From Callorhinchus milii (Eukaryota): a DNA stretch of 64,000 nt. Of this stretch, positions 1 through 64,000 are shown piece after piece. The stretch spans positions 132,000,001 to 132,064,000 of the forward strand of contig NW_024704742.1 in the NCBI RefSeq assembly GCF_018977255.1. Reading direction: 5' to 3'. The position numbers and the translations under genes were made by a program. Position 1 is the first letter of the stretch; every line of letters begins with the position of its first letter. The notes under the pieces are model-generated. The model was given only the letters and a program-made list of their open reading frames with translations, ran no database searches and was not told the origin of the DNA.

Positions 1-87
1 ATACACTAAAATCCATTTTAAAGTATATCCTTTGAAGCGTTTTGAGAAATCTCAACAACATGATAACGTGCTATATCAAATGCAAGG

Positions 88-120
<33 letters not shown>

Positions 121-269
121 GTGCCTTTCACGTTGGGAGGTTGTGTTGAAGTGCTTCACAGGATACGCTGTCAAGTGGAGTGACTATGAGTTTTGTGGTT
201 GAATGCTACATACAGAGAGTGAATCTAAACCCAGGTGAGCACTTTCCCCAGGAATGTTTTGCCATATAA

Positions 270-462
270 GTAGTTATTCAAACTAAGACCACAACAATAT
301 TCTAAAGCAACTTGGATAAATATTTGAAGAAGAAAAATATAATACAAGGATTACAGGGAAATAGCAAGACATTGGGATTAGAGTAGATAGCTCTAGTGGA
401 GCTATCTACTCTAAATCTATGGCCTGATTCCATGTTACAATTTCTGTGTGTCTATGATTCCA
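270..462 (+). mobile_element. CR1 3' tail remnant
   Basis: TTGGATAAATATTTG...GGATTAG...ATAGCTC...ATGGCCT...TCTATGATTC, same layout as 6027-6460. Confidence 0.6.
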
Positions 463-1202
463 TAAGCTCTGAAACTCTTCGTTGAAGAAAAGAGATTAGG
501 TCCCCAAATTCCCAATGGATGAACACATCTAAAAGTAGACTAGCAATGGCAAATACATGAGACTGATGTTCTCCTGTTGGTATTCAGGGCAGAATATCCA
601 GACACTTTTTTTAAAAATTCCTTAGAGTTAGGATTTGAAGGTCACGTTTCTCCTAAAGAGATAGCGCTGTAGGTATTCCTCCGGTTTTAATTAAAAGTTG
701 CCGTTGAGAGAATGAGCCAGAGGACAACAGAGGATTGAACCAGAGATTGTTAGGTACAAGTTAAGCGTAATATCTTCCCACAGCTGAGTGTGGTACTTTA
801 TTATGATCCGTTCCCATGGGTTTACAACAAGGAGAAAAAGGTATTTGAAGAATAGGGCAAGACCCGCCCCCCCCCTCTCTCTTTAAGTGCCAACCAGACA
901 GGTATCCTCAAGGCACGGAAGCTATCACCAACTTACATACTTTAATCAATTAGGAGATTCCTAAAGGTATAGCTCTCATCTACCCTTTGACTTGTTTCAA
1001 CTTGGCTAATCCAACTCGAGTTTCCTCATGAGCAAAAGAACTGCTTAAACATGCAGTCCAACTTAATACTGAAACTTATGAACGGGATTGTAGCCTGCAA
1101 GTGCTTTGGCATAGCCAAGAGGTTTAATTTTAGATAGTGTCCGTGATATCATGATGACAGGACATCACGTCAAATTTACTTCTGTTCAGTTCAGCCTAAT
1201 AT

Positions 1203-1620
1203 CATCGTGGCTCTGTTGGTAGCACTCTCATCGCTGAGTCAGATGTTTGGGGGTTTGATCCCAAATAGTCTATGTTAGCACTTTAATGCAGTGCTTGGAG
1301 TGCGGTGTGTTGTCAGAGGTGCATTCCTTTGGATGAGACGTCAAACCGTGTGTTCAGGCAGACATTAAATATCGAAAGGAGAAGGCAGTTTCTCCTGACC
1401 ACGAATGACACCCACCACAATGATCATTTACTTCATGGGTTGCTTGTGGGAGGGACATTGCTGTGAACAAATTGGCTTCCAAGTTCACCTACAAAATGTA
1501 CAGTCACTAGACTTACAATAAAAGCACTTTGAGATGTCCGCCTGAAGTGAAAAGCTCAATATCAAATACAAGGATTGCTATTATTATTATTATTATTATT
1601 TTATTATTATTGATATTATT
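1203..1620 (+). mobile_element. SINE-B (Deu-domain-like tRNA SINE)
   Basis: TGGCTC.GTTGGTAGCACTCTC head; GAGGTGC..CCTTTGGATGAGACGT and GGGACATTGCTGTG..CAAATTGGCT core, resembling AmnSINE1/SacSINE1 from memory; (TTA)n tail. Confidence 0.8.
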
Positions 1621-1648
1621 ATGTTCACTCAGCAAAAGTGGGTATCGA

Positions 1649-1981
1649 TTTTTTTTGGTCAGCTGGGTGTCTGAAACATGCAGAAACCCCTCACCAGGCT
1701 TAAGAGTATCCAGCCAAACTGAGAATTCCATACATCCATCTACACATGGACATTTCAGAGATAGGTTGTTGGAATGGAATGCGCACGTATGAGGCGCAGG
1801 TTGGCAAGAGCCAAGGCTTGGGGACCCCAGATTGTGCAGTTGGGATACAGCTGGAGTCTACCAGCTAAAACCATATAGCTTGCCATTGCTGCTTCTCCAG
1901 CAATGGCACTGCTTGCTTTCCCACTGCTTGTCCAGCTAGGACCACCCTACCCGTTAGGGCTTTGGCTTGCAGGGTTGACAG
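1649..1981 (-). mobile_element. Family C: unclassified poly(A)-tailed retroposon, near full length
   Basis: Seven related copies in the window; on + strand T8-GGTCAGCTGGGTGTCTGA...GCAGGGTTGACAG. Confidence 0.8.
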
Positions 1982-2899
1982 GAGCATACCTTAACTATAG
2001 CTGGAACTTACAGAATCACAAATCCCTGTTGGTCTAAGCTCTGCCCACATGAGGAAAAAGACGAGTCAAGCAAATTAAAAATACTAGGGCCCATCAAAGC
2101 CAAAGGCAAAATAAACACCAAGTAATGATCCTGAATTACTTGGAGGATATTTTCAAGGGACAAAGAAAATGTATTATTATCCTAAAAGTGTTGAGAAAAT
2201 GCAGTAATTACAGTCTATTAGACTGAGTGGCAAATACCAAGAAGCTACTCGATACACTGAATCAATGAATGATCCAAATGATGTTGGTCGAGACACTGAG
2301 TGGTAATGCTGTCGGGTACTTATGCTGACATCAACACTTCAAGAACTTTAAGTAAACTTTTGTTTAAAAAGAGAAAGAGAGAGCAAGTGTGCATATATAA
2401 AGAAGGTCACGCCTGGGCAGTCCAATAGTCCAGTACTTAACGAGTTGTCGGATTCTCACTGAAGCACTCGGCAAAACACAAAACTCCACAGGAGCGATTT
2501 GGAGGCATTGAACATTTGTTTTCACTGTTGTAATGCAAGAATCCACTTATCAGACCACCCACCATTACACACACAAAAAGGTTTATTTTTCCATGCAGGT
2601 TGTGACCTAAATTTCCTCTGCAAACAGATCCATCCCACTGTACTGTAATAATAATAAATCCTTGCATTTGATATAGCGCCTTATTACCTCTTCGAGACAT
2701 GTCAAAGCGTTTCACAGAATATAGTGTAAAATGAATTGACTGTATATTTTGTGGGCAAAACTTTAAGTATGGCTATAATACTATATATGGATCAAGCAGT
2801 GGACTGAGGGAAACATCAAAAGCCAGAGCAATAGCTTCTACATTGCATTGTCTCTTGTCAAGTAGGCTCAAAACTAGCCCGTTTGTTTGTTGTAATAAC

Positions 2900-3286
2900 A
2901 GTAATAATAACAATAACACTTGCATTTGATATAGCTCCATATCCCGTTGATGAGACCTCTCAAAGTGCTTTACAGGGTATACTGTAAAGTGTATTTTGTG
3001 GGTGAAATGTCTTACAATAGTAAACGGTAGCCAGTTTGCACACAGCAGTGTCTCACAACCAGCTATAAAGTGACTGACCTTTTTTTATTTGGGGGATTAT
3101 TGGCCAGGACACCAGGAGAAACTTCTCTTTTCGATTTTAACATCCACATGAACAGGCGGACAGGACCTCAGTATAGCACCTCATCTGAAGGATGGAACCT
3201 CCAACAATGCAACACATCCCTAGGACTGCATTGGAGTGTCAGCTTAGACTATATAATTCCAACTCTCGACTTGGAAACATTTGAAA

Positions 3287-3321
<35 letters not shown>

Positions 3322-3335
3322 AAGGAACTAGGCCA
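2900..3335 (-). mobile_element. SINE-B
   Basis: Collinear with the other SINE-B copies. Confidence 0.82.
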
Positions 3336-3463
3336 GGACTGGAATTCAAAAAAAGAACTAAAGCTTAGTCTGTCTTCAACCGAGCTATCAAGTACCCTAG
3401 AAATGGAGCAATCTCGCTCAGAAAGATAATATGAATAGTTAGCTTAGAAAGTGAAAAGGTATA

Positions 3464-3715
3464 GAACAACAACAACAAATTACACTTGTATAGCACCCTT
3501 TATGTTGGAAAGACATCCCAGGGAGCTGGACAGTCAGGGATTTTTGGTCCCGAGCTGGGAGTTGAGGGGACAGAAGGGGTGGAAGGCAAGGGGGTGGGAC
3601 GGTGGCCGAAGGCACGGTCGAAGAGGAAGTTTTTTAGTCGAGACTTGAAGGAGGCAAGAGAGGGGGTGATGCAGAGGGATTAAGGGATAGAGTTCTAGAG
3701 TGTGGAGGCAGAGAT
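3464..3715 (-). mobile_element. L2 3' end
   Basis: (CAA)n tail, TTGTATAGCACC terminus and G-rich 3'UTR matching the other L2 copies. Confidence 0.75.
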
Positions 3716-4605
3716 ACAGTGGTTCTGTAGAAGCTGCACTCCTAAAGTTGGAGCTAAGGCACATTTAAGTGGACCAAAATATAGTATATGGTTTTACAAT
3801 TTCATAATGGCGCCTTGACTTCGAGTTCTGATAGACATGCCAAGAATCAGCCTAGAATGAGACATCCTTCCAATGTGAAAGGCGATATACAAATGTAATA
3901 TTGTATGGTATTGCATTGCTTGATTACCAGAAGGTTGGATGTTATTGGGGTGGCTGTCATAGAGAATTCTTTAGTACTGTTTAATCGAACCTCCAGACTG
4001 GAAGGAGCTGTGTGCATGTGACAGGCAGGTCTTGAGAGACAGACAGAAGGCTATTTCGGAAGAACTATCGAATTTTATGTTCACGTCCTTTCGATCAGTG
4101 AGGAAAATTGTCCAACCACTTTCAGCGTAAAGGATATTTTTGCCACCCTATAGCTTAAGATCTCCGAAAGCGTGGTGAAGGAGGCAAGTGTTAAGGGCTG
4201 AGATCTTTAAACATGAGGAGGGAGGGGTTTGAGACAAATGGACAGAATGGCTGGAAGCTTGCCCGCCTATGGTGGGATGAATTGGGCAGGGGATTTGGAG
4301 CAGGTCACTGTTAGCTGAGTGGAGGGACCTTAAATACTGAAATACTTAACAATATTCTACATTTACTGACTGAACGTGTATGAAGAACTGAAAGGAGGAA
4401 TTAATTACTATATCCTGGAAGACCACTTCATTCCAGTGCAGCTGTTTGTAATGTTTATTGAAGAGCATTCTTTCTCTTAGACACTTTATTTTAAACAACC
4501 TGTGAAGAGGTGGCCTCTTCTGAAACTGCCTCAAATGAAAGACACCCACAGACCATCAGAAAGATCACTCGGTTTGCCATTTGCCCCCACAAGCAGAGAT
4601 CTTGT

Positions 4606-4860
4606 GGAGTCCTGAAGCTTAGTGGTTAGAGCTCTCACCTCGCAAACGAGAGGACCTGGGTTCGATTCCTGCACAGTGCGAAACGTTAGGCAAGTTTCTT
4701 GCTGTGCGCAATTGGCTCTTGCATTTTGCCCACAAAATATACAATCAATTCACTTTACAGTATATCCTATGAAGCGCTTTGAGAATTCTCAAAGATGTGA
4801 TCAGGCACCAATTCAAATGCAAGGATTATTATTATTATCATTATTATGATCATTATTATT
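4606..4860 (+). mobile_element. SINE-A (tRNA-Ala-like head) with internal deletion
   Basis: GGAGTCCTG..GCTTAGTGGTTAGAGC (A box), GGTTCGATTCC (B box); tail CAAATGCAAGGA(TTA)n. Confidence 0.85.
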
Positions 4861-5669
4861 ATATCCAGATTGCTGCCTGAATTCAGTTCAATTCCAAAGC
4901 CTATAAAAAGATGTTACATGCAGCCATTTTCCCTGAAACCTTGAACGGCGATGACCCAAAAAAGCAGTCTGTTTAAACCTATAAAGACAAGCATCAAAGA
5001 CGGAACTCTCATCTGGGAATTGAGACACCTACAGCAGTTTCATGTTACCGCAGTGTTAAGAACACACAGTGTGAAAACTTTGAAAGCAATGATAAATGAA
5101 TCTGACCAGCAGCACCGGCGCTAGTGTCTGGCATTACACCAACCCTCGTTTTTCACATCATCATATTCCTTTAGCTGTCTACAAACAAGGCTTGTTACAT
5201 TCAACTGTAAGCTTGTACTTGATAAAGAGACAGAGAGATCTTTCTGGCCTCCGCAAAGCTTTGCATATCTGTGAAGCACCCTGCAGACTGACACTACCAA
5301 TCTGGTTGCAAAACGTACAAGCTCAAATGGCTGTTATTCAGACTGTCATGGCATGCTTGAAGGGCATACTGCAATCTGCTCCAGTAGACATTTGTGAAGA
5401 TATCTAAATTGGCTTTGCCATAATTCAGGACGTAATCCAGATTGGCATACCGACACGCTTCGCCCAGATGGGTTCAGCATTTGCCTTCACAACAATTCCT
5501 GGTGTTGACTGAATTCATCTTAGGAACATAGTAACAGTTTCAACAGTAAACAGCTTGCACTGACACTGCCACCTTTCACGTGAAACAACGTCTCAAAGCA
5601 CTTGACAAATTTGTTGCGTTTAAAGCAGGGATGCAGGAGATTGAAAGAAACTTGACCTAGAGCACATTC

Positions 5670-5990
5670 TAAGAGATATCACACAAATGTACAGCACGTT
5701 TCACATTGAGAGGACGTCCCAAGATGCTTAACAGTACTGGTTGGGCACCTGAGCTGGTGATGGAAGCCAAGGTGTTGGGGAGGCGAAAGAGTAACTGAAA
5801 GCATGGGTAAAGAGGTCTCAAAGCGGCCGTTGAAGAAGGTGAGGGTGGTATTTATGGGAGAGACTCTGAGATGGATTTTTTTTAAAGAGGCTTGAAAAGC
5901 AGGGAGAAAAGTAAGAAGATGATATTATTTTTGGAACATATTTTCAAGTGTAAGGTGGCTGAAAGCTCAGCTACCGATGTTTAAGCAAAT
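5670..5990 (-). mobile_element. Degenerate L2 3' end(s)
   Basis: TTTCACATTGAGAGGACGTCCCAAG terminus and GGCTGAAAGCTC (RAFS) motif. Confidence 0.6.
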
Positions 5991-6026
5991 ATAAATTGGT
6001 CTTACCAACTTTAGTTATCTTCAGTT

Positions 6027-6460
6027 ATCAGGAGAGGCTAGAGACGCCAGGATTATTCTCCTTGGAGCAGAGAAGGTGAAGAGGAGACCTAATAGAAGTT
6101 TTCAAAATGATGAGGGGATTCGAAAGGGTGAACAAGGAGAAACTATTTCTACTGGCGGGTGGGTGGGTAACCCGAAGTCACTAATTTAAAATAGTTGTTA
6201 AAAGAAACAGAGGGGTGGTGAAGAGAAATTTTTTGCACAGCGAGTTGTTTGGATCTGGACTGCATTGCCTTAAAGGAAGCCAATTCGATAACAGCTTTTA
6301 AGAGAGAAGTAAATCATTATTTGGGGAGCGCAAGTTTGCAGGGCTATGGGGAGAGAGCGAGGGAGTGGGATTGAATTGGATAGCTCGTTCAAAGAGCCAG
6401 CACAGACACAGTGGGCCGAATGGCCTCCTTCCGTGCTATATAATTCTATGATTCTATGAT
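6027..6460 (+). mobile_element. CR1 LINE 3' end
   Basis: FSLEQRR.RGDLIEVFKMMRG motif; 3'UTR GGGCCGAATGGCCTCC; (ATTCTATG)n terminal repeat. Confidence 0.9.
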
Positions 6461-7363
6461 ACCGAGTTTTATTCAGTCTCGCTGGATGTTTCCCCACCCC
6501 CTCCCACTTGCCAATTGTTCACTTTCCTTTCTCCCCACTTAACATGATCCACATCACTGCGAGTGCTAGGAAGCAGGCAAAGTTGGCATGAAGATGAGTA
6601 ACGCTTTCCTCCCAGTTCACAGAAAATTAAATTCTAAGCGCTCTTCACCTATCTCTCGGCGTCATAAATATATAATCACAGAATATTCCCTCCCCACCCA
6701 TTTCTCTTCTCTTCCTCAAATATGTAACAGCTAAAGTCTGAGAGATACTGCATCTGAACTACTTTAATAAGGGCTTGGAGGAGTATCATTGCCTGTGTTT
6801 TTCATACCAAGATGCAGGAGCAAGTTTCCCGGGACCAGCGTTGGTTCCTTGTGGTAGGTGATACCTCTCATTTAATAACTTAAACTTGATTGCATGCTAA
6901 TGTGTTCTCTGCTGCTACTAATTTATTTAAAGACGGACTATAAAGTCACTCCACTTTAAAATAGATTGAGTGAAGCTCTTTAGACTTCCTCATGACCTGA
7001 ATCAAATGAAAGAGTTATTATTCTATTTAATTTATCTTGTCTTATAATCAACCACCACCCCTTCCAAATGTACTCCCAAATACAAGTGAATTGGCCTATT
7101 CACATCATTGTTGTTTCCAGGGCACCACTGGCATGGATTGGGAGAGGAAAGTGCGACATTTGATGTGCTAATTAGCACAAGCATGATTTCTGCCTCCTGG
7201 ATCCCTATAATTTTGCACATTAAGTGAGGTCTACACATCAGTATTAGGATGTATGTTTTTTCATAAGTAATCAGATTGCAGATGTTATCATTTTTTTGCT
7301 CTGCTCAACCCCCTTCCTATCCAACCTGTGTGGAATGAGAATAAAGCTTGTGTCCCCAATATG

Positions 7364-7655
7364 TTAGAGAGCAAAGAAGGTCAAGGGGAGATTTAATAGA
7401 GGTGTTCAAAATTATGAGGGGTTTTGATAGAGTAAATCATACGATCTGGAATGCATCATCTGAAAGGGTGGTAGAAGCAGATTTGATAGTAGCTTTCAAA
7501 AGGGAATTGGGTATGTACTTGAATAGGAAAAAATTGCACGGCTATGGGGTAAGAGCGGGCAAGTGGGACTGGTTGGATAGCTCTTTTAATAGCTGACACA
7601 GGCACGATGGGCTGAATGGCCTCCTTCTCTGCTGTAAGATTCTGATTTTCTGAAT
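7364..7655 (+). mobile_element. CR1 3' end with internal deletion
   Basis: EQRRSRGDLIEVFKIMRGFDRV...FKRELG; GGGCTGAATGGCCTCC. Confidence 0.85.
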
Positions 7656-8231
7656 TTGACTCAAATTGAATGCTCCTCCCACTCTAGCGAACCATACTGA
7701 CTGGGAGCTGGATTAAGATTTATTTTACAGAGGACCTTCATAGCCAAGCAGAGAGAGACAGTGCTAATCTCATCACTATAGACTGGGTTCAAATCCTGCA
7801 GATGAAAGGCCAGCGTCTGAACCCACTGCAGCACCCAGCATGTAGCAGTACTCCTAAACTAAAGTTTGCACAGGTAAATTAAGAGCAGATAAACAAAACC
7901 TGCTGACCTTGCATTTGGAAACGTATCTTCTGTTTATAGTGTGGCTCCGACTCAATTTGGATCATGTTGATTCTTAATAAATCAGAACCACCTACCGATC
8001 AGGTCTGAAGCTGAAGTGTGCATTGGATGTTATCAAATTACAGTACAAGTCCAACACACACCGGTCAGAGGCAAATAGAAATCCAAGTCACACTGTTCAC
8101 AACAGCATGATTGAAATCCACTTACACAGGAGGTGCTGTTCATTTCCATCCAGGGTAATGGACAAGAAAGGACTTTTACACGGATCACGGATCATATGAG
8201 AGTCAACTAACTGTCTTGGCCCAAAATAAGC

Positions 8232-9000
8232 ATCAGCTTGGTTCGGTTGGTAGCACTCTCACCCTGAGTTAGAAGGTCATGGGGTTAAGTTCCTGGTTGG
8301 GGTTTTGAGCTAACAGACTAAGCTGACACTCCGGTACAGTGCTGGAGTGCTGCATTGTCAGAGGTGCCTTCCATCGGATGAGACGTTAATAATAATAATA
8401 GTAATAATGATCCTTGCATTTGATATAGCGCTTTTCACGTCTTCTAGATGTCCCAAAGCGCTTCACAGAATATACTGTAAAGTGAATTGACTGTATATTT
8501 GTGGGCGAACGCAGCAGCCAATTGCGCACAGCAATGTTCCACAAACAGTCGAAGATTGAAAATGACCAATTTATTATTGTTTTGTTTTTTGGAGGGATTA
8601 TTATTAGGTGTGTGGAGTAAGGAAACTTGCCCAAGGTTTCGCCCTCTGCCTGGAATTGAACTCAGGTCTCTCGCTTGCAAAGCGAGTGCTCTAACCACTG
8701 AGCTACAGTACTCCACTTGTTAAACAACAACAATAACAACAAGGTTACATTTGTATGTCCCTTTCACGTCAGGAGAAGGTCCCAAGGTTAAACCTAGGTT
8801 CCATTGTCAGGTGGACATTAAAAATCCTGTGGCACTGTTGGCAAAGAGAAGAGAATTTGTGAAGTATTACTGTGCATAAATTGGCTGCATCATTAACCTA
8901 CAAAATACAGTCACTACACCTTATAGTAAATCCTGTGAAACACTTTGACACTTTTGGAGGCCGTAAACAGCACTGTAGCAAATTTGAGGATATTATTATT
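8232..9000 (+). mobile_element. SINE-B hosting SINE-A and an L2 tail
   Basis: Head at 8232-8389; resumes at 8787. Confidence 0.82.
8387..8714 (-). mobile_element. SINE-A nested in SINE-B
   Basis: tRNA-like head with TGC anticodon, shared 3' half, (TAA)n; flanking GTTAA duplication. Confidence 0.9.
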
Positions 9001-9174
9001 ATCTTTGTTTCTCGACCGCCACCTTTTTCAGCTCCCGCCCCCCACCACCCCCTGGCTCAGGTACCTAGCCATCTGTATAAAGCACTTTGAGATGTCCTCC
9101 CAACGTGAAAGACACTGTATAAATGCCAATTGCATTGCGTAATAAAACACATGGTTCCAAAAATGGCAGTGGAA

Positions 9175-9236
9175 CTGGAAAGGAGGGGAAGAGTAGGAGG
9201 GAGGAGGAATGGAGGGAGGAGGGGAAGGAGGGGGTG
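9175..9236 (+). repeat. Polypurine (GGA-rich) low-complexity tract
   Basis: GGAAAGGAGGGGAAGAGTAGGAGGGAGGAGGAATGGAGGGAGGAGGGGAAGGAGGGGG. Confidence 0.8.
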
Positions 9237-9784
9237 CGATGAAGCTTTCCATAGTTTGATCCTTTTTGGTTTGGCTAATTCACTTCTAATTCTTCATTTC
9301 AGGATCACTGGAGTTCACCATGTAGAAGAAATAGGAACTATAAACCTAAATTATAGTCGATCAGATTTTATTCACAGCTGAACAGCTAGACAAATTGCAG
9401 CTCATAAAATTTGCCATGGGTCAGAAGACTGAGTAATTTTATTTTAATCAGTCTTATTTGAAGCAGGAATAGAACTGTGCAGCTGACTGCATTGCCTGAA
9501 TCGCCTGTGTGCAGCACCGAGTCAAGGGAGGCTTTATATGTGAATAGATTTAATGCACAATCTGATAGCATGGAATTCTAAATCAGCGAGACTATTTTAG
9601 AATACAATAATTATGTTCCATATGCACATAAGTTCATTGTATATGTTAGGCACGGGACGTGGTGCAAATCTTTTTTTCGATGGAATTAATTTTTTTTAAA
9701 TTGTGAAGCATAACAGGGAAAGAGAAGAGGCGAGGAGATATACCGCGGGAAAAAAAAGTGAAGGGTAAAGATATAATAAAAATA

Positions 9785-10225
9785 ATGATGATTAGAATCA
9801 TCCTAGCATTTGGTATAGCACCTTTCAAATCAGGAGGACACTCCAAAGATCTTCATGGGATTTACTATGAAGTGTAGTGACTGTAATTTGTAGGAGAACA
9901 CAGCAGCCAATTTGCGAACAGCAATGTCCCACAAACAATCATGATGTGAATGACCAACTCTATTTTAGGGGATTGTTATCCAGGGCACAGGAAAAAAAAT
10001 GCTTCTCTTTTTAGTTAGTGGCATGGGATCTCCAGTGTGCACCTAAACAGGCAGATCGACAGCAGTTGAATATCTCATCCAAAGGACAGCATCTACGACA
10101 ATGCAACGTTCCCCCAGCACATTGGAGTATCATCTTAGAATATACAAGTTAAAAATTCCTGATGTGGGGCTTGAACCCACAACCTTCTGATTCAGAGGCA
10201 AGCGTGCAAGACTGAGTTAGACTGA
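9785..10225 (-). mobile_element. SINE-B
   Basis: Full-length collinear copy. Confidence 0.85.
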
Positions 10226-10284
10226 AACATGTATTTGGAGACTGAAAGAGAAAATTAAATCAAGTAAACATAGTGCATTGCATC

Positions 10285-10655
10285 AGTCAGGCTCAGTTGG
10301 TAGCACTCTCGCCTTTCAGTTGAAAGGTTGTCCCAAATTGGGACATTGAACTCCTATCTAAGCTGGCACTCCAAGGCAGTGCATCCTTCATCTGAGACGT
10401 TAAATAAGGGTCCCATCCGTTTGTTCAGGTGGAAGTTTCTATTGTATTTTTCAAAAAGAGAAGTTTCTCCCCCAACATCCTGGTCTACAATCCCTTGGAT
10501 ATTATCGCTTCATAGCTGTTTGTTGGACATTGCTGAGCACAAATTGGCTATCGCATCCGCCTACAAAATACACAGTCACTACACTTTTTGTTATTTAATC
10601 CCTTTGAGATGCTTTGACAGTGTGATAACATGTCTCCTCAAATGCGAGGATTATT
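10285..10655 (+). mobile_element. SINE-B
   Basis: GGCTCAGTTGGTAGCACTCTCGCC head; head-to-head with the preceding copy. Confidence 0.83.
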
Positions 10656-11551
10656 ATACAGAGTGATCTCTTTAGGACGAGACCTGACAGATTAATTTAC
10701 TTATCATCCGCCCTATTATTGGAAGATTCCTTAGCAAACGAGTGTCCACAAGCCACTTTAAGAAAAAGTGGGAAAAGCCAGCTACAAAAATTAAAAACAA
10801 ATTTAAGAATGTTCCTAAATCCTGCATGGTTTTCAACCAAGGGATTAAATAATAAAAATCCTTACATTTGATACCGCACATTCCAGGTCAGGAGGATGTC
10901 TTAAAGAGCTTCACAGGATATATCGTGAAAGTGTAGTAACTGTGTGTTTGTAGGTAAATTCAATCAAGGGGTAAAGAGAGTCAGAGTAACATAAGATGAT
11001 GCATTATTTTATTAAATTGAATTTTTGATATATTTTGCACCGACAGATGGACCGAAATTATTCCCCCGTCCCCTCTGAATACTGTACATTATAATCCTTG
11101 CATTTGATAAAGGACTTTCAATGTCCCTAGCCCTATCTTAAAAGAAGATTATAATGATTGAGCCTCTTGACTAACAATTTGGAAGACTAATCTTCACCTT
11201 ACCACAGTGAAGAAAATCATGTGCAAATCAAAGGATTGTTCTGTGGACAATAGATTAATCCTCCCTTTTCTGCCTTGGTGCCTATTAATGCTGCTGGAAC
11301 TATTATACATCCACATGCCTCTTTAGAGAAGCACCGAGAGCCTTTTTTGGACAAGACTATTTATAAGAGGTCACCGTTCTATATTTATTTGATCTTCATA
11401 TAATAACTAGCTTCACTCAGCTTAAATAGACATAAGACTATGCATACATTTCATTTGCTTTCATATCCTTACAATATACCGGCTGTCAGTAATAAAGCAG
11501 TGCCATTGCTGTAGACATTACTTATACCTGTACTGGATTTTACTACATGCA

Positions 11552-11918
11552 TTTTGATTTGGTCAGCTGGGTGTCTGATACATGCAGAAACCCATCGCCG
11601 TTCTTAGGAGTATCCAAACCAGACTGAATTCCATGTATTGTCATCTAAATGTGGAAATTTCCCTGGGATGCACCCTGCTTACCTAATTCCAGAGAGTGTT
11701 AAGTGCAGGTTGGTGAGAGCCAACAACAACAACAAATTACATTTGGATAGTGCCTTTCACATCAGGAGGATGTCCCAAAGCCAAGGATCAAAGTTTTGCG
11801 TTGAGCTAACTGCTAAAACTGGATAGTTTGGAATCGAGAACACTGTCTGGCAAGCTTCCGATGTTTGTTTAGCTAGGACCACCCTACCAGCTAGGGCTTT
11901 GGCTTGCATGGTTAACAG
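11552..11918 (-). mobile_element. Family C, near full length, with nested L2 tail (~11724-11778, AGCCAA duplication)
   Basis: Same two termini as 1649-1981. Confidence 0.8.
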
Positions 11919-12677
11919 TAGCTGTGCGGGAGGAATCCTACTCCCAGTGAATAATCTGCTACCAACAATTTATGCTGTTGACCCAAGCTTGCTTGTCTAT
12001 CACCCTGATGTTTTTAATGCTTAGGTACATATCCAGTTCCCTTGCAAAAAACTCCAATGATCCGGCCTCAACAGTCACCGATAGTAATAAATTCCAAAGT
12101 CTGACAACTTTCTGAAGAAATGCTTTCATACCTCTCTTCTAAATGTTCTCCTGGCAACGCCAACTTATATTTATATAGCACCCCACAAGCAGAGCAGTGT
12201 CTCAAAGCGCTTAATCAATGACAAAAACAATCCTGAGACTGGGACTCCTTATCACCATTTCTCCAACTAAAGAACCAAAGTCCGAAAGGCTTTTGCCTGC
12301 GTGTTGAAAATTTCTGGGTTTCAAATTAAATAACATTTTGAGGAGGATTCTAGCCTGATAGTTAAACATTTAATTTTTTTCAGCCCATGAGAGAGCAGAG
12401 TGTTCATCTCTTCTAGGCAAACAAACCCAGGTCAAGCAAAAATAAAAGCTAAAAAAATATAACCTGATGCTGCGTCTAAAATTTAGAAAATAGGAAATAC
12501 GATTGCTTTTTTCTGGGGTCAAAAACCAAATGGCGGCACTCAAACACTGAGTGGAGCAACCTTCCAAAACAACAACTTACATTTATATAGTGCCCTTCAT
12601 GTGGGGTAGTGTCCTGGAACACTTCCCAGGAAGAGGGACGCCAAATTCTGTTGTACCTCAATGCATTCCTTAAATAG

Positions 12678-13085
12678 GTGTCAGCCGATCAGTTGGTAGC
12701 ACTTTCGCCTCCGAGTAAGAAGGTTGTGGACTTTTTTGCTCATAGTCTAAGGTGCTGCTCTGGTGCTGAAGGTGTGCCGTATTGATGGGAGTTGCCAACC
12801 TTCAGTTGAGACGTTAAATCGAGGCTCCTGTGCCTGTTAAGGTGAACGTTTAAGAACCTGTGGCACTGCTCGAAAAGAGAAAGGAGTTTCTCCCAGTGTC
12901 TTGGTCAACAATCCCCCAAATAAAATTGGACGTTCGCTTCAAGGCTGTTTGTGTGGACATTACTGTGTGCAAATTGGCTTCTGTGTTCATCTATAAATTA
13001 TATAGTTACAGTGATTCTTGAGAAGCGCTTCAAGACATATCGATGATGTGATGAGGCACTCCATCAAATGCAAGGATGATTATTT
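12678..13085 (+). mobile_element. SINE-B
   Basis: Full-length collinear copy. Confidence 0.85.
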
Positions 13086-13094
13086 AATAAGGAA

Positions 13095-13352
13095 CAGATG
13101 GTGTTGAAAGTGAAATTAGGAGGCAGTTTTTCATCCAAAGAGTAGTGGAAATCTGGAACTCTCTCCCCCAATGCTGGATCCATTCACATCTTCAAGACTA
13201 AGATGGATAGATATTTGTTAGGTCAGGGTATCAAGGGATATGGGGCTAGAGCAGATAATTGGAGTTGAGGAGCAGATCAGCCATGATCTTATAGAATGGC
13301 GGAACAGGCTCAAGGGGCTGAATGGCCTACTCCTGTTTCTATGTTTCCATGT
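13095..13352 (+). mobile_element. CR1 3' end
   Basis: TTTTTCATCCAAAGAGTAGTGGAAATCTGGAAC...GGGCTGAATGGCCTACTCCTG; TTCTATGTT tail. Confidence 0.85.
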
Positions 13353-14469
13353 TGAGAAATCCCATAAATTCTACCCCATCAGAAAATAAAAAGGAAAGAA
13401 AATAGTTACTTTTATTATTTAACGAAGAATGAGAAAATGTAGATAAATTGAGATCTAAGACTACAGATAATGTATAGATGGCTATATCTACTCCCTGTAC
13501 CCTGACACCATACCCTGCCTTTTTCTTCAGTAGCTGAAGGCTACCTCAAGGGAAGGAATACGCTGACAGTATTCATTTGCGTCACTCAGCTAACAGAACA
13601 CGACCGACATAGACACACATAGACCCTACAGGAAAGCGTGACGCAGATTGATCTGCTCCCCCAGCAAAAAAAAATGGGAGCGGGGGAAAGATTGAAATTG
13701 ATCATTGACCAAGGTTTCCTGGTACCCATGGGTGTAGAATTTGGAGGCAATTTACATCCGATCGTATACGCTTATTCCAAAAGCCAAAGCATTCGAAAGG
13801 TTAGTCTTGCATTATTGTATGGAAATACTCTTATGCAGCCCACAGGGTTAATCATCCCAATCTATCTCTATGACACATACGTTCTATATTGCAGACTGTA
13901 GTTAACTTCTTGCTTGGCTAAGAATTGCTGAATGTATGAATAAGGCAGCAAACACAGTTTGAACTGCGCTATATAATACATCACTTTAATGATTTAGTTA
14001 TGCAAATGCAGTAATTAGTGCTTATATTTTCTCTAAACAGTTGATTAAAATGCTGGAGCGGCAATTTTTTTAGCCTTTAGCTACTAATTTAACAAGATTA
14101 TCTGTGTTCATTTTATTGACAGAAATTCACTGTTATAGGAATGCTGTGTTATTCTCCCCCCTCTTTCACAAGACAGTCTTTAACATAATTCTCTACATGG
14201 TTTCTCAGATCATAAAGGTCATAAAAGGAAATATCACTGGCTCCTGATACACAGATTCTCAACCACTTCTTTATCATTACCAAGGTTCCATTACTTCAAT
14301 CCACAACTGTTTGTGGGACATTGCTGCAGACAATTGGCTACTGTGTTTCGCCAACAAAATAAACAGTGAATTCACTTTCTGTGAAGCGCTTTGAGACGTC
14401 TCAACAATATGATAAGGCGCTATATCAATTGCAAGGATTATTATTATTATAATCTTAATCCACAACCCA

Positions 14470-15090
14470 TCTTGGTTGGACTCATGCCCTACACAAGCTG
14501 CAGACCATCCAGGTCTCTGCAGCCCGTGTCCTCTCCCTCACCAGGCCTCGAAAGTCCATCCCCCATTCTCGCTCAACTCCCCCAACTACCCAGCACCCCC
14601 CCCCCCATACAGGAGATTAAATTTAAGATCCTCACCTCCATGTTCAAATTCCTCCATGGCCTCATCACACCCTATATGTGCGACTTCCTGTGACTCTGCA
14701 ACCCCTGTCACTCACTCCAATCAACAAGCATCAGCCAGCTTCATATCCACTTACCCTTTCCATCGTATCATCAATAGATAAACCTTCAGTCACTCTGTGC
14801 CCAAACTCTGGAACTCCATCCCTGGGTCCATCCACGTCAACCCCACCCTCTCGGCCTTTCAGTTCTTGGGATTTCCAATGTGGAAGGCACTATATAAATG
14901 TAAATTCGTAGTTCTTGTTCAAAATCACCTAAAGACCTATCTCCCTCAACTGTGCTTTCGGTCACCTTTCCCTTCCTTTCCTCAGTTAATCCCCCCCCTA
15001 CCCAAAATCTAGGGCACCCGGTCAGTGTGTGAAGCATTTTCAGACATCTTCCTGACATGAAAGGTGCTGTACAAATGTAAATTGTTGCTA
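14470..15090 (+). mobile_element. Degenerate L2 3' fragment with a second short L2 tail nested at ~14860-14915
   Basis: IKFKILTSMFKFLHGL and PKLWNSIP motifs; two GGCACTATATAAATGTAA-type termini. Confidence 0.75.
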
Positions 15091-15466
15091 ATTTTGTAAC
15101 ATCATCCCACAGTGGACAAGAAGACAGCTGAAGGTTAGATCTTTGAGGCTCTCTGAGTGCACAGTGTTAAGTGGCCTCTTCAAGAGGGTCAATGAATGAG
15201 AGATCAGCAGAGAATTCAAATAATCCAGCGACCTTCCTAATGCTGAAGCAGGTGGCCCGGAATTCCAGCTAGTCTTAGCCTGTGAGGCCATTTTGTCTTA
15301 TAGTTTAAGATCGCTCAGAACTGTGGAAAATTCTTACATTCAGAAGCATTTTGTTTGCTCCTTGACTCTTAAAATGAAATGGCTTCCAAATTCAGACTGA
15401 ATCTAGGAAATACAATACAATTTACATTTATGTAGCACTTGACAGTGCTGGATGGGGACCTGAGCT

Positions 15467-15885
15467 AGGAACATAGAAACAGGAGTAAGCCATTCAGCCC
15501 CTCGAGCTTGTTCCACCATTCTATATGATCATGGCTGATCTGTACCTCAACTTGAATTACCCCTAGCCCCGTATCCCTTGATTTGGGGCAAGTCAAATAA
15601 TAATTTGGTCACTCCATCCATGACTGTTTCTGTTTTGCCCACAAAATATATAGTCAATTCACTTTACAGTATATTCTGTGAAGCACTTTGAGATGTCTTA
15701 AAGACGTGATAAGGCGCTATATCAAATGCAAGGATTATTATTATCCCCTTACCTATCAAATATCTATCCACATCAGACTTGAAAATTTGAATGGATCTAG
15801 CATCCACAGCCCTTTGGGGGAGAGAGTTCTAGATTTCCACTCCTTTTTGGGTGGAAAAATGCTTCCTGATTTCACTCCTAATTAG
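15467..15885 (-). mobile_element. CR1 3' end interrupted by a SINE 3' half (~15584-15743)
   Basis: GAACATAGAAACAGGAGTAAGCCATTCAGCCC start; CR1 sequence resumes at ~15744. Confidence 0.8.
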
Positions 15886-17180
15886 CTTAGCTCCTAGGAG
15901 TGGAGGCCAAGGTGGGAGTGGGGGAGGGAATTGTCCAATTTCTATGGTTTACGTACAATTTTTAACCCCCTCTAATTCAATTGTTTCCCTTTCTCTCTTG
16001 AAGGGGTTGACTCAGGCTGCAGTACAGTTCCACACATATTTTCTGATGCTTGACCAAAGTTTCCTTACTTCGGGGAGAAATTCCATCTGCATCCAGATTT
16101 TACCACCTTGTGTTAGCATTTCAAAGTGTTCGGAATTGGGCAAATAGTTAGCCTATTAGCTATAGTTTTTAAAAGTTGGCAAATTAGTTGGCAGCATTCT
16201 TTCACTTATTTTTGGTTGGCCAATAATCATAAAAATGACAAGGTAACAGAATTATGCGTAACTCATGACGTATCCAATCAAGAACATTTATTTTGTTGGC
16301 TAACCAAAGAGTTTAGCCACAACTGGGCTAGGCTGAGATTCCAATACATTGCGAAAAGAGCACTGGTTTGTCAGAGTTGTTAAACCAAGGTCCCTGTTCA
16401 GGTGGATGTTAAAGACCCTTTGCATTATTCAATAAAAGAAAGGTGTCCTGGCCTACAATCGGATAACCAAAATTAGTTACTCACTTCATGGCTGTTTGTG
16501 GGACATTACTGTGCACAAATTGGCTGCTGCATTCACCTCCAAATACACATTCATTACACTTTACAGAAACTTTGTGAAGTAGTCTCGAGACTTTAAAGGC
16601 AAAATATGAAATGGAAGTACTATTATTATCTTGAAAAATAGTGACATGTGAGTTAACAATAGATTTGTGTTGCGAGCATTTCTTTCATAATCATGACTAT
16701 TAAACTTAAGTTGCCCTTTTAATTTCCCCCCCAAAATTCACAAATCTATTCATTTGCATCAGATGATTCCCCCAGGCTTTGATACCCTCTAATATCATTA
16801 TATTACATGGGAAGCAGCATGCTTGAAAAAGTAATTAATACCCTTTTAGTGTCATCTAAAGCCGGGTAATTTATTCTTATTTGTTATATAATGTAAAACA
16901 ATTTATTTTAATTATGAAAGAGCTTCTTTCCTGAGGCCGCTTTCTAAGTTATTACCCTTGACCCGGATTCCTAGGTGACTCTTACTGCTGTACAAAAAGG
17001 TGAGGAGACTGACTGTGTGTTGAATATACCTACAATCCAAGGTGTCGGCCTGGCTCAGTCATTAGTACTCTACCCTCTGAATCAGAAGGCCAGAGGTTCA
17101 AACTCCACATCAGGACTGAATTCACAGTCTAGGCTGATACTGCAATGCTGTTTTGGGGTCACTGCAATGATGGAGGTGCC

Positions 17181-17571
17181 ATAAGAACATAAGAAATAGG
17201 AGCAGGAGAAGGCCATTCAGCCCCTCGAGCCTGCCCTGCCATTCGATAAGATCATGGCTGATCTTCACACCTAACTCCAATTACCTGCCCTATCCCCATA
17301 TCTCCTAATCTCTCTATTTTTTAAAAATCTATCAATCTCAGCCTTGAAGATGTTCAAAGTCTGAGCATCTACAGCCTTCTGGGGAAGTGAATTCCAGAAA
17401 TTCACTACCCTCTGATTGAAGAAATGTTTCCCCAACTCTGTTCTAAAGGCTGACCCTTAATTTTAAGACTCTGACCCCTGGTTATAGATTCTCCTACCAG
17501 GGGAAACAGACCCTCAGTGTCTACTTTATCCAGCCCTTTAAGAATCTTATATGTTTCAATAAGATCTCCCC
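17181..17571 (-). mobile_element. CR1 3' fragment abutting a SINE-B 5' part
   Basis: ATAAGAACATAAGAAATAGGAGCAGGAGAAGGCCATTCAGCCC tail; 5'-truncated within the GDLIETYKIL motif. Confidence 0.88.
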
Positions 17572-17759
17572 TAATATCTCCATTGAATGGCGATATTACA
17601 TCAATTTAACCGCCATTCAATGGGGATATTAAATTGATGTAAAGATTGAGGCATATAAGATCTGTGCAAACATTCCTCCTTTATGGATCCGAGCTTCTGG
17701 GTAGTGCAGCGGAGTTGTTTCTTCCGGATGTTTTGCAAAGTCCAGAATCGATCAGAGCA

Positions 17760-18002
17760 GTTGATTTGTTGCAAACACAGGAAACGGCTGCAGTTGTGGA
17801 TTGAGTGACCAAACTATTATTTTTTTAAGGGATTATTATCCCCCAAAAAGCGATCCGCCAACCGACTAACAATTGGGCTCTTATTTACTGCCAGGTAAAC
17901 AGTGGCGTCCGGAGTAACAAAACTTACCTAAGGTTTATCTCTGCCCGGGAATCGAACCCGGTCCACTCGCTTGCAAGGCAAGTGCTCTAACTACAGGATT
18001 TT
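17760..18002 (-). mobile_element. SINE-A (5' two-thirds)
   Basis: GGAATCGAACCCGG B-box complement; body matches the other copies. Confidence 0.8.
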
Positions 18003-18504
18003 CCAATGAACCTCACATTGGATTTCATCACTCTGCCCACAATATCTTGACACTGATTCAGCTGAAATACGGAGCTCACCAGGGTGGGGAATTGAAACCT
18101 ATGAACCCATGTCCTACCATGCTGTGGTGGTGCTACATTCCGTGCCCTTGTTAATGAACAGTCATTTTGCTGACTGAATTAAGCACATTAAACACAACCT
18201 GGCACAGATAGAATAATAAACTGATTAATAATGCATTGAAGTTATTTTCAACACAATGACCTGCTGTAACAATCTATGAAAATAAAATATTAATTTGCAC
18301 GTGATAAATATTTGATGAAAAATAGATTTCCTGTCTTTTTTTCTCCATTTGTTTTTGTTTTCTTTTCATAATTAGAACGCTGGAATTTAGAAGTTTTAAA
18401 AAATGGGTTATTCGAAATACAGCAATCAGCTTAAATTAATAGAAACAAAAACATGCATTGCTACATTGCTTGATTGTCATTCAACATTATTCATTGATAC
18501 CCAG

Positions 18505-18895
18505 ATGTCACCCTGGCTCAGCTGGTGGCATCCTAGCCTCCGAGTCAGAAGGTTGTGGGTTCAGCCCCATGTGGGAACTTTGAGCTCAGTCTATGCTGAC
18601 ACTCAATATTGCACTGCATTGTTAGAGGTGCTGCCCTTCCAATGACATGTTAAACCGAGGTCCCATCTGCCTGTTCAGGTGGACTTCAAAGACCCTGTGA
18701 CACTATTTGAAAACAGAAAGAAGTTTCCCCTGGTGTCATGGCCAACAATCCCCCTGAATATAATTGATCATGGCTGCTTGTGGGACATTGCTGTGTGCTG
18801 TTTATCACTGGCATTACCCTACAAAATGCAATCACTACACCTTACCCGGTGAAGTGACTTCCTCCTGGTGTGCATTGTCAAATCGAAGGATTATT
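18505..18895 (+). mobile_element. SINE-B
   Basis: Full-length collinear copy. Confidence 0.85.
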
Positions 18896-20245
18896 CCCTT
18901 TATAAGCGGTGATCATTTCATTTTAAAGCTAAGTCCGATGTACTTTTAAATAAAATTATGATTCATATGTATGTTTCTGTAGAAATTACAGCAGGTTAAA
19001 ATGTCACCTCTCCCAGGCTTCCACTGGGAGATCAGCTGTCACTCATGTATGTTGCTAAATTTGTCTAAGTAAGTGGTTCAGACACATGGTCAAAGCAAAG
19101 AATTCTGGCCATGAAAACCCATCCTGCCATCCTCTGTCCCTGCCTTCAAGTCCCTACTAAAATGCTACCTCTGGCCATGCCTTCAGTCATCTTTCCCATA
19201 CCCCGCCCACCTTTCTTCCCACCTTGTTGAGCATTGCACACTGTCCCTGTAAAGCACTTCAAGACATTCTCCTATGTGGAAGATGCTACATAAAGTGCTA
19301 TTGCTGTTAATTAGAATTGGAGCTGCATTAAAGGAAGTCTAGTGCCAAGAAACTAAGCCACTGAGAAATGGGTAGAAGTTATCCAAACCCACAGAATGGA
19401 AAACTTTAAATCCATTATCCCAGTGTACTGTTTAACTTAGATCCCAATGGGGGAAGTCCAGTGTTTAATGCAATGCTTGCATCAACCCAAGTCAGCTCAG
19501 TATGCATTTTACTTTTCATTTCGATCAAATGTGAACAACCACAAACATCCTGGCCATTATGCAAAACAACAACTTCTATTTAGAAAGTACCTTTTGCGCA
19601 GGTTAGAGTCTTGGGGCGTTGTAGGGTTGGATAGTGAGCAAGGGAGAAGGAAGGGGCCTTCTTGTGTGCATATTTCCTGCCTAGTTTGCCTACAAATACA
19701 CACAATCAAAACACTTCACTGCAATTACCCTTGAAGCGATTTGAGACGTCGACTGGATAGATGCTGCACTAAATACAGAGGATTCTGATTGTATTACTAA
19801 ATGCAAAAATGACTGATTAAATCCCCTCAGTCCCTTTAATTGCATAAACCATGACCAGATCTATCATTAATATCACCAGATGATTATTTCAGTTCCAATG
19901 ACAGGCACTCTCTGAATGTCTTACACAATTTTTCTGGGTAATACAGTCTGTGAGGGATTTGGCCAAATGGAGGCATGAAACTGAGCTTCTGAGAGGTTAA
20001 GAAAATCCTTGTAAACCTGATGCTGAACAAGGAAAATGAGCCCAGAGCTTTACACTGTTGGACATATGCAATTTCAAGCACCATTTAATTAAATAACTCT
20101 TGAAGTAATTGCATACATGTGTGCATATTTGGTCACACCAAATTAAATCTCCATTACTCCAGCAAAAACAAAAAATGGATCAAGTTCTGAGATATTGGCA
20201 TTTGTTTTTATTCACTGAGCACACCAGGAAACACAGAGAAGATCA

Positions 20246-20297
20246 GTTATTGAAAGCAAGTGTACCCTAAATGGTGGGTACACTTGCTTTCAATAAC
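20246..20297. repeat. Perfect 22-bp inverted repeat with 8-nt loop
   Basis: GTTATTGAAAGCAAGTGTACCC-TAAATGGT-GGGTACACTTGCTTTCAATAAC (exact coordinates). Confidence 0.95.
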
Positions 20298-20356
20298 ATT
20301 CTTAGATGGGTAACGCTCTCAAAGACATTGAGAAACAGCACAATCAAGGTTAAACA

Positions 20357-20710
20357 GATCACAAGATTGATTTGGATAAAGAAGACTCTTCGGTCCATCC
20401 AATCTCATCCCTCCAGAACACCCAACCTACCATCGGCCGATCACAGCATCAAGCTGTTTTTTAAATGAGTTCCCATAACTTTACCTCAACCACCCTTTCC
20501 TGGCAATCTGTTCCCATCATTAATTATCTTCTGCATAAAGAAAAACTTCTCGATGTCTCTCCTGAAATTGCCCTTTATAACTTTAAACCCACATCCTCTT
20601 CTACTGTCTTGTTGCATCCTAATTCATTAATCTGAGTTTACTTTTTCAATCCCATTTAAAACTTTATTCACCTCTATGAAATTCCTACTGATATGTCTTC
20701 TCTAAGTTGC
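20357..20710 (-). mobile_element. CR1 3' end (second subfamily)
   Basis: ATCACAAGATT...TTCGGTCCATCCAATCTCATCC tail, shared with 21808, 27283 and 58745. Confidence 0.7.
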
Positions 20711-21807
20711 AGATATATGCCGCTAAGGTGGTATGGTGTTTTATCACATCATCAAGATTGTCTCAAAGCGCTTCACAGGAGGGTGATTTTATGGGGAAAA
20801 TTCCTTTCAACTGTGTAACTATAGCATGAAATACTATTAGTGGTCACCATTGCCAGTTCAAGGCAATGCATCTGATGCTGAACGGAATTGTATCAAATTG
20901 GTAGCAACCCCCTAAGTAAATTAATTATTCACTTAATGGTTATTTGTGGGACATTACTGGGGGCAAACTGGCTGCTGCATTTCCCTACAAGTGCACAGTC
21001 ACTTCACTTTACTGCAATTAACTGTGAACCACTTCAAGACATTTGGGAGTCATAGATGCTGTGTCAAATATAAGGATTATTATTGTAGAAGTGGATATAC
21101 ATCTGGTTCTCTGAAAATACCCTGCCAGCCAGAGAAGTGGAGGAACATTCCATGATTGGGATTACTGAAAACAATTTTAGAATTATTCTGAAATTTACAG
21201 TGATTCATAATCATCACAAGGAATGCATTATGAAAGGCTGCACATTTCAGCCCATTGTTCTTAAAAAAAAGACAAATGAGATTTTGGCATTTATTTGGCA
21301 GGAGAATTGAATACTAAACCAAGGAAACAATGTTAAATTTATACCAGGCACTGTTTATACTGCAGCTTGGAATACTGCTCAGTTCTGGGAACTCTATAAT
21401 AAAAAGGATATGTCAATGTTCTCACAACCAGCCACGGAGTGAGTGACCAATTTTTTGGGGGGTGATTGTTGACCAGGACACTATGTGCAGAGAAGAGAAT
21501 GGTTATCAAGTCAAAACAGCTCCTAACCGATCATCTGTGTTTGCCCATATTCAAAGAATGGCAAAGTGCTTTTGATTTTCCTTTGTATAACTGGGCCAAA
21601 CCCACCAACACAGAATCAATAAACTTCTATAAACAAGAGCTATATGTCTTTACGTGTTTAATTAAGATTAATTAGAGAAGTCCAAAGGATATTAAACAAC
21701 AAGGATATGTCTTATTTTTCTTATTCTATCTTATTCTCGTCCTCTCCTGAATGCTGGATTCAGATCTCAGGTGGCAGTGTACAAAAGTTTACCAGAGATT
21801 GATGAGG

Positions 21808-22375
21808 ATCACAACATCACAAGATTGTTTCAGATGAAGAAAGCCCTTCGGCCAATCTGAGCTCATCTTTTCAAAATATCCAGCAGAATAACTTTGTTCT
21901 ATCAAAGCATCAAGCTACTTTTTAAATGAGTCCAATGTCCTGGCCTCAACCACGCCTCTTGGCAATCTATTCCAGTCATTATTTATCCTCAAGGTAAAGA
22001 AAAACTTCTTGGTGTCTCTCCTGAAATTGCCTTTTACAAATCTAAATTGACCTTTTTCTCCTCTCTCGGTGCATCCTAAAGAATAGTTTTGAGTTTACTT
22101 TTTCAAGCCCATTTACAACAACAACTTGCATTTAAATTGCGGCCTTCATGCGGGGCAACGTCTCGGTGGGGCTAACAGTGGCTGAGGCTGAGCCGAGGGG
22201 AGGGAGGAGGTGACTGTAAGTATAATCAAAGAGGAAGGTCTTCAGTCATGATCTAAAAGAGGGGAAGGAGTGGGCAAAGCGGAGGAATTCAGGGAGAGAG
22301 TTCCAAAGCATTTAAAATGTTATACATCTCTATGAGATTCCCTTTGAGACGCGTTCTCTCAAGACTGAAGACACT
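21808..22375 (-). mobile_element. CR1 3' end (second subfamily) with nested L2 tail
   Basis: Aligns by eye with 20357-20710. Confidence 0.72.
22116..22308 (-). mobile_element. L2 3' end nested in a CR1 fragment
   Basis: (CAA)n-CTTGCATTT start and GAGAGTTCCA (WNS) end; CR1 sequence on both sides. Confidence 0.75.
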
Positions 22376-23834
22376 TGGCTTGTCTTATCATGATGAACTA
22401 CGCATTTGATATCATGCTTTTCATATTGGGAAGACGTCTAAGAGCTCTTCACAGGATAAAATGTGAAGTACAGTGACTGTATTTTGGAGGTGAATGCAAC
22501 AGCCAATTTTGCTCACAACAATGTCCCACAAATAGCCATGAAGTCAATATCTAATTTTTTTTCAGGGAGGGATTTATTGGCCAGGGCACCAGAAGAAACT
22601 CCCTTCTCGTTTTGAATACCACCATGGGATTTTTTAACATACACCTGAATAGGCAGATGGTCCTACAGTTTAACGTCTCATCCAAAAGACAGCATCCCCG
22701 CAATGCATCGCTTCTCTCCTCTTATTGCGTTATTCTCCAGGAATTAAATCTTATGTCTTCTCTTTCCTTCAAGTCAAACAGTTTCTACACCTCGGGCAAG
22801 TGATCTTGAAAATCTTTGGGGAAAATAGATTGTAAAGATCAAGTGCTTTGGCAAACAGGATCTTGTGAAATCCCAATAATCTCATAATATTCTAGAAACT
22901 AATCTTGGTGATCCCATGTTTTATCACATAATAGTACATTTCTCTATTCCTCAAGAAGTTATTATTTTTCCTCCCCAAGGGTAACTGTTATTTCTAGACC
23001 TGTTGCTAACTCCGAAAAAGAGTTACACAAATATAAATATAAATGTTTCTCTTTACCTAGCAGTAAGTAGGAACCTGGTTGTTAGTTGATTGGTGGAACT
23101 CTTTCCAGCGGTATAAAAAATACAATAAGAATAATTTGGTAACTCAATCTATCACTGTGGGACACTGGTGTGTCACACTTTGCAGTATATTCTGTGAAGT
23201 GCTTTGAGATGTCTCAATGCCATGATAAGGCACTATGTCAAATGCAAGGATTATTATTATACGTATTAAAAGCACAGAGGACATCAGACTTTTTAGTTTT
23301 TGGCTTTAACGTGTTTAACCAAGGTTTGACGTTACGGACTGTGTTATATGGGACAGAAGGTGATGGAGTGCCACACGATGGAAGAACACGAGTCTGTGGC
23401 TCACGAATCTTTGGACGGCAAGTCCTTAATCTTAGTCAAGGCCATCAAAGGACTTCTCAACAGGAGAGAGAAGAGAAAAAAAAATGAAAGGGTAAGATAA
23501 TCTATACCTCTCTTGGGCAGCTCATGACATCTAATTCAGGAGCAGTGAAGGTAAAACCTGGTGAGTGAGTTCAGTTGGGGAAATTTATACGAAGGAATTT
23601 AACCAAATATTAATATTCATAAACATGAAGCGAGTGAACCTATTGCACTCGACTCATTTCAATGAACTTTGAGGCATTTCTTTCCTGTTTAACCTTTACA
23701 CTGCCAGGACCACAAAGCCTTCCTATCTCTGTGGGCAACCCAGTTCTGGTCATTTTCAATACTGTGACACTGAAAATATACTACTAATAATAATAATCCT
23801 TATATTTGGTATAGCAAGTGTCGGGAGGATGTCT

Positions 23835-24165
23835 CACCTCTGAATTGAAGGTTGTGGGTTCAAGCCCCACATCAGGACTTGGAACTCTTGTAGTCTAAGC
23901 TGAAGCTCCAATGTGGTGCTGGGGAATGAACTGCATTGTTGGAGGTGCTAACTTTCGAATAAATGCTTAAACGAAGACCCCAATCTGTCTGTTCAGGCGG
24001 AATTTAAAGATAGATTGTAGCTATTCAAAAAAAGAGGGGCATTTGTCCCGGTGTCCTGGCCAACAATCCCCCGGATAAAATTCACACAATCCACTCTTTC
24101 ACTCCACTATCTTGTGAAGCGCTTCAAGACGTCCTCCCGACATGAAAAGTGGCTATATCAATGTA
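23835..24165 (+). mobile_element. SINE-B (internal deletion)
   Basis: GAAGGTTGTGGGTTCAAGCCCCAC B-box region and core. Confidence 0.78.
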
Positions 24166-24329
24166 AGCCTACCTCTGTGACCTCCTAAATCTTTCTGACC
24201 CTGCCGTTCCATCCGCTCTTACCTCTTTGACCTCACCTTTGGTAATCAGTCAGGGCCCATATCTGTGTCCGCATGAAGAAACCCCATTGCAAAAAAAAAG
24301 ACTCCAACACCTAAGAGATCAATGAACAA

Positions 24330-24515
24330 AAAGGCTGCATCTTTCAAACACAGATTAGATAGTTTTCTTTTATGAAGTAACATTATGGGATATAGTACAT
24401 AGGTAGTTCGGGACATATATTTGGAATAGCAAGTGTCGGGAGGGCGACCGCAGGAAGGTGGAAGGCGACTAGATGGACCTTGGTCTTTTTTTGTCTAGCG
24501 TTTCTTATGTTCTTA
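24330..24515 (+). mobile_element. CR1 3' tail
   Basis: CTTTCAAACACAGATTAGAT...GACTAGATGGACCTTGGTC...TTCTTATGTTCTTAT. Confidence 0.65.
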
Positions 24516-25385
24516 TAGATACAACCTGATGACTTTCTGGCAGAATGCCTGCATCTGAAATAGGTAAGGGCTGATTCTCAGAACAGCAGAGTCCAGAGGA
24601 ATGCAGCTGTCCACGGTTCTCCAAGAGTTAACACATTCAGGGATCTTGCTCGTTTCCTGAGCTGTTAGGAGCATGGAAATGAGAGGCGAAGAAAGAGATG
24701 GAGCCAAGGATGAATGATGCAGGATGCAAGGTGAGAAATAATCTGGAGTTTTGCTTGATTTAACTTTGAGTGCACTGGGAGAAAAACTTTGCAGGCCATT
24801 TCCTCGCATGACCTTTCCCTTTTTCCATCCTTCCTCGTGCTTTTTTCATTCTCTGATCAATAACAAACCATGACCTACATTATTCTGGAATGTCGAGTTG
24901 GTTGTCTCTCACCTCTATTGAAAAAATAACCTATTTTCCATTAAAATAATAATCCTTGTATTTGAGATACAATCTTATTGTGTCATCTAAACATCTCAAA
25001 AATGCTTCACAGGGTTTGCTTTTTGCTAAGCCCATGTCTGAGACTCAATCCTGGGTGGAGGGTGCTATATCAATGCAAGTTGTTGCTGTTGACTGTAAAG
25101 TATAGTGACTTTTTTGTACGCGAACTTGGCAGCCAATTTGCACACAGCAATATACCATTAACAGCCATAAAGAGAATGTCCAATTTTATCTGGGGGTGGT
25201 TGTTGACCAGGATGACAGCCAAAAGCTTAGACTAGGAACTGAAAATAATATCTCGGGTTACAATATATAACTTGGAACACAACATGTCAAGCAACTGTCA
25301 GGATGGTGGAAGGCAAACTGGATGGAACTTGTTCTTCTTTCCCCTAGCAAATTCTTATATTCTTATGAGCTCAATTTCTTAACTT

Positions 25386-25741
25386 AATAACAATAATATT
25401 ACTTGCATTTGACATAGCACTTTTCTACACATCTTAAAGAGCTTCACAGAATATACTGTAAAGTGAATTGACGTATATTTGTGGGCAAAATGTGGCAGCC
25501 AATTGAGCACAGCAGTGTCCCACAAACAGTCGTGGATTGAGTGACCAAATTTATTTATTTATTGAGGGATTATTATCCCTGGAAAAGTGATCTGCCAATT
25601 GACTAACAGATTCCTACTTACTGTTAGGTAAACAGAGGTGTGTGGAGTAAGGAAACTTGCCCAACATTTCGCCCTGCCGGGAATAGAACCCAGGTCTCTC
25701 GCTTTGAGGCGAGTGCTCTAACAACTGAGCTACAGGACTCC
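25386..25741 (-). mobile_element. SINE-A, full length
   Basis: Head, body and tail all present; short tandem duplication of the head end at 25724-25760. Confidence 0.9.
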
Positions 25742-26375
25742 GCACTGAGCTACAGGACTTGAGGCATTAAGACATATAAAAACATTGCACTTTACCATGA
25801 AGTAATATTATGTGGGTGGCAATGCTGATAATAGTGGGATGAAATGCAGTGATTAATGGATAAAGTTAGGTTTTTATTCTTGTATCACAGTAATGACTTT
25901 ACATGCCATTTATTATAAATGGCCAATATTTTCTGGCATACACTGTATTTCTGCTCTTATGATGTATGCATTGTATTTTCTTTCATTCCAGGCACTTTAT
26001 TTCTCTACGCAAACCAAAAAAAAATGCCACCAATTAAAAGAACATTTAGGTCAACTTCTGCTGAATCCAATTTGGATCTTGCCATGAGGAACACTTTAAA
26101 GGAGATTATGAATATTAGGCCTATGGATTCTGTTTTGAGGCATCAAATTCATTACATGCTGAAATGAATCCATTCGTGTTACTTTGTAACTCAGTCTCTA
26201 AGAAAAAAACAAACACTCAAACTTAAGCTGTTTTTACGCCATAGAGTTAAGTGCTGGCAATAATGCTTTTCTACAGATGTGAATAATGGAAAGTTGGGCA
26301 GGACTGGAGAGCGGAATGGAGAAACAGGATTGTTATATTTCCTAGCATCGTAAAGCTGCAATGGGAGGATGTTTC

Positions 26376-27280
26376 TATGCAAACTCCCTGATTGTCGGCC
26401 TCCCCAACTCTCCCCTCACAAGCTACAAATTATCCAGAACTCTGCAGCCCGTGTCCTCTCCCGCACCAGGTTCTGCAACCCTATCTCCCGCATCCTCGCC
26501 CGGCTCCACTGGCTCCCCCATCAATCAGAGGATACAGTTCAAGATCCAGGTCCTCACCTTCAAAGCCCTCCACAGCCTTGCTCCCCTTACCTCTGTGACC
26601 TCCTAACCCCTACCAACTTATGCACTCCCCCTGCTCAGTGGGTTCCGGCCTGCTTCACGTCCTCTGCTTCACGTCCCAGAGGATTGATTTCAAGATCCTC
26701 ATCCTCACCTACAAGGCCATTCACGGCCTTGCTCCCTCCTACCTCTCCGACCTACTATCCCCCTACCTACCTGCCCGTACTCTCCGTTCCTCTGGCTCCG
26801 GTCTGCTCCACGTCCCCCGCCCCAACCGCCCTACCATCGGTGGTCGGGCCTTCAGCCTCTCATCTCCCAGGCTCTGGAACTCCATCCCCCAGTGCCTTCG
26901 CCTTGCTTCCTCCCTTTCCTCCTTCAAGGCCGGTCTCAAGACCTTTCTCTTTGACCGAGCCTTCAGCTCCCCTCTCGACTCTCTTCCCCCTCCTCGCTCC
27001 CTCCCTTCCCTCCCCTCACCCTGACCATTTCCCCCCTCCTCGCTCCCTCCCTTCCCTCCCCTCACCCTGACCATTTCCCCCCTGCTCGGGTCATGACCCA
27101 ACTGTGCAGCGCCTTGGGACGTCCTCCTGACGTGAAAGGCGCTTTATAAATGGAATCTTGTTGTTGTTGTTGTTGTTGTTGCTTTGCCTGCTCCGCCATT
27201 TGTGGTGGGGCCTTCAGCCACTCTGCTCTCACCCTCTGGAACTCCATCCCACAGTCCATCCACTTCATCCCCTCCCTTGC
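26376..27280 (+). mobile_element. Older L2 3' fragment split by the young L2 at 26675-27181
   Basis: KLQIIQNSAARVL...LARLHWLP at 26376-26674. Homology resumes at ~27185-27280 (GGGGCCTTCAGCCACTCTGC...CTCTGGAACTCCATCCC). Confidence 0.85.
26675..27181 (+). mobile_element. Young L2 3' fragment with tandemly duplicated 3'UTR unit and (TTG)8 tail
   Basis: Encodes QRIDFKILILTYKAIHGLAPSYL...GGRAFS...LWNS...FKAGLKTFLF; highly similar to the 3' end of 31128-33988. Confidence 0.93.
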
Positions 27281-29286
27281 TGCGATGAGAAGATAGGTAT
27301 TCTGGAAGGATGAGATCAGATGGACCGAAGGGCTTTCTTGATCCGAGCTAATCTTGTGACCTTGCAATCCATTCTCTCAGTGCAGTTTGCAAGATTTCTC
27401 AATATTATTTTTTTTTGCAAACAGCAGCTTTGTGGGGAGGTAAATGAAGCATCCTTCTGTCTCAAACGTATCAGCGGCTCTTTAAATTTCTTCAATAGTT
27501 GTAATTAAAAATTGATTTTAAGCAGACTTAATATTGTTCCATGGAATATAAAGGAGATTAATTATCTCATTAGTTATCCATCTGCCAATTAGCCAGAGGC
27601 AAGGTTCATGCCAGAACTGGCAATCCAAGGAAAAGTTATTTGCCAGCTTAGAGATAATACTTCTGCATTTGTTCCTTTGCCTACAATTTCCTTTGCCTTG
27701 AGGTATCAGCCTGGCTCAGTTGGTACGAGCCTTGTCTTTGACTCATAAGGTTGTGGGTTCAAGCTCCAGGTCAGGTTGGCTCTCCAGTGCAGGGCTGGAT
27801 GAGGACTATATTGCTGGAAGTGCAGTCCTACGATGAGATGATAAGACAAGGTTTTGATGGCCTGCTCAAGTGACATTAAAGATCCCACAACACCATTTGA
27901 AAAAGGGAAACATTTTCTTACCATTTCAAGACTTAAGGATGTCAGAAAATCAACTTCAAATTTAAGACCAAATTCAACTTTTTAGCAGAAAGTAGGAACC
28001 CAGTTGTTAGTCGATTGGCAGATCTCTTTTCAGGGTTAATAATCCCTCCCCTTGCGTGCCCCCCCTCCCAAAGAAAGATAAATGTAGTCAATCAATTCAC
28101 AACTGTTCATGGGACACTGCTGTGTGCAATTGGCTGCCATGTTTCGCCCACAAAATACACTTTAACAACAATCCACTTTAACAACAACAAATTACATTTG
28201 TATAGCACTTTTCAAATCAGGAGGATATCCCAAGGCATTGAAATACTTTACAATATAGTCTGTGAAACGCTTTGAGACGTCACAACGACCTGAAAAGGCG
28301 CTATATCAAATGCAAGGAATACTATGATAGTTATTATTATTTCTACAGGAGCTGAGAGGGAAGAATCCTTACATGATGTGGCCAGATGAGCTCTCAAAGC
28401 CCTACCAATGAGCCAGGCTGGCTGGTCTGTCATCAGCAGTGCTGAAAGCAAAAGCGGAATTTCTCTGCATCCAATGCAGTTTCTCAGTCGAGTACTGGGA
28501 ACGTATAGCTTGCTGTGCCATGAATGAGGAGGTGCTTAACAATCACTTCTAACTGATAGTTAGCAGTTAAGGCAGTTTTGAGAGTCAGGTTGCTTTTTAT
28601 ATCAGTACAAAAAGGGTACAGTTTAGGGAGTTGAATCAAACATGTTATGCAGACCATTGATTCTGAATAGCTTCATCAACCTCATCCCACTGAAAACTCT
28701 TAGAGCCCCAACCTAAATGCTCCCATGGAGGAGGTCAAGCAGAACAATTTTACTGGTAACAATTCAACACGTATAGAGAAGCAGATGAGAAAGCTGCTTG
28801 TTTACCCGTTTTAAAGGAAAGCTGTGATTCAAGCAATTTGTGAAAAAATACAATAGTAACATGTGGGGTAATGTTACAGAGATTGGTACTTTCCATGAGA
28901 TTTCTATCTTGCTGGGTACTTGACTTTGTGCTGTAGCACAGGAGGAGACACCAATCTCACCTGACAAGGATGAACTTCCAATTTCTCAGATGGCCCTATC
29001 ACTGCAGGGGAGGTGAAGGAGGCTGAAAAGGAAAAATGGGCAAAGCAGAAGTGCAGGCTGACACTCCAGTACTGTGCAGGGGGAGCGCAGAATTGTCAGA
29101 AGTACCAATCCTTCAGGTGATATGTCAATCTGTTTCCCCACCTGCCTGTTCAGGTGGATGTTAAAGATCCCATGACACTATTCAAAAAGAGAAGGGAGTT
29201 TCTCCCAGCGAAAGTAACAATTGCCCAGATAAAATTAGGGAATTTCTTTGAAACGTTCTCCAGACATGAAAGTCACTGTATCAAAT

Positions 29287-29600
29287 AAGAATAATCCTTG
29301 CATTTGGTATAGCATTTTTCACGTCTTTGAGACGTCTCAAAGCACTTCAAAGAATATACTGTGAAGTGAATTGACTATATTTATGGGTAAAATGCAACAG
29401 CCAATTGTGCAGAGCAGTGTCGCACAAACAGTCATGGATTGAGTGAACAAATTTTTTCTTTTTTTCTCTTTTTTTTCTTGAGGGATTATTACCAGGCATG
29501 TGGAGTAAAGAAACTTGCCCAAGGTTTCGCCCTGCCAGGAATTGAACCCAGGTCTCTAGCTTGCGAGGCGAGTGCTTGAACCACTGAGCTACAGGACTCC
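29287..29600 (-). mobile_element. SINE-A
   Basis: Reverse complement reads GGAGTCCTGTAGCTCAGTGG...CTCGCAA...GGTTCAATTCC. Confidence 0.9.
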
Positions 29601-29843
29601 ATGTAAAGATGGAAGAATGGAAGGGTTCCGAAATGAATATGTAAATAGAGGCTTGTTTGGACTGGCACATTCTGTTGATTAAATTTCCTAGAATCAGAGA
29701 TTGAATGAACCAAATGGTTAAAGAAACCGCAAAAATGGTAAAGGAAAATGTATCACCTATTATGAAAATGACATAGAATTACATTGATATAGAATTGCTG
29801 TACATAGATCATTATAGCACCAAAACAGAATAGTTGTCCTAAC

Positions 29844-30062
29844 TCTATGGAGAAAGGAAAGTGAGCTAACGTTTCAGGTCAACGACCTTTCACCAGAACT
29901 TAGGGATGTCAGAAGGTTATAGTTGACTCCCTTCTAACATCCTCCAGATCTGAAGAAAAGTCATCGACCTGAAACGTTGACTTACTTTCTTCTCTCCATA
30001 GATGCTGCCTGACCTGCTGAGTGTGCCCAGCAACTTCTGTTTTTATTTCAGATTTCCAGCAT
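29844..30062. mobile_element. Penelope-like pLTR-derived fold-back repeat with two degenerate minimal hammerhead motifs
   Basis: 57-bp inverted arms 29844-29900 and 29946-30002 (46/57 identical); CTGAAGA-A-stem-GAAACGTT on +, CTGGTGA-A-AGGTC-GTT-GACCT-GAAACGTT on -. Confidence 0.7.
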
Positions 30063-30169
30063 TTTGGTCGTCCTAACTCGTCTGTTTTAGTGTTTAAACC
30101 TCTACCGCTTCTAAATCCCTCTCCCACCCATCTATTTCTTTCTCTCTCAACATACATCAAGTTTCTTGT

Positions 30170-30850
30170 TAAATACTTTGTATTAAACGTTGTGCCTCAC
30201 CATAGCTTCTGGCAATGAGCTCCATATCTTCCCCACGCTCTGCATAAAAACGTGTCTCTTAATTTAGGGTGACCATATTTTGTAAACCAAATCCATGGAC
30301 ACACATATAAAAAAGATTGAACTCAGCACAATTCCTGATGCTGTCAGTACTGTAGAAGCTTGTTGGATTATTGTCTGTGTTTCTCCGATGAGTGTATCTG
30401 TTTTAGAATTTTATTGTTCTTGCTCATGTTGTTGCTGAACTCAAGACAGGGCAAATTTGGCCCAAGAGACAATATAATAATATAATAATTATAATAATAG
30501 TAATAATAATCCTTGCATTTGCTATAGAGCCTTATCGAGTCATTGAGATATCTCAAAGCGCTTCATAGAATATATTACAAAGTCGATTGACTGTCATCAA
30601 GGGACTGTCAGCAGAAATCAGGGAAGTATTGTCACCTTATGACCTAAACTCCTTTTTAAATCTGTCACTGGTTATCTTATATTCATGCCACTTCGTTTTG
30701 GACTTGCTAACAGATGGAAACAGCCTATTGATGTGCACTTTGCCAAATTCTTTCATAATTTTAAATGACTCTATCAGGTGCCTTCTCAATTGTCTCATCT
30801 CCAGAGAGCAAATCTCAAACCTGTCCAGTCTTTCTGCATCCACCTGACGC
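30170..30850 (-). mobile_element. CR1 3' fragment split by a hAT-like MITE
   Basis: CSLEMRQLRRHLIESFKIMK...KTKWHEYK at 30640-30850; continues at 30170-30264. Confidence 0.7.
30265..30639. mobile_element. Probable hAT (Blackjack/MER81-like) MITE remnant containing a SINE tail
   Basis: Left end TAGGGTGACCATAT; right end GTATTGTCACCTTA (11/14 inverted match); GGGAC subterminal motifs; interrupts a CR1. Confidence 0.55.
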
Positions 30851-31127
30851 TGGTTACATCCCAGTAAATCTACTTTAAATTCTCTGCCTGTTACAATACC
30901 CATCTTGTAGTTTACAAAAAAAATAAAAGTTTTATGGCACATGTGCAACACTGCCATCCAATGTTCACAATATTCTTATTTCAGGCAAAGCATATTCTTA
31001 TTGTAATTATAAGGGCTGATAATCATATTTATTATCAAGTCTGATGTGGACAACAAAAATGGTTGACAAAGCAGAGAATTAAAAAATAACAAGGTGAAAA
31101 CAAGGGTGGGTGAATATTCATTGCTGT

Positions 31128-33988
31128 ACAACAACAAGATTCCATTTATTGAGCGCCTTTCACGTTGGGAGGACGTCCCAAGGCGCTGTACAGTTGGGTC
31201 AGGACCCAAGCAGGGGAGAAATGGTCAGGGTGAGGGGAGGGAAGGGAGGGAGCGAGGAGGGGGTAGAGAGTCGAGAGGGGAGCTGAAGGCACGGTCAAAG
31301 AGAAAGGTCTTGAGACCGGCCTTGAAGGAGGAAAGGGAGGAGGCGGCGAAGCCACTGGGGGATAGAGTTCCAGAGCCTAGGGGCTGAGAGGCTGAAGGCC
31401 CGGCCACCGATGGTAGGGCGGTTGGGGCGGGGGATGTGGAGCAGACCGGAGCCAGAGGAACGGAGGGTACGGGCAGGTAGGTAGGGGGATAGTAGGTCGG
31501 AGAGGTAGGGGGGAGCAAGGCCGTGAATGGCCTTGTAGGTGAGGATGAGGATCTTGAAATCGATCCTCTGGGGGATGGGGAGCCAGTGGAGGCGAGTGAG
31601 GGTGGGAATGATGTGTTGTGAAGCCTGGTGCGGGACAGTACACGAGCTGCAGAGTTCTGAATGACCTGCAGCTTGTGGAGGGAGGTACCGGGAAGGCCGG
31701 CGAGGAGAGAGTTCCCATAGTCCAGCCTTGAGGTGACAAAGGCGTGAACCAGGGTTTCAGCAGCGTGAGGGGTGAGGTAGTGCCGTAGTCTGGTGACATT
31801 CCGGAGGTGATGGAAGGCGGTGCCAGTTGTGGCGCGGATATGAGGGAGAAAGGACAGCTCAGGGTCGAACAGAACCCCGAGGTTCCTGATGGCTTTGAGA
31901 GGTGGAGAGTGCAGCCTTGGATGCTGATGCTGAGGTGCGGAGGCGCTGACGTGAGCCAATCAGGAGGGCCTCAGTTTTACGCACGTTGAGCTGAAGAAAG
32001 TTGTCTCTTGTCCAGGACTCGATGTCGGACAGGCAGCTGTCAGGACATCGGTGGTCGTGGAGTTGAGGGTAGAGGAGGAAAGGTAGAGTTGGGTGTCATC
32101 CGCATACATGTGGAAGTTAACCCCATGTCTGCGGATGATGTCACCAAGGGGGAGCATATAGAGGGTGAAGAAGAGGGGACCGAGGACAGAGCCTTGAGGG
32201 ATACCGCACGAGACAGTGCGGGGGCTGGAGGTAAAACCATTCGTGGAAACAAAGTGAAGACGGTGGGAGAGGTACGACCTAAACCACTCAAGGACAGGGC
32301 CTTGAAGGTTTAGGTGGGAGGACAAGCGGTGGAGGAGGATAGCATGGTCGACCGTATCGAATGCTGCCGATAGGTCGAGGAGGACGAGGAGGCAGAGGGA
32401 GCCCTGGTCACAGATGGTCAGGATGTCATTGGTGACCTTGACCAGGGCAGTTTCTGTGCTATGGGCAGCACGGAAACCCGACTGAAGGGGTTCGAATAAT
32501 GAATGGGTGGAGAGGAAAGAGCGCAGCTGGGAGGCGACAACTTGTTCCAGGACCTTGGACAGGAAGGGGAGGTTGGAGATGGGCCGGTAGCTTGATAGCT
32601 GCGACGCATCAAGGGAGGGTTTTTTCAAGGTGGGAGTGATGGTGGCAGTTTTTAAGGGAATGGGAACAGAGCCAGAGGAGAGGGACAGGTTGACGATGTC
32701 TGTGATATGTGGGGCAAGGAGGTGGAGCTGGGAGATAAGGAGTGGAGTGGGGATGGGGTCAAGGGAGCAGGTGGTGGGTTTCAGGGATAGGATGAGTTTG
32801 GTGACAGAGGGTGGGGAAACGGGTACGAAAGTGTGTAGGGGAGGATGGGTAGGAGTCGGAGTGTGGGAGGGAGGGTTGGGGGGTGGGTGGATGTTGGAGG
32901 GGAAGTGACCGCGGAGCGAATTCCCTTGATTTTGGATTCAAGGAAATCCAGCATCTCCTCGCAGTGAAGGTTGGAGGAGATGACCTGCGCGGGGTGGCGG
33001 GGGGGATGGAGGAGTCGGGATGTGGTAGAAAACAGTAGCCTGGGGTTGTTCTTCGCCTTCGAAGGACGATTTGGCCGAGGCTAGAGTGGAGCGATAGATT
33101 TTGAGGAGGTCCAGCCAGATTTGTCGGTGGACCGTTAGGCCAGATTTGACGCAGGTGCGTTCAGCGGCCCGCACCTGGCTCTTCAGTGAGCGGAGGTGGG
33201 TGGTGAACCAGGGGGAGGAGCGAGAGTAGGAGACAGTACGGGAGGTGATGGGGGCAAGAGTGTCAAGTGTGGAGGAGAGGGTGTTGTGGAGGAGGGTGAG
33301 AGCAGAAGAGGGGTCAGTGAGGGTTGAAGGCCAGAGGGAGAGGAGTTCAGAGGACTCCAAGGCAGCGGTTAGGGATTGTGGGGGTAACTTCTTCCAGGGG
33401 CGGTAGAAGATGGTGGTGGGTCTGGTGGAGGTGGGGAGGGGGGTGGAGGTGGTGAAGGAGATGAAGTGGTGGTCGGAGACGGCCTTGTCGGTGATAGTGA
33501 CATCCGAGACACTGAGGCCCCGGGTGATCACCAAGTCGAGTGGGTGGCCGTGACTGTGAGTGGGGGAGTTGATGTGGAGGGAGAGGTTGAGCGAGGAGAG
33601 CAGGGAAGAGAAATCTGAGGAGATTGAGCAGGAGGGGGTGAAGTGCAGGTTAAAGTCACCCAGGATGATGAGGCGATCAGAGCAGAGGCAGAGAGATGTA
33701 AGAAGTATCGAAATATCGGAGATGAAGGTGGGAGAGGTTTTAGGGGGCCGGTAGAGGAGGAGGATTTTAAGTGAGAGGAAGGAGGGATGGGAGAGGGTGA
33801 GGTGCTCAAAAGAGGGGAAAGAGCCAGAGGAGTAGGGGGATAGGACAAGTGGTGTCCTTGAGATAAGGGCAACACCACCGCCACGGCGGTTGGCGCGAGG
33901 GATGTGGTGGGAGGTGTAACCGGGTGGTGTGGCCTCCGTGAGGGGGAAGGTGTCGCCTGGGGTTAGCAGGTTTCCGTTAAGGCCATCA
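31128..33988 (-). mobile_element. Young, 5'-truncated L2-clade LINE (~2.9 kb) with (TTG)n tail
   Basis: Minus-strand translation gives APE endonuclease motifs (ALTET, RRGGGVAL, LYRPP, LGDFNLH, GHPLDLV, SDHH) and RT motifs ([47 protein letters not shown]). The C-terminus has the L2-type [17 protein letters not shown]-rich 3'UTR and (CAA)n on the + strand at 31128. Confidence 0.95.
31225..33986 (-). pseudogene. Disrupted L2 ORF2 (APE endonuclease + reverse transcriptase), split by several frameshifts
   Basis: ORF-track pieces 33528-33884, 32938-33534, 31960-32628 (RT core with YADD) and 31225-31959 are collinear parts of one ORF2 in different frames. Confidence 0.9.
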
Positions 33989-34239
33989 AGGATGAGTACA
34001 GTAGATTGTGACAGAAAATAAATGCAATAAAATTAGAGACTTCTTGTAGTTAACCAGGATAGTGTTTTTTTTTGTTTTCAGCAATGATTCTTGTCCATTA
34101 TAACAACAACAAGATTACATTTGTATAGCGCCTTTCACATCTTAATAATAATTAATAATAATAATACCGCATTACAATTCAATGTAACCCTGACATAAGA
34201 TGACTAGATCCATGGTAATGAGGAACAATAATAAAAACT

Positions 34240-34602
34240 GAGTCCCGTAACTTAGTGGTTAGCAGGCTCGCCTCGCAAGAAAGAGGACCCGGGTTCAATT
34301 CCCGGGCAGGGCAAAACCTTAGCCAAATTTTCTTACTCCACATGCCTCTGTTTATCTAGCACAAAGTAGGAACTCGGTTGTTAGTTGTTTGGTGGATCGC
34401 TTTCCAGAGATAATAATCCCTTAAAAAAATTTGGTCACTCAATCCACGACTGTTTCTGAGACACTGCTGTGTGCAATTGGCTGCCGCATTTCGTCCACAA
34501 AACAGTCAATCCACTTTACGATTTGTGTGAAGTGCTTTGAGACATCAAACGATGTGATTAGGTATTATATCAAATGCAAGGATTATTGTTACTATTATTA
34601 TT
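34240..34602 (+). mobile_element. SINE-A, full length
   Basis: A/B boxes, body, TCAAATGCAAGGATTATT tail. Confidence 0.9.
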
Positions 34603-35015
34603 TAAACTGTGTGCTTCACGCAGGATAGTGTCTCGGACTCTCAATTTATTGCATTTATGTTCTGTTCCTTGCAACTGAACAGCAGTGAACAGCCATCCTT
34701 GTTGTCAACTTGTCATTTGTTAATTCTCTGACTTGCCCCAGTAGGTTATTGAAGAACAAAGGACAGGTTAGTGATTTGAACCACCCACCCTGGTCTGCTT
34801 TGGAATACATAGGCAGAACTCTGACTTGTTCCCTTCATCACCTTGTTCAAGGCCTGTCTCAAACCGAACCTCTTTGACTACCCTTTCCCCTCCTCACCCT
34901 CAGGTCCAAACCCTGATTGTTCAGCACCTTGGGATATCCTCCCAATGAGAAATGTACTAAACACATGTGATTTTATTTTGTATTGTACTGTACTGCATTA
35001 ATATACTCAAATCCA

Positions 35016-35325
35016 GGAGTCCTGTAGCTCAGTGGTTGGAGCACTTGGCTCGCAAGCGAGCAGACCTGAGGTCGATTCCTGGCAGGTCAAAACTTTGGGC
35101 ACGTTTCCTTGCTCCACACACCTGATAATAATCCCTCAAGAAGAAAAAGTAATAAATTGGTCACTTCAATCCACGACTGTTAGTGGGACACTGCTGTGTG
35201 CAATTGGCTGTCGCGTTTCACCTACAAATATTCAGTCAATTCACTTTACGTATATCCTGGGGAGTGTTTTGAGACGTTTAGAAGACCTGAAAAGCGCTAT
35301 ATAAAAGGCAAGGAGTATTATTATA
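35016..35325 (+). mobile_element. SINE-A
   Basis: GGAGTCCTGTAGCTCAGTGG head and shared tail. Confidence 0.88.
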
Positions 35326-36203
35326 TTATTGTCCCATTGTTTTTCTTTGAAGGACAAAAATGATCTTTCCTTTCAAGTTTCTTTCCTTTCACGTTTCCTA
35401 AACTATGTAGTCTACCCCAACTAAAAGGTTAGAAAGGTACCCCCTTTCCTATGACTTTTTTCTGAACACTGCTATTCAAAGACCCAGAATTTACAACACA
35501 GTACAGTACAATTTACACTTAGTGATTCATGTTAGGAAGACGTCCCATAGCCCTAGCACTCACTTCCCCTGGCCCGAGCCTTCATACCTTTGTCTTATAA
35601 CTGAAGATGGAGCACAATTTGGGAAAATTCAGTCTTAATTTGGGTCATCATACAATCCATACTTATTCACACAGTAGCCTTATAGCAAACGAGCAGAGGA
35701 GATATTTAATCCCCCATGTCCCAGAGGTGAAAAAGCAACATCTAACCAACTGTGCCACGTTTTCTTCAGCCAGGTGAATGTATTTGATAATTAGTGTTGA
35801 ATTGTTTAGCACCCTGTTGTTTGTTAGTAATATCCTGGAAGATCCCCAAATCAGGCTTCGGAGATCAGAATTTACTGACTATAACCTTCAGTGGTTCAGT
35901 TGATATTCTGCTCAGAAATGAGTCCCAAAGCCCTTTGGTGAGTTAAGAAAATAAACAAAACACATTCTCACTCTCTTTTAAGAGGCAGCAGTCTTGAAAA
36001 TTTGTGGCATTCGAACACTGGGGAGACCATACGCATGCAGTTGCATTTGTGCCTCAGGTTGTCTGTTCATGTCCTAAACCAAATCTGCTAGAAAAACACA
36101 GACACAACAAAAACATGATCCCAAAAGCATCATGAAGAAATCATGATCCCAAACCATGGCTTTTGCTTTCCCTTTTTTCCTGGAAATTTCTATGTGTTTT
36201 CCA

Positions 36204-36527
36204 GATGATCCCAGCCGGACAAGTAGCGGGAAAGCTTGCCGGACAGTGTTTTCAATGGCAAGCTATGTGATTTTAGCTAGTTAGACACAATTAGTACCCA
36301 AATGTATACTCTGAGATCCCCAAGCCAAACTGTGCCTAATACTTACCAGGATTAGGTAAGCCGGATGAGGCCCTCCAGGGAGAGAGAGTGGCACATTCCA
36401 TTCCAACAAACATCTCTGAAATTTCCATGTATTGGTGGGATGCACAGTACTCTCAGTTTGGTTTGGATACTCTTAAGCATGGTGATGGGTTTCCGGATGT
36501 GTCAGACATCCGGCTGACAAAAAAAAA
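36204..36527 (+). mobile_element. Family C, slightly 5'-truncated, A9 tail
   Basis: Ends GTGTCAGACATCCGGCTGAC-A9. Confidence 0.8.
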
Positions 36528-37485
36528 CATTTTTCCAGACAATGCTGAAGGAGAAACCCGTCTGCGACCACAAAGCTGAGCTTCCAGTGAGGCAAAGTAT
36601 CCCTGGTAAATGGAGGATTTACTGGTTACGTATGACCCTAATAAATTAGATCCAAATTGACTATAAGTGTATAACAAAGAAAACAACACTCTTTAAAAGA
36701 CTGAGGACTTCAGTGAACTTAAATGAGATTTTGACAAGAAAAATAAACAATCACTTTAAGAGAAAATAGGAAGCTTTAGGGTATAAGGTTTGAGATTCAC
36801 CTGACGTCACAGAGCAGCGAAGGGATTCAGACAGGCTTAACAGCTGTGAAAGCTACAGGCTGCAATAGCACACTTGCAAATAAGGATCTTAACTGGGGCA
36901 AGAAGTGTATAATACTCAGTATGACAGATAGTTATGAATAACTCAAACTCAAGGATGCAGAACACATTGGAGGAGCAGATTGGAATGAACCCAAAATAAC
37001 AAGGAGTACGGTAAGATTGATTTGAGAAGCAAGACGCAATGCGGCTTTGATAGATAATCCAGGTGAGCGAGGCTAAAGTCTCCCAAATAGGTGTTCAATT
37101 ACATCAATTGGATTGAGGCTTAAAAAGTACAGAAATTCTTTAAACGAGGCTGAAGTCCTTCTGTTAATACAAAGCAGACCAGGAAACTGCTGAAATATCA
37201 ATGTACGGACTTGTCCAACAGGCACTGGAGGACTTAAGGAATCTCAGTGAAGAGGATAGCTAAGATGGTAAAAATCACCTCTGTGAAAAGAGGAGTAGGT
37301 GCATGTTCAACTTCAAAGAGCGACAGGATTTACACACCCCACTTGAAAACGTTCAGCTGTTTGTTTCAACCATTTCGCTGCACAAGAGGAAATTTAACAA
37401 TTAAGAAGGAAACCAGAGCTATTCCCATTCTTTATCAGCTTGAAGATACTTCACCCAGGCATTCATTATTGCTGCTTTTTGACAA

Positions 37486-37872
37486 TAATAACATATAATA
37501 ATAATAATAATAATACTTGCATTTGATATAGTGCCTTATCAGGTCATTGAGATGCCTCAAAGTGCTTCACAGAATATACTGTAAAGTGAATGTACACTTT
37601 GTGAGCGAAACACAGCAGCCGATTGTGCACAACAGTGTTCCACAAACAATCATAGATTGAGTGATCAAATTATTAATATTTTATTAATGATTTTATTTTC
37701 TTTGAAGGGATTATAACCCTGGGAAAGTGATCCACCAATCGACTAACAACCAGGTTCCTACTTACTGCTAGGTAAACAGAAGCATGTGAATTAAGGAAAC
37801 TTCCCTAAGATTTTGAACCCAAGTCCTCTCGCTTGTGAGGCAAGTGATCTAACCAATATGCTACAGGGCTCC
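37486..37872 (-). mobile_element. SINE-A
   Basis: Tail, body and head collinear with the other copies. Confidence 0.85.
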
Positions 37873-37923
37873 AGAAGGGACACATCAGAATATTGACAGT
37901 AGCCCTGATGTCATCTCTTCCTG

Positions 37924-38283
37924 TTTTTTTTTGATCAGCTAACTGTCTGACACATGCAGGAACTCATCATTTTCAAGGGTATTGAAATCAGACTTCCACA
38001 CATGCCACCTCCAATGGGAATATCCCTGTGTTTGGAATGGAATGCACACTCTCTCACTAGAGGGACACACTCTGCTTATCTAATTCTGGAGCGTATTGGG
38101 CACAGGTTGTTGGAAGCCAAGTTCTTGGGGACCCCAGAGTGTGTGTTGGAGTAACTGCTGGATTATAACCAGCTAAAAAGAAATGCACAGCTTGCCATTG
38201 AAAGCAATGTCTGACAAGCTTCCTGCTGCTTGTCCAGCTTGGACTATCTGACCCATTAGAACTTTGACATGCAGGGTTAACAG
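37924..38283 (-). mobile_element. Family C, near full length
   Basis: T9 start on + strand; ends GCAGGGTTAACAG. Confidence 0.78.
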
Positions 38284-39214
38284 GACCTGTCAGTGACTGT
38301 TTGTCATTAATATAACGGGGTGAGCAGAATTTCAATTACATTTCTCATTATATAAACGTATCTGGATCAAACTTTTTTATTTGTTTTTGCAAATCGTGAA
38401 ACAAACATAAAAGCGAGTTGGTTCAATAAATGTCTAGCCACTCGCAGTACATGAGAGATGAGAAGTTGTTCCATCAATTCATGTTTTACAGGCTGGCAAA
38501 CCCAACAACAGGAGCCACTGAACACTTTATGAAGAATCTTATTCAGTCATTCATCACATATCCAAACCTGTCTGCCACTGCACAAGTCTGACCGCACTGG
38601 AGCCCAGCCCCTTTCTCTATTAGTGTGTTGCTTAATCCACTTTACCTTCCTTCAAACGACTTCTATATGAAAAAGTCACACAAATGTCATACCGTAGGGA
38701 GTGCTCTTCCGGGTTGGAGGATAAGACTCGCTATTGAACAGGAATGATCACAAGAGAAGATTGCATGAAAAAGACTCTTCAACCTACTTGATTTCCAGTT
38801 AGCCATGTCGCCATCCACCCACCACTTGTTTATTAGATGAATCCAGTGCATTTGGGAGCAGAAATTCTTCCCACTCAGCTCCTGCTAACCCAAGTCCTGT
38901 ATACCTGTTCAGGTGGATGTTAAAAATCCCATGACACTAGTTGAAAAGAGAAGGGAGTTTTTCCCGGTGTACTGGCCAACAATCCCCCAAATAAAATTAG
39001 TCACTCACTCCACGGCTGTTTGTGGGACACTGCTGTGTGCAGCTGGCTGCTGCATTTTGCTCCCCAAATTCACAGCCACTCCACTTTTGCTGTGAAGTGT
39101 TTATGTTATTGTGTCACGTGAAGTGCTTTGAGTCAGCTCAATAACATGATGAGGTGCTATATCAAATGCAAGGATTATTATTGTGAGGATCTTTGTAAAA
39201 TACCTTCTGGACAT

Positions 39215-39560
39215 CTTTGCGCTATGTCATAAGATATCAGGCAATCAGTGTGGGATATCACCTCCTCAAGAAGGTCTTTGAGGTTGGTCAAATAAGGTGC
39301 ATCAACCACAACAACAATAGCATCAACAACACTTCCCAAGACGCTGGATAATGAAGGGTTAGCATCCGAGCTGGGGGTTGGAATCAAGATTGTGGAAGCA
39401 AGGTGGGTGTGTACACTGTGCTGGCTGTCATTTATTGGGTTATATTTATACAGGCAACAGGAACGAAGATTCCATTTTCTTTCCGAGATTGATTCCATCA
39501 GTTTTCCAATTATTGAGGTCAGGTTAATAGATCTGCAGTTGCCAGGCATAATTGGGAGAT
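39215..39560 (-). mobile_element. Decayed CR1 RT fragment
   Basis: PGNCRSINLTSIIGKLMESI and LTNL..LLEEV, matching CR1 RT PGNYRPVSLTS..GK/LTNLLEFFEEV. Confidence 0.65.
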
Positions 39561-40204
39561 TTACTTTGGATTTATTTATGCCCTACCTGACCATGATTGC
39601 AACACAATACAATTTACAATTTACATAACTCCTTATCACGTTGTCAAAAGTCCCAAAGCACTTCACAGGATTTATGATTGCGTGTGTTGACTCTGTGTTT
39701 TGTAGGTGAACAAGGCAGTCCATTTGGACACAGCAATGTCCCACCAAATAGCCATGCAGTAAATGATTAATTTTATCTGACAGATTGTTGGCTAGGAGAC
39801 TGGTGGAAACTCCTTTCTCTTTTTGAATAGTCCATCTGAACAGCCCGACCTCAGATTAATGTCTCATTAAAAGGACAGCACCTCCAACAGTGTAGTGCTC
39901 CTCCCAGCAAGTGATTACCTCCAATTCCATGAGCTCCAATGCTACCTCCTCATCTGGTGTGGGATTCTTTAAAATATCCATGCAAATGATATTCACGGAT
40001 CCTCCTCTATCTACCACTTCAGTAAATTCTGTCAAGAGAGTTCCGTTAAATTGGTTAGGCGTAGCACCTCTCACATTGCAAGAATGTCCAAAAGTGGATA
40101 TAGTGTAAAGTTCAGTGAATCCATTTATTTTAAAGTTGTGTGTTTTATGGGCAAATAGGTGGATTGTTGACTAGGACACTGGGAGAAATTCCTCTTGTTG
40201 TGTA

Positions 40205-40700
40205 GTGCAGCCCGTGCCCTCCCCCCGCACTAAACTCCGTGACCGCATCTTCCACATTCTCGCCCGACTCCACTGGCTCCCTATCCTTCAAAGGATCCAG
40301 TTCAACATCCTGGTCTTCACCTACAAAGCCTTCAATGATCTCACCCCACCCTATCTCTGTGACCTCCTAACCCCCTACCAACCCGCCCGCTCCCTCCGCT
40401 CAGCCGGCTCCAGCCTGCTCCATGTCCCCCGTCCCACCCGCTCCACCATTGACGGGAGAGCCTTCAGCCACTCTGCCCCCAACCTCTGGAACTCTATCCC
40501 CCAATCACTCTGCCTCACCTCCTCCTTAACCTCCTTCAAGTCCCGCCTCCAAACCCTCCTCTTCGACCATGCCATTAGTCACCCCCCTTCCCCTCCCTTC
40601 TCCCCCCTGACCACAGCTTGGGTCTGAAATGCTGTACACTGTCCAGCACCTTGGGACATCCTCCCAACGTGGGCTACACAAATGTAATCTTGTTGTTGTA
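40205..40700 (+). mobile_element. L2 3' fragment inserted in a SINE-B
   Basis: LARLHWLPILQRIQFNILVFTYK...RAFSHSAPNLWNS; ends AATGTAATCTTGTTGTTG. Confidence 0.88.
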
Positions 40701-41504
40701 GTGTCATGGGATCTATAAAGTCCACTGGAACAGGTAGATGGTACTTTGGTTTAACATTTCATCAAAAGGATGGCGCTCCGACCATGCAGCACTCCCCCAA
40801 TAGTATACTGGACTGTCAGCCTAGACTGAGTTCAAAGTTCCAACATGGGGCTTGAACCCACAACCTTCTGACTAAGAGGTGAGAGTGCTACCAACTGATC
40901 CAGGCTGACACCTAATATAATCCTCAAGTGAATTATACATTAATTCAACTCATCAAAACGTTTACTTGTTTGAAAACGGATCTTTGTTTGCTGCTTTAAA
41001 CTGTTCATGTTTTATTTTAAATGCAATCTTTATTAAAAAGAATAGAATTTATGATCTGTTTTTTCCTCTCCTTTAACGTGGCAGACAATACAAGCTTGAA
41101 ATCAGGACTGATCCCAGTTTGCATTTAATGTACCACTGCAACAATCTATATTCTTATTCCTTTTTTTCATAACAAAGTAATGATTTATAATGTGATTGGA
41201 AAGCAAACCCTGCTGTTCGAATATCTTAATAAGGGCAAGAATCCAACAATGCCATTTGTATAATGCCTTGTTCATGATGCTTGAAACAATGGGGGTAAAA
41301 GACGTTGGATTTCTTAACCTGTTCCTTATTGTTCATTTGCAATCCTCCCTTTTGTTTTGGGTCAGACAGATGTTCGATCTGAATAGCAACCCATCACAAA
41401 AACAGATTGAGTTTTATTATATTATTATAATATTATAATTATAATAACATAATAATAAATGATAAATAAATATAATAATAAATAATGTAATAATAAACAC
41501 ACAT

Positions 41505-42258
41505 TATAATAATAATCCTTGGATTTGATCTAGTGCCTTATATTGTTAAAATGTTTTGAAGTTCTTCACAGGATTTTACTGCAAATCATAGTGATTGTGT
41601 ATTTGTAGACGAATGTAGCAGACAATATATACACACAGCAATGTTGTGTATATTTTATGTTTTGAAATTATATATTTTGAAGAGAATGACCCATTTTATT
41701 CGGGGGATTATTGGCCAGGACACAGGGAGAAACTCCCTTCTCTCTTCAAATAGTGCCATGGGATCTTTGACATCCACCTGAACAACCAGGCAGGGTTAAC
41801 ATCTCAACCAAAGGATGGCACCTCCCATAATAATAATAATCCTTGCATTTGATATCGCGCCTTATCACATCTTCGAGACGTCTCAAAGCACTTCACAGAA
41901 TACACTGTAAAGTGAATTGACTGTATATTGTGTGGGCGAAATGCAGCAGCCAATTGCACACAACAAATTTCCCACAAACAGTTGTGGATTAAATTATTAT
42001 TTTTTTTGAAGAGATTATTACCCCCGGAAAACAATCCGCCAATCGACTAATAACCGGGTTCTAGTTACAGCTAGGTAAACAGAGCATGTGGAGTGAGGAA
42101 ACGTGCCTAACGTTTCGCCCTGCCCAGGAATCGAACCCGGGTCCTCTTGCTTGCAAGGCGAGTGCTCTAGCCAATGTGCCACAGGACTCCATAATGCAGT
42201 ATTCCCCCCAGCATTGTATTGAAGTGTCAGCCTAGACCATGAGCTCAAAGTCTCAGAG
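41505..42258 (-). mobile_element. SINE-B hosting SINE-A
   Basis: Host sequence on both sides of 41828-42190. Confidence 0.82.
41828..42190 (-). mobile_element. SINE-A, full length, nested in SINE-B with ATAAT duplication
   Basis: Intact B box GGTTCGATTCC; host SINE-B reads CCTCCC-ATAAT on the left and ATAAT-GCAG on the right. Confidence 0.92.
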
Positions 42259-43384
42259 CAATACAAATGCCTGGCGTTGTTCTTGAATGCAGGAGATCAC
42301 AGCTGCATTGTTCTAAACTAAGAATAGATTGCAGTTTTTTTTTAAAAAGTCAGTGTCAGTGACAGCATTGCTAACTACGTAATGAACAATAAACTGCTAA
42401 AACTCATCTGTAATAGGCAGCAGTGTAAAGGAATTCCCTTTGGACAAATTATTTTATATTGAGATTTTGTTTAATGCTTCCGAATATAGGTCCCTGTGTA
42501 GCAGTGTGACATTAATTTACCATTGCCTGCAGTGGTTGGATGGTAAGAACAAACAAGGCGAGCCTGATTTCTTTTCGAGGAGTGGAGGGATTTGAGATAA
42601 TATTAGTAGCCACAGCTGCAAGACAATTAAAATGCACAGCATTACTTGAGCAGGAATGTGGACGAAATCCAAACGCTCTGAGGGTTCAAACTTCAGTTCG
42701 TCTCTAACCTACTATGCCAAAGGCTTTCTAGGAATTAGGGCACGAGCACAATACATTAAAATGCATGTTGAAGTCTAGGGTTATCACTCTAATTCCTTCC
42801 TGGGGGGTGTCGGAGGTGCTGTTCTTCGGATGAGATGTTAAACCAGATGGACCTCAAAGATTCCATGGCACTAATCGAAAAGAGAAAGGAATTTCTGCTG
42901 GTGTTCCAGTCAATAATCAGTCGATTTATGCTTGATAGTTGAATCCACAGGTAATTGAAGTCGTGAGTCATGTATTAGAGCTTGTCCCAAAGCAGAACTC
43001 AGGTCTCTAATATACCACAGAACTTCCGCAAAAGTTTGCGACAATTGAAGTCACTGACAACCCAGATTCCACACTTACCTACAGATTTAAAGAAGATCCA
43101 ACAGGTGAAGGTCACATGGATCACCTCAAAGCATATCAGTTCCTACATCTTTCGCCATGGAAAACAATGGGAGATTCCTATGGAAAGGTATGGAAAATAA
43201 TGGGAAGCTATCAACTGAGCCAGACTGACACGCAACAGGGATCGAGATCTGGTGGCGTGCCATTCACTGATAACTCAGGGTCATCAAACTGTGCAGCACC
43301 CAAACTGTCAACTGGGGTCAAGCTCGTCTGGGACTTCTTCAGCTTGGTGTGGCTGTTTCGTGCTGAAGGTTGGCTTTCTCAATT

Positions 43385-43403
43385 AAGCCACCAGGGGAGC
43401 TAT
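43385..43403 (+). promoter_or_regulatory. Candidate CTCF-binding motif
   Basis: AAGCCACCAGGGGAGCTAT versus the core CCACCAGG(G/T)GGCGC; lies in unique sequence. Confidence 0.45.
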
Positions 43404-44107
43404 TGTTTGCACAGCTTGACTAAAATCGTATTAGTTACCTGCAGACCAGCCAGCTGAGGAGAAAATAACTCCTAGCACTTAACATGCAAGAAATTGCGCG
43501 ACGTGAAAGGGAGATTATAAACCTCAGCATTAAATATTTAGGCATCGCGATGCACTCAGCTCTCTTTCTGTAAACTATTAACACATAAAAGAAGGATCGG
43601 ATGAGGCACAGGAGACACTGTGACTTGGCAGGTCAGCAGCAAGAGTTAGAACAACGAGGGATTGAGAAGAGAACTGGAGAAGGGGGGAAAAAAAACACTT
43701 TGAGTGGATGGTTAGCAGGCTTGAAATAACATGGCCCAACCTTCACTTGTTACATCCATCTGATCAATGAGGCAGAAGTGGAACCATTTGCTAACAAATA
43801 AAAGAACCCAAAAGGACTCGTTTTTTTTTTAGCTTACACATATATTCGCTGTGTGGCAATTTATTTTTCTCGAGCTAAGTCGACAGCTTCAATCATGTGT
43901 CCATAACCCTGCAGTACACAGATTACAAACGCCGAGCTGATTGGAATTATCTCAGTGAAACGTCCTGGGATCGAAAGCCAAACCACAGCAGGAAAATCAA
44001 TTTCTCAATAAATCACCAGCAGAATAACTGAATGTTTAAAGGAACAATAGCCTGTTCAGGAGGAAGTTAAAGATCCCATGGCATATTCAAAAGAAAAAGG
44101 GGCTTCA

Positions 44108-44412
44108 CAGAATCATAGAATCTTATAGCACATAAGGAGGCCATTCAGCCCATCGTGCCTCTGCCAGCTCTTTGAAAGATCTACCTGATTAGTCCCACTA
44201 CCGTGGTTCTTTCCCCACAGCCTAACATTTTTTTTCTTTTCAAGTCCTGTATCTACCTAATTCCCTCTTGAAAATTATTATTGAATCTGCTTCACCCATC
44301 CTTTCAGGCAATGTATTCCAGGTCGTAACAACTCACTACATAAAGAAAAATTCTCCTCATCTCCCCTCTGGTTCTTTTGCCAATTATCTTAAATTTGTGT
44401 CCTCCGGTTACT
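44108..44412 (-). mobile_element. CR1 3' end
   Basis: CAGAATCATAGAATC...GGAGGCCATTCAGCCCATCGTGCC tail. Confidence 0.85.
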
Positions 44413-45574
44413 GGCTCCACCACTGTTAAGCGCTCTGGGATGCTATCCATTCTCCTGATGGGAAAGTGCTATATTAAACTTAAGGATTATTATTATCCTT
44501 TTAACCCTTCAAATCCTCGACTACCAAAACTTTAATAATGTATGTAAAGGGCAGCAGATTGCACAGATACAATTCACGTTGCTCACAAGGCACGATTGAC
44601 TAGAGTGCAATTTCCCCCACTGGAGTTAAGGGCTTGATCCCATAGGAGTGTGCCCAGGGCTCGAAATTACTGTATCACAGTGGCACTTATAGCTGTTTGC
44701 GGGATATTACTGTTCACTACAAAATAGGCAGTCACAAAACTTTACAGTAAATTCTGCAAAGTGTTTTGAGAAAACTTCCTGATGTGCAAAAGCCTGCCTC
44801 AAATGGAAGAATTGTTATTATTATTATTTTTTATGTTTGAATCATAGAAATTACAACACAGAAAAATTACATTGGTTCATTGATGCTATCTTCTCCATTG
44901 GAGCTATCTTCAGTACATTAATCCTAATTTGGCCAAAATGCTGTGCAGGAAGGAGCATCTTCTTTAAATCATCTACCAAGAACTGGACATCATTCATGAC
45001 CATATCCCAATCTAACATCCTTAAACTGAAGCGACATATCAGGGATTAATACGCACATCAGCTTTGCTCGCAATCAGTTTGGTACCAAGGATTAGATGCA
45101 GGCAGGAAGTTAAGGATAAAAGTACAAAAATGCATTTTTTTTAGAAAGAGAAACTAGATCAAGTGTATATTTCAGCAAGTGCATCAAGGATTAGATTTTG
45201 TTTCCAACCCACTACTCACCAGAAATTACTTCCTCACCACTGAACTACTATATACTATAGTTAGTCAAGTGTAAAATGCAGGCTCCCTCAATGGCTCAGT
45301 TGGCAAGCCTCTAGCCCTCGCGTACCTCTGAGCTGCAAAGAACTGCAAGCTCCTGATTCCTGCGCAGGTTCTCTCGACTTGACAGCGATGCGTTAAAAAC
45401 AACAACAGCTTGCATTTATATAGCATCCCTCTCACAGGGTAGTTTCCCAGAGCGCTTGAAAATTAGCATTTGTTCAGGAAACGTGGCTCAAGTTTTTCTG
45501 CAGCATTGATGATTCAGAATAAGAAACAATAAAATGGAACTAGAAACAATAAGAATAATGATCCTTACAGTTGA

Positions 45575-45995
45575 TTATTATTATTATTGATGCAGCAAAT
45601 TTCACCTCAGGAGGATGTCTCAAAACACAGGATTTTACTCTAAACTATTTTGTAGGTGATTGCAGTAGCCCGTTGGTGCACAAATGTCCTACAAAGTACC
45701 ATGGAGTGAGTGACCAACTTTCTTTGGAGAATTGTTGGCCAGGGCATCGGGAGAAACTCCCTTCACTTTTCAAATAGTGCAATGGAATCCTTAATCTCTA
45801 GATGAATAGGTAAATGGTGCCTCTGTTTAATCTATTATTTGCAGATCAGCATCTCTGACAATTCAGTGCTTCCAGAGAATCCCACTGGAGCTTCAGTCTA
45901 GAATGGGAGTCTCAAAGTCCCAATGTGGGATTTGAACCCACTATCTTCTGACCCGGAGGCGAGAGTGGTACTTTACCAACTGAGCCAGGCTGACA
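45575..45995 (-). mobile_element. SINE-B
   Basis: Ends CAACTGAGCCAGGCTGACAC (head complement). Confidence 0.83.
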
Positions 45996-46576
45996 CAAAG
46001 CTATTGCTCTAGTTCCAAATGAAACACTTTTCCATGTCCACCCCACTGACCTCCTTCTTGGTTTCGAAAACTTGAATGCCTTCCCCTTGTCTTCGATTTT
46101 CCAATAAGCACAGGTTGAACCTTTTTGGACTCTAAGAAATCTCTGTGGCCTTCTTTTGAAACCTTTCCAACATCTGGGAGCTGGTACATCTAATAAGGGA
46201 GATCAATAGTACCCCTTTCCACTGGTTGGTTTCGATGTTTGGAATATATTCGAATCCCTTGTGGAAAGAGGAATGCGCTGATGGTTAAGGATCAGGACTT
46301 TTGATATTTGAAACATGACTGCATATTGTGTGGATCACTTCAGATAGAAACGGAGCACTCTCTGTTTATATAAGGTTCTATTGATTCCAGCTCAAGGTAA
46401 CTGCCTTGATCATTAGGAAGGAATAAACAAACAGTGAAGATCGAAGGAGACAGCAAAAGAAATGACAAAAGAAGCAGGTTAGTTTGGAGGCAATACAGTG
46501 TGAGAGACTTGAATGCTCAGTGCACCTATAATGCAATCACTACTTTCTAGAATAATAATCCTATGCATTTGATATA

Positions 46577-46627
46577 TTTTTGGTCAGCTGGGTGTCTGAC
46601 ACATGCAGAAGAGTACCCAAACCAAGA
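46577..46627 (-). mobile_element. Family C, extreme 3' end
   Basis: T5-GGTCAGCTGGGTGTCTGACACATGCAGAA. Confidence 0.7.
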
Positions 46628-46701
46628 TTTACTGTAAACCTTATGGGCTGTTAATTTGTGGCTGAAGTTAATTTCTATGCAGTCATGTCCCACAAGCAGC
46701 C

Positions 46702-47203
46702 AACAACAACAACAACGTTGGAGGTGGCCGTAAGCTCGGTCGAACAGGAAAGTTTTGGACTTGTAAGAGTGGAGAGATAGGGCAAGGCAGAGGGATTGAG
46801 GAAGAGCATTCCAGAGTTTTGGGGCAGAGTGGCTGAAAGCATGAGCTCCAAGGGTGTGGCGAAGGGTGTGAGGGTCAAGCAGGAGGCCGGTGCCAGTCGA
46901 GCGGAGGCGCTGGCTGGTGGAGTGGGGAGTGAGGAGGTCAGAGAGGTAGGGAGGTACCATGGAGTGAATGCATTTGAACACGAGTGTGAGGATCTTGAAG
47001 TTGATCTGTTCGGTGATGGGGAGCCAGTGGAGCCTGGGCCAGAACTGGTGAGATGTGGGTACAGAGTTTAGTCCAGGTCAGTATATGGGCAGCAGAGTTT
47101 TGAATGAGCTGGATCTTGTGAATGGTGGAGCTGGGGAGACCGGCGAGAAGTGCGTTGGCGTAATCCAAGCGGGAGGTGACAAACGCATGCACGAGGGGTT
47201 CAG
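46702..47203 (-). mobile_element. L2 3' fragment inserted in a SINE-B
   Basis: [19 protein letters not shown]...IQNSAA; AFSHSAPKLWNALP; (CAA)n at 46702. Confidence 0.87.
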
Positions 47204-48272
47204 GATGTGAATGATCAATTGTATCTGGGGTATTGTTGGCCAGGACGCAGGGAGAAACCCCCGTCTCTTCTCAAATAGTGCCAAGAGATCTCTAGCTTCT
47301 GCCCGAACAACAACAACCACAACAACCGGAACAACAACTTGCATTTATATAGAGGTCGTCACAGGCGTAGCATCACAGGCGCTTAAACATCAGACAGGTC
47401 TCTTCTGAACAATGGCACCACTGTCAAAGCAGTGCTTCCCCCAGTAATGTACTGGTCTGTCAGCCTACACTGTTAGCTCAAAGTCCCATTAGGGAGTTCA
47501 AACCCAGATCCTTCTGACTCAGAGGCGAGGTTCCGGCTACTTGTTTAAGTGGATATTATAGATCCCATGACACTTTTTGAAACGAGAAAGGAGCTTCTTC
47601 CGTGTCCTGGGCAACAAACCTCCGCATGAAATCTCCTTCATGACTGTTTGTAGGACATTGCTGTATGCAAATTGGCCTCAGTGTTTGCCTAACGATACAG
47701 TAAATCCCGCGAAGAGCTTTGAGATGCCTCGATGACGTAATAAGGATTATTAACAGTGGCAACATGAGTTCAAAATGAAAAATATCACCAATACATCCAG
47801 ATTACCACTATTTGTGGATCAATTTAACAGCAAAGAGGATATACGACGGTCTATAAAAAAAATTAAGTGCAGGAATCTCTTCATTACTTTTTTATAATAG
47901 CATTTCCCATTATAAAGAAGTAACGGAACGATCACTATTTTTAACAAGCAACGCATGATAGACTCAAGATAGTCCCTCAGCTTTCCCAATTTCTAGATAT
48001 TCAAGCAGAACCAGTGTACTGTACAATTATGTTCCACAGATAAAGAGGCCACATTCGATACTGTTCACTGGAGAGGAGGAAATATTGCCTCAGGTGATGC
48101 TCAGTTAAGATCAACTCACATGAATATTTCAAATCTGTGCTGCGCGACTTGTAGCAAACCAAATTTAAGGTGGACTGGGAAAAGGTTGCAGCGTGAGTCA
48201 AAACAAAAAGTTGCTGCTGCAGTTGTCCAATGGTATATACTCCTGTTCCTGTGTAAATTTTGTACAAAAATT

Positions 48273-48662
48273 TGCCAGGCTCAGTTGATATCACTTTCAC
48301 CTCTGAATCCGATAGCTGTGGTTTCAGAGCCCCACATGGGGACTGGCAATCACACAGTCTAAGATGACACTCCAATGCAGCAATGAGGGAGTATTGCATT
48401 GTCAGAAGTGCTATATTTCTGGACATTAAAGATCCCATGGCATTATTTGAAAAGAGAAGGGAATTTATCCTGGCCAACAATCCCCCAAACAAAATAAGTG
48501 ACTAGATTCATGGCTGTTTGTAGGACATTGTTGTGCGCAATTGTGCTGCCACATTTGCCTCCAAATACAGTCACTTCATTTCACAGTTAATTCTATGAAG
48601 CGCTTTGAGAAATCCTTCTGATGTGCTAAGGTGTTATAGAATACGCAAGGCTTATTATTATT
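48273..48662 (+). mobile_element. SINE-B
   Basis: Head, core and tail present. Confidence 0.82.
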
Positions 48663-50584
48663 AATAAACCATGGTGCTGACTATGCTTCTTCAGATGGAT
48701 GTTAAAAGATCCCATGGCAACATGCAGAAAGAAAAGATCATTTATTTCATAGCTGTTTGTGGGACATTGCTGTGTACAAATTGACTGCCCCCTTCACCTA
48801 TAAATACACAGCCATTACATGTTTTGGAAAAGCTCTGTGAAGGATGTTTCGATGTGATAAGTTGCAATAATAAATGCATGAATTATTATTTAGAAGAATA
48901 ATTATAAAATGCATTTTGAAATACAACTAATTTCTCCGCCTTCTTCCAGATTTCTGAATATTGGTACAACAACAACTTGCATTTTATAGAGCGCCCTTTA
49001 CCATGGGGTAACGTCTCGGAACTTTTGGTCGCGTCCAAATCCCTTTGAAAGTCTCTTTGAACCACCATCTTGGAATCCATCTTTAATGAACTCACCCACA
49101 CATGGAATTCTGCTACCAATCAATATATTCAATAAACGGAAGCTTCAGGCAACCTTCAGGCCCAACCTATAGGGATTCTGATGACAACTAATAGCCCTTC
49201 GGGGTTTTACGAATAACTTCTCTGGTCTTGACAAGTAGCTCTAAGGATTGGAAGAGAGCGTAAAGTACTGTTAATCTTTAACACTGTGGCAGAACATTTG
49301 TCCCCATAGTGGTAGCTTTGATAACCTCTGAAATAGGCAGGAGTCAGAGCACATGCTCTGGGCACAAGGACTGGTGGAAGCAATTCTTACAACAATTAGT
49401 TTTTTCTAAGTGAAGAAAACAATAATTTGTCCCCATCAGTATGGATATCCATAAATCAATTGGATGTTTTACTTTGTTTCCCACGATACCTCAGACACCC
49501 CCAAAAAAATTGGTTGTGCACTTTGTGGCTGTTATTGCAATACTGCTCCCGAAGCGCTATTTGAAAAGAAAAGGGACTTTCTCCCAAATGTCTTGGCAGA
49601 CAATTTCCCGGGTAAAATTAATCATTCAGTCCTTGGCAGTTTTGTGGTGCATTACTGTGCACAAATTGGCTGTCGGGTTCACCTGTTAACACAAGAAACC
49701 TTTAAACATGTTCTGACATGGTATCAAATATAAGGATTATGAATAGTATCTTATTTTCTTGTGAGGCTCCTTTGGTCTCCAATTCTTGGCTAAGGATGCA
49801 GATGGTCCTTCAAACTTCAGCCTGGCTGGCAGCATGAACAAGAGCAGCCCAAGCCCCCAAATTCTTCTGGTTTTAGACTTAAGACCATTGTCTTAAAATT
49901 GAAGATAATGCAGAATTTTGGAAAACTCTTAAATTCAGCCATAACTTGAAAGAACTGCACAAATCCTGGTTAAAAAACATTCTTGCATTTGACATTGCGC
50001 CTTTCATGTCGGGAGGATGTTTCTAAGCACTTCAAAGAATTTACTGTAAAGTATAAAGTATAGTGACTGTGTATGTTGTAGGTAAATGCAGCTGCCCATT
50101 TTGCTCACAGCAATGCCCTACAAACATTAAGTGAATGACCAATATTATCCAGCAGATTGTTGGCCAGCACTCCCGGAGAACCTCCCTTCTCTTTTTAGAA
50201 TAGAGCCATGGGATCTTTAACATCCACTGCCAGATGAATCATCATTTTCTTGACATCTCATAGAAACATAGAAATAGCAGTAGCCTGTTACGCCATTTTA
50301 TAAGATTATGGTTGATCTGTAACTCAAGTCCAGTTACCTATCATTGCCCCATATCCCTTAATACCCTGATGTAACAAATATTTATCCTTAGGACAGCACC
50401 TATGGCAATGCAGCATACTATGGCAATGCAGCATAACCCTAGCATTGCACTGAATTGTCGGCCCAGATGATATGAATCCAAAGTCCCGACTTCTAAATTT
50501 AGTTGGTTGAAAAATAAAATTGCACAACCTTAAATGTCACGTCAAACGTCTCGAAGATTCAACTATGGAAATTTCAGACCTTTG

Positions 50585-50815
50585 GAGTGATTCTCCCTCT
50601 ACATTCAGCATCTCTAAACTCTCTTCCCCAATCCCTCCACCTTGCTCCCTCCTTCTTCTCTTTTAGATCACGACTGAAGAACTTCCTCTTTAACCATACG
50701 TACGGTCCCCTCTTCCTGCCATCCCCAATCACTGGTTCAGGGTCAGAATCCACCACTGTTCAGTGCTCCGAGATGCCATGTGACGGCCGCTATACAAATG
50801 CAAGTTGTTGTTATT
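50585..50815 (+). mobile_element. L2 3' end
   Basis: NSLPQSLHLAPS..FRSRLKNFLF; ends GCTATACAAATGCAAGTTGTTGTT. Confidence 0.75.
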
Positions 50816-51669
50816 GTAAACTCTCTGTCCACTCCACTGTTCCCCGGGGGGGGGGGAGGGAGAGATGGGGGGAGTGAAAAATAATATTAATAATAATAAT
50901 CCTTGCATTTGATACAGGGTCTTATCACATCTCAAAACACTTCACATTATATACTGTGTATTTCGTAGATGAAACGCAGTAGCCAGCAGAGTGCCACAAA
51001 CAGTTGTGGATTGAGTGACCAAAGCATTTTTTTTGGAGGGATTATTAACTCCGGAAAGTGATTCGCCTATCATTTAACAACCAGGTTCCTACTTTTTGTT
51101 AGGTAAGTAGAGGTGTGTGAAGTAAGGAAACGTGGAAAGTAAGTATTGTTTGACACCTGGGTAACACTGACTTGAGGCTGCGCTGTACTATTCAACGGCA
51201 CAACGCACTGTGCCATTCTGCACTCAACCCTTTGCTTCTGTGATTTGCTTTCCTTAAACAAAAGTGGCACAAAAACACAGCGAACTGACATAACCTATAC
51301 AGCTCTCTGTTCTTTTAACAGGAAAGGCCGGAATTGACTGTTCTGGGTCAGTGATTCTGCCCTCAGCCCATTAAGGTAAAACCACTTCCCCCGGACCGTC
51401 GCATGAATGCAGAACACAACAATGGGAGGAATGGAAATTACGTCCCAGGTTTCTATTGCCAAGTGATCCAAAATGAGTGAAATCATTCCTGTCACTTTTG
51501 CATTGAAAGCAGGATACCAATTTTGTTGTTAATCCTACTTTTAGCATAATTGCAGTAAATCTGCTAATGCATTGCCAGGCAACATCTAAAAATGTCAATT
51601 AGGCCACCTTTTAAAGGGTGGGCCAAGCAAAAATAAAGCAACCTGTTTTGCACAGTTACTGTACATACA

Positions 51670-52082
51670 ATAATAAAAAATCCTTACTTTTAGTACAATG
51701 CCATTCACATTAGGAACTCGTTTCAAAGCTCTTCACAGGATTTTACTGTCAAGTGAGGTGACTGTGTATTTTGTAGGTGAACTCGGCAACCAATTTGTGT
51801 ACAGCAATGTTCCAAAAACAGCCATGAAGTGAATGATGGATTTTATTTGGAGAATTGCTGACCAGGATACTGGAGAAAATCCATTTACTTTCTACTTCAT
51901 TGCTAAGGGATCTCTGATGTGCCGCTGAACAGGCAGATGGGAGCTCAGTGTTTTACGCCTCATCCGAAGACGGCACCTCTGTCAGCCTAGAATATGTGAG
52001 TTCAATGTCCCAACTTTTGGCTTGAAACCCTCAAACCCACAATCTCCTGATTCAGCTGCCAACTGAGCCAGACTGACACCTA
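51670..52082 (-). mobile_element. SINE-B
   Basis: Head, core and tail present. Confidence 0.82.
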
Positions 52083-52175
52083 AGTGCAAATGGGCTCAAA
52101 GTATAGATTTTATAATGTTTTACTTTAAGAGAAATGCACCATGGGTCGGGGTGAACAAATTGCTGTGCGTGAATT

Positions 52176-52312
52176 GATAATTAACACTGGTGATGACTAT
52201 CATGGGTACGTGATGTGACAGTTGCCACTGGTAATGATTGTCATGCAGTATGTGATGTGATAATTGTCATCAGTGATAATTATCATGTAGTATATAATGT
52301 AATAATTATCAC
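52176..52312 (+). repeat. Degenerate ~42-bp minisatellite, ~3.3 units
   Basis: GATAATTAACACTGGTGATGACTATCATGGGTACGTGATGT / GACAGTTGCCACTGGTAATGATTGTCATGCAGTATGTGATGT / GATAATTGTCATCAGTGATAATTATCATGTAGTATATAATGT. Confidence 0.75.
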
Positions 52313-52739
52313 ATCTCAGTCTGCACTCTATGTATTCTGCTAAGAACATAATTGTAACTCCATTTTGAGTACAGTTCCTTAATTATCCCCAGCAATAATT
52401 AATGAACGGAATTGATTTAGAAATACATCAATGAATATTAAGCATGTGCAGTATTGACATCTATTATGATATTGGATTGGGATAGCTGATTGAGATAATA
52501 AAACTAATAATCCTTATATTTGACCATCTTGGCTCATCGATAAGACTAGAAGGAGCAAACCGGTCACCGGGGTTAGGGAATCTTCCACTTAGCTCCTGTT
52601 GACCGTGCAAGCCAAATAATAATAATAACAACAACTTGCACTTATATAGCACCCCCCACGCAGGGTAGCATCTCAGAGCTCTTAACAGTGGCGGAGGCTG
52701 ACTCCAAGCTGGCGGCAGGGTTGGGTGGGGAAGTGGCCG

Positions 52740-53030
52740 TAAAGGGAATTAACTGTGTATTTTGTGGGCGAAACACGGCAGCCAATTGCGCACAGCAGTG
52801 TACCACAAACAGTTGTGGATTGAAGTGACCAATTTATTATTTTTTTAAAGCAATTTTTACCCCCTGAAAAGCCATCTGCCAATTGACTAACAACTGGATT
52901 CCTACTTACTGCTAGGTAAAGAGAAGTGTGTGGAGTAAGGAAACTTGCCCAACATTTTGCTCAGGCGGGAATCAAAACCAGGTGTCTCGCTTGCAAGGTG
53001 AGTGCTCTAACCACTGAGCTACAGGTCTCC
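52740..53030 (-). mobile_element. SINE-A whose tail is replaced by an L2 3' end (~52616-52740)
   Basis: Head and body present; adjoining sequence is an L2 terminus with (TAA)/(CAA) repeats. Confidence 0.8.
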
Positions 53031-53042
53031 ACAAATCAGTAA

Positions 53043-53339
53043 TGGTTTGGATGGTCCGAGCTGGACAAGCAGCAGGACGCTTGCCAGATTATGCTTTCAA
53101 TGATGAACCATGTGGTTTTAGCTGATTAAACTCTAGCAGTTACCCTAACGCACACTCAGATCCTGAAGCCATGGCCCTTGCCAACCTGTGCCTAATACTC
53201 TCCAGAATTAGATAAGCAGGGTGCATCTCTCCATTTCCATGTGTAGTTGAAATGCATAGAATCCCAGTCTGGTTTGGTATCTCTTAAACACGGTGATGGG
53301 TTTCCATATGTGTCAAACACCCAGCTGGCCAAACAAAAA
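53043..53339 (+). mobile_element. Family C
   Basis: GGTCCGAGCTGGACAAGCAGCAGG...CACCCAGCTGGCC followed by an A-rich tail. Confidence 0.78.
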
Positions 53340-53710
53340 TATAGCACCTTATCAAATTGTTAAAACATTTCATAACGCTACACAGAATTTATTGTAAAGT
53401 GGAGTGACTCTGTATTTGTAGACAAACAACATAGCCAATTTTCACACAATTATGTCCCACAACAGTGAATGACCAATTTTTTTTCTGGGGGATTGTTGAC
53501 CAGGACACCGAGAAAACAATATTTACAAATAGTACCATGGGATGTTTAACATCCGCTTGAACAAGCAGATAGGATATCAGTTTAATGTCTCATCCAAAGG
53601 ATGGCGCCTCTAAATATGCAGCAAATCCCTCAGCACTGCCCTGGAGTGTCAGCCTGGGCTGTGAACTTAAAGTCCTGAAGTGGGGCTTGAACCTGAAAAC
53701 TCTAACCCAG
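53340..53710 (-). mobile_element. SINE-B
   Basis: Core and most of the head present. Confidence 0.8.
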
Positions 53711-54930
53711 GCACGAGTGTGTCAGCCTGGCGCTGTTGGTGGCACCTCAGACATGATGCAGTTACAACAAAAGCTTACCACTGCAGTCAAGAGAGGAGAA
53801 GCTGTAAGGAAAAGAAACCTTGGTAACCAGCACATTGCATGGTGAAAGTGATCTTCAATGCAGTGTGCTTGCTCTGAATGAATTAATTTGGCCTGGGATG
53901 TGGTATATTTCATCAGAATATGTAAAATGCGTATACCCTGTGCTCCCACTGAATAGCTAACTTTTTTAAAAGTGAAATTGACTTGTTCAAAATGTTGGTA
54001 GCTAACATATTTCTTTGGAGATGGCACAAAGAGAAAAGGTTTGATTTTTCTTCCCCCTTCCTATGCAACTCACTTTTGAGACTAGGGATAAAGGATATCG
54101 TAAGTCACTACGCAACAGGCATCACAAAGTTAACCTTGCTCTGGCGCTGTTTACAGAAATAATGCCTACATCAATAGTGCAGGAACAAAGCTGCCTCTGG
54201 TGTTTGAATCAAACTGCCAGAGGCAATTAATTCCTCTTGTAATGGCCCTGAAATGGAAATTGAAACGCGTTATGCACAAGGATAGCCCATCTGGAGCGCA
54301 ATATCCAACCTCCAGAGTCCTGTTTTGTCTGTTGCCTCATACACTGAAGTGCCAACAGTACCTTTTAAAGGAAGCTAGGTGCTATTAAATTTGGCTTTTA
54401 GGTGCAATTGAAATATGGCTTTAAGAGCTGTATTGGAAGTTGCAGTATTGCAGTATTCTCGTAAAAAAACATCAACTTTTGTAGCAACTTTTAAAGTATT
54501 TTTGCTTAGAGAGGGTGAATATGTAATTAAGTCAAATGCAACTCACTGTACAGCAGAGATAACTTAGGCAATGAGGCTTTTGACTCCTGTGCCCCATTTA
54601 TATTGCCGTGAGCAATTTGGAATCTCCTTCCAGCAGTAACACAAATAGAAGCAGAAAGCAACACTCACCAAGGACTGAGGAGAATATCTGAGTATGTTCT
54701 AATAGGTGCCAAACTCCACACGCCATGTTGATTATAGTACACCCTGGTATAACACGGGTCACACTCCAAATGATAATAACCCAGGCTAAATAATAATAAT
54801 CCTTGCATTTGATACAGCGGTTTATCACGTTGGTGAGAAATCACACAGCACTTCACAGGATTTTACTGCAAAATGTAGGAACTGTGTAGGCAAATACAGC
54901 AGCTAATTTGTGCACAATAATGTCCCACAA

Positions 54931-55753
54931 ACAACAACAACAACAAGATTCCATTTATAAAGCGCCTTTCACGTCAGGAGGACGTCCCAAGGCGCTGCAC
55001 AGTTGGATCATGACCCGAGCAGGGGGGAAATGGTCAGGGTGAGGGAGGGAAGGGAGGGAGCGAGGAGGGGGGAAATGGTCAGGGTGAGGGGAGGGAAGGG
55101 AGGGAGCGAGGAGGGGGAAGAGAGTCGAGAGGGGAGCTGAAGGCTCGGTCAAAGAGAAAGGTCTTGAGACCGGCCTTGAAGGAGGAAAGGGAGGAGGCGG
55201 CGAAGCCACTGGGGGATAGAGTTCCAGAGCCTAGGGGCTGAGAGGCTGAAGGCCCGGCCACCGATGGTAGGGCGGTTGGGGCGGGGGATGTGGAGCAGGC
55301 CGGAGCCAGAGGAACGGAGGGTACGGGTAGGTAGGTAGGGGGATAGTAGGTCGGAGAGGTAGGGGGGAGCAAGGCCGTGAATGGCCTTGTAGGTGAGGAT
55401 GAGGATCTTGAAATCGATCCTCTGGGGGATGGGGAGCCAGTGGAGGCGAGCGAGGGTGGGAGTGATGTGGTCGCGAAGCCTGGTGCGGGACAGTACACGA
55501 GCTGCAGAGTTCTGAATGACCTGCAGCTTGTGGAGGGAGGTGGCGGGAAGGCCGACGAGGAGAGAGTTCCCATAGTCCAGCCTTGAGGTGACAAAGGCGT
55601 GGACCAGGGTTTTAGCAGCGTGAGGGGTGAGGTAGTGCCGTAGTCTGGCGATGTTCCGGAGGTGATGGAAGGCGGTGCCAGTTGTGGTGCGGATGTGAGG
55701 GAGAAAGGACAGCTCAGGGTCGAACAAAACGCTGAGGTTCCTGACCGGCTTTG
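54931..55753 (-). mobile_element. Young L2 3' fragment (~820 bp) inserted in a SINE-B
   Basis: ORF 55149-55772 (VRNLSVLFDPELSF...[10 protein letters not shown]...LHWLPIPQRIDFKIL); near-identical to the 31128 copy; (CAA)n at 54931. Confidence 0.94.
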
Positions 55754-56301
55754 AAGTGAATGACCAATTCAATCTGGGGAATTGTCAGCCAGGACATCGG
55801 GTGAAATTCCTTTCTCTTTTCAGAGGGCATCAATGGATCCTTAACACTGGCCAGAAAAGACACATACAGGTTAACGTCTCAAGCAAAGGACGGCACCTCC
55901 GACAATGCAACGCTCCCCAGCACTGATTGGTTGGCTTCCTGTGTATAGCACACACACGCACACACACACTCACACATGCAGGAAGTGATGTAAGTATCAA
56001 CTTGATATCCCAGAAGGCAGCGCTGACCGGTGGCCATTTTTTAGTACACCAATCAAAATGTGGGTTCAAACTACCATGTGGTAACGGGCTTAGCCTGCAG
56101 TTTGCTGTTTTTTTAATGTTAAAGAGCCAGGAGTGCCAGCAACGTTTTAATAACATAACAATAAACATTATGGGGGTCATGCCTAGAGCAAATGTGAAAA
56201 GGGTTTTGCACCACCACTTTATACTGCGCCGGGCGGGGAAGGGGGGGATCACTTTCCTGGTTAAAATCATCTCCTGGAGGTAGCTTCAAGTCGTTTTTTT
56301 T

Positions 56302-56540
56302 ACAACAACAACTTGCATTTATATAGCGCCCTTCACAAGGGATAGTGGCCCAGAGCACTTGACAGTGGCAGAGCCGGGGGAGAGAAAGGGGACTGAAACC
56401 ATCATCAAAAAGGAAGGTCTTTAGGCGGGATTTGAAGGCAGGGACTGAGGGGGCAATGCGGATGGATTGAGGGAGAGAGTTCCAGAGTTTCGGGGCGTTG
56501 TGGCTGGAGGCATGGCCACCATGGTGGAAAGGCGGGCACG
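56302..56540 (-). mobile_element. L2 3' end
   Basis: APKLWNSLPQSIR..FKSRLKTFLF; (CAA)n tail. Confidence 0.8.
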
Positions 56541-58744
56541 AGGGACATGCAGTTTCTAACCCTATCCCTTGAACGCTGGAGGTAATTTCAGGAAGTTTCC
56601 CCTTTTTCCTCTTCTGGGGTTCAATCTTCAATACTGTTAAGCGCTCTGAAGTGCTACTCCCATGAAGGGCGCCATGTAAATGCAAGCCAGTGTTGTTGTT
56701 GACACTTCCGACAGCTTTGTTCCCATGTCGTAAAAACAAATCCAATTTACACTCAGTTCTTAATGTCAATTCAGGCCATTAAGGAGACAATCAGGCACAT
56801 GTAATTTCGCTTTGATTTATTAGTCATTGTAATGGTTTTCTTGTACTCTTTATTTCTCCTTTACACTCCTCCTCCCCCACATATCTACATGCTTACGATG
56901 CCTGAAATAACAATACATTCCCATTTCCATTTATACAGCGCCTTTCATGTCTGGAGGGAGTCTCAAGGCGCTGACTGAGAGGCTACTAACTGCCTTCAAG
57001 ACCCACATCATACCTTTGAACTCACATAACCTACACTGACATACCAATTCTGTGATGGGGGAGTGCTGCATTGTCAGATGCTGTGCTTTGGATGAAAGGT
57101 TAAACCGAGAGCCAGTTTGTCTGCTTAGGTAGGCGTTAAAAATCTCATAGCGCTATTTGAAAAGAGAAGGATGGTTTCTACTGGTATACTGACCAACAAT
57201 CCCACAGACAAAAATTGGTCATTCACTTCATGGCTCATGGTGGAGGGGTCGAGGCAGGAGCGGGATATGAACTACGAATATGATTTGAATTGTGCTAAAG
57301 ACATTGGGGAAGAATTGAATTGAAAAATAACGTGGTAAATGAATACCTGGTACAAAGTTTTAGCCAAAAAATACAGTCAATCATAAAATTTTCAATACAA
57401 GATATAAAATTTTTCGCCCACAAATTATACAGTCAGTTCTCTTTATAGTATATTTGTGTAGCGCTTTGAGACGTCTCAACGACGTGCTGAGACGCTATAT
57501 CAAATGCAAGGATTATTATTAATATCATAAAAAACTTTATGTCTATGTTGGCTGTGGGCAATTTGTTGACTCTGCTTATTATACTGGAGCTGGTGCAACG
57601 ACCAACCGCTTACATACTAACTTGGGTCAATGTCATTCAATACAGACTTATGTGAAGTTTTGGATCCTCCACAGTGCAAATTTAGCAATGGGAATTTTAA
57701 CAGAGTATAATGGGAGCACAAGTACGAAGGGGCACCTTTCACAAACACTTATCTATTTTGCCCTGCAGGAATAAGTATAAAAAGCACATAAACAAACCCA
57801 ACTCTTAAAATAAATGTAACTCCATCACGTCTCTGTATAAAGGATTTTTTAAAAAAAACAAAGCTCAGTGATACAGGGGAATGCATTATTATGATCGCAT
57901 TACAATAAACCTTTCTAAACACAAAAGCAACTGGATGAAATGACTTAACATTTAATTAAATGAGACTAATTAAAAACAGACCAAATAAGTCAAGCCCACA
58001 AAAGATTAGACTTATCTAGAAGAGCAGGGATCCCAACAAACATCAGAGGAGCTGTGTGAACCAGTCTTGTCGTCTGACTTCTCTTCCCCTCCCTCCCCTC
58101 CCCTGATAAAGTTTATTGAGGTCAAAGGTAACAAATTAGGCAAATTTATCTTCCAACCCTATGAGAAATTTCATCTAGAAATGCATTTAGGGCTTCTGAC
58201 AATAGATTAATAAGCAATTACAATTTACAACATGCTGTCTGTTGAATATTCTGTGAAAATTATATATTAATATAAGCGTATTCCCATAAAGACATTCTGA
58301 AAAAAACAGCTTATAAATAGACCAATTGAATTTCTTCACTTTAAGAAACATATGTCCTTCTATTATAAAATCACTGGCGTAGAATATTTACTCCCAATAG
58401 ATACAATACGAAGCCAAAATCTGTATCAGATGAAGAACACCAACAGCACCAACTTTAATAATAATCGTTGCATTTGATATGGTGACTTATCATGTCGTTG
58501 AGACACCTCAAGGCTTTTCGCAAGATTCTCATGTGAAGTGTATTGGCATCCAGCTCTTTGGGACATCTTCCTGATGTAAAGGGCGCTATACAAATATGAT
58601 TTGTTGTTGTTGTGTACGCTGCAACCAATTTGCACACGGCAATGTCGCACAAAGTAGCCATGAGCAGAATGGCCAAACAATACTCAATCTCTTCCATTTT
58701 TTGCTTTAAAATATTGCAACAAATTATTTCTCACAAGACTACAA

Positions 58745-59300
58745 GAGAGATTTGAGTCAATGCTTTAGAATGAATCAAGACAGTATAACAGAACCATTGG
58801 TTTTGAATTGTAAAGGGCAATTTTAGGAAGTTACTTTTTATGCAGAGGGTAATCAACAATTCAAACAGGTTGCAGGAAAGGTGGTAGATACCAGGACATT
58901 AGACTCATTTTAAAAGCAACTTGATGTTGTGATGAGGGGATGGTAGGGTGGGTGTTCTGAAGGGATGATGTTGGATGGGCTGAACTGCCTTTTTCATTGA
59001 ACGAATCTTGTGATCTTGTGAAAAAGGCCATTTGGTCTATTTCATCCCCACTTGACCTTCAGCCTACTCTCCTCCCATAACAGCATGAAGCTATTTCTTA
59101 AAAGCCCTGGTTTGACCATCCTTCCTAATAACCCATTCCAATGTTGATTCACCTTTGTGGAAAGAAATACTTCCATTGTGGTGTCTGTCCTTTAATTTCC
59201 CTTTGCAATCCTGAAGATGTGCTCTCTTGTTCTGCTGCCTTGGCATATCTGAAAATATTTTTCTGGGTTTATTCTCTCAATCCTATTTAGAATCTTATAT
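58745..59300. mobile_element. Two CR1 3' ends joined tail-to-tail (+ 58745-59022; - ~59025-59300)
   Basis: GGATGGGCTGAAC...TCTTGTGATCTTGTGA, followed by the reverse-orientation GGCCATTTGG...AGAATCTTATA. Confidence 0.65.
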
Positions 59301-59302
59301 AA

Positions 59303-59762
59303 CCTGGCTGAATTGGTAGCACTCTTGCCTCTTAGTCATAAGATTGTGGGTTCAAGTTCCATGTCATGACTCAAACTCATATAGTCTAGGCTGACATGCC
59401 AATGCAGTGCTTGGGATGTGTTGCATTGTCGCAGGTGCCAACCTCTGATCCTTAGGATGAGACAGCAATGTCCCACAAACAGCCACAAAGTGGATGGCCA
59501 AATGTATCTGGGGGATTTTGGCCAGGACACAGAGAGAATCTCCGTTCTCTTTCCAGTAGTGCTATGGGATCTTTAGCATCCATCTGAACAGGCAGACAAG
59601 AGCTTGTTTTTCAGTTTCATCCAAAGGACATTACGTACAAAAATGCAACTTCATTGATGTGTCAGCCTAGCGTTGTGAGTTCAAAGTTCTGACATGAGGC
59701 TTGAAACCCACAACCTTCTGACTCAAAAGCAAGAGTGTTACCTACTGAATCAGGCTGTCACC
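59303..59762. mobile_element. Two SINE-B 5' portions fused in inverted orientation (+ 59303-59462; - 59463-59762)
   Basis: Heads at both outer ends; junction GATGAGAC|AGCAATGTCCC. Confidence 0.8.
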
Positions 59763-60517
59763 TAAATTATTTTCGTTTGAACCACTTTAACCTGCACCCA
59801 GAGCTCATATTCACAACAGCAACTCCTCTCTCACTGGAACCAGCTTTCATGATGCAGTCTTCCTTCAGCATAATCCTTATATCTACTATTTCTTTACACG
59901 GAGAGTAATTAATGACTGGAACCAATAGCTGAGACCAGGATGCTGGGTCTCATTTAAGAAACAGCTTGATGTTACAACAGGAAGATGGCAGGGTGGGTGT
60001 TCTGGAAAGATAATATAAAAAGTAATATAATCCTTCCATTTGAAATAGCTCTTTTCTCGTAAGGAGGCTGCCTCAGTGCTTTGCAAGATTTACCGTAGAG
60101 AGTAGAGCCAACATATATTGTACTGCAGCCAATTCAGACAACCAGCAATGTCCAATAAATAGCCATGAAGTGAATGGTCAGTTTTATCTGTAGGATTGTT
60201 GGCCAGGAGAAATTCTCTTTTTTTTTAACAATTTTTTTTTAACAAAATTATAATTTGCTCACTCAATCCATGACTGCTTGTGGGACACTGCTGTGCGCAA
60301 TTGGCTCTGTCGCGTTACGCCCACAAAATATAGTCAACTCAATTTACAATATATCCTGTGAAGCACTCTGAGACGTCTGTAAAGTGCTGTATAAAATGCA
60401 AGGATTATTATTGCTATAAACTCAAAGTTTAGTAGTAGTGGCTCTACAGCACAGAACGAGGCCATTCGGTCCCTCGTGCCTGTGCTGGCTCTTTGAAAGA
60501 GCTATTCCACTGCAATG

Positions 60518-60606
60518 CTGGATGGAATTCTCAGTCTGGTTTGGATACTCTTAATCATGGTGATGGGTTTCCGCATGTGACAGACACCCGGCTGACCAAA
60601 ACAAAA
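60518..60606 (+). mobile_element. Family C, 3' end only
   Basis: GGAATTCTCAGTCTGGTTTGGATACTCTTAA...CACCCGGCTGACC followed by an A-rich tail. Confidence 0.78.
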
Positions 60607-61185
60607 GGAACACATTAAGAAATGCCGCAGGCTTTAACCCCCATTGTGTCCAATTGCCATTTTCGCTGATTCCCTTCTTGTTCCTGTGTCGCAGTACACC
60701 TCTAACTCACAGTTTGTGCAGTACAATGTCACCACACTGCAGATGTTCAGCTCCTAGTATTTGTAACCTAGGAGTTCACATATATTTACAGATGGGGAAG
60801 CAAAACTGCTCCTTCCAGCAGTCCAGGGCTGGCTACCTTGGCAATGGGTGAGCTGGCACTGGAGCTCTGCAGCTGGTGCAATTTACATTTTTACTCCGAT
60901 CAACTGTGACGAATGACTCATCACATTGATCAGCACAAAAGTTTTCTGGTTTAGAGAGCAATGGGGTAAAGTTTTATAACTCTTCTCTTGCAATTTCCCG
61001 GCCTAACTTGCTCCACCCCCTCCATCCCCATCCTCGCCAGACTCATCTGGCTTTCTACATTCCCCCAAGACCCCCACCCCCCCTCACATCCCAGAAGATT
61101 TAATTTAAAATCTTCATGCTTCAGATGTCTCCACAGGCTTGTCCCCACCTTATATGTGAACTCCTAGGTTACAAATACTAGGTGG

Positions 61186-61333
61186 TAGTCCTGTAGCCCA
61201 GTAGAGCGTACTCGTCTCGCAAGCTAAAGGAACCAGGTTCAATTCCCGGGCAGGGCAAAACCTTACATAAGTTTCCTTATCGAACCTGGATCCTTTCACT
61301 TGCAAGATGAGTGCTCTACGCTACAGGACTCCA
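61186..61333. mobile_element. SINE-A head plus an inverted second head
   Basis: + head at 61186-61280; reverse head at 61281-61333 (ends GCTACAGGACTCCAC). Confidence 0.8.
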
Positions 61334-62768
61334 CATTATTAGAAGGATTGAGTTCAGAATCTGTCATCCAAATCGTTTTCTCTCTCTCTCTCTCTCCTCT
61401 CTCTCTCCCCCTTTCTCTCATGTATGAACCTTATGGATTAAATTTATATAACAAAGATACCCAGCAATTTGCACAGAGTAAAAAAAATGTATCCTGAACA
61501 ATCACAATCTGCTGGGTGGAATGCTAAAAATAAATCACAGTCTATCTGTCAGCCAACCGACAGGAGCACTGCACAGCACCTAGCTTATTTTGTGGAAAAT
61601 AAAGGGAGAATTTTAAAATCTGCACTCAGCTCTCGTTGAGGTGTTTGCTAGAATTATGGGGCAAAATTAGCAGTGTTTCTTATCTGTATCCTGGGACCTA
61701 GGAATGCGCTAGGTCTAGACTGACACACCAGTGCAGAGTGCTGGGGGTATGTTACTTTGTCAGAGGTGTCGTCCTTCAGGTGAGATGTTAAAGTACATTC
61801 CTGTCTGTCTGTTTAGGTGGGTGTCAAAATTGCCAAGGCATTAAAATGGCCCTGGCCAACAATCTCCCAGATAAAATTCATCGTTCACTTCATGGCTGTT
61901 TGCCATACAATACAAAATGATATTTGCATAGCACCTTTCACATCGGGAGGATGTCCCAAGGCACTGGACAGTGAGGGATTTGGATCTGAGTGAGGGCAGG
62001 GTGGCGGGGTTGGCATCAGGGAGGGTGGAGGGTAGGGAGGCTATGCTCAAATTGGGGGCCGCATTTCACCTACAAAAATACACAGTCAGTACACTTTACA
62101 GTAAATCCCACAAAGTACTTTGAGATGTCGCGACAATGTGCTAAGAGAGTGCATTAATGCAAAGATTAGTATTATTACTACAGAGGAATGCCACAAATTG
62201 TGCCCCACATTTCTGACTTTGGTTCTCGCTGCCAATGTGCGGAACTGCTCAAAAACTTCTGTGGGCTGTCGTTTGCGTGGATTTACCTCATCGGCAGAGG
62301 ATTAGCATCGTTTCCCACAAAGAAGTGTCCTCATTTTCCAAGTGTAGTCTGCAGCACCTGCTCTCAACCAATGTGCTGGGCACAGGATCAATTGATTACT
62401 GAGGCAGTTTCTTCAAAGGCACCAGGCGCTTGGCTTTATCTGCCATAAATATATGCAAGAGGTTCTATTGTTGTACTCATTACGAACAGCACAGCAAAGT
62501 CCACGCTGTGAAGAACAGCGTGGCGAGTCTAAATTGCACTGTTTTTTTTCCACAGTGATTCACTCCGTAAAAAGATAAACCGCATTAAAGTGCAAACAAA
62601 AGGCGCAGATGTAACCTAGTGCATTTACCGTGCCTCCCAATGTGCGGCTGAACTCTCCAGCAGAACTCATTTTACATTTGACAACACATGTAAAATAAAG
62701 ACCATTGGAGCATTAATACTGGCTGATTTGTGCAACCGGATCAATTCTGCCTTGCTTATTGCAAACGC

Positions 62769-63230
62769 AGTCAGCCTTTCTCAGTTGGTAGCACTTCTCA
62801 ATTCTCAGGCAGATGGTTGTTGGGACTTTGAATTCACACACAGTCCATGCTAATGCTCAATGCAATGCTGGGGGAGTGCTGCAATGTTGGAAGTGCCATC
62901 CTTTGGATGAGATGTTGAACTGAAGTTCTATCTGCTTGTTCAGTGGATATTAAAGATCAAGTAACATTACTTGAAAAGAGAAGGGAGGTTCTCCCGGTAT
63001 CCCTGGCCAACAATTCCCCCAATACGTCCCCCCGATGTGAAAAGCCCTAAACAAATGTCATTTTGTATTGTTTTGTATATAGTATTTGTTACTTCGCTTT
63101 ATGGCTGTTTGTGGATCTTTGTGGTACACACAAATTGGCTGCCACATTCACCTACAAATACATGCATGCTAAATTTCACATTAAAATGCTGTGAAGCACT
63201 TTGAGACATCCTGATGACATGATAAGGCGC
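62769..63230 (+). mobile_element. SINE-B with short nested L2-type tail
   Basis: CTCAGTTGGTAGCAC head, core and tail. Confidence 0.8.
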
Positions 63231-63689
63231 GAAGCCAACATTTGAGGGTTGTTCTATTGAATCAAAGTAAGAAAGATGGAAGAAGGGAATCCTTCTGGTC
63301 TGGCCACAGTGGTTGGAACGGAAGAACTCTCCATGCTAGCAACTGAGTTTAGGAGGAGGGAAGCAGCAAACTCAAACACAAAGGCCCAAAATGGAGTTTG
63401 GGGCCGTTAAATGGCAGGTAAGACAGCAGCTGAAATGTTTCCAAAGTGGACCGAGAACCAAACATGGCTTTAGTTTAGCGGACAAAATGATTAGAGGATG
63501 GTAGAGCTGGGGACATTATGTAGATTATTAACCAGGTCAAAGCATTTTCTCTTGAAATTTTTTCTGCCAATAATCATTGGATCACTGGGGGATGGAGAGG
63601 GATGGGGGTCCGACCCACTGATTCTCAACATCATGTTAAATTGCAGTTGGGCCATTTTCTCACCATCGTGTTATACTCGGTTGTAACCT

Positions 63690-64000
63690 TTTCTCACCAG
63701 TTCTAGCCAGACTCCACTGGCTCCCCATCACAGAACAGATCGACTTCAAGATCCTCACACTCGTGTTCAAATCCATTCACTCCCTGGTACCTCCCTCCCT
63801 CTCTGACTTCCTCAATCCCCAATCCACCACCCGGCGCCTCCTCTCAACTGGCACCAATCTCCTGCTCGTCCCTCACACGCTCAGCTCCACCAATGGAGGA
63901 CACGCTTTCAGCTACCACGTCCCAAAACTCTATAACACTCTCCCTCAATCCCTCCACCATGCTCCCTCTTTCCCCCTCCCTCCCCCTTTACAAGTCCCAA
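63690..64000 (+). mobile_element. L2 3' region, runs off the window end
   Basis: CTCCACTGGCTCCCCATC...ATCGACTTCAAGATCCTC (LHWLPI..IDFKIL). Confidence 0.8.

What the first reader, a model, noticed from the sequence alone, without database searches (positions are those of the whole stretch)
1649..60606. Family C: abundant unclassified ~350-nt poly(A)-tailed retroposon with a defined 5' end and a 3' stem-loop
Seen: seven copies (1649-1981, 11552-11918, 36204-36527, 37924-38283, 46577-46627, 53043-53339, 60518-60606). All keep the 3' end GTCAG-ACACCC(A/G)G-CTGAC(C), a terminal stem-loop, followed by an A-run. Four copies are 5'-truncated. Three copies start at the same point (CTGT(T/C)AACC(C/A)TGCA..), which implies a fixed transcript start. 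I see no convincing B box, no ORF, and no L2- or CR1-type tail; every other retroposon here ends in a microsatellite. Inference: a non-autonomous retroposon or retroposed structured ncRNA moved by a poly(A)-using LINE absent from this window. Only a weak tRNA-Leu-like GGTAGGGTGGTCC(G/T)AGCTGG segment near the 5' end hints at its origin. I do not recognise it.
Basis: partly seen in the sequence, partly recalled or inferred. Interest (0 to 1): 0.72.

Follow-up and report, generated by a model that had tools for sequence, protein, structure and literature searches.

The report
Old A-tailed SINE with decayed head

Summary
Contigs of four public runs continue upstream with one shared sequence (566, 195, 18 and 464 contigs). 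In the window, c2 and c6 extend about 73 nt further; c6 is interrupted by later SINE insertions, not truncated. Two extra head-only fragments also exist. The unit is about 450 nt. It has a tRNA-like head with an A box in tRNA register but no canonical B box, a hairpin-rich body with a second, weaker tRNA-like segment, a 5-bp 3' hairpin without covariation, and 5-9 A. About 23,000 contig pieces of one DNA run lay on it, and a second species carries it. Best reading (0.6): an old tRNA-derived SINE moved by an unidentified poly(A)-ending LINE, in an elephant-shark-type genome. It is not CmiSINE or SacSINE1-CM; only half of the UCON3 domain resembles it. Repbase and Dfam could not be searched. An earlier scan note on this genome (e1-7812807) calls a similar-sized hairpin repeat a LINE 3' UTR; whether it is the same family is untested. 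Interest is modest.

The parts
1649..1985 (-). Copy c1, starts at about position 69 of the unit; internal 46-nt deletion and 9-nt insertion; 8-A tail at 1649-1656
11552..11992 (-). Copy c2, full length (5' end 11992, possibly up to 12002); upstream flank looks like a CR1 ORF2 end
11724..11778 (-). 55-nt L2/SINE-type tail inserted into c2, with AGCCAA duplicated (11718-11723 and 11779-11784); not part of family C
36206..36527 (+). Copy c3, 5'-truncated at about position 111; keeps CpGs in the 3' hairpin loop
36197..36205 (+). Left copy of a 9-bp target-site duplication TTTTCCAGA of c3 (right copy 36531-36539)
   Evidence: 3 of 1000 random flanks score as well
37924..38303 (-). Copy c4, reaches about position 35-43 of the head with a deletion of about 22 nt in the head end
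46577..46627 (-). Copy c5, short 3' fragment with internal deletion; the only exact copy of the 3' hairpin (46583-46600)
52522..52616 (+).
   Evidence: profile E 6.7e-22, partly circular
52617..53031 (-). Later insertions that split c6: an L2-type tail and a CmiSINE-type element; not part of family C
53032..53339 (+). Body and A tail of copy c6
52495..52521 (.). Left half of the older SINE tail into which c6 inserted (25 of 29 identical to a reference tail); the right half is 53340-53354. Fixes the 5' end of c6 independently; no duplication longer than 1 nt
60518..60606 (+). Copy c7, 3' 89 nt
28345..28422 (-). Head-only fragment (positions 1-77), cut by an inserted SINE tail; new
38846..38891 (+). 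Head-end fragment joined to a 5'-truncated DeuSINE; new
52530..52540 (+). A-box-like TGGCTCATCGA at positions 9-19 of c6; counterparts at 28405-28415 (-) and 11975-11985 (-), 60-61 nt upstream of the CAGCTCC anchor
38157..38173 (-). T-arm-shaped hairpin in the body (5-bp stem, 7-nt loop, A in place of the invariant C); counterparts 53121-53137 (+) and 1850-1865 (-, 6-nt loop); preceded by a T4 run
   Evidence: read consensus

Best explanation
Family C is an old, high-copy SINE of about 450 nt in a chimaera (elephant-shark-type) genome. Its 5' 70 nt are a decayed tRNA-derived head, followed by a unique hairpin-rich body, a short 3' hairpin and an oligo(A) tail. SHOWN: dispersed copies, polarity, hard 5' limit, A-box-like motif in tRNA register, no coding capacity, no L2/CR1 tail, mutual nesting with L2-type SINEs, presence in two species. 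INFERRED: a few source copies were transcribed from position 1, most likely by RNA polymerase III with help from flanking sequence or the internal second tRNA-like unit, because the head's B box is defective. The RNA was bound at its 3' hairpin and A tail by the protein of a poly(A)-ending LINE and inserted by target-primed reverse transcription, giving full-length and 5'-truncated copies with variable or no target duplication. The partner (L1/Tx1, Zenon-type CR1, Vingi/Ingi or I/Nimb) is unidentified. The family is now dead or nearly so.
For: HARD 5' LIMIT: c2, c6 and the 28345 fragment lose homology within about 10 nt of one another. 7 of 9 pieces start in the first 111 positions, and none is shown to extend further. 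A random-truncation model with approximate bins gave at most 1.2e-4. c6 splits an older SINE tail exactly at that point. HEAD HOMOLOGY: anchored three-way test 3 of 5000 random triples. TGGCTCA lies at the same offset in 3 of 3 heads, post hoc probability about 2e-6. Relaxed ARAGORN places a tRNA at 1-85 of the consensus. RETROPOSITION: shared sequence stops at the A run (loose-end agreement 0.35 against 0.49-0.79 inside the family); c3 is 5'-truncated with a 9-bp duplication. ABUNDANCE: 22,960 contig pieces in X1 and 14,195 in X17 (organism B) lay on c1 at 80% or more. AGE: mean pairwise identity 71.5% (5 copies), between CmiSINE 74.7% (7 copies) and DeuSINE 65.5% (20 copies). PRECEDENT: A-tailed tRNA SINEs with an A-tailed CR1-group partner exist in hagfish (PMC7245038).
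Against: The tRNA call is weak. Rfam finds no tRNA on any copy or head scanned. ARAGORN finds none at thresholds 85-100, and at 80 it also hits 39 of 200 shuffles. Unanchored pairwise alignments of the heads are marginal (619, 87 and 17 of 2000). The best B-box match has 3 or more mismatches in 2 of 3 heads and a misplaced 2-mismatch hit in the third; the read consensus lacks the GTTC core too. A T4 run, a possible polymerase III terminator, is kept in 5 of 5 long copies. A target duplication was found in only 1 of 7 copies. A weak signal persists 70-110 nt upstream of the anchor (16 of 5000). No partner LINE was found.
Confidence: 0.6

Rival explanations
1. The repeat is the 3' UTR of an old LINE (L1/Tx1- or Vingi-like), or an internally deleted bipartite derivative of one. 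Copies are 5'-truncated LINE tails, and the apparent head is UTR sequence where reverse transcription tends to stall.
For: A tail, no B box, internal T4 run and mild structure (z -0.3 to -2.6) fit a polymerase II LINE RNA. Two unchecked earlier notes on this genome describe abundant A-tailed or hairpin-rich repeats (630 and 833 letters, 6-7 copies per window) as LINE tails, and no separate unclassified repeat of that density was seen in this window. Bipartite non-autonomous LINEs are known for RTE, Ingi, Vingi and R2 (PMC5786205). An ORF-like CR1 end abuts c2.
Against: Three copies stop at one point with an A box in tRNA register. Their upstream flanks are unrelated (CR1 remnant, SINE tail, unique DNA). 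Read depth shows no 3' excess: 72,000-100,000 at 1660-1707 against 150,000-270,000 at 1916-1979 in X1 (depth is confounded by c1's own changes). The Vingi 5' ribozyme motif and the RTE 5'-UTR motif have 0 matches at 3 mismatches. No HDV-like fold could be drawn by eye.
Confidence: 0.22
2. The copies are retroposed from a structured non-coding RNA gene with an upstream (vault/7SL/tRNA-Sec-like) promoter at one master locus. The RNA would be a two-tRNA-like molecule with its own function, and the copies would be pseudogenes.
For: An A box without a working B box is what a gene with upstream promoter elements would show (established knowledge, recalled). Several hairpins recur in the copies. Consensus folding z is -2.1. 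The copies have short A tails.
Against: No Rfam family matches. There is almost no covariation: 2 of 23 predicted pairs and 0 of 5 in the 3' stem. 10^4 or more copies with subfamily-like variants (for example two letters near 50% at 1923 and 1953) suggest several source copies. The listed pieces of the RNA-guessed runs lie inside longer contigs, which shows no discrete RNA.
Confidence: 0.12
3. The element is a non-autonomous rolling-circle (Helentron/Helitron2-type) DNA element read in the other direction, starting with a T run and a terminal hairpin.
For: The A/T run is uniform (8-9 nt in 6 of 7 copies), and c6 has no duplication. An imperfect inverted match links the segment at about position 115 to the 3' end, 8 of 8 in c3. 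Features of these elements are recalled, not looked up.
Against: c3 is truncated on one side with a 9-bp duplication. The other end is not T-flanked and carries an A box. The elephant shark mobilome is almost only retroelements (PMC4350176, passages).
Confidence: 0.04

Closest known systems
SINE2/tRNA class, A-tailed members such as hagfish EptSINE1B/1C moved by A-tailed CR1-7_EBu (PMC7245038)
   Same: tRNA-like head, unique body, short A tail, no microsatellite
   Different: No Meta domain; tail sequence unlike CR1-7_EBu by eye; B box not canonical; partner unknown
UCON3_CM (elephant-shark SINE, Jurka 2016, cited in PMC7245038) and the UCON3 domain
   Same: CCACTCAGC directly after the head, at a similar position (about 64-72), matches the first part of the UCON3_CM domain as printed in Fig. 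S2 (comparison by eye)
   Different: The distal half of the domain has 0 matches in the window at 3 mismatches. Only the 53-nt domain of UCON3_CM was visible, not the whole entry
CmiSINEs (SINE2-1_CM = SINEX-1_CM, SINE2-1B_CM) and SacSINE1-CM (PMC5499810; PMC3747384)
   Same: Same genome type, similar age, nested in both directions with family C; the first 20 nt of the 28345 head resemble the DeuSINE head (2 and 4 of 500 shuffles for two of three DeuSINE heads, 44 of 500 for the third)
   Different: These have intact B boxes, CORE or Deu bodies and an L2-2_CM tail; none of their profile hits overlaps family C
Bipartite non-autonomous RTE, Ingi and Vingi derivatives (PMC5786205)
   Same: Short, non-coding, may lack a polymerase III promoter
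   Different: No Vingi ribozyme or RTE 5'-UTR motif; tail is oligo(A), not an RTE trinucleotide repeat
LF-SINE and AmnSINE2 (recalled, not tested)
   Same: About 450-500 nt, tRNA head, long unique body, A-rich end (from memory)

Membership tests
SINE2 (tRNA-derived SINE) | Dispersed, short, non-coding, high copy number | tested here: met
   9 pieces in 64 kb; 22,960 contig pieces in X1; no ORF
SINE2 (tRNA-derived SINE) | Defined 5' end at the start of a small-RNA head | tested here: met
   3 copies end within about 10 nt; c6 host tail split at that point; only window copies, no genome-wide count
SINE2 (tRNA-derived SINE) | A box in tRNA register | tested here: met
   1-2 mismatches to the recalled consensus at positions 8-19 in 3 of 3 heads
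SINE2 (tRNA-derived SINE) | B box 30-90 nt downstream | tested here: not met
   No canonical match in heads or read consensus; a one-mismatch T-arm-like hairpin lies about 180 nt downstream
SINE2 (tRNA-derived SINE) | Head significantly similar to a tRNA | tested here: inconclusive
   Rfam none; ARAGORN only at threshold 80, where 39 of 200 shuffles also hit
SINE2 (tRNA-derived SINE) | Insertion by target-primed reverse transcription (A or repeat tail, 5' truncation, target duplication) | tested here: inconclusive
   Tail and truncation in the copies; duplication in 1 of 7
SINE2 (tRNA-derived SINE) | 3' tail shared with a partner LINE | not testable with these tools
   No genome held; none in the window; none among the 24 loose-end rows shown of about 1200
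SINE2 (tRNA-derived SINE) | Transcription by RNA polymerase III | not testable with these tools
   Only contigs were available; no holder on record as RNA
CORE-SINE / CmiSINE | CORE body and L2-2_CM tail | tested here: not met
   0 of 62 CmiSINE profile hits overlap family C
DeuSINE / SacSINE1-CM | Deu domain | tested here: not met
   0 of 56 hits overlap; the join at 38891 was seen in 1 of the 20 DeuSINE 5' flanks printed, of 47 hits
MetaSINE | Meta domain | tested here: not met
   One 19-nt motif of the consensus: 0 matches at 3 mismatches; whole domain not aligned
UCON3-domain SINE / UCON3_CM | Whole 53-nt UCON3 domain after the head | tested here: not met
   First 9 nt match by eye; distal motif 0 matches; the proximal motif hits only the 38871 fragment among family pieces, 6 hits against 1.9 expected
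V-SINE (HE1) | V domain and CR1-type tail | not tested
   No V consensus was visible in the passages read; the CR1 tail is absent
Vingi/Ingi/RTE bipartite element | 5' end of a LINE with HDV-like ribozyme or RTE 5'-UTR domain | tested here: not met
   One motif each, 0 matches at 3 mismatches; Rfam no ribozyme; divergent members could be missed
Any named Repbase or Dfam family | Consensus match | not testable with these tools

The most novel reading that the evidence does not exclude
A holocephalan retroposon family of 10^4-10^5 copies built from two tandem tRNA-like units, both with defective B boxes, plus a half UCON3-like domain. It would have spread from an undescribed structured RNA gene with an upstream promoter, using a poly(A)-ending LINE (for example a Zenon-type CR1 not yet reported in chimaeras) that recognises the 3' hairpin. 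It would be a SINE that amplified without a working internal polymerase III promoter.
Probability: 0.12. Interest if true: 0.62.

Novelty: new member of a known kind. Interest (0 to 1): 0.3.

Why it matters
If the best reading holds, it adds a third major SINE lineage to a genome where the literature read here treats two L2-driven families (PMC5499810) and mentions UCON3_CM. It shows that a poly(A)-ending LINE was active beside L2 and CR1 for a long time. The family covers about 2.1 kb of this 64-kb window, so masking it matters for annotation, and shared insertions could serve as chimaera phylogenetic markers. Only the missing B box would interest SINE specialists more widely: it would ask how a SINE reaches tens of thousands of copies without a canonical internal promoter.

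Tried and rejected
No whole genome is held, so the genome-wide consensus, partner-LINE search and master-locus search could not be run. Exact-pattern scans found nothing: viral contigs 0 and 0, metagenome contigs 0 and 0, prokaryote genomes 0. Sequence look-ups in earlier findings gave 0 hits three times; at 70-75% identity between copies this is uninformative. No RNA holder was listed; runs X5 and X7 are only guessed to be RNA and were contigs, so expression was not assessed. Rfam at E up to 10 on c1, c2, c3, c4 and two heads gave only sub-threshold hits; the c5, c6 body and c7 regions were covered only at gathering threshold. SINEX-1_CM was considered: it is SINE2-1_CM. Resemblances to vault RNA, Y RNA, tRNA-Sec, tRNA-Ser and tRNA-Leu were recalled and got no Rfam support. 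A target preference for SINE tails (c5, c6, perhaps c2 abut such tails) was not supported by the read consensus beyond the A run. The idea that family C is the 3' UTR of the CR1 next to c2 was rejected because the other two full heads have other flanks. The repeat at 20356-20662 and kin was checked as a partner candidate and looks like another CR1 end in reverse (by eye). Ten paper searches gave no description of this family.


Full report
Setting. The window is repeat-rich vertebrate DNA (41% self-matching) with L2 and CR1 remnants, tRNA-Ala-headed SINEs and DeuSINEs. The best-matching public runs hold 886-963 million letters of contigs. This fits the elephant-shark repeat landscape described in PMC5499810 (parts 1-3 of 6 read; supplement not available) and agrees with unchecked earlier notes on this genome. 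No assembly was available.

Observation. All seven copies exist and are related at 67-86% identity. The 3' motif is exact in 1 of 7 copies and has 1-4 mismatches in the others. The 5-bp stem is fully paired in 3 of 7, and tails hold 5-9 A. The stem shows no compensatory change (0 of 5 pairs) and the last 90 nt fold no better than shuffles (z -0.9 to +1.0), so the hairpin is plausible but unproven. There is no ORF and no overlap with L2, CR1, CmiSINE or DeuSINE profiles.

Laying contigs of four runs on window 1612-2080 at 80% likeness placed 22,960 (X1), 4,959 (X5), 388 (X7) and 14,195 (X17, organism B) pieces on c1. Beyond position 1985 the loose ends share one 30-letter consensus in all four runs (566, 195, 18 and 464 contigs; agreement 0.62-0.77). 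Beyond the A run they share nothing (0.35). The flank of c2 matches that upstream consensus, and c4 matches it with a deletion. Searching the window with these flanks found three more pieces: 52522-52616, 28345-28422 and 38846-38891. The first is the head of c6, separated from its body by an L2-type tail and a CmiSINE.

Evidence for a true 5' boundary. In the three copies that reach it, homology fades within about 10 nt of the same point. An anchored test of the 42 nt upstream of the read-derived block gave 3 of 5000 random triples. The next 40 nt gave a weak 16 of 5000 and the 40 nt after that nothing (1470 of 5000), so the end is uncertain by about 10 nt. Copy c6 lies inside an older SINE tail whose halves flank it (25 of 29 and 14 of 16 identical to a reference tail), which fixes its start at 52522-52523. 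Seven of nine pieces start within the first 111 positions. A geometric truncation model with approximate bins makes this pattern unlikely for a longer element (at most 1.2e-4); that test is post hoc, and an extension present in only one copy would be invisible to me.

Anatomy. Positions 8-19 carry an A-box-like motif in tRNA register in 3 of 3 heads (the box consensus is recalled). The place of the B box reads roughly GCAGGGA(A/T)TCTTCCC in reads and copies and lacks the GTTC core. Rfam finds no tRNA there. ARAGORN does so only at a relaxed threshold that 39 of 200 shuffles also pass, although it places the hit at 1-85. Directly after the head, CCACTCAGC matches the first part of the UCON3_CM domain printed in PMC7245038 (supplement 1 read whole; main text part 2 of 4 and passages; supplement 2 part 1 of 2). 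The distal half of that domain is absent. The last has T-arm geometry (5-bp stem, 7-nt loop) in c4, c6 and the read consensus, with A for the invariant C. The background is 0.011 per 490 nt for the read-consensus grade and 0.1-0.9 for the grades seen in window copies, so a second tRNA-derived unit is only a lead. A T4 run precedes it in 5 of 5 long copies.

Mobility, number and age. A 9-bp duplication flanks truncated c3 (3 of 1000 random flanks; about 2% over seven copies). None was found in the other six, also with corrected ends for four of them. Summed depth in X1 is 3,000-459,000 over the element against 8.6 on the unique flank; the tool warns that this is no copy number, so I take only an order of 10^4 or more. 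Window density would give about 10^5 if typical. Mean pairwise identity (71.5%) lies between CmiSINE (74.7%) and DeuSINE (65.5%) copies of the window, and nesting runs both ways: family C inside a SINE tail at c6, SINE tails inside c2 and c6. With the dates in PMC5499810 (peaks about 105-163 and 200-226 million years), activity in between is an inference. Organism B carries the family. One of its contigs spans 1956-2080 with 16 differences, 30 letters inside c1, one short of the tool's bridging rule, so a shared insertion is likely but not shown.

Mechanism. The most likely reading is a tRNA-derived SINE copied by a poly(A)-ending LINE (0.6). Transcription by polymerase III and recognition of the 3' hairpin are inferred, not shown; the defective B box and the T4 run count against efficient polymerase III transcription. 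Candidates for the partner come from papers and notes only. Zenon elements are the poly(A)-tailed CR1-group lineage, reported in sharks, rays, coelacanth and hagfish, with chimaeras not listed (PMC13343379, passages). Hagfish has A-tailed SINEs paired with an A-tailed CR1. Earlier notes report L1/Tx1-like and Vingi-like tails in this genome. The strongest rival (0.22) is that family C is itself such a LINE tail; note e1-7812807 describes a hairpin-rich 630-bp repeat at similar density, and I could not compare sequences. Bipartite Vingi or RTE origin (PMC5786205: parts 1-4 of 5, supplement part 1 of 15 and two searches) found no motif support.

Comparison and verdict. It works like a SINE. Membership in SINE2 is met for size, dispersion, 5' boundary and A box, not met for the B box, and open for tRNA homology and partner tail, so I do not file it as a canonical SINE2 but as a probable degenerate member of the SINE kind. 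It is not CmiSINE, SacSINE1-CM, a MetaSINE or a full UCON3-domain SINE by the tests above. Other papers were seen as passages only: PMC3747384, PMC4824008 (supplements listed, not read), PMC4350176, PMC5753468, PMC6887750 and PMC13708176. Ten searches found no description of the family, but Repbase, Dfam and SINEBase were out of reach and an abundant family in a well-studied genome may well be catalogued. Unseen supplements (PMC5499810, PMC4824008, most of PMC5786205) could bear on this. Interest 0.3.

Noticed in passing
window 31072-34141 (-): Near-full L2 element with long APE and RT reading frames (364, 325 and 244 aa stop-to-stop, broken by frameshifts); close 3' relatives at 54930-55754 (90%) and 26675-27174 (97% to the former)
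   Followed up: no
window 38846-39193 (+): A family C head fragment is joined to a 5'-truncated DeuSINE at a shared TAACC-like stretch; not seen in the other 19 DeuSINE 5' flanks printed, so probably a one-off
   Followed up: partly
window 11992-12140 (-): A CR1 ORF2 end runs directly into the 5' end of c2 in the same orientation, and no CR1 3' UTR follows the A tail; possible template-switch chimera or insertion with deletion
   Followed up: partly
window 46535-46577, 52495-52521 with 53340-53354, 11535-11555: c5 and c6, perhaps c2, abut the same few bases of L2-type SINE tails; may be a weak target preference or the tail-on-tail seam of note e1-7932148
   Followed up: partly
window 41351-41398 (-): Weak match to the family's 3' end with an A-rich tail (E 0.49); possibly a very decayed tenth piece
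   Followed up: partly
window 17572-17631, 20246-20297, 29844-30002: Three self-inverted stretches (81%, 88%, 75%) not assigned to any repeat family
   Followed up: no
window 52161-52312: 41-42-bp minisatellite, about 3 copies
   Followed up: no
window 20356-20662, 21806-22119, 58759-59021, 27283-27370, 59949-60006, 38745-38845: A second CR1-like 3'-end subfamily, distinct from the 6167-6459 type (assigned by eye)
   Followed up: partly
window 43011-43457 (+) and 39178-39628: Stop-free frames of 110-148 aa outside the self-matching repeats; not identified
   Followed up: no
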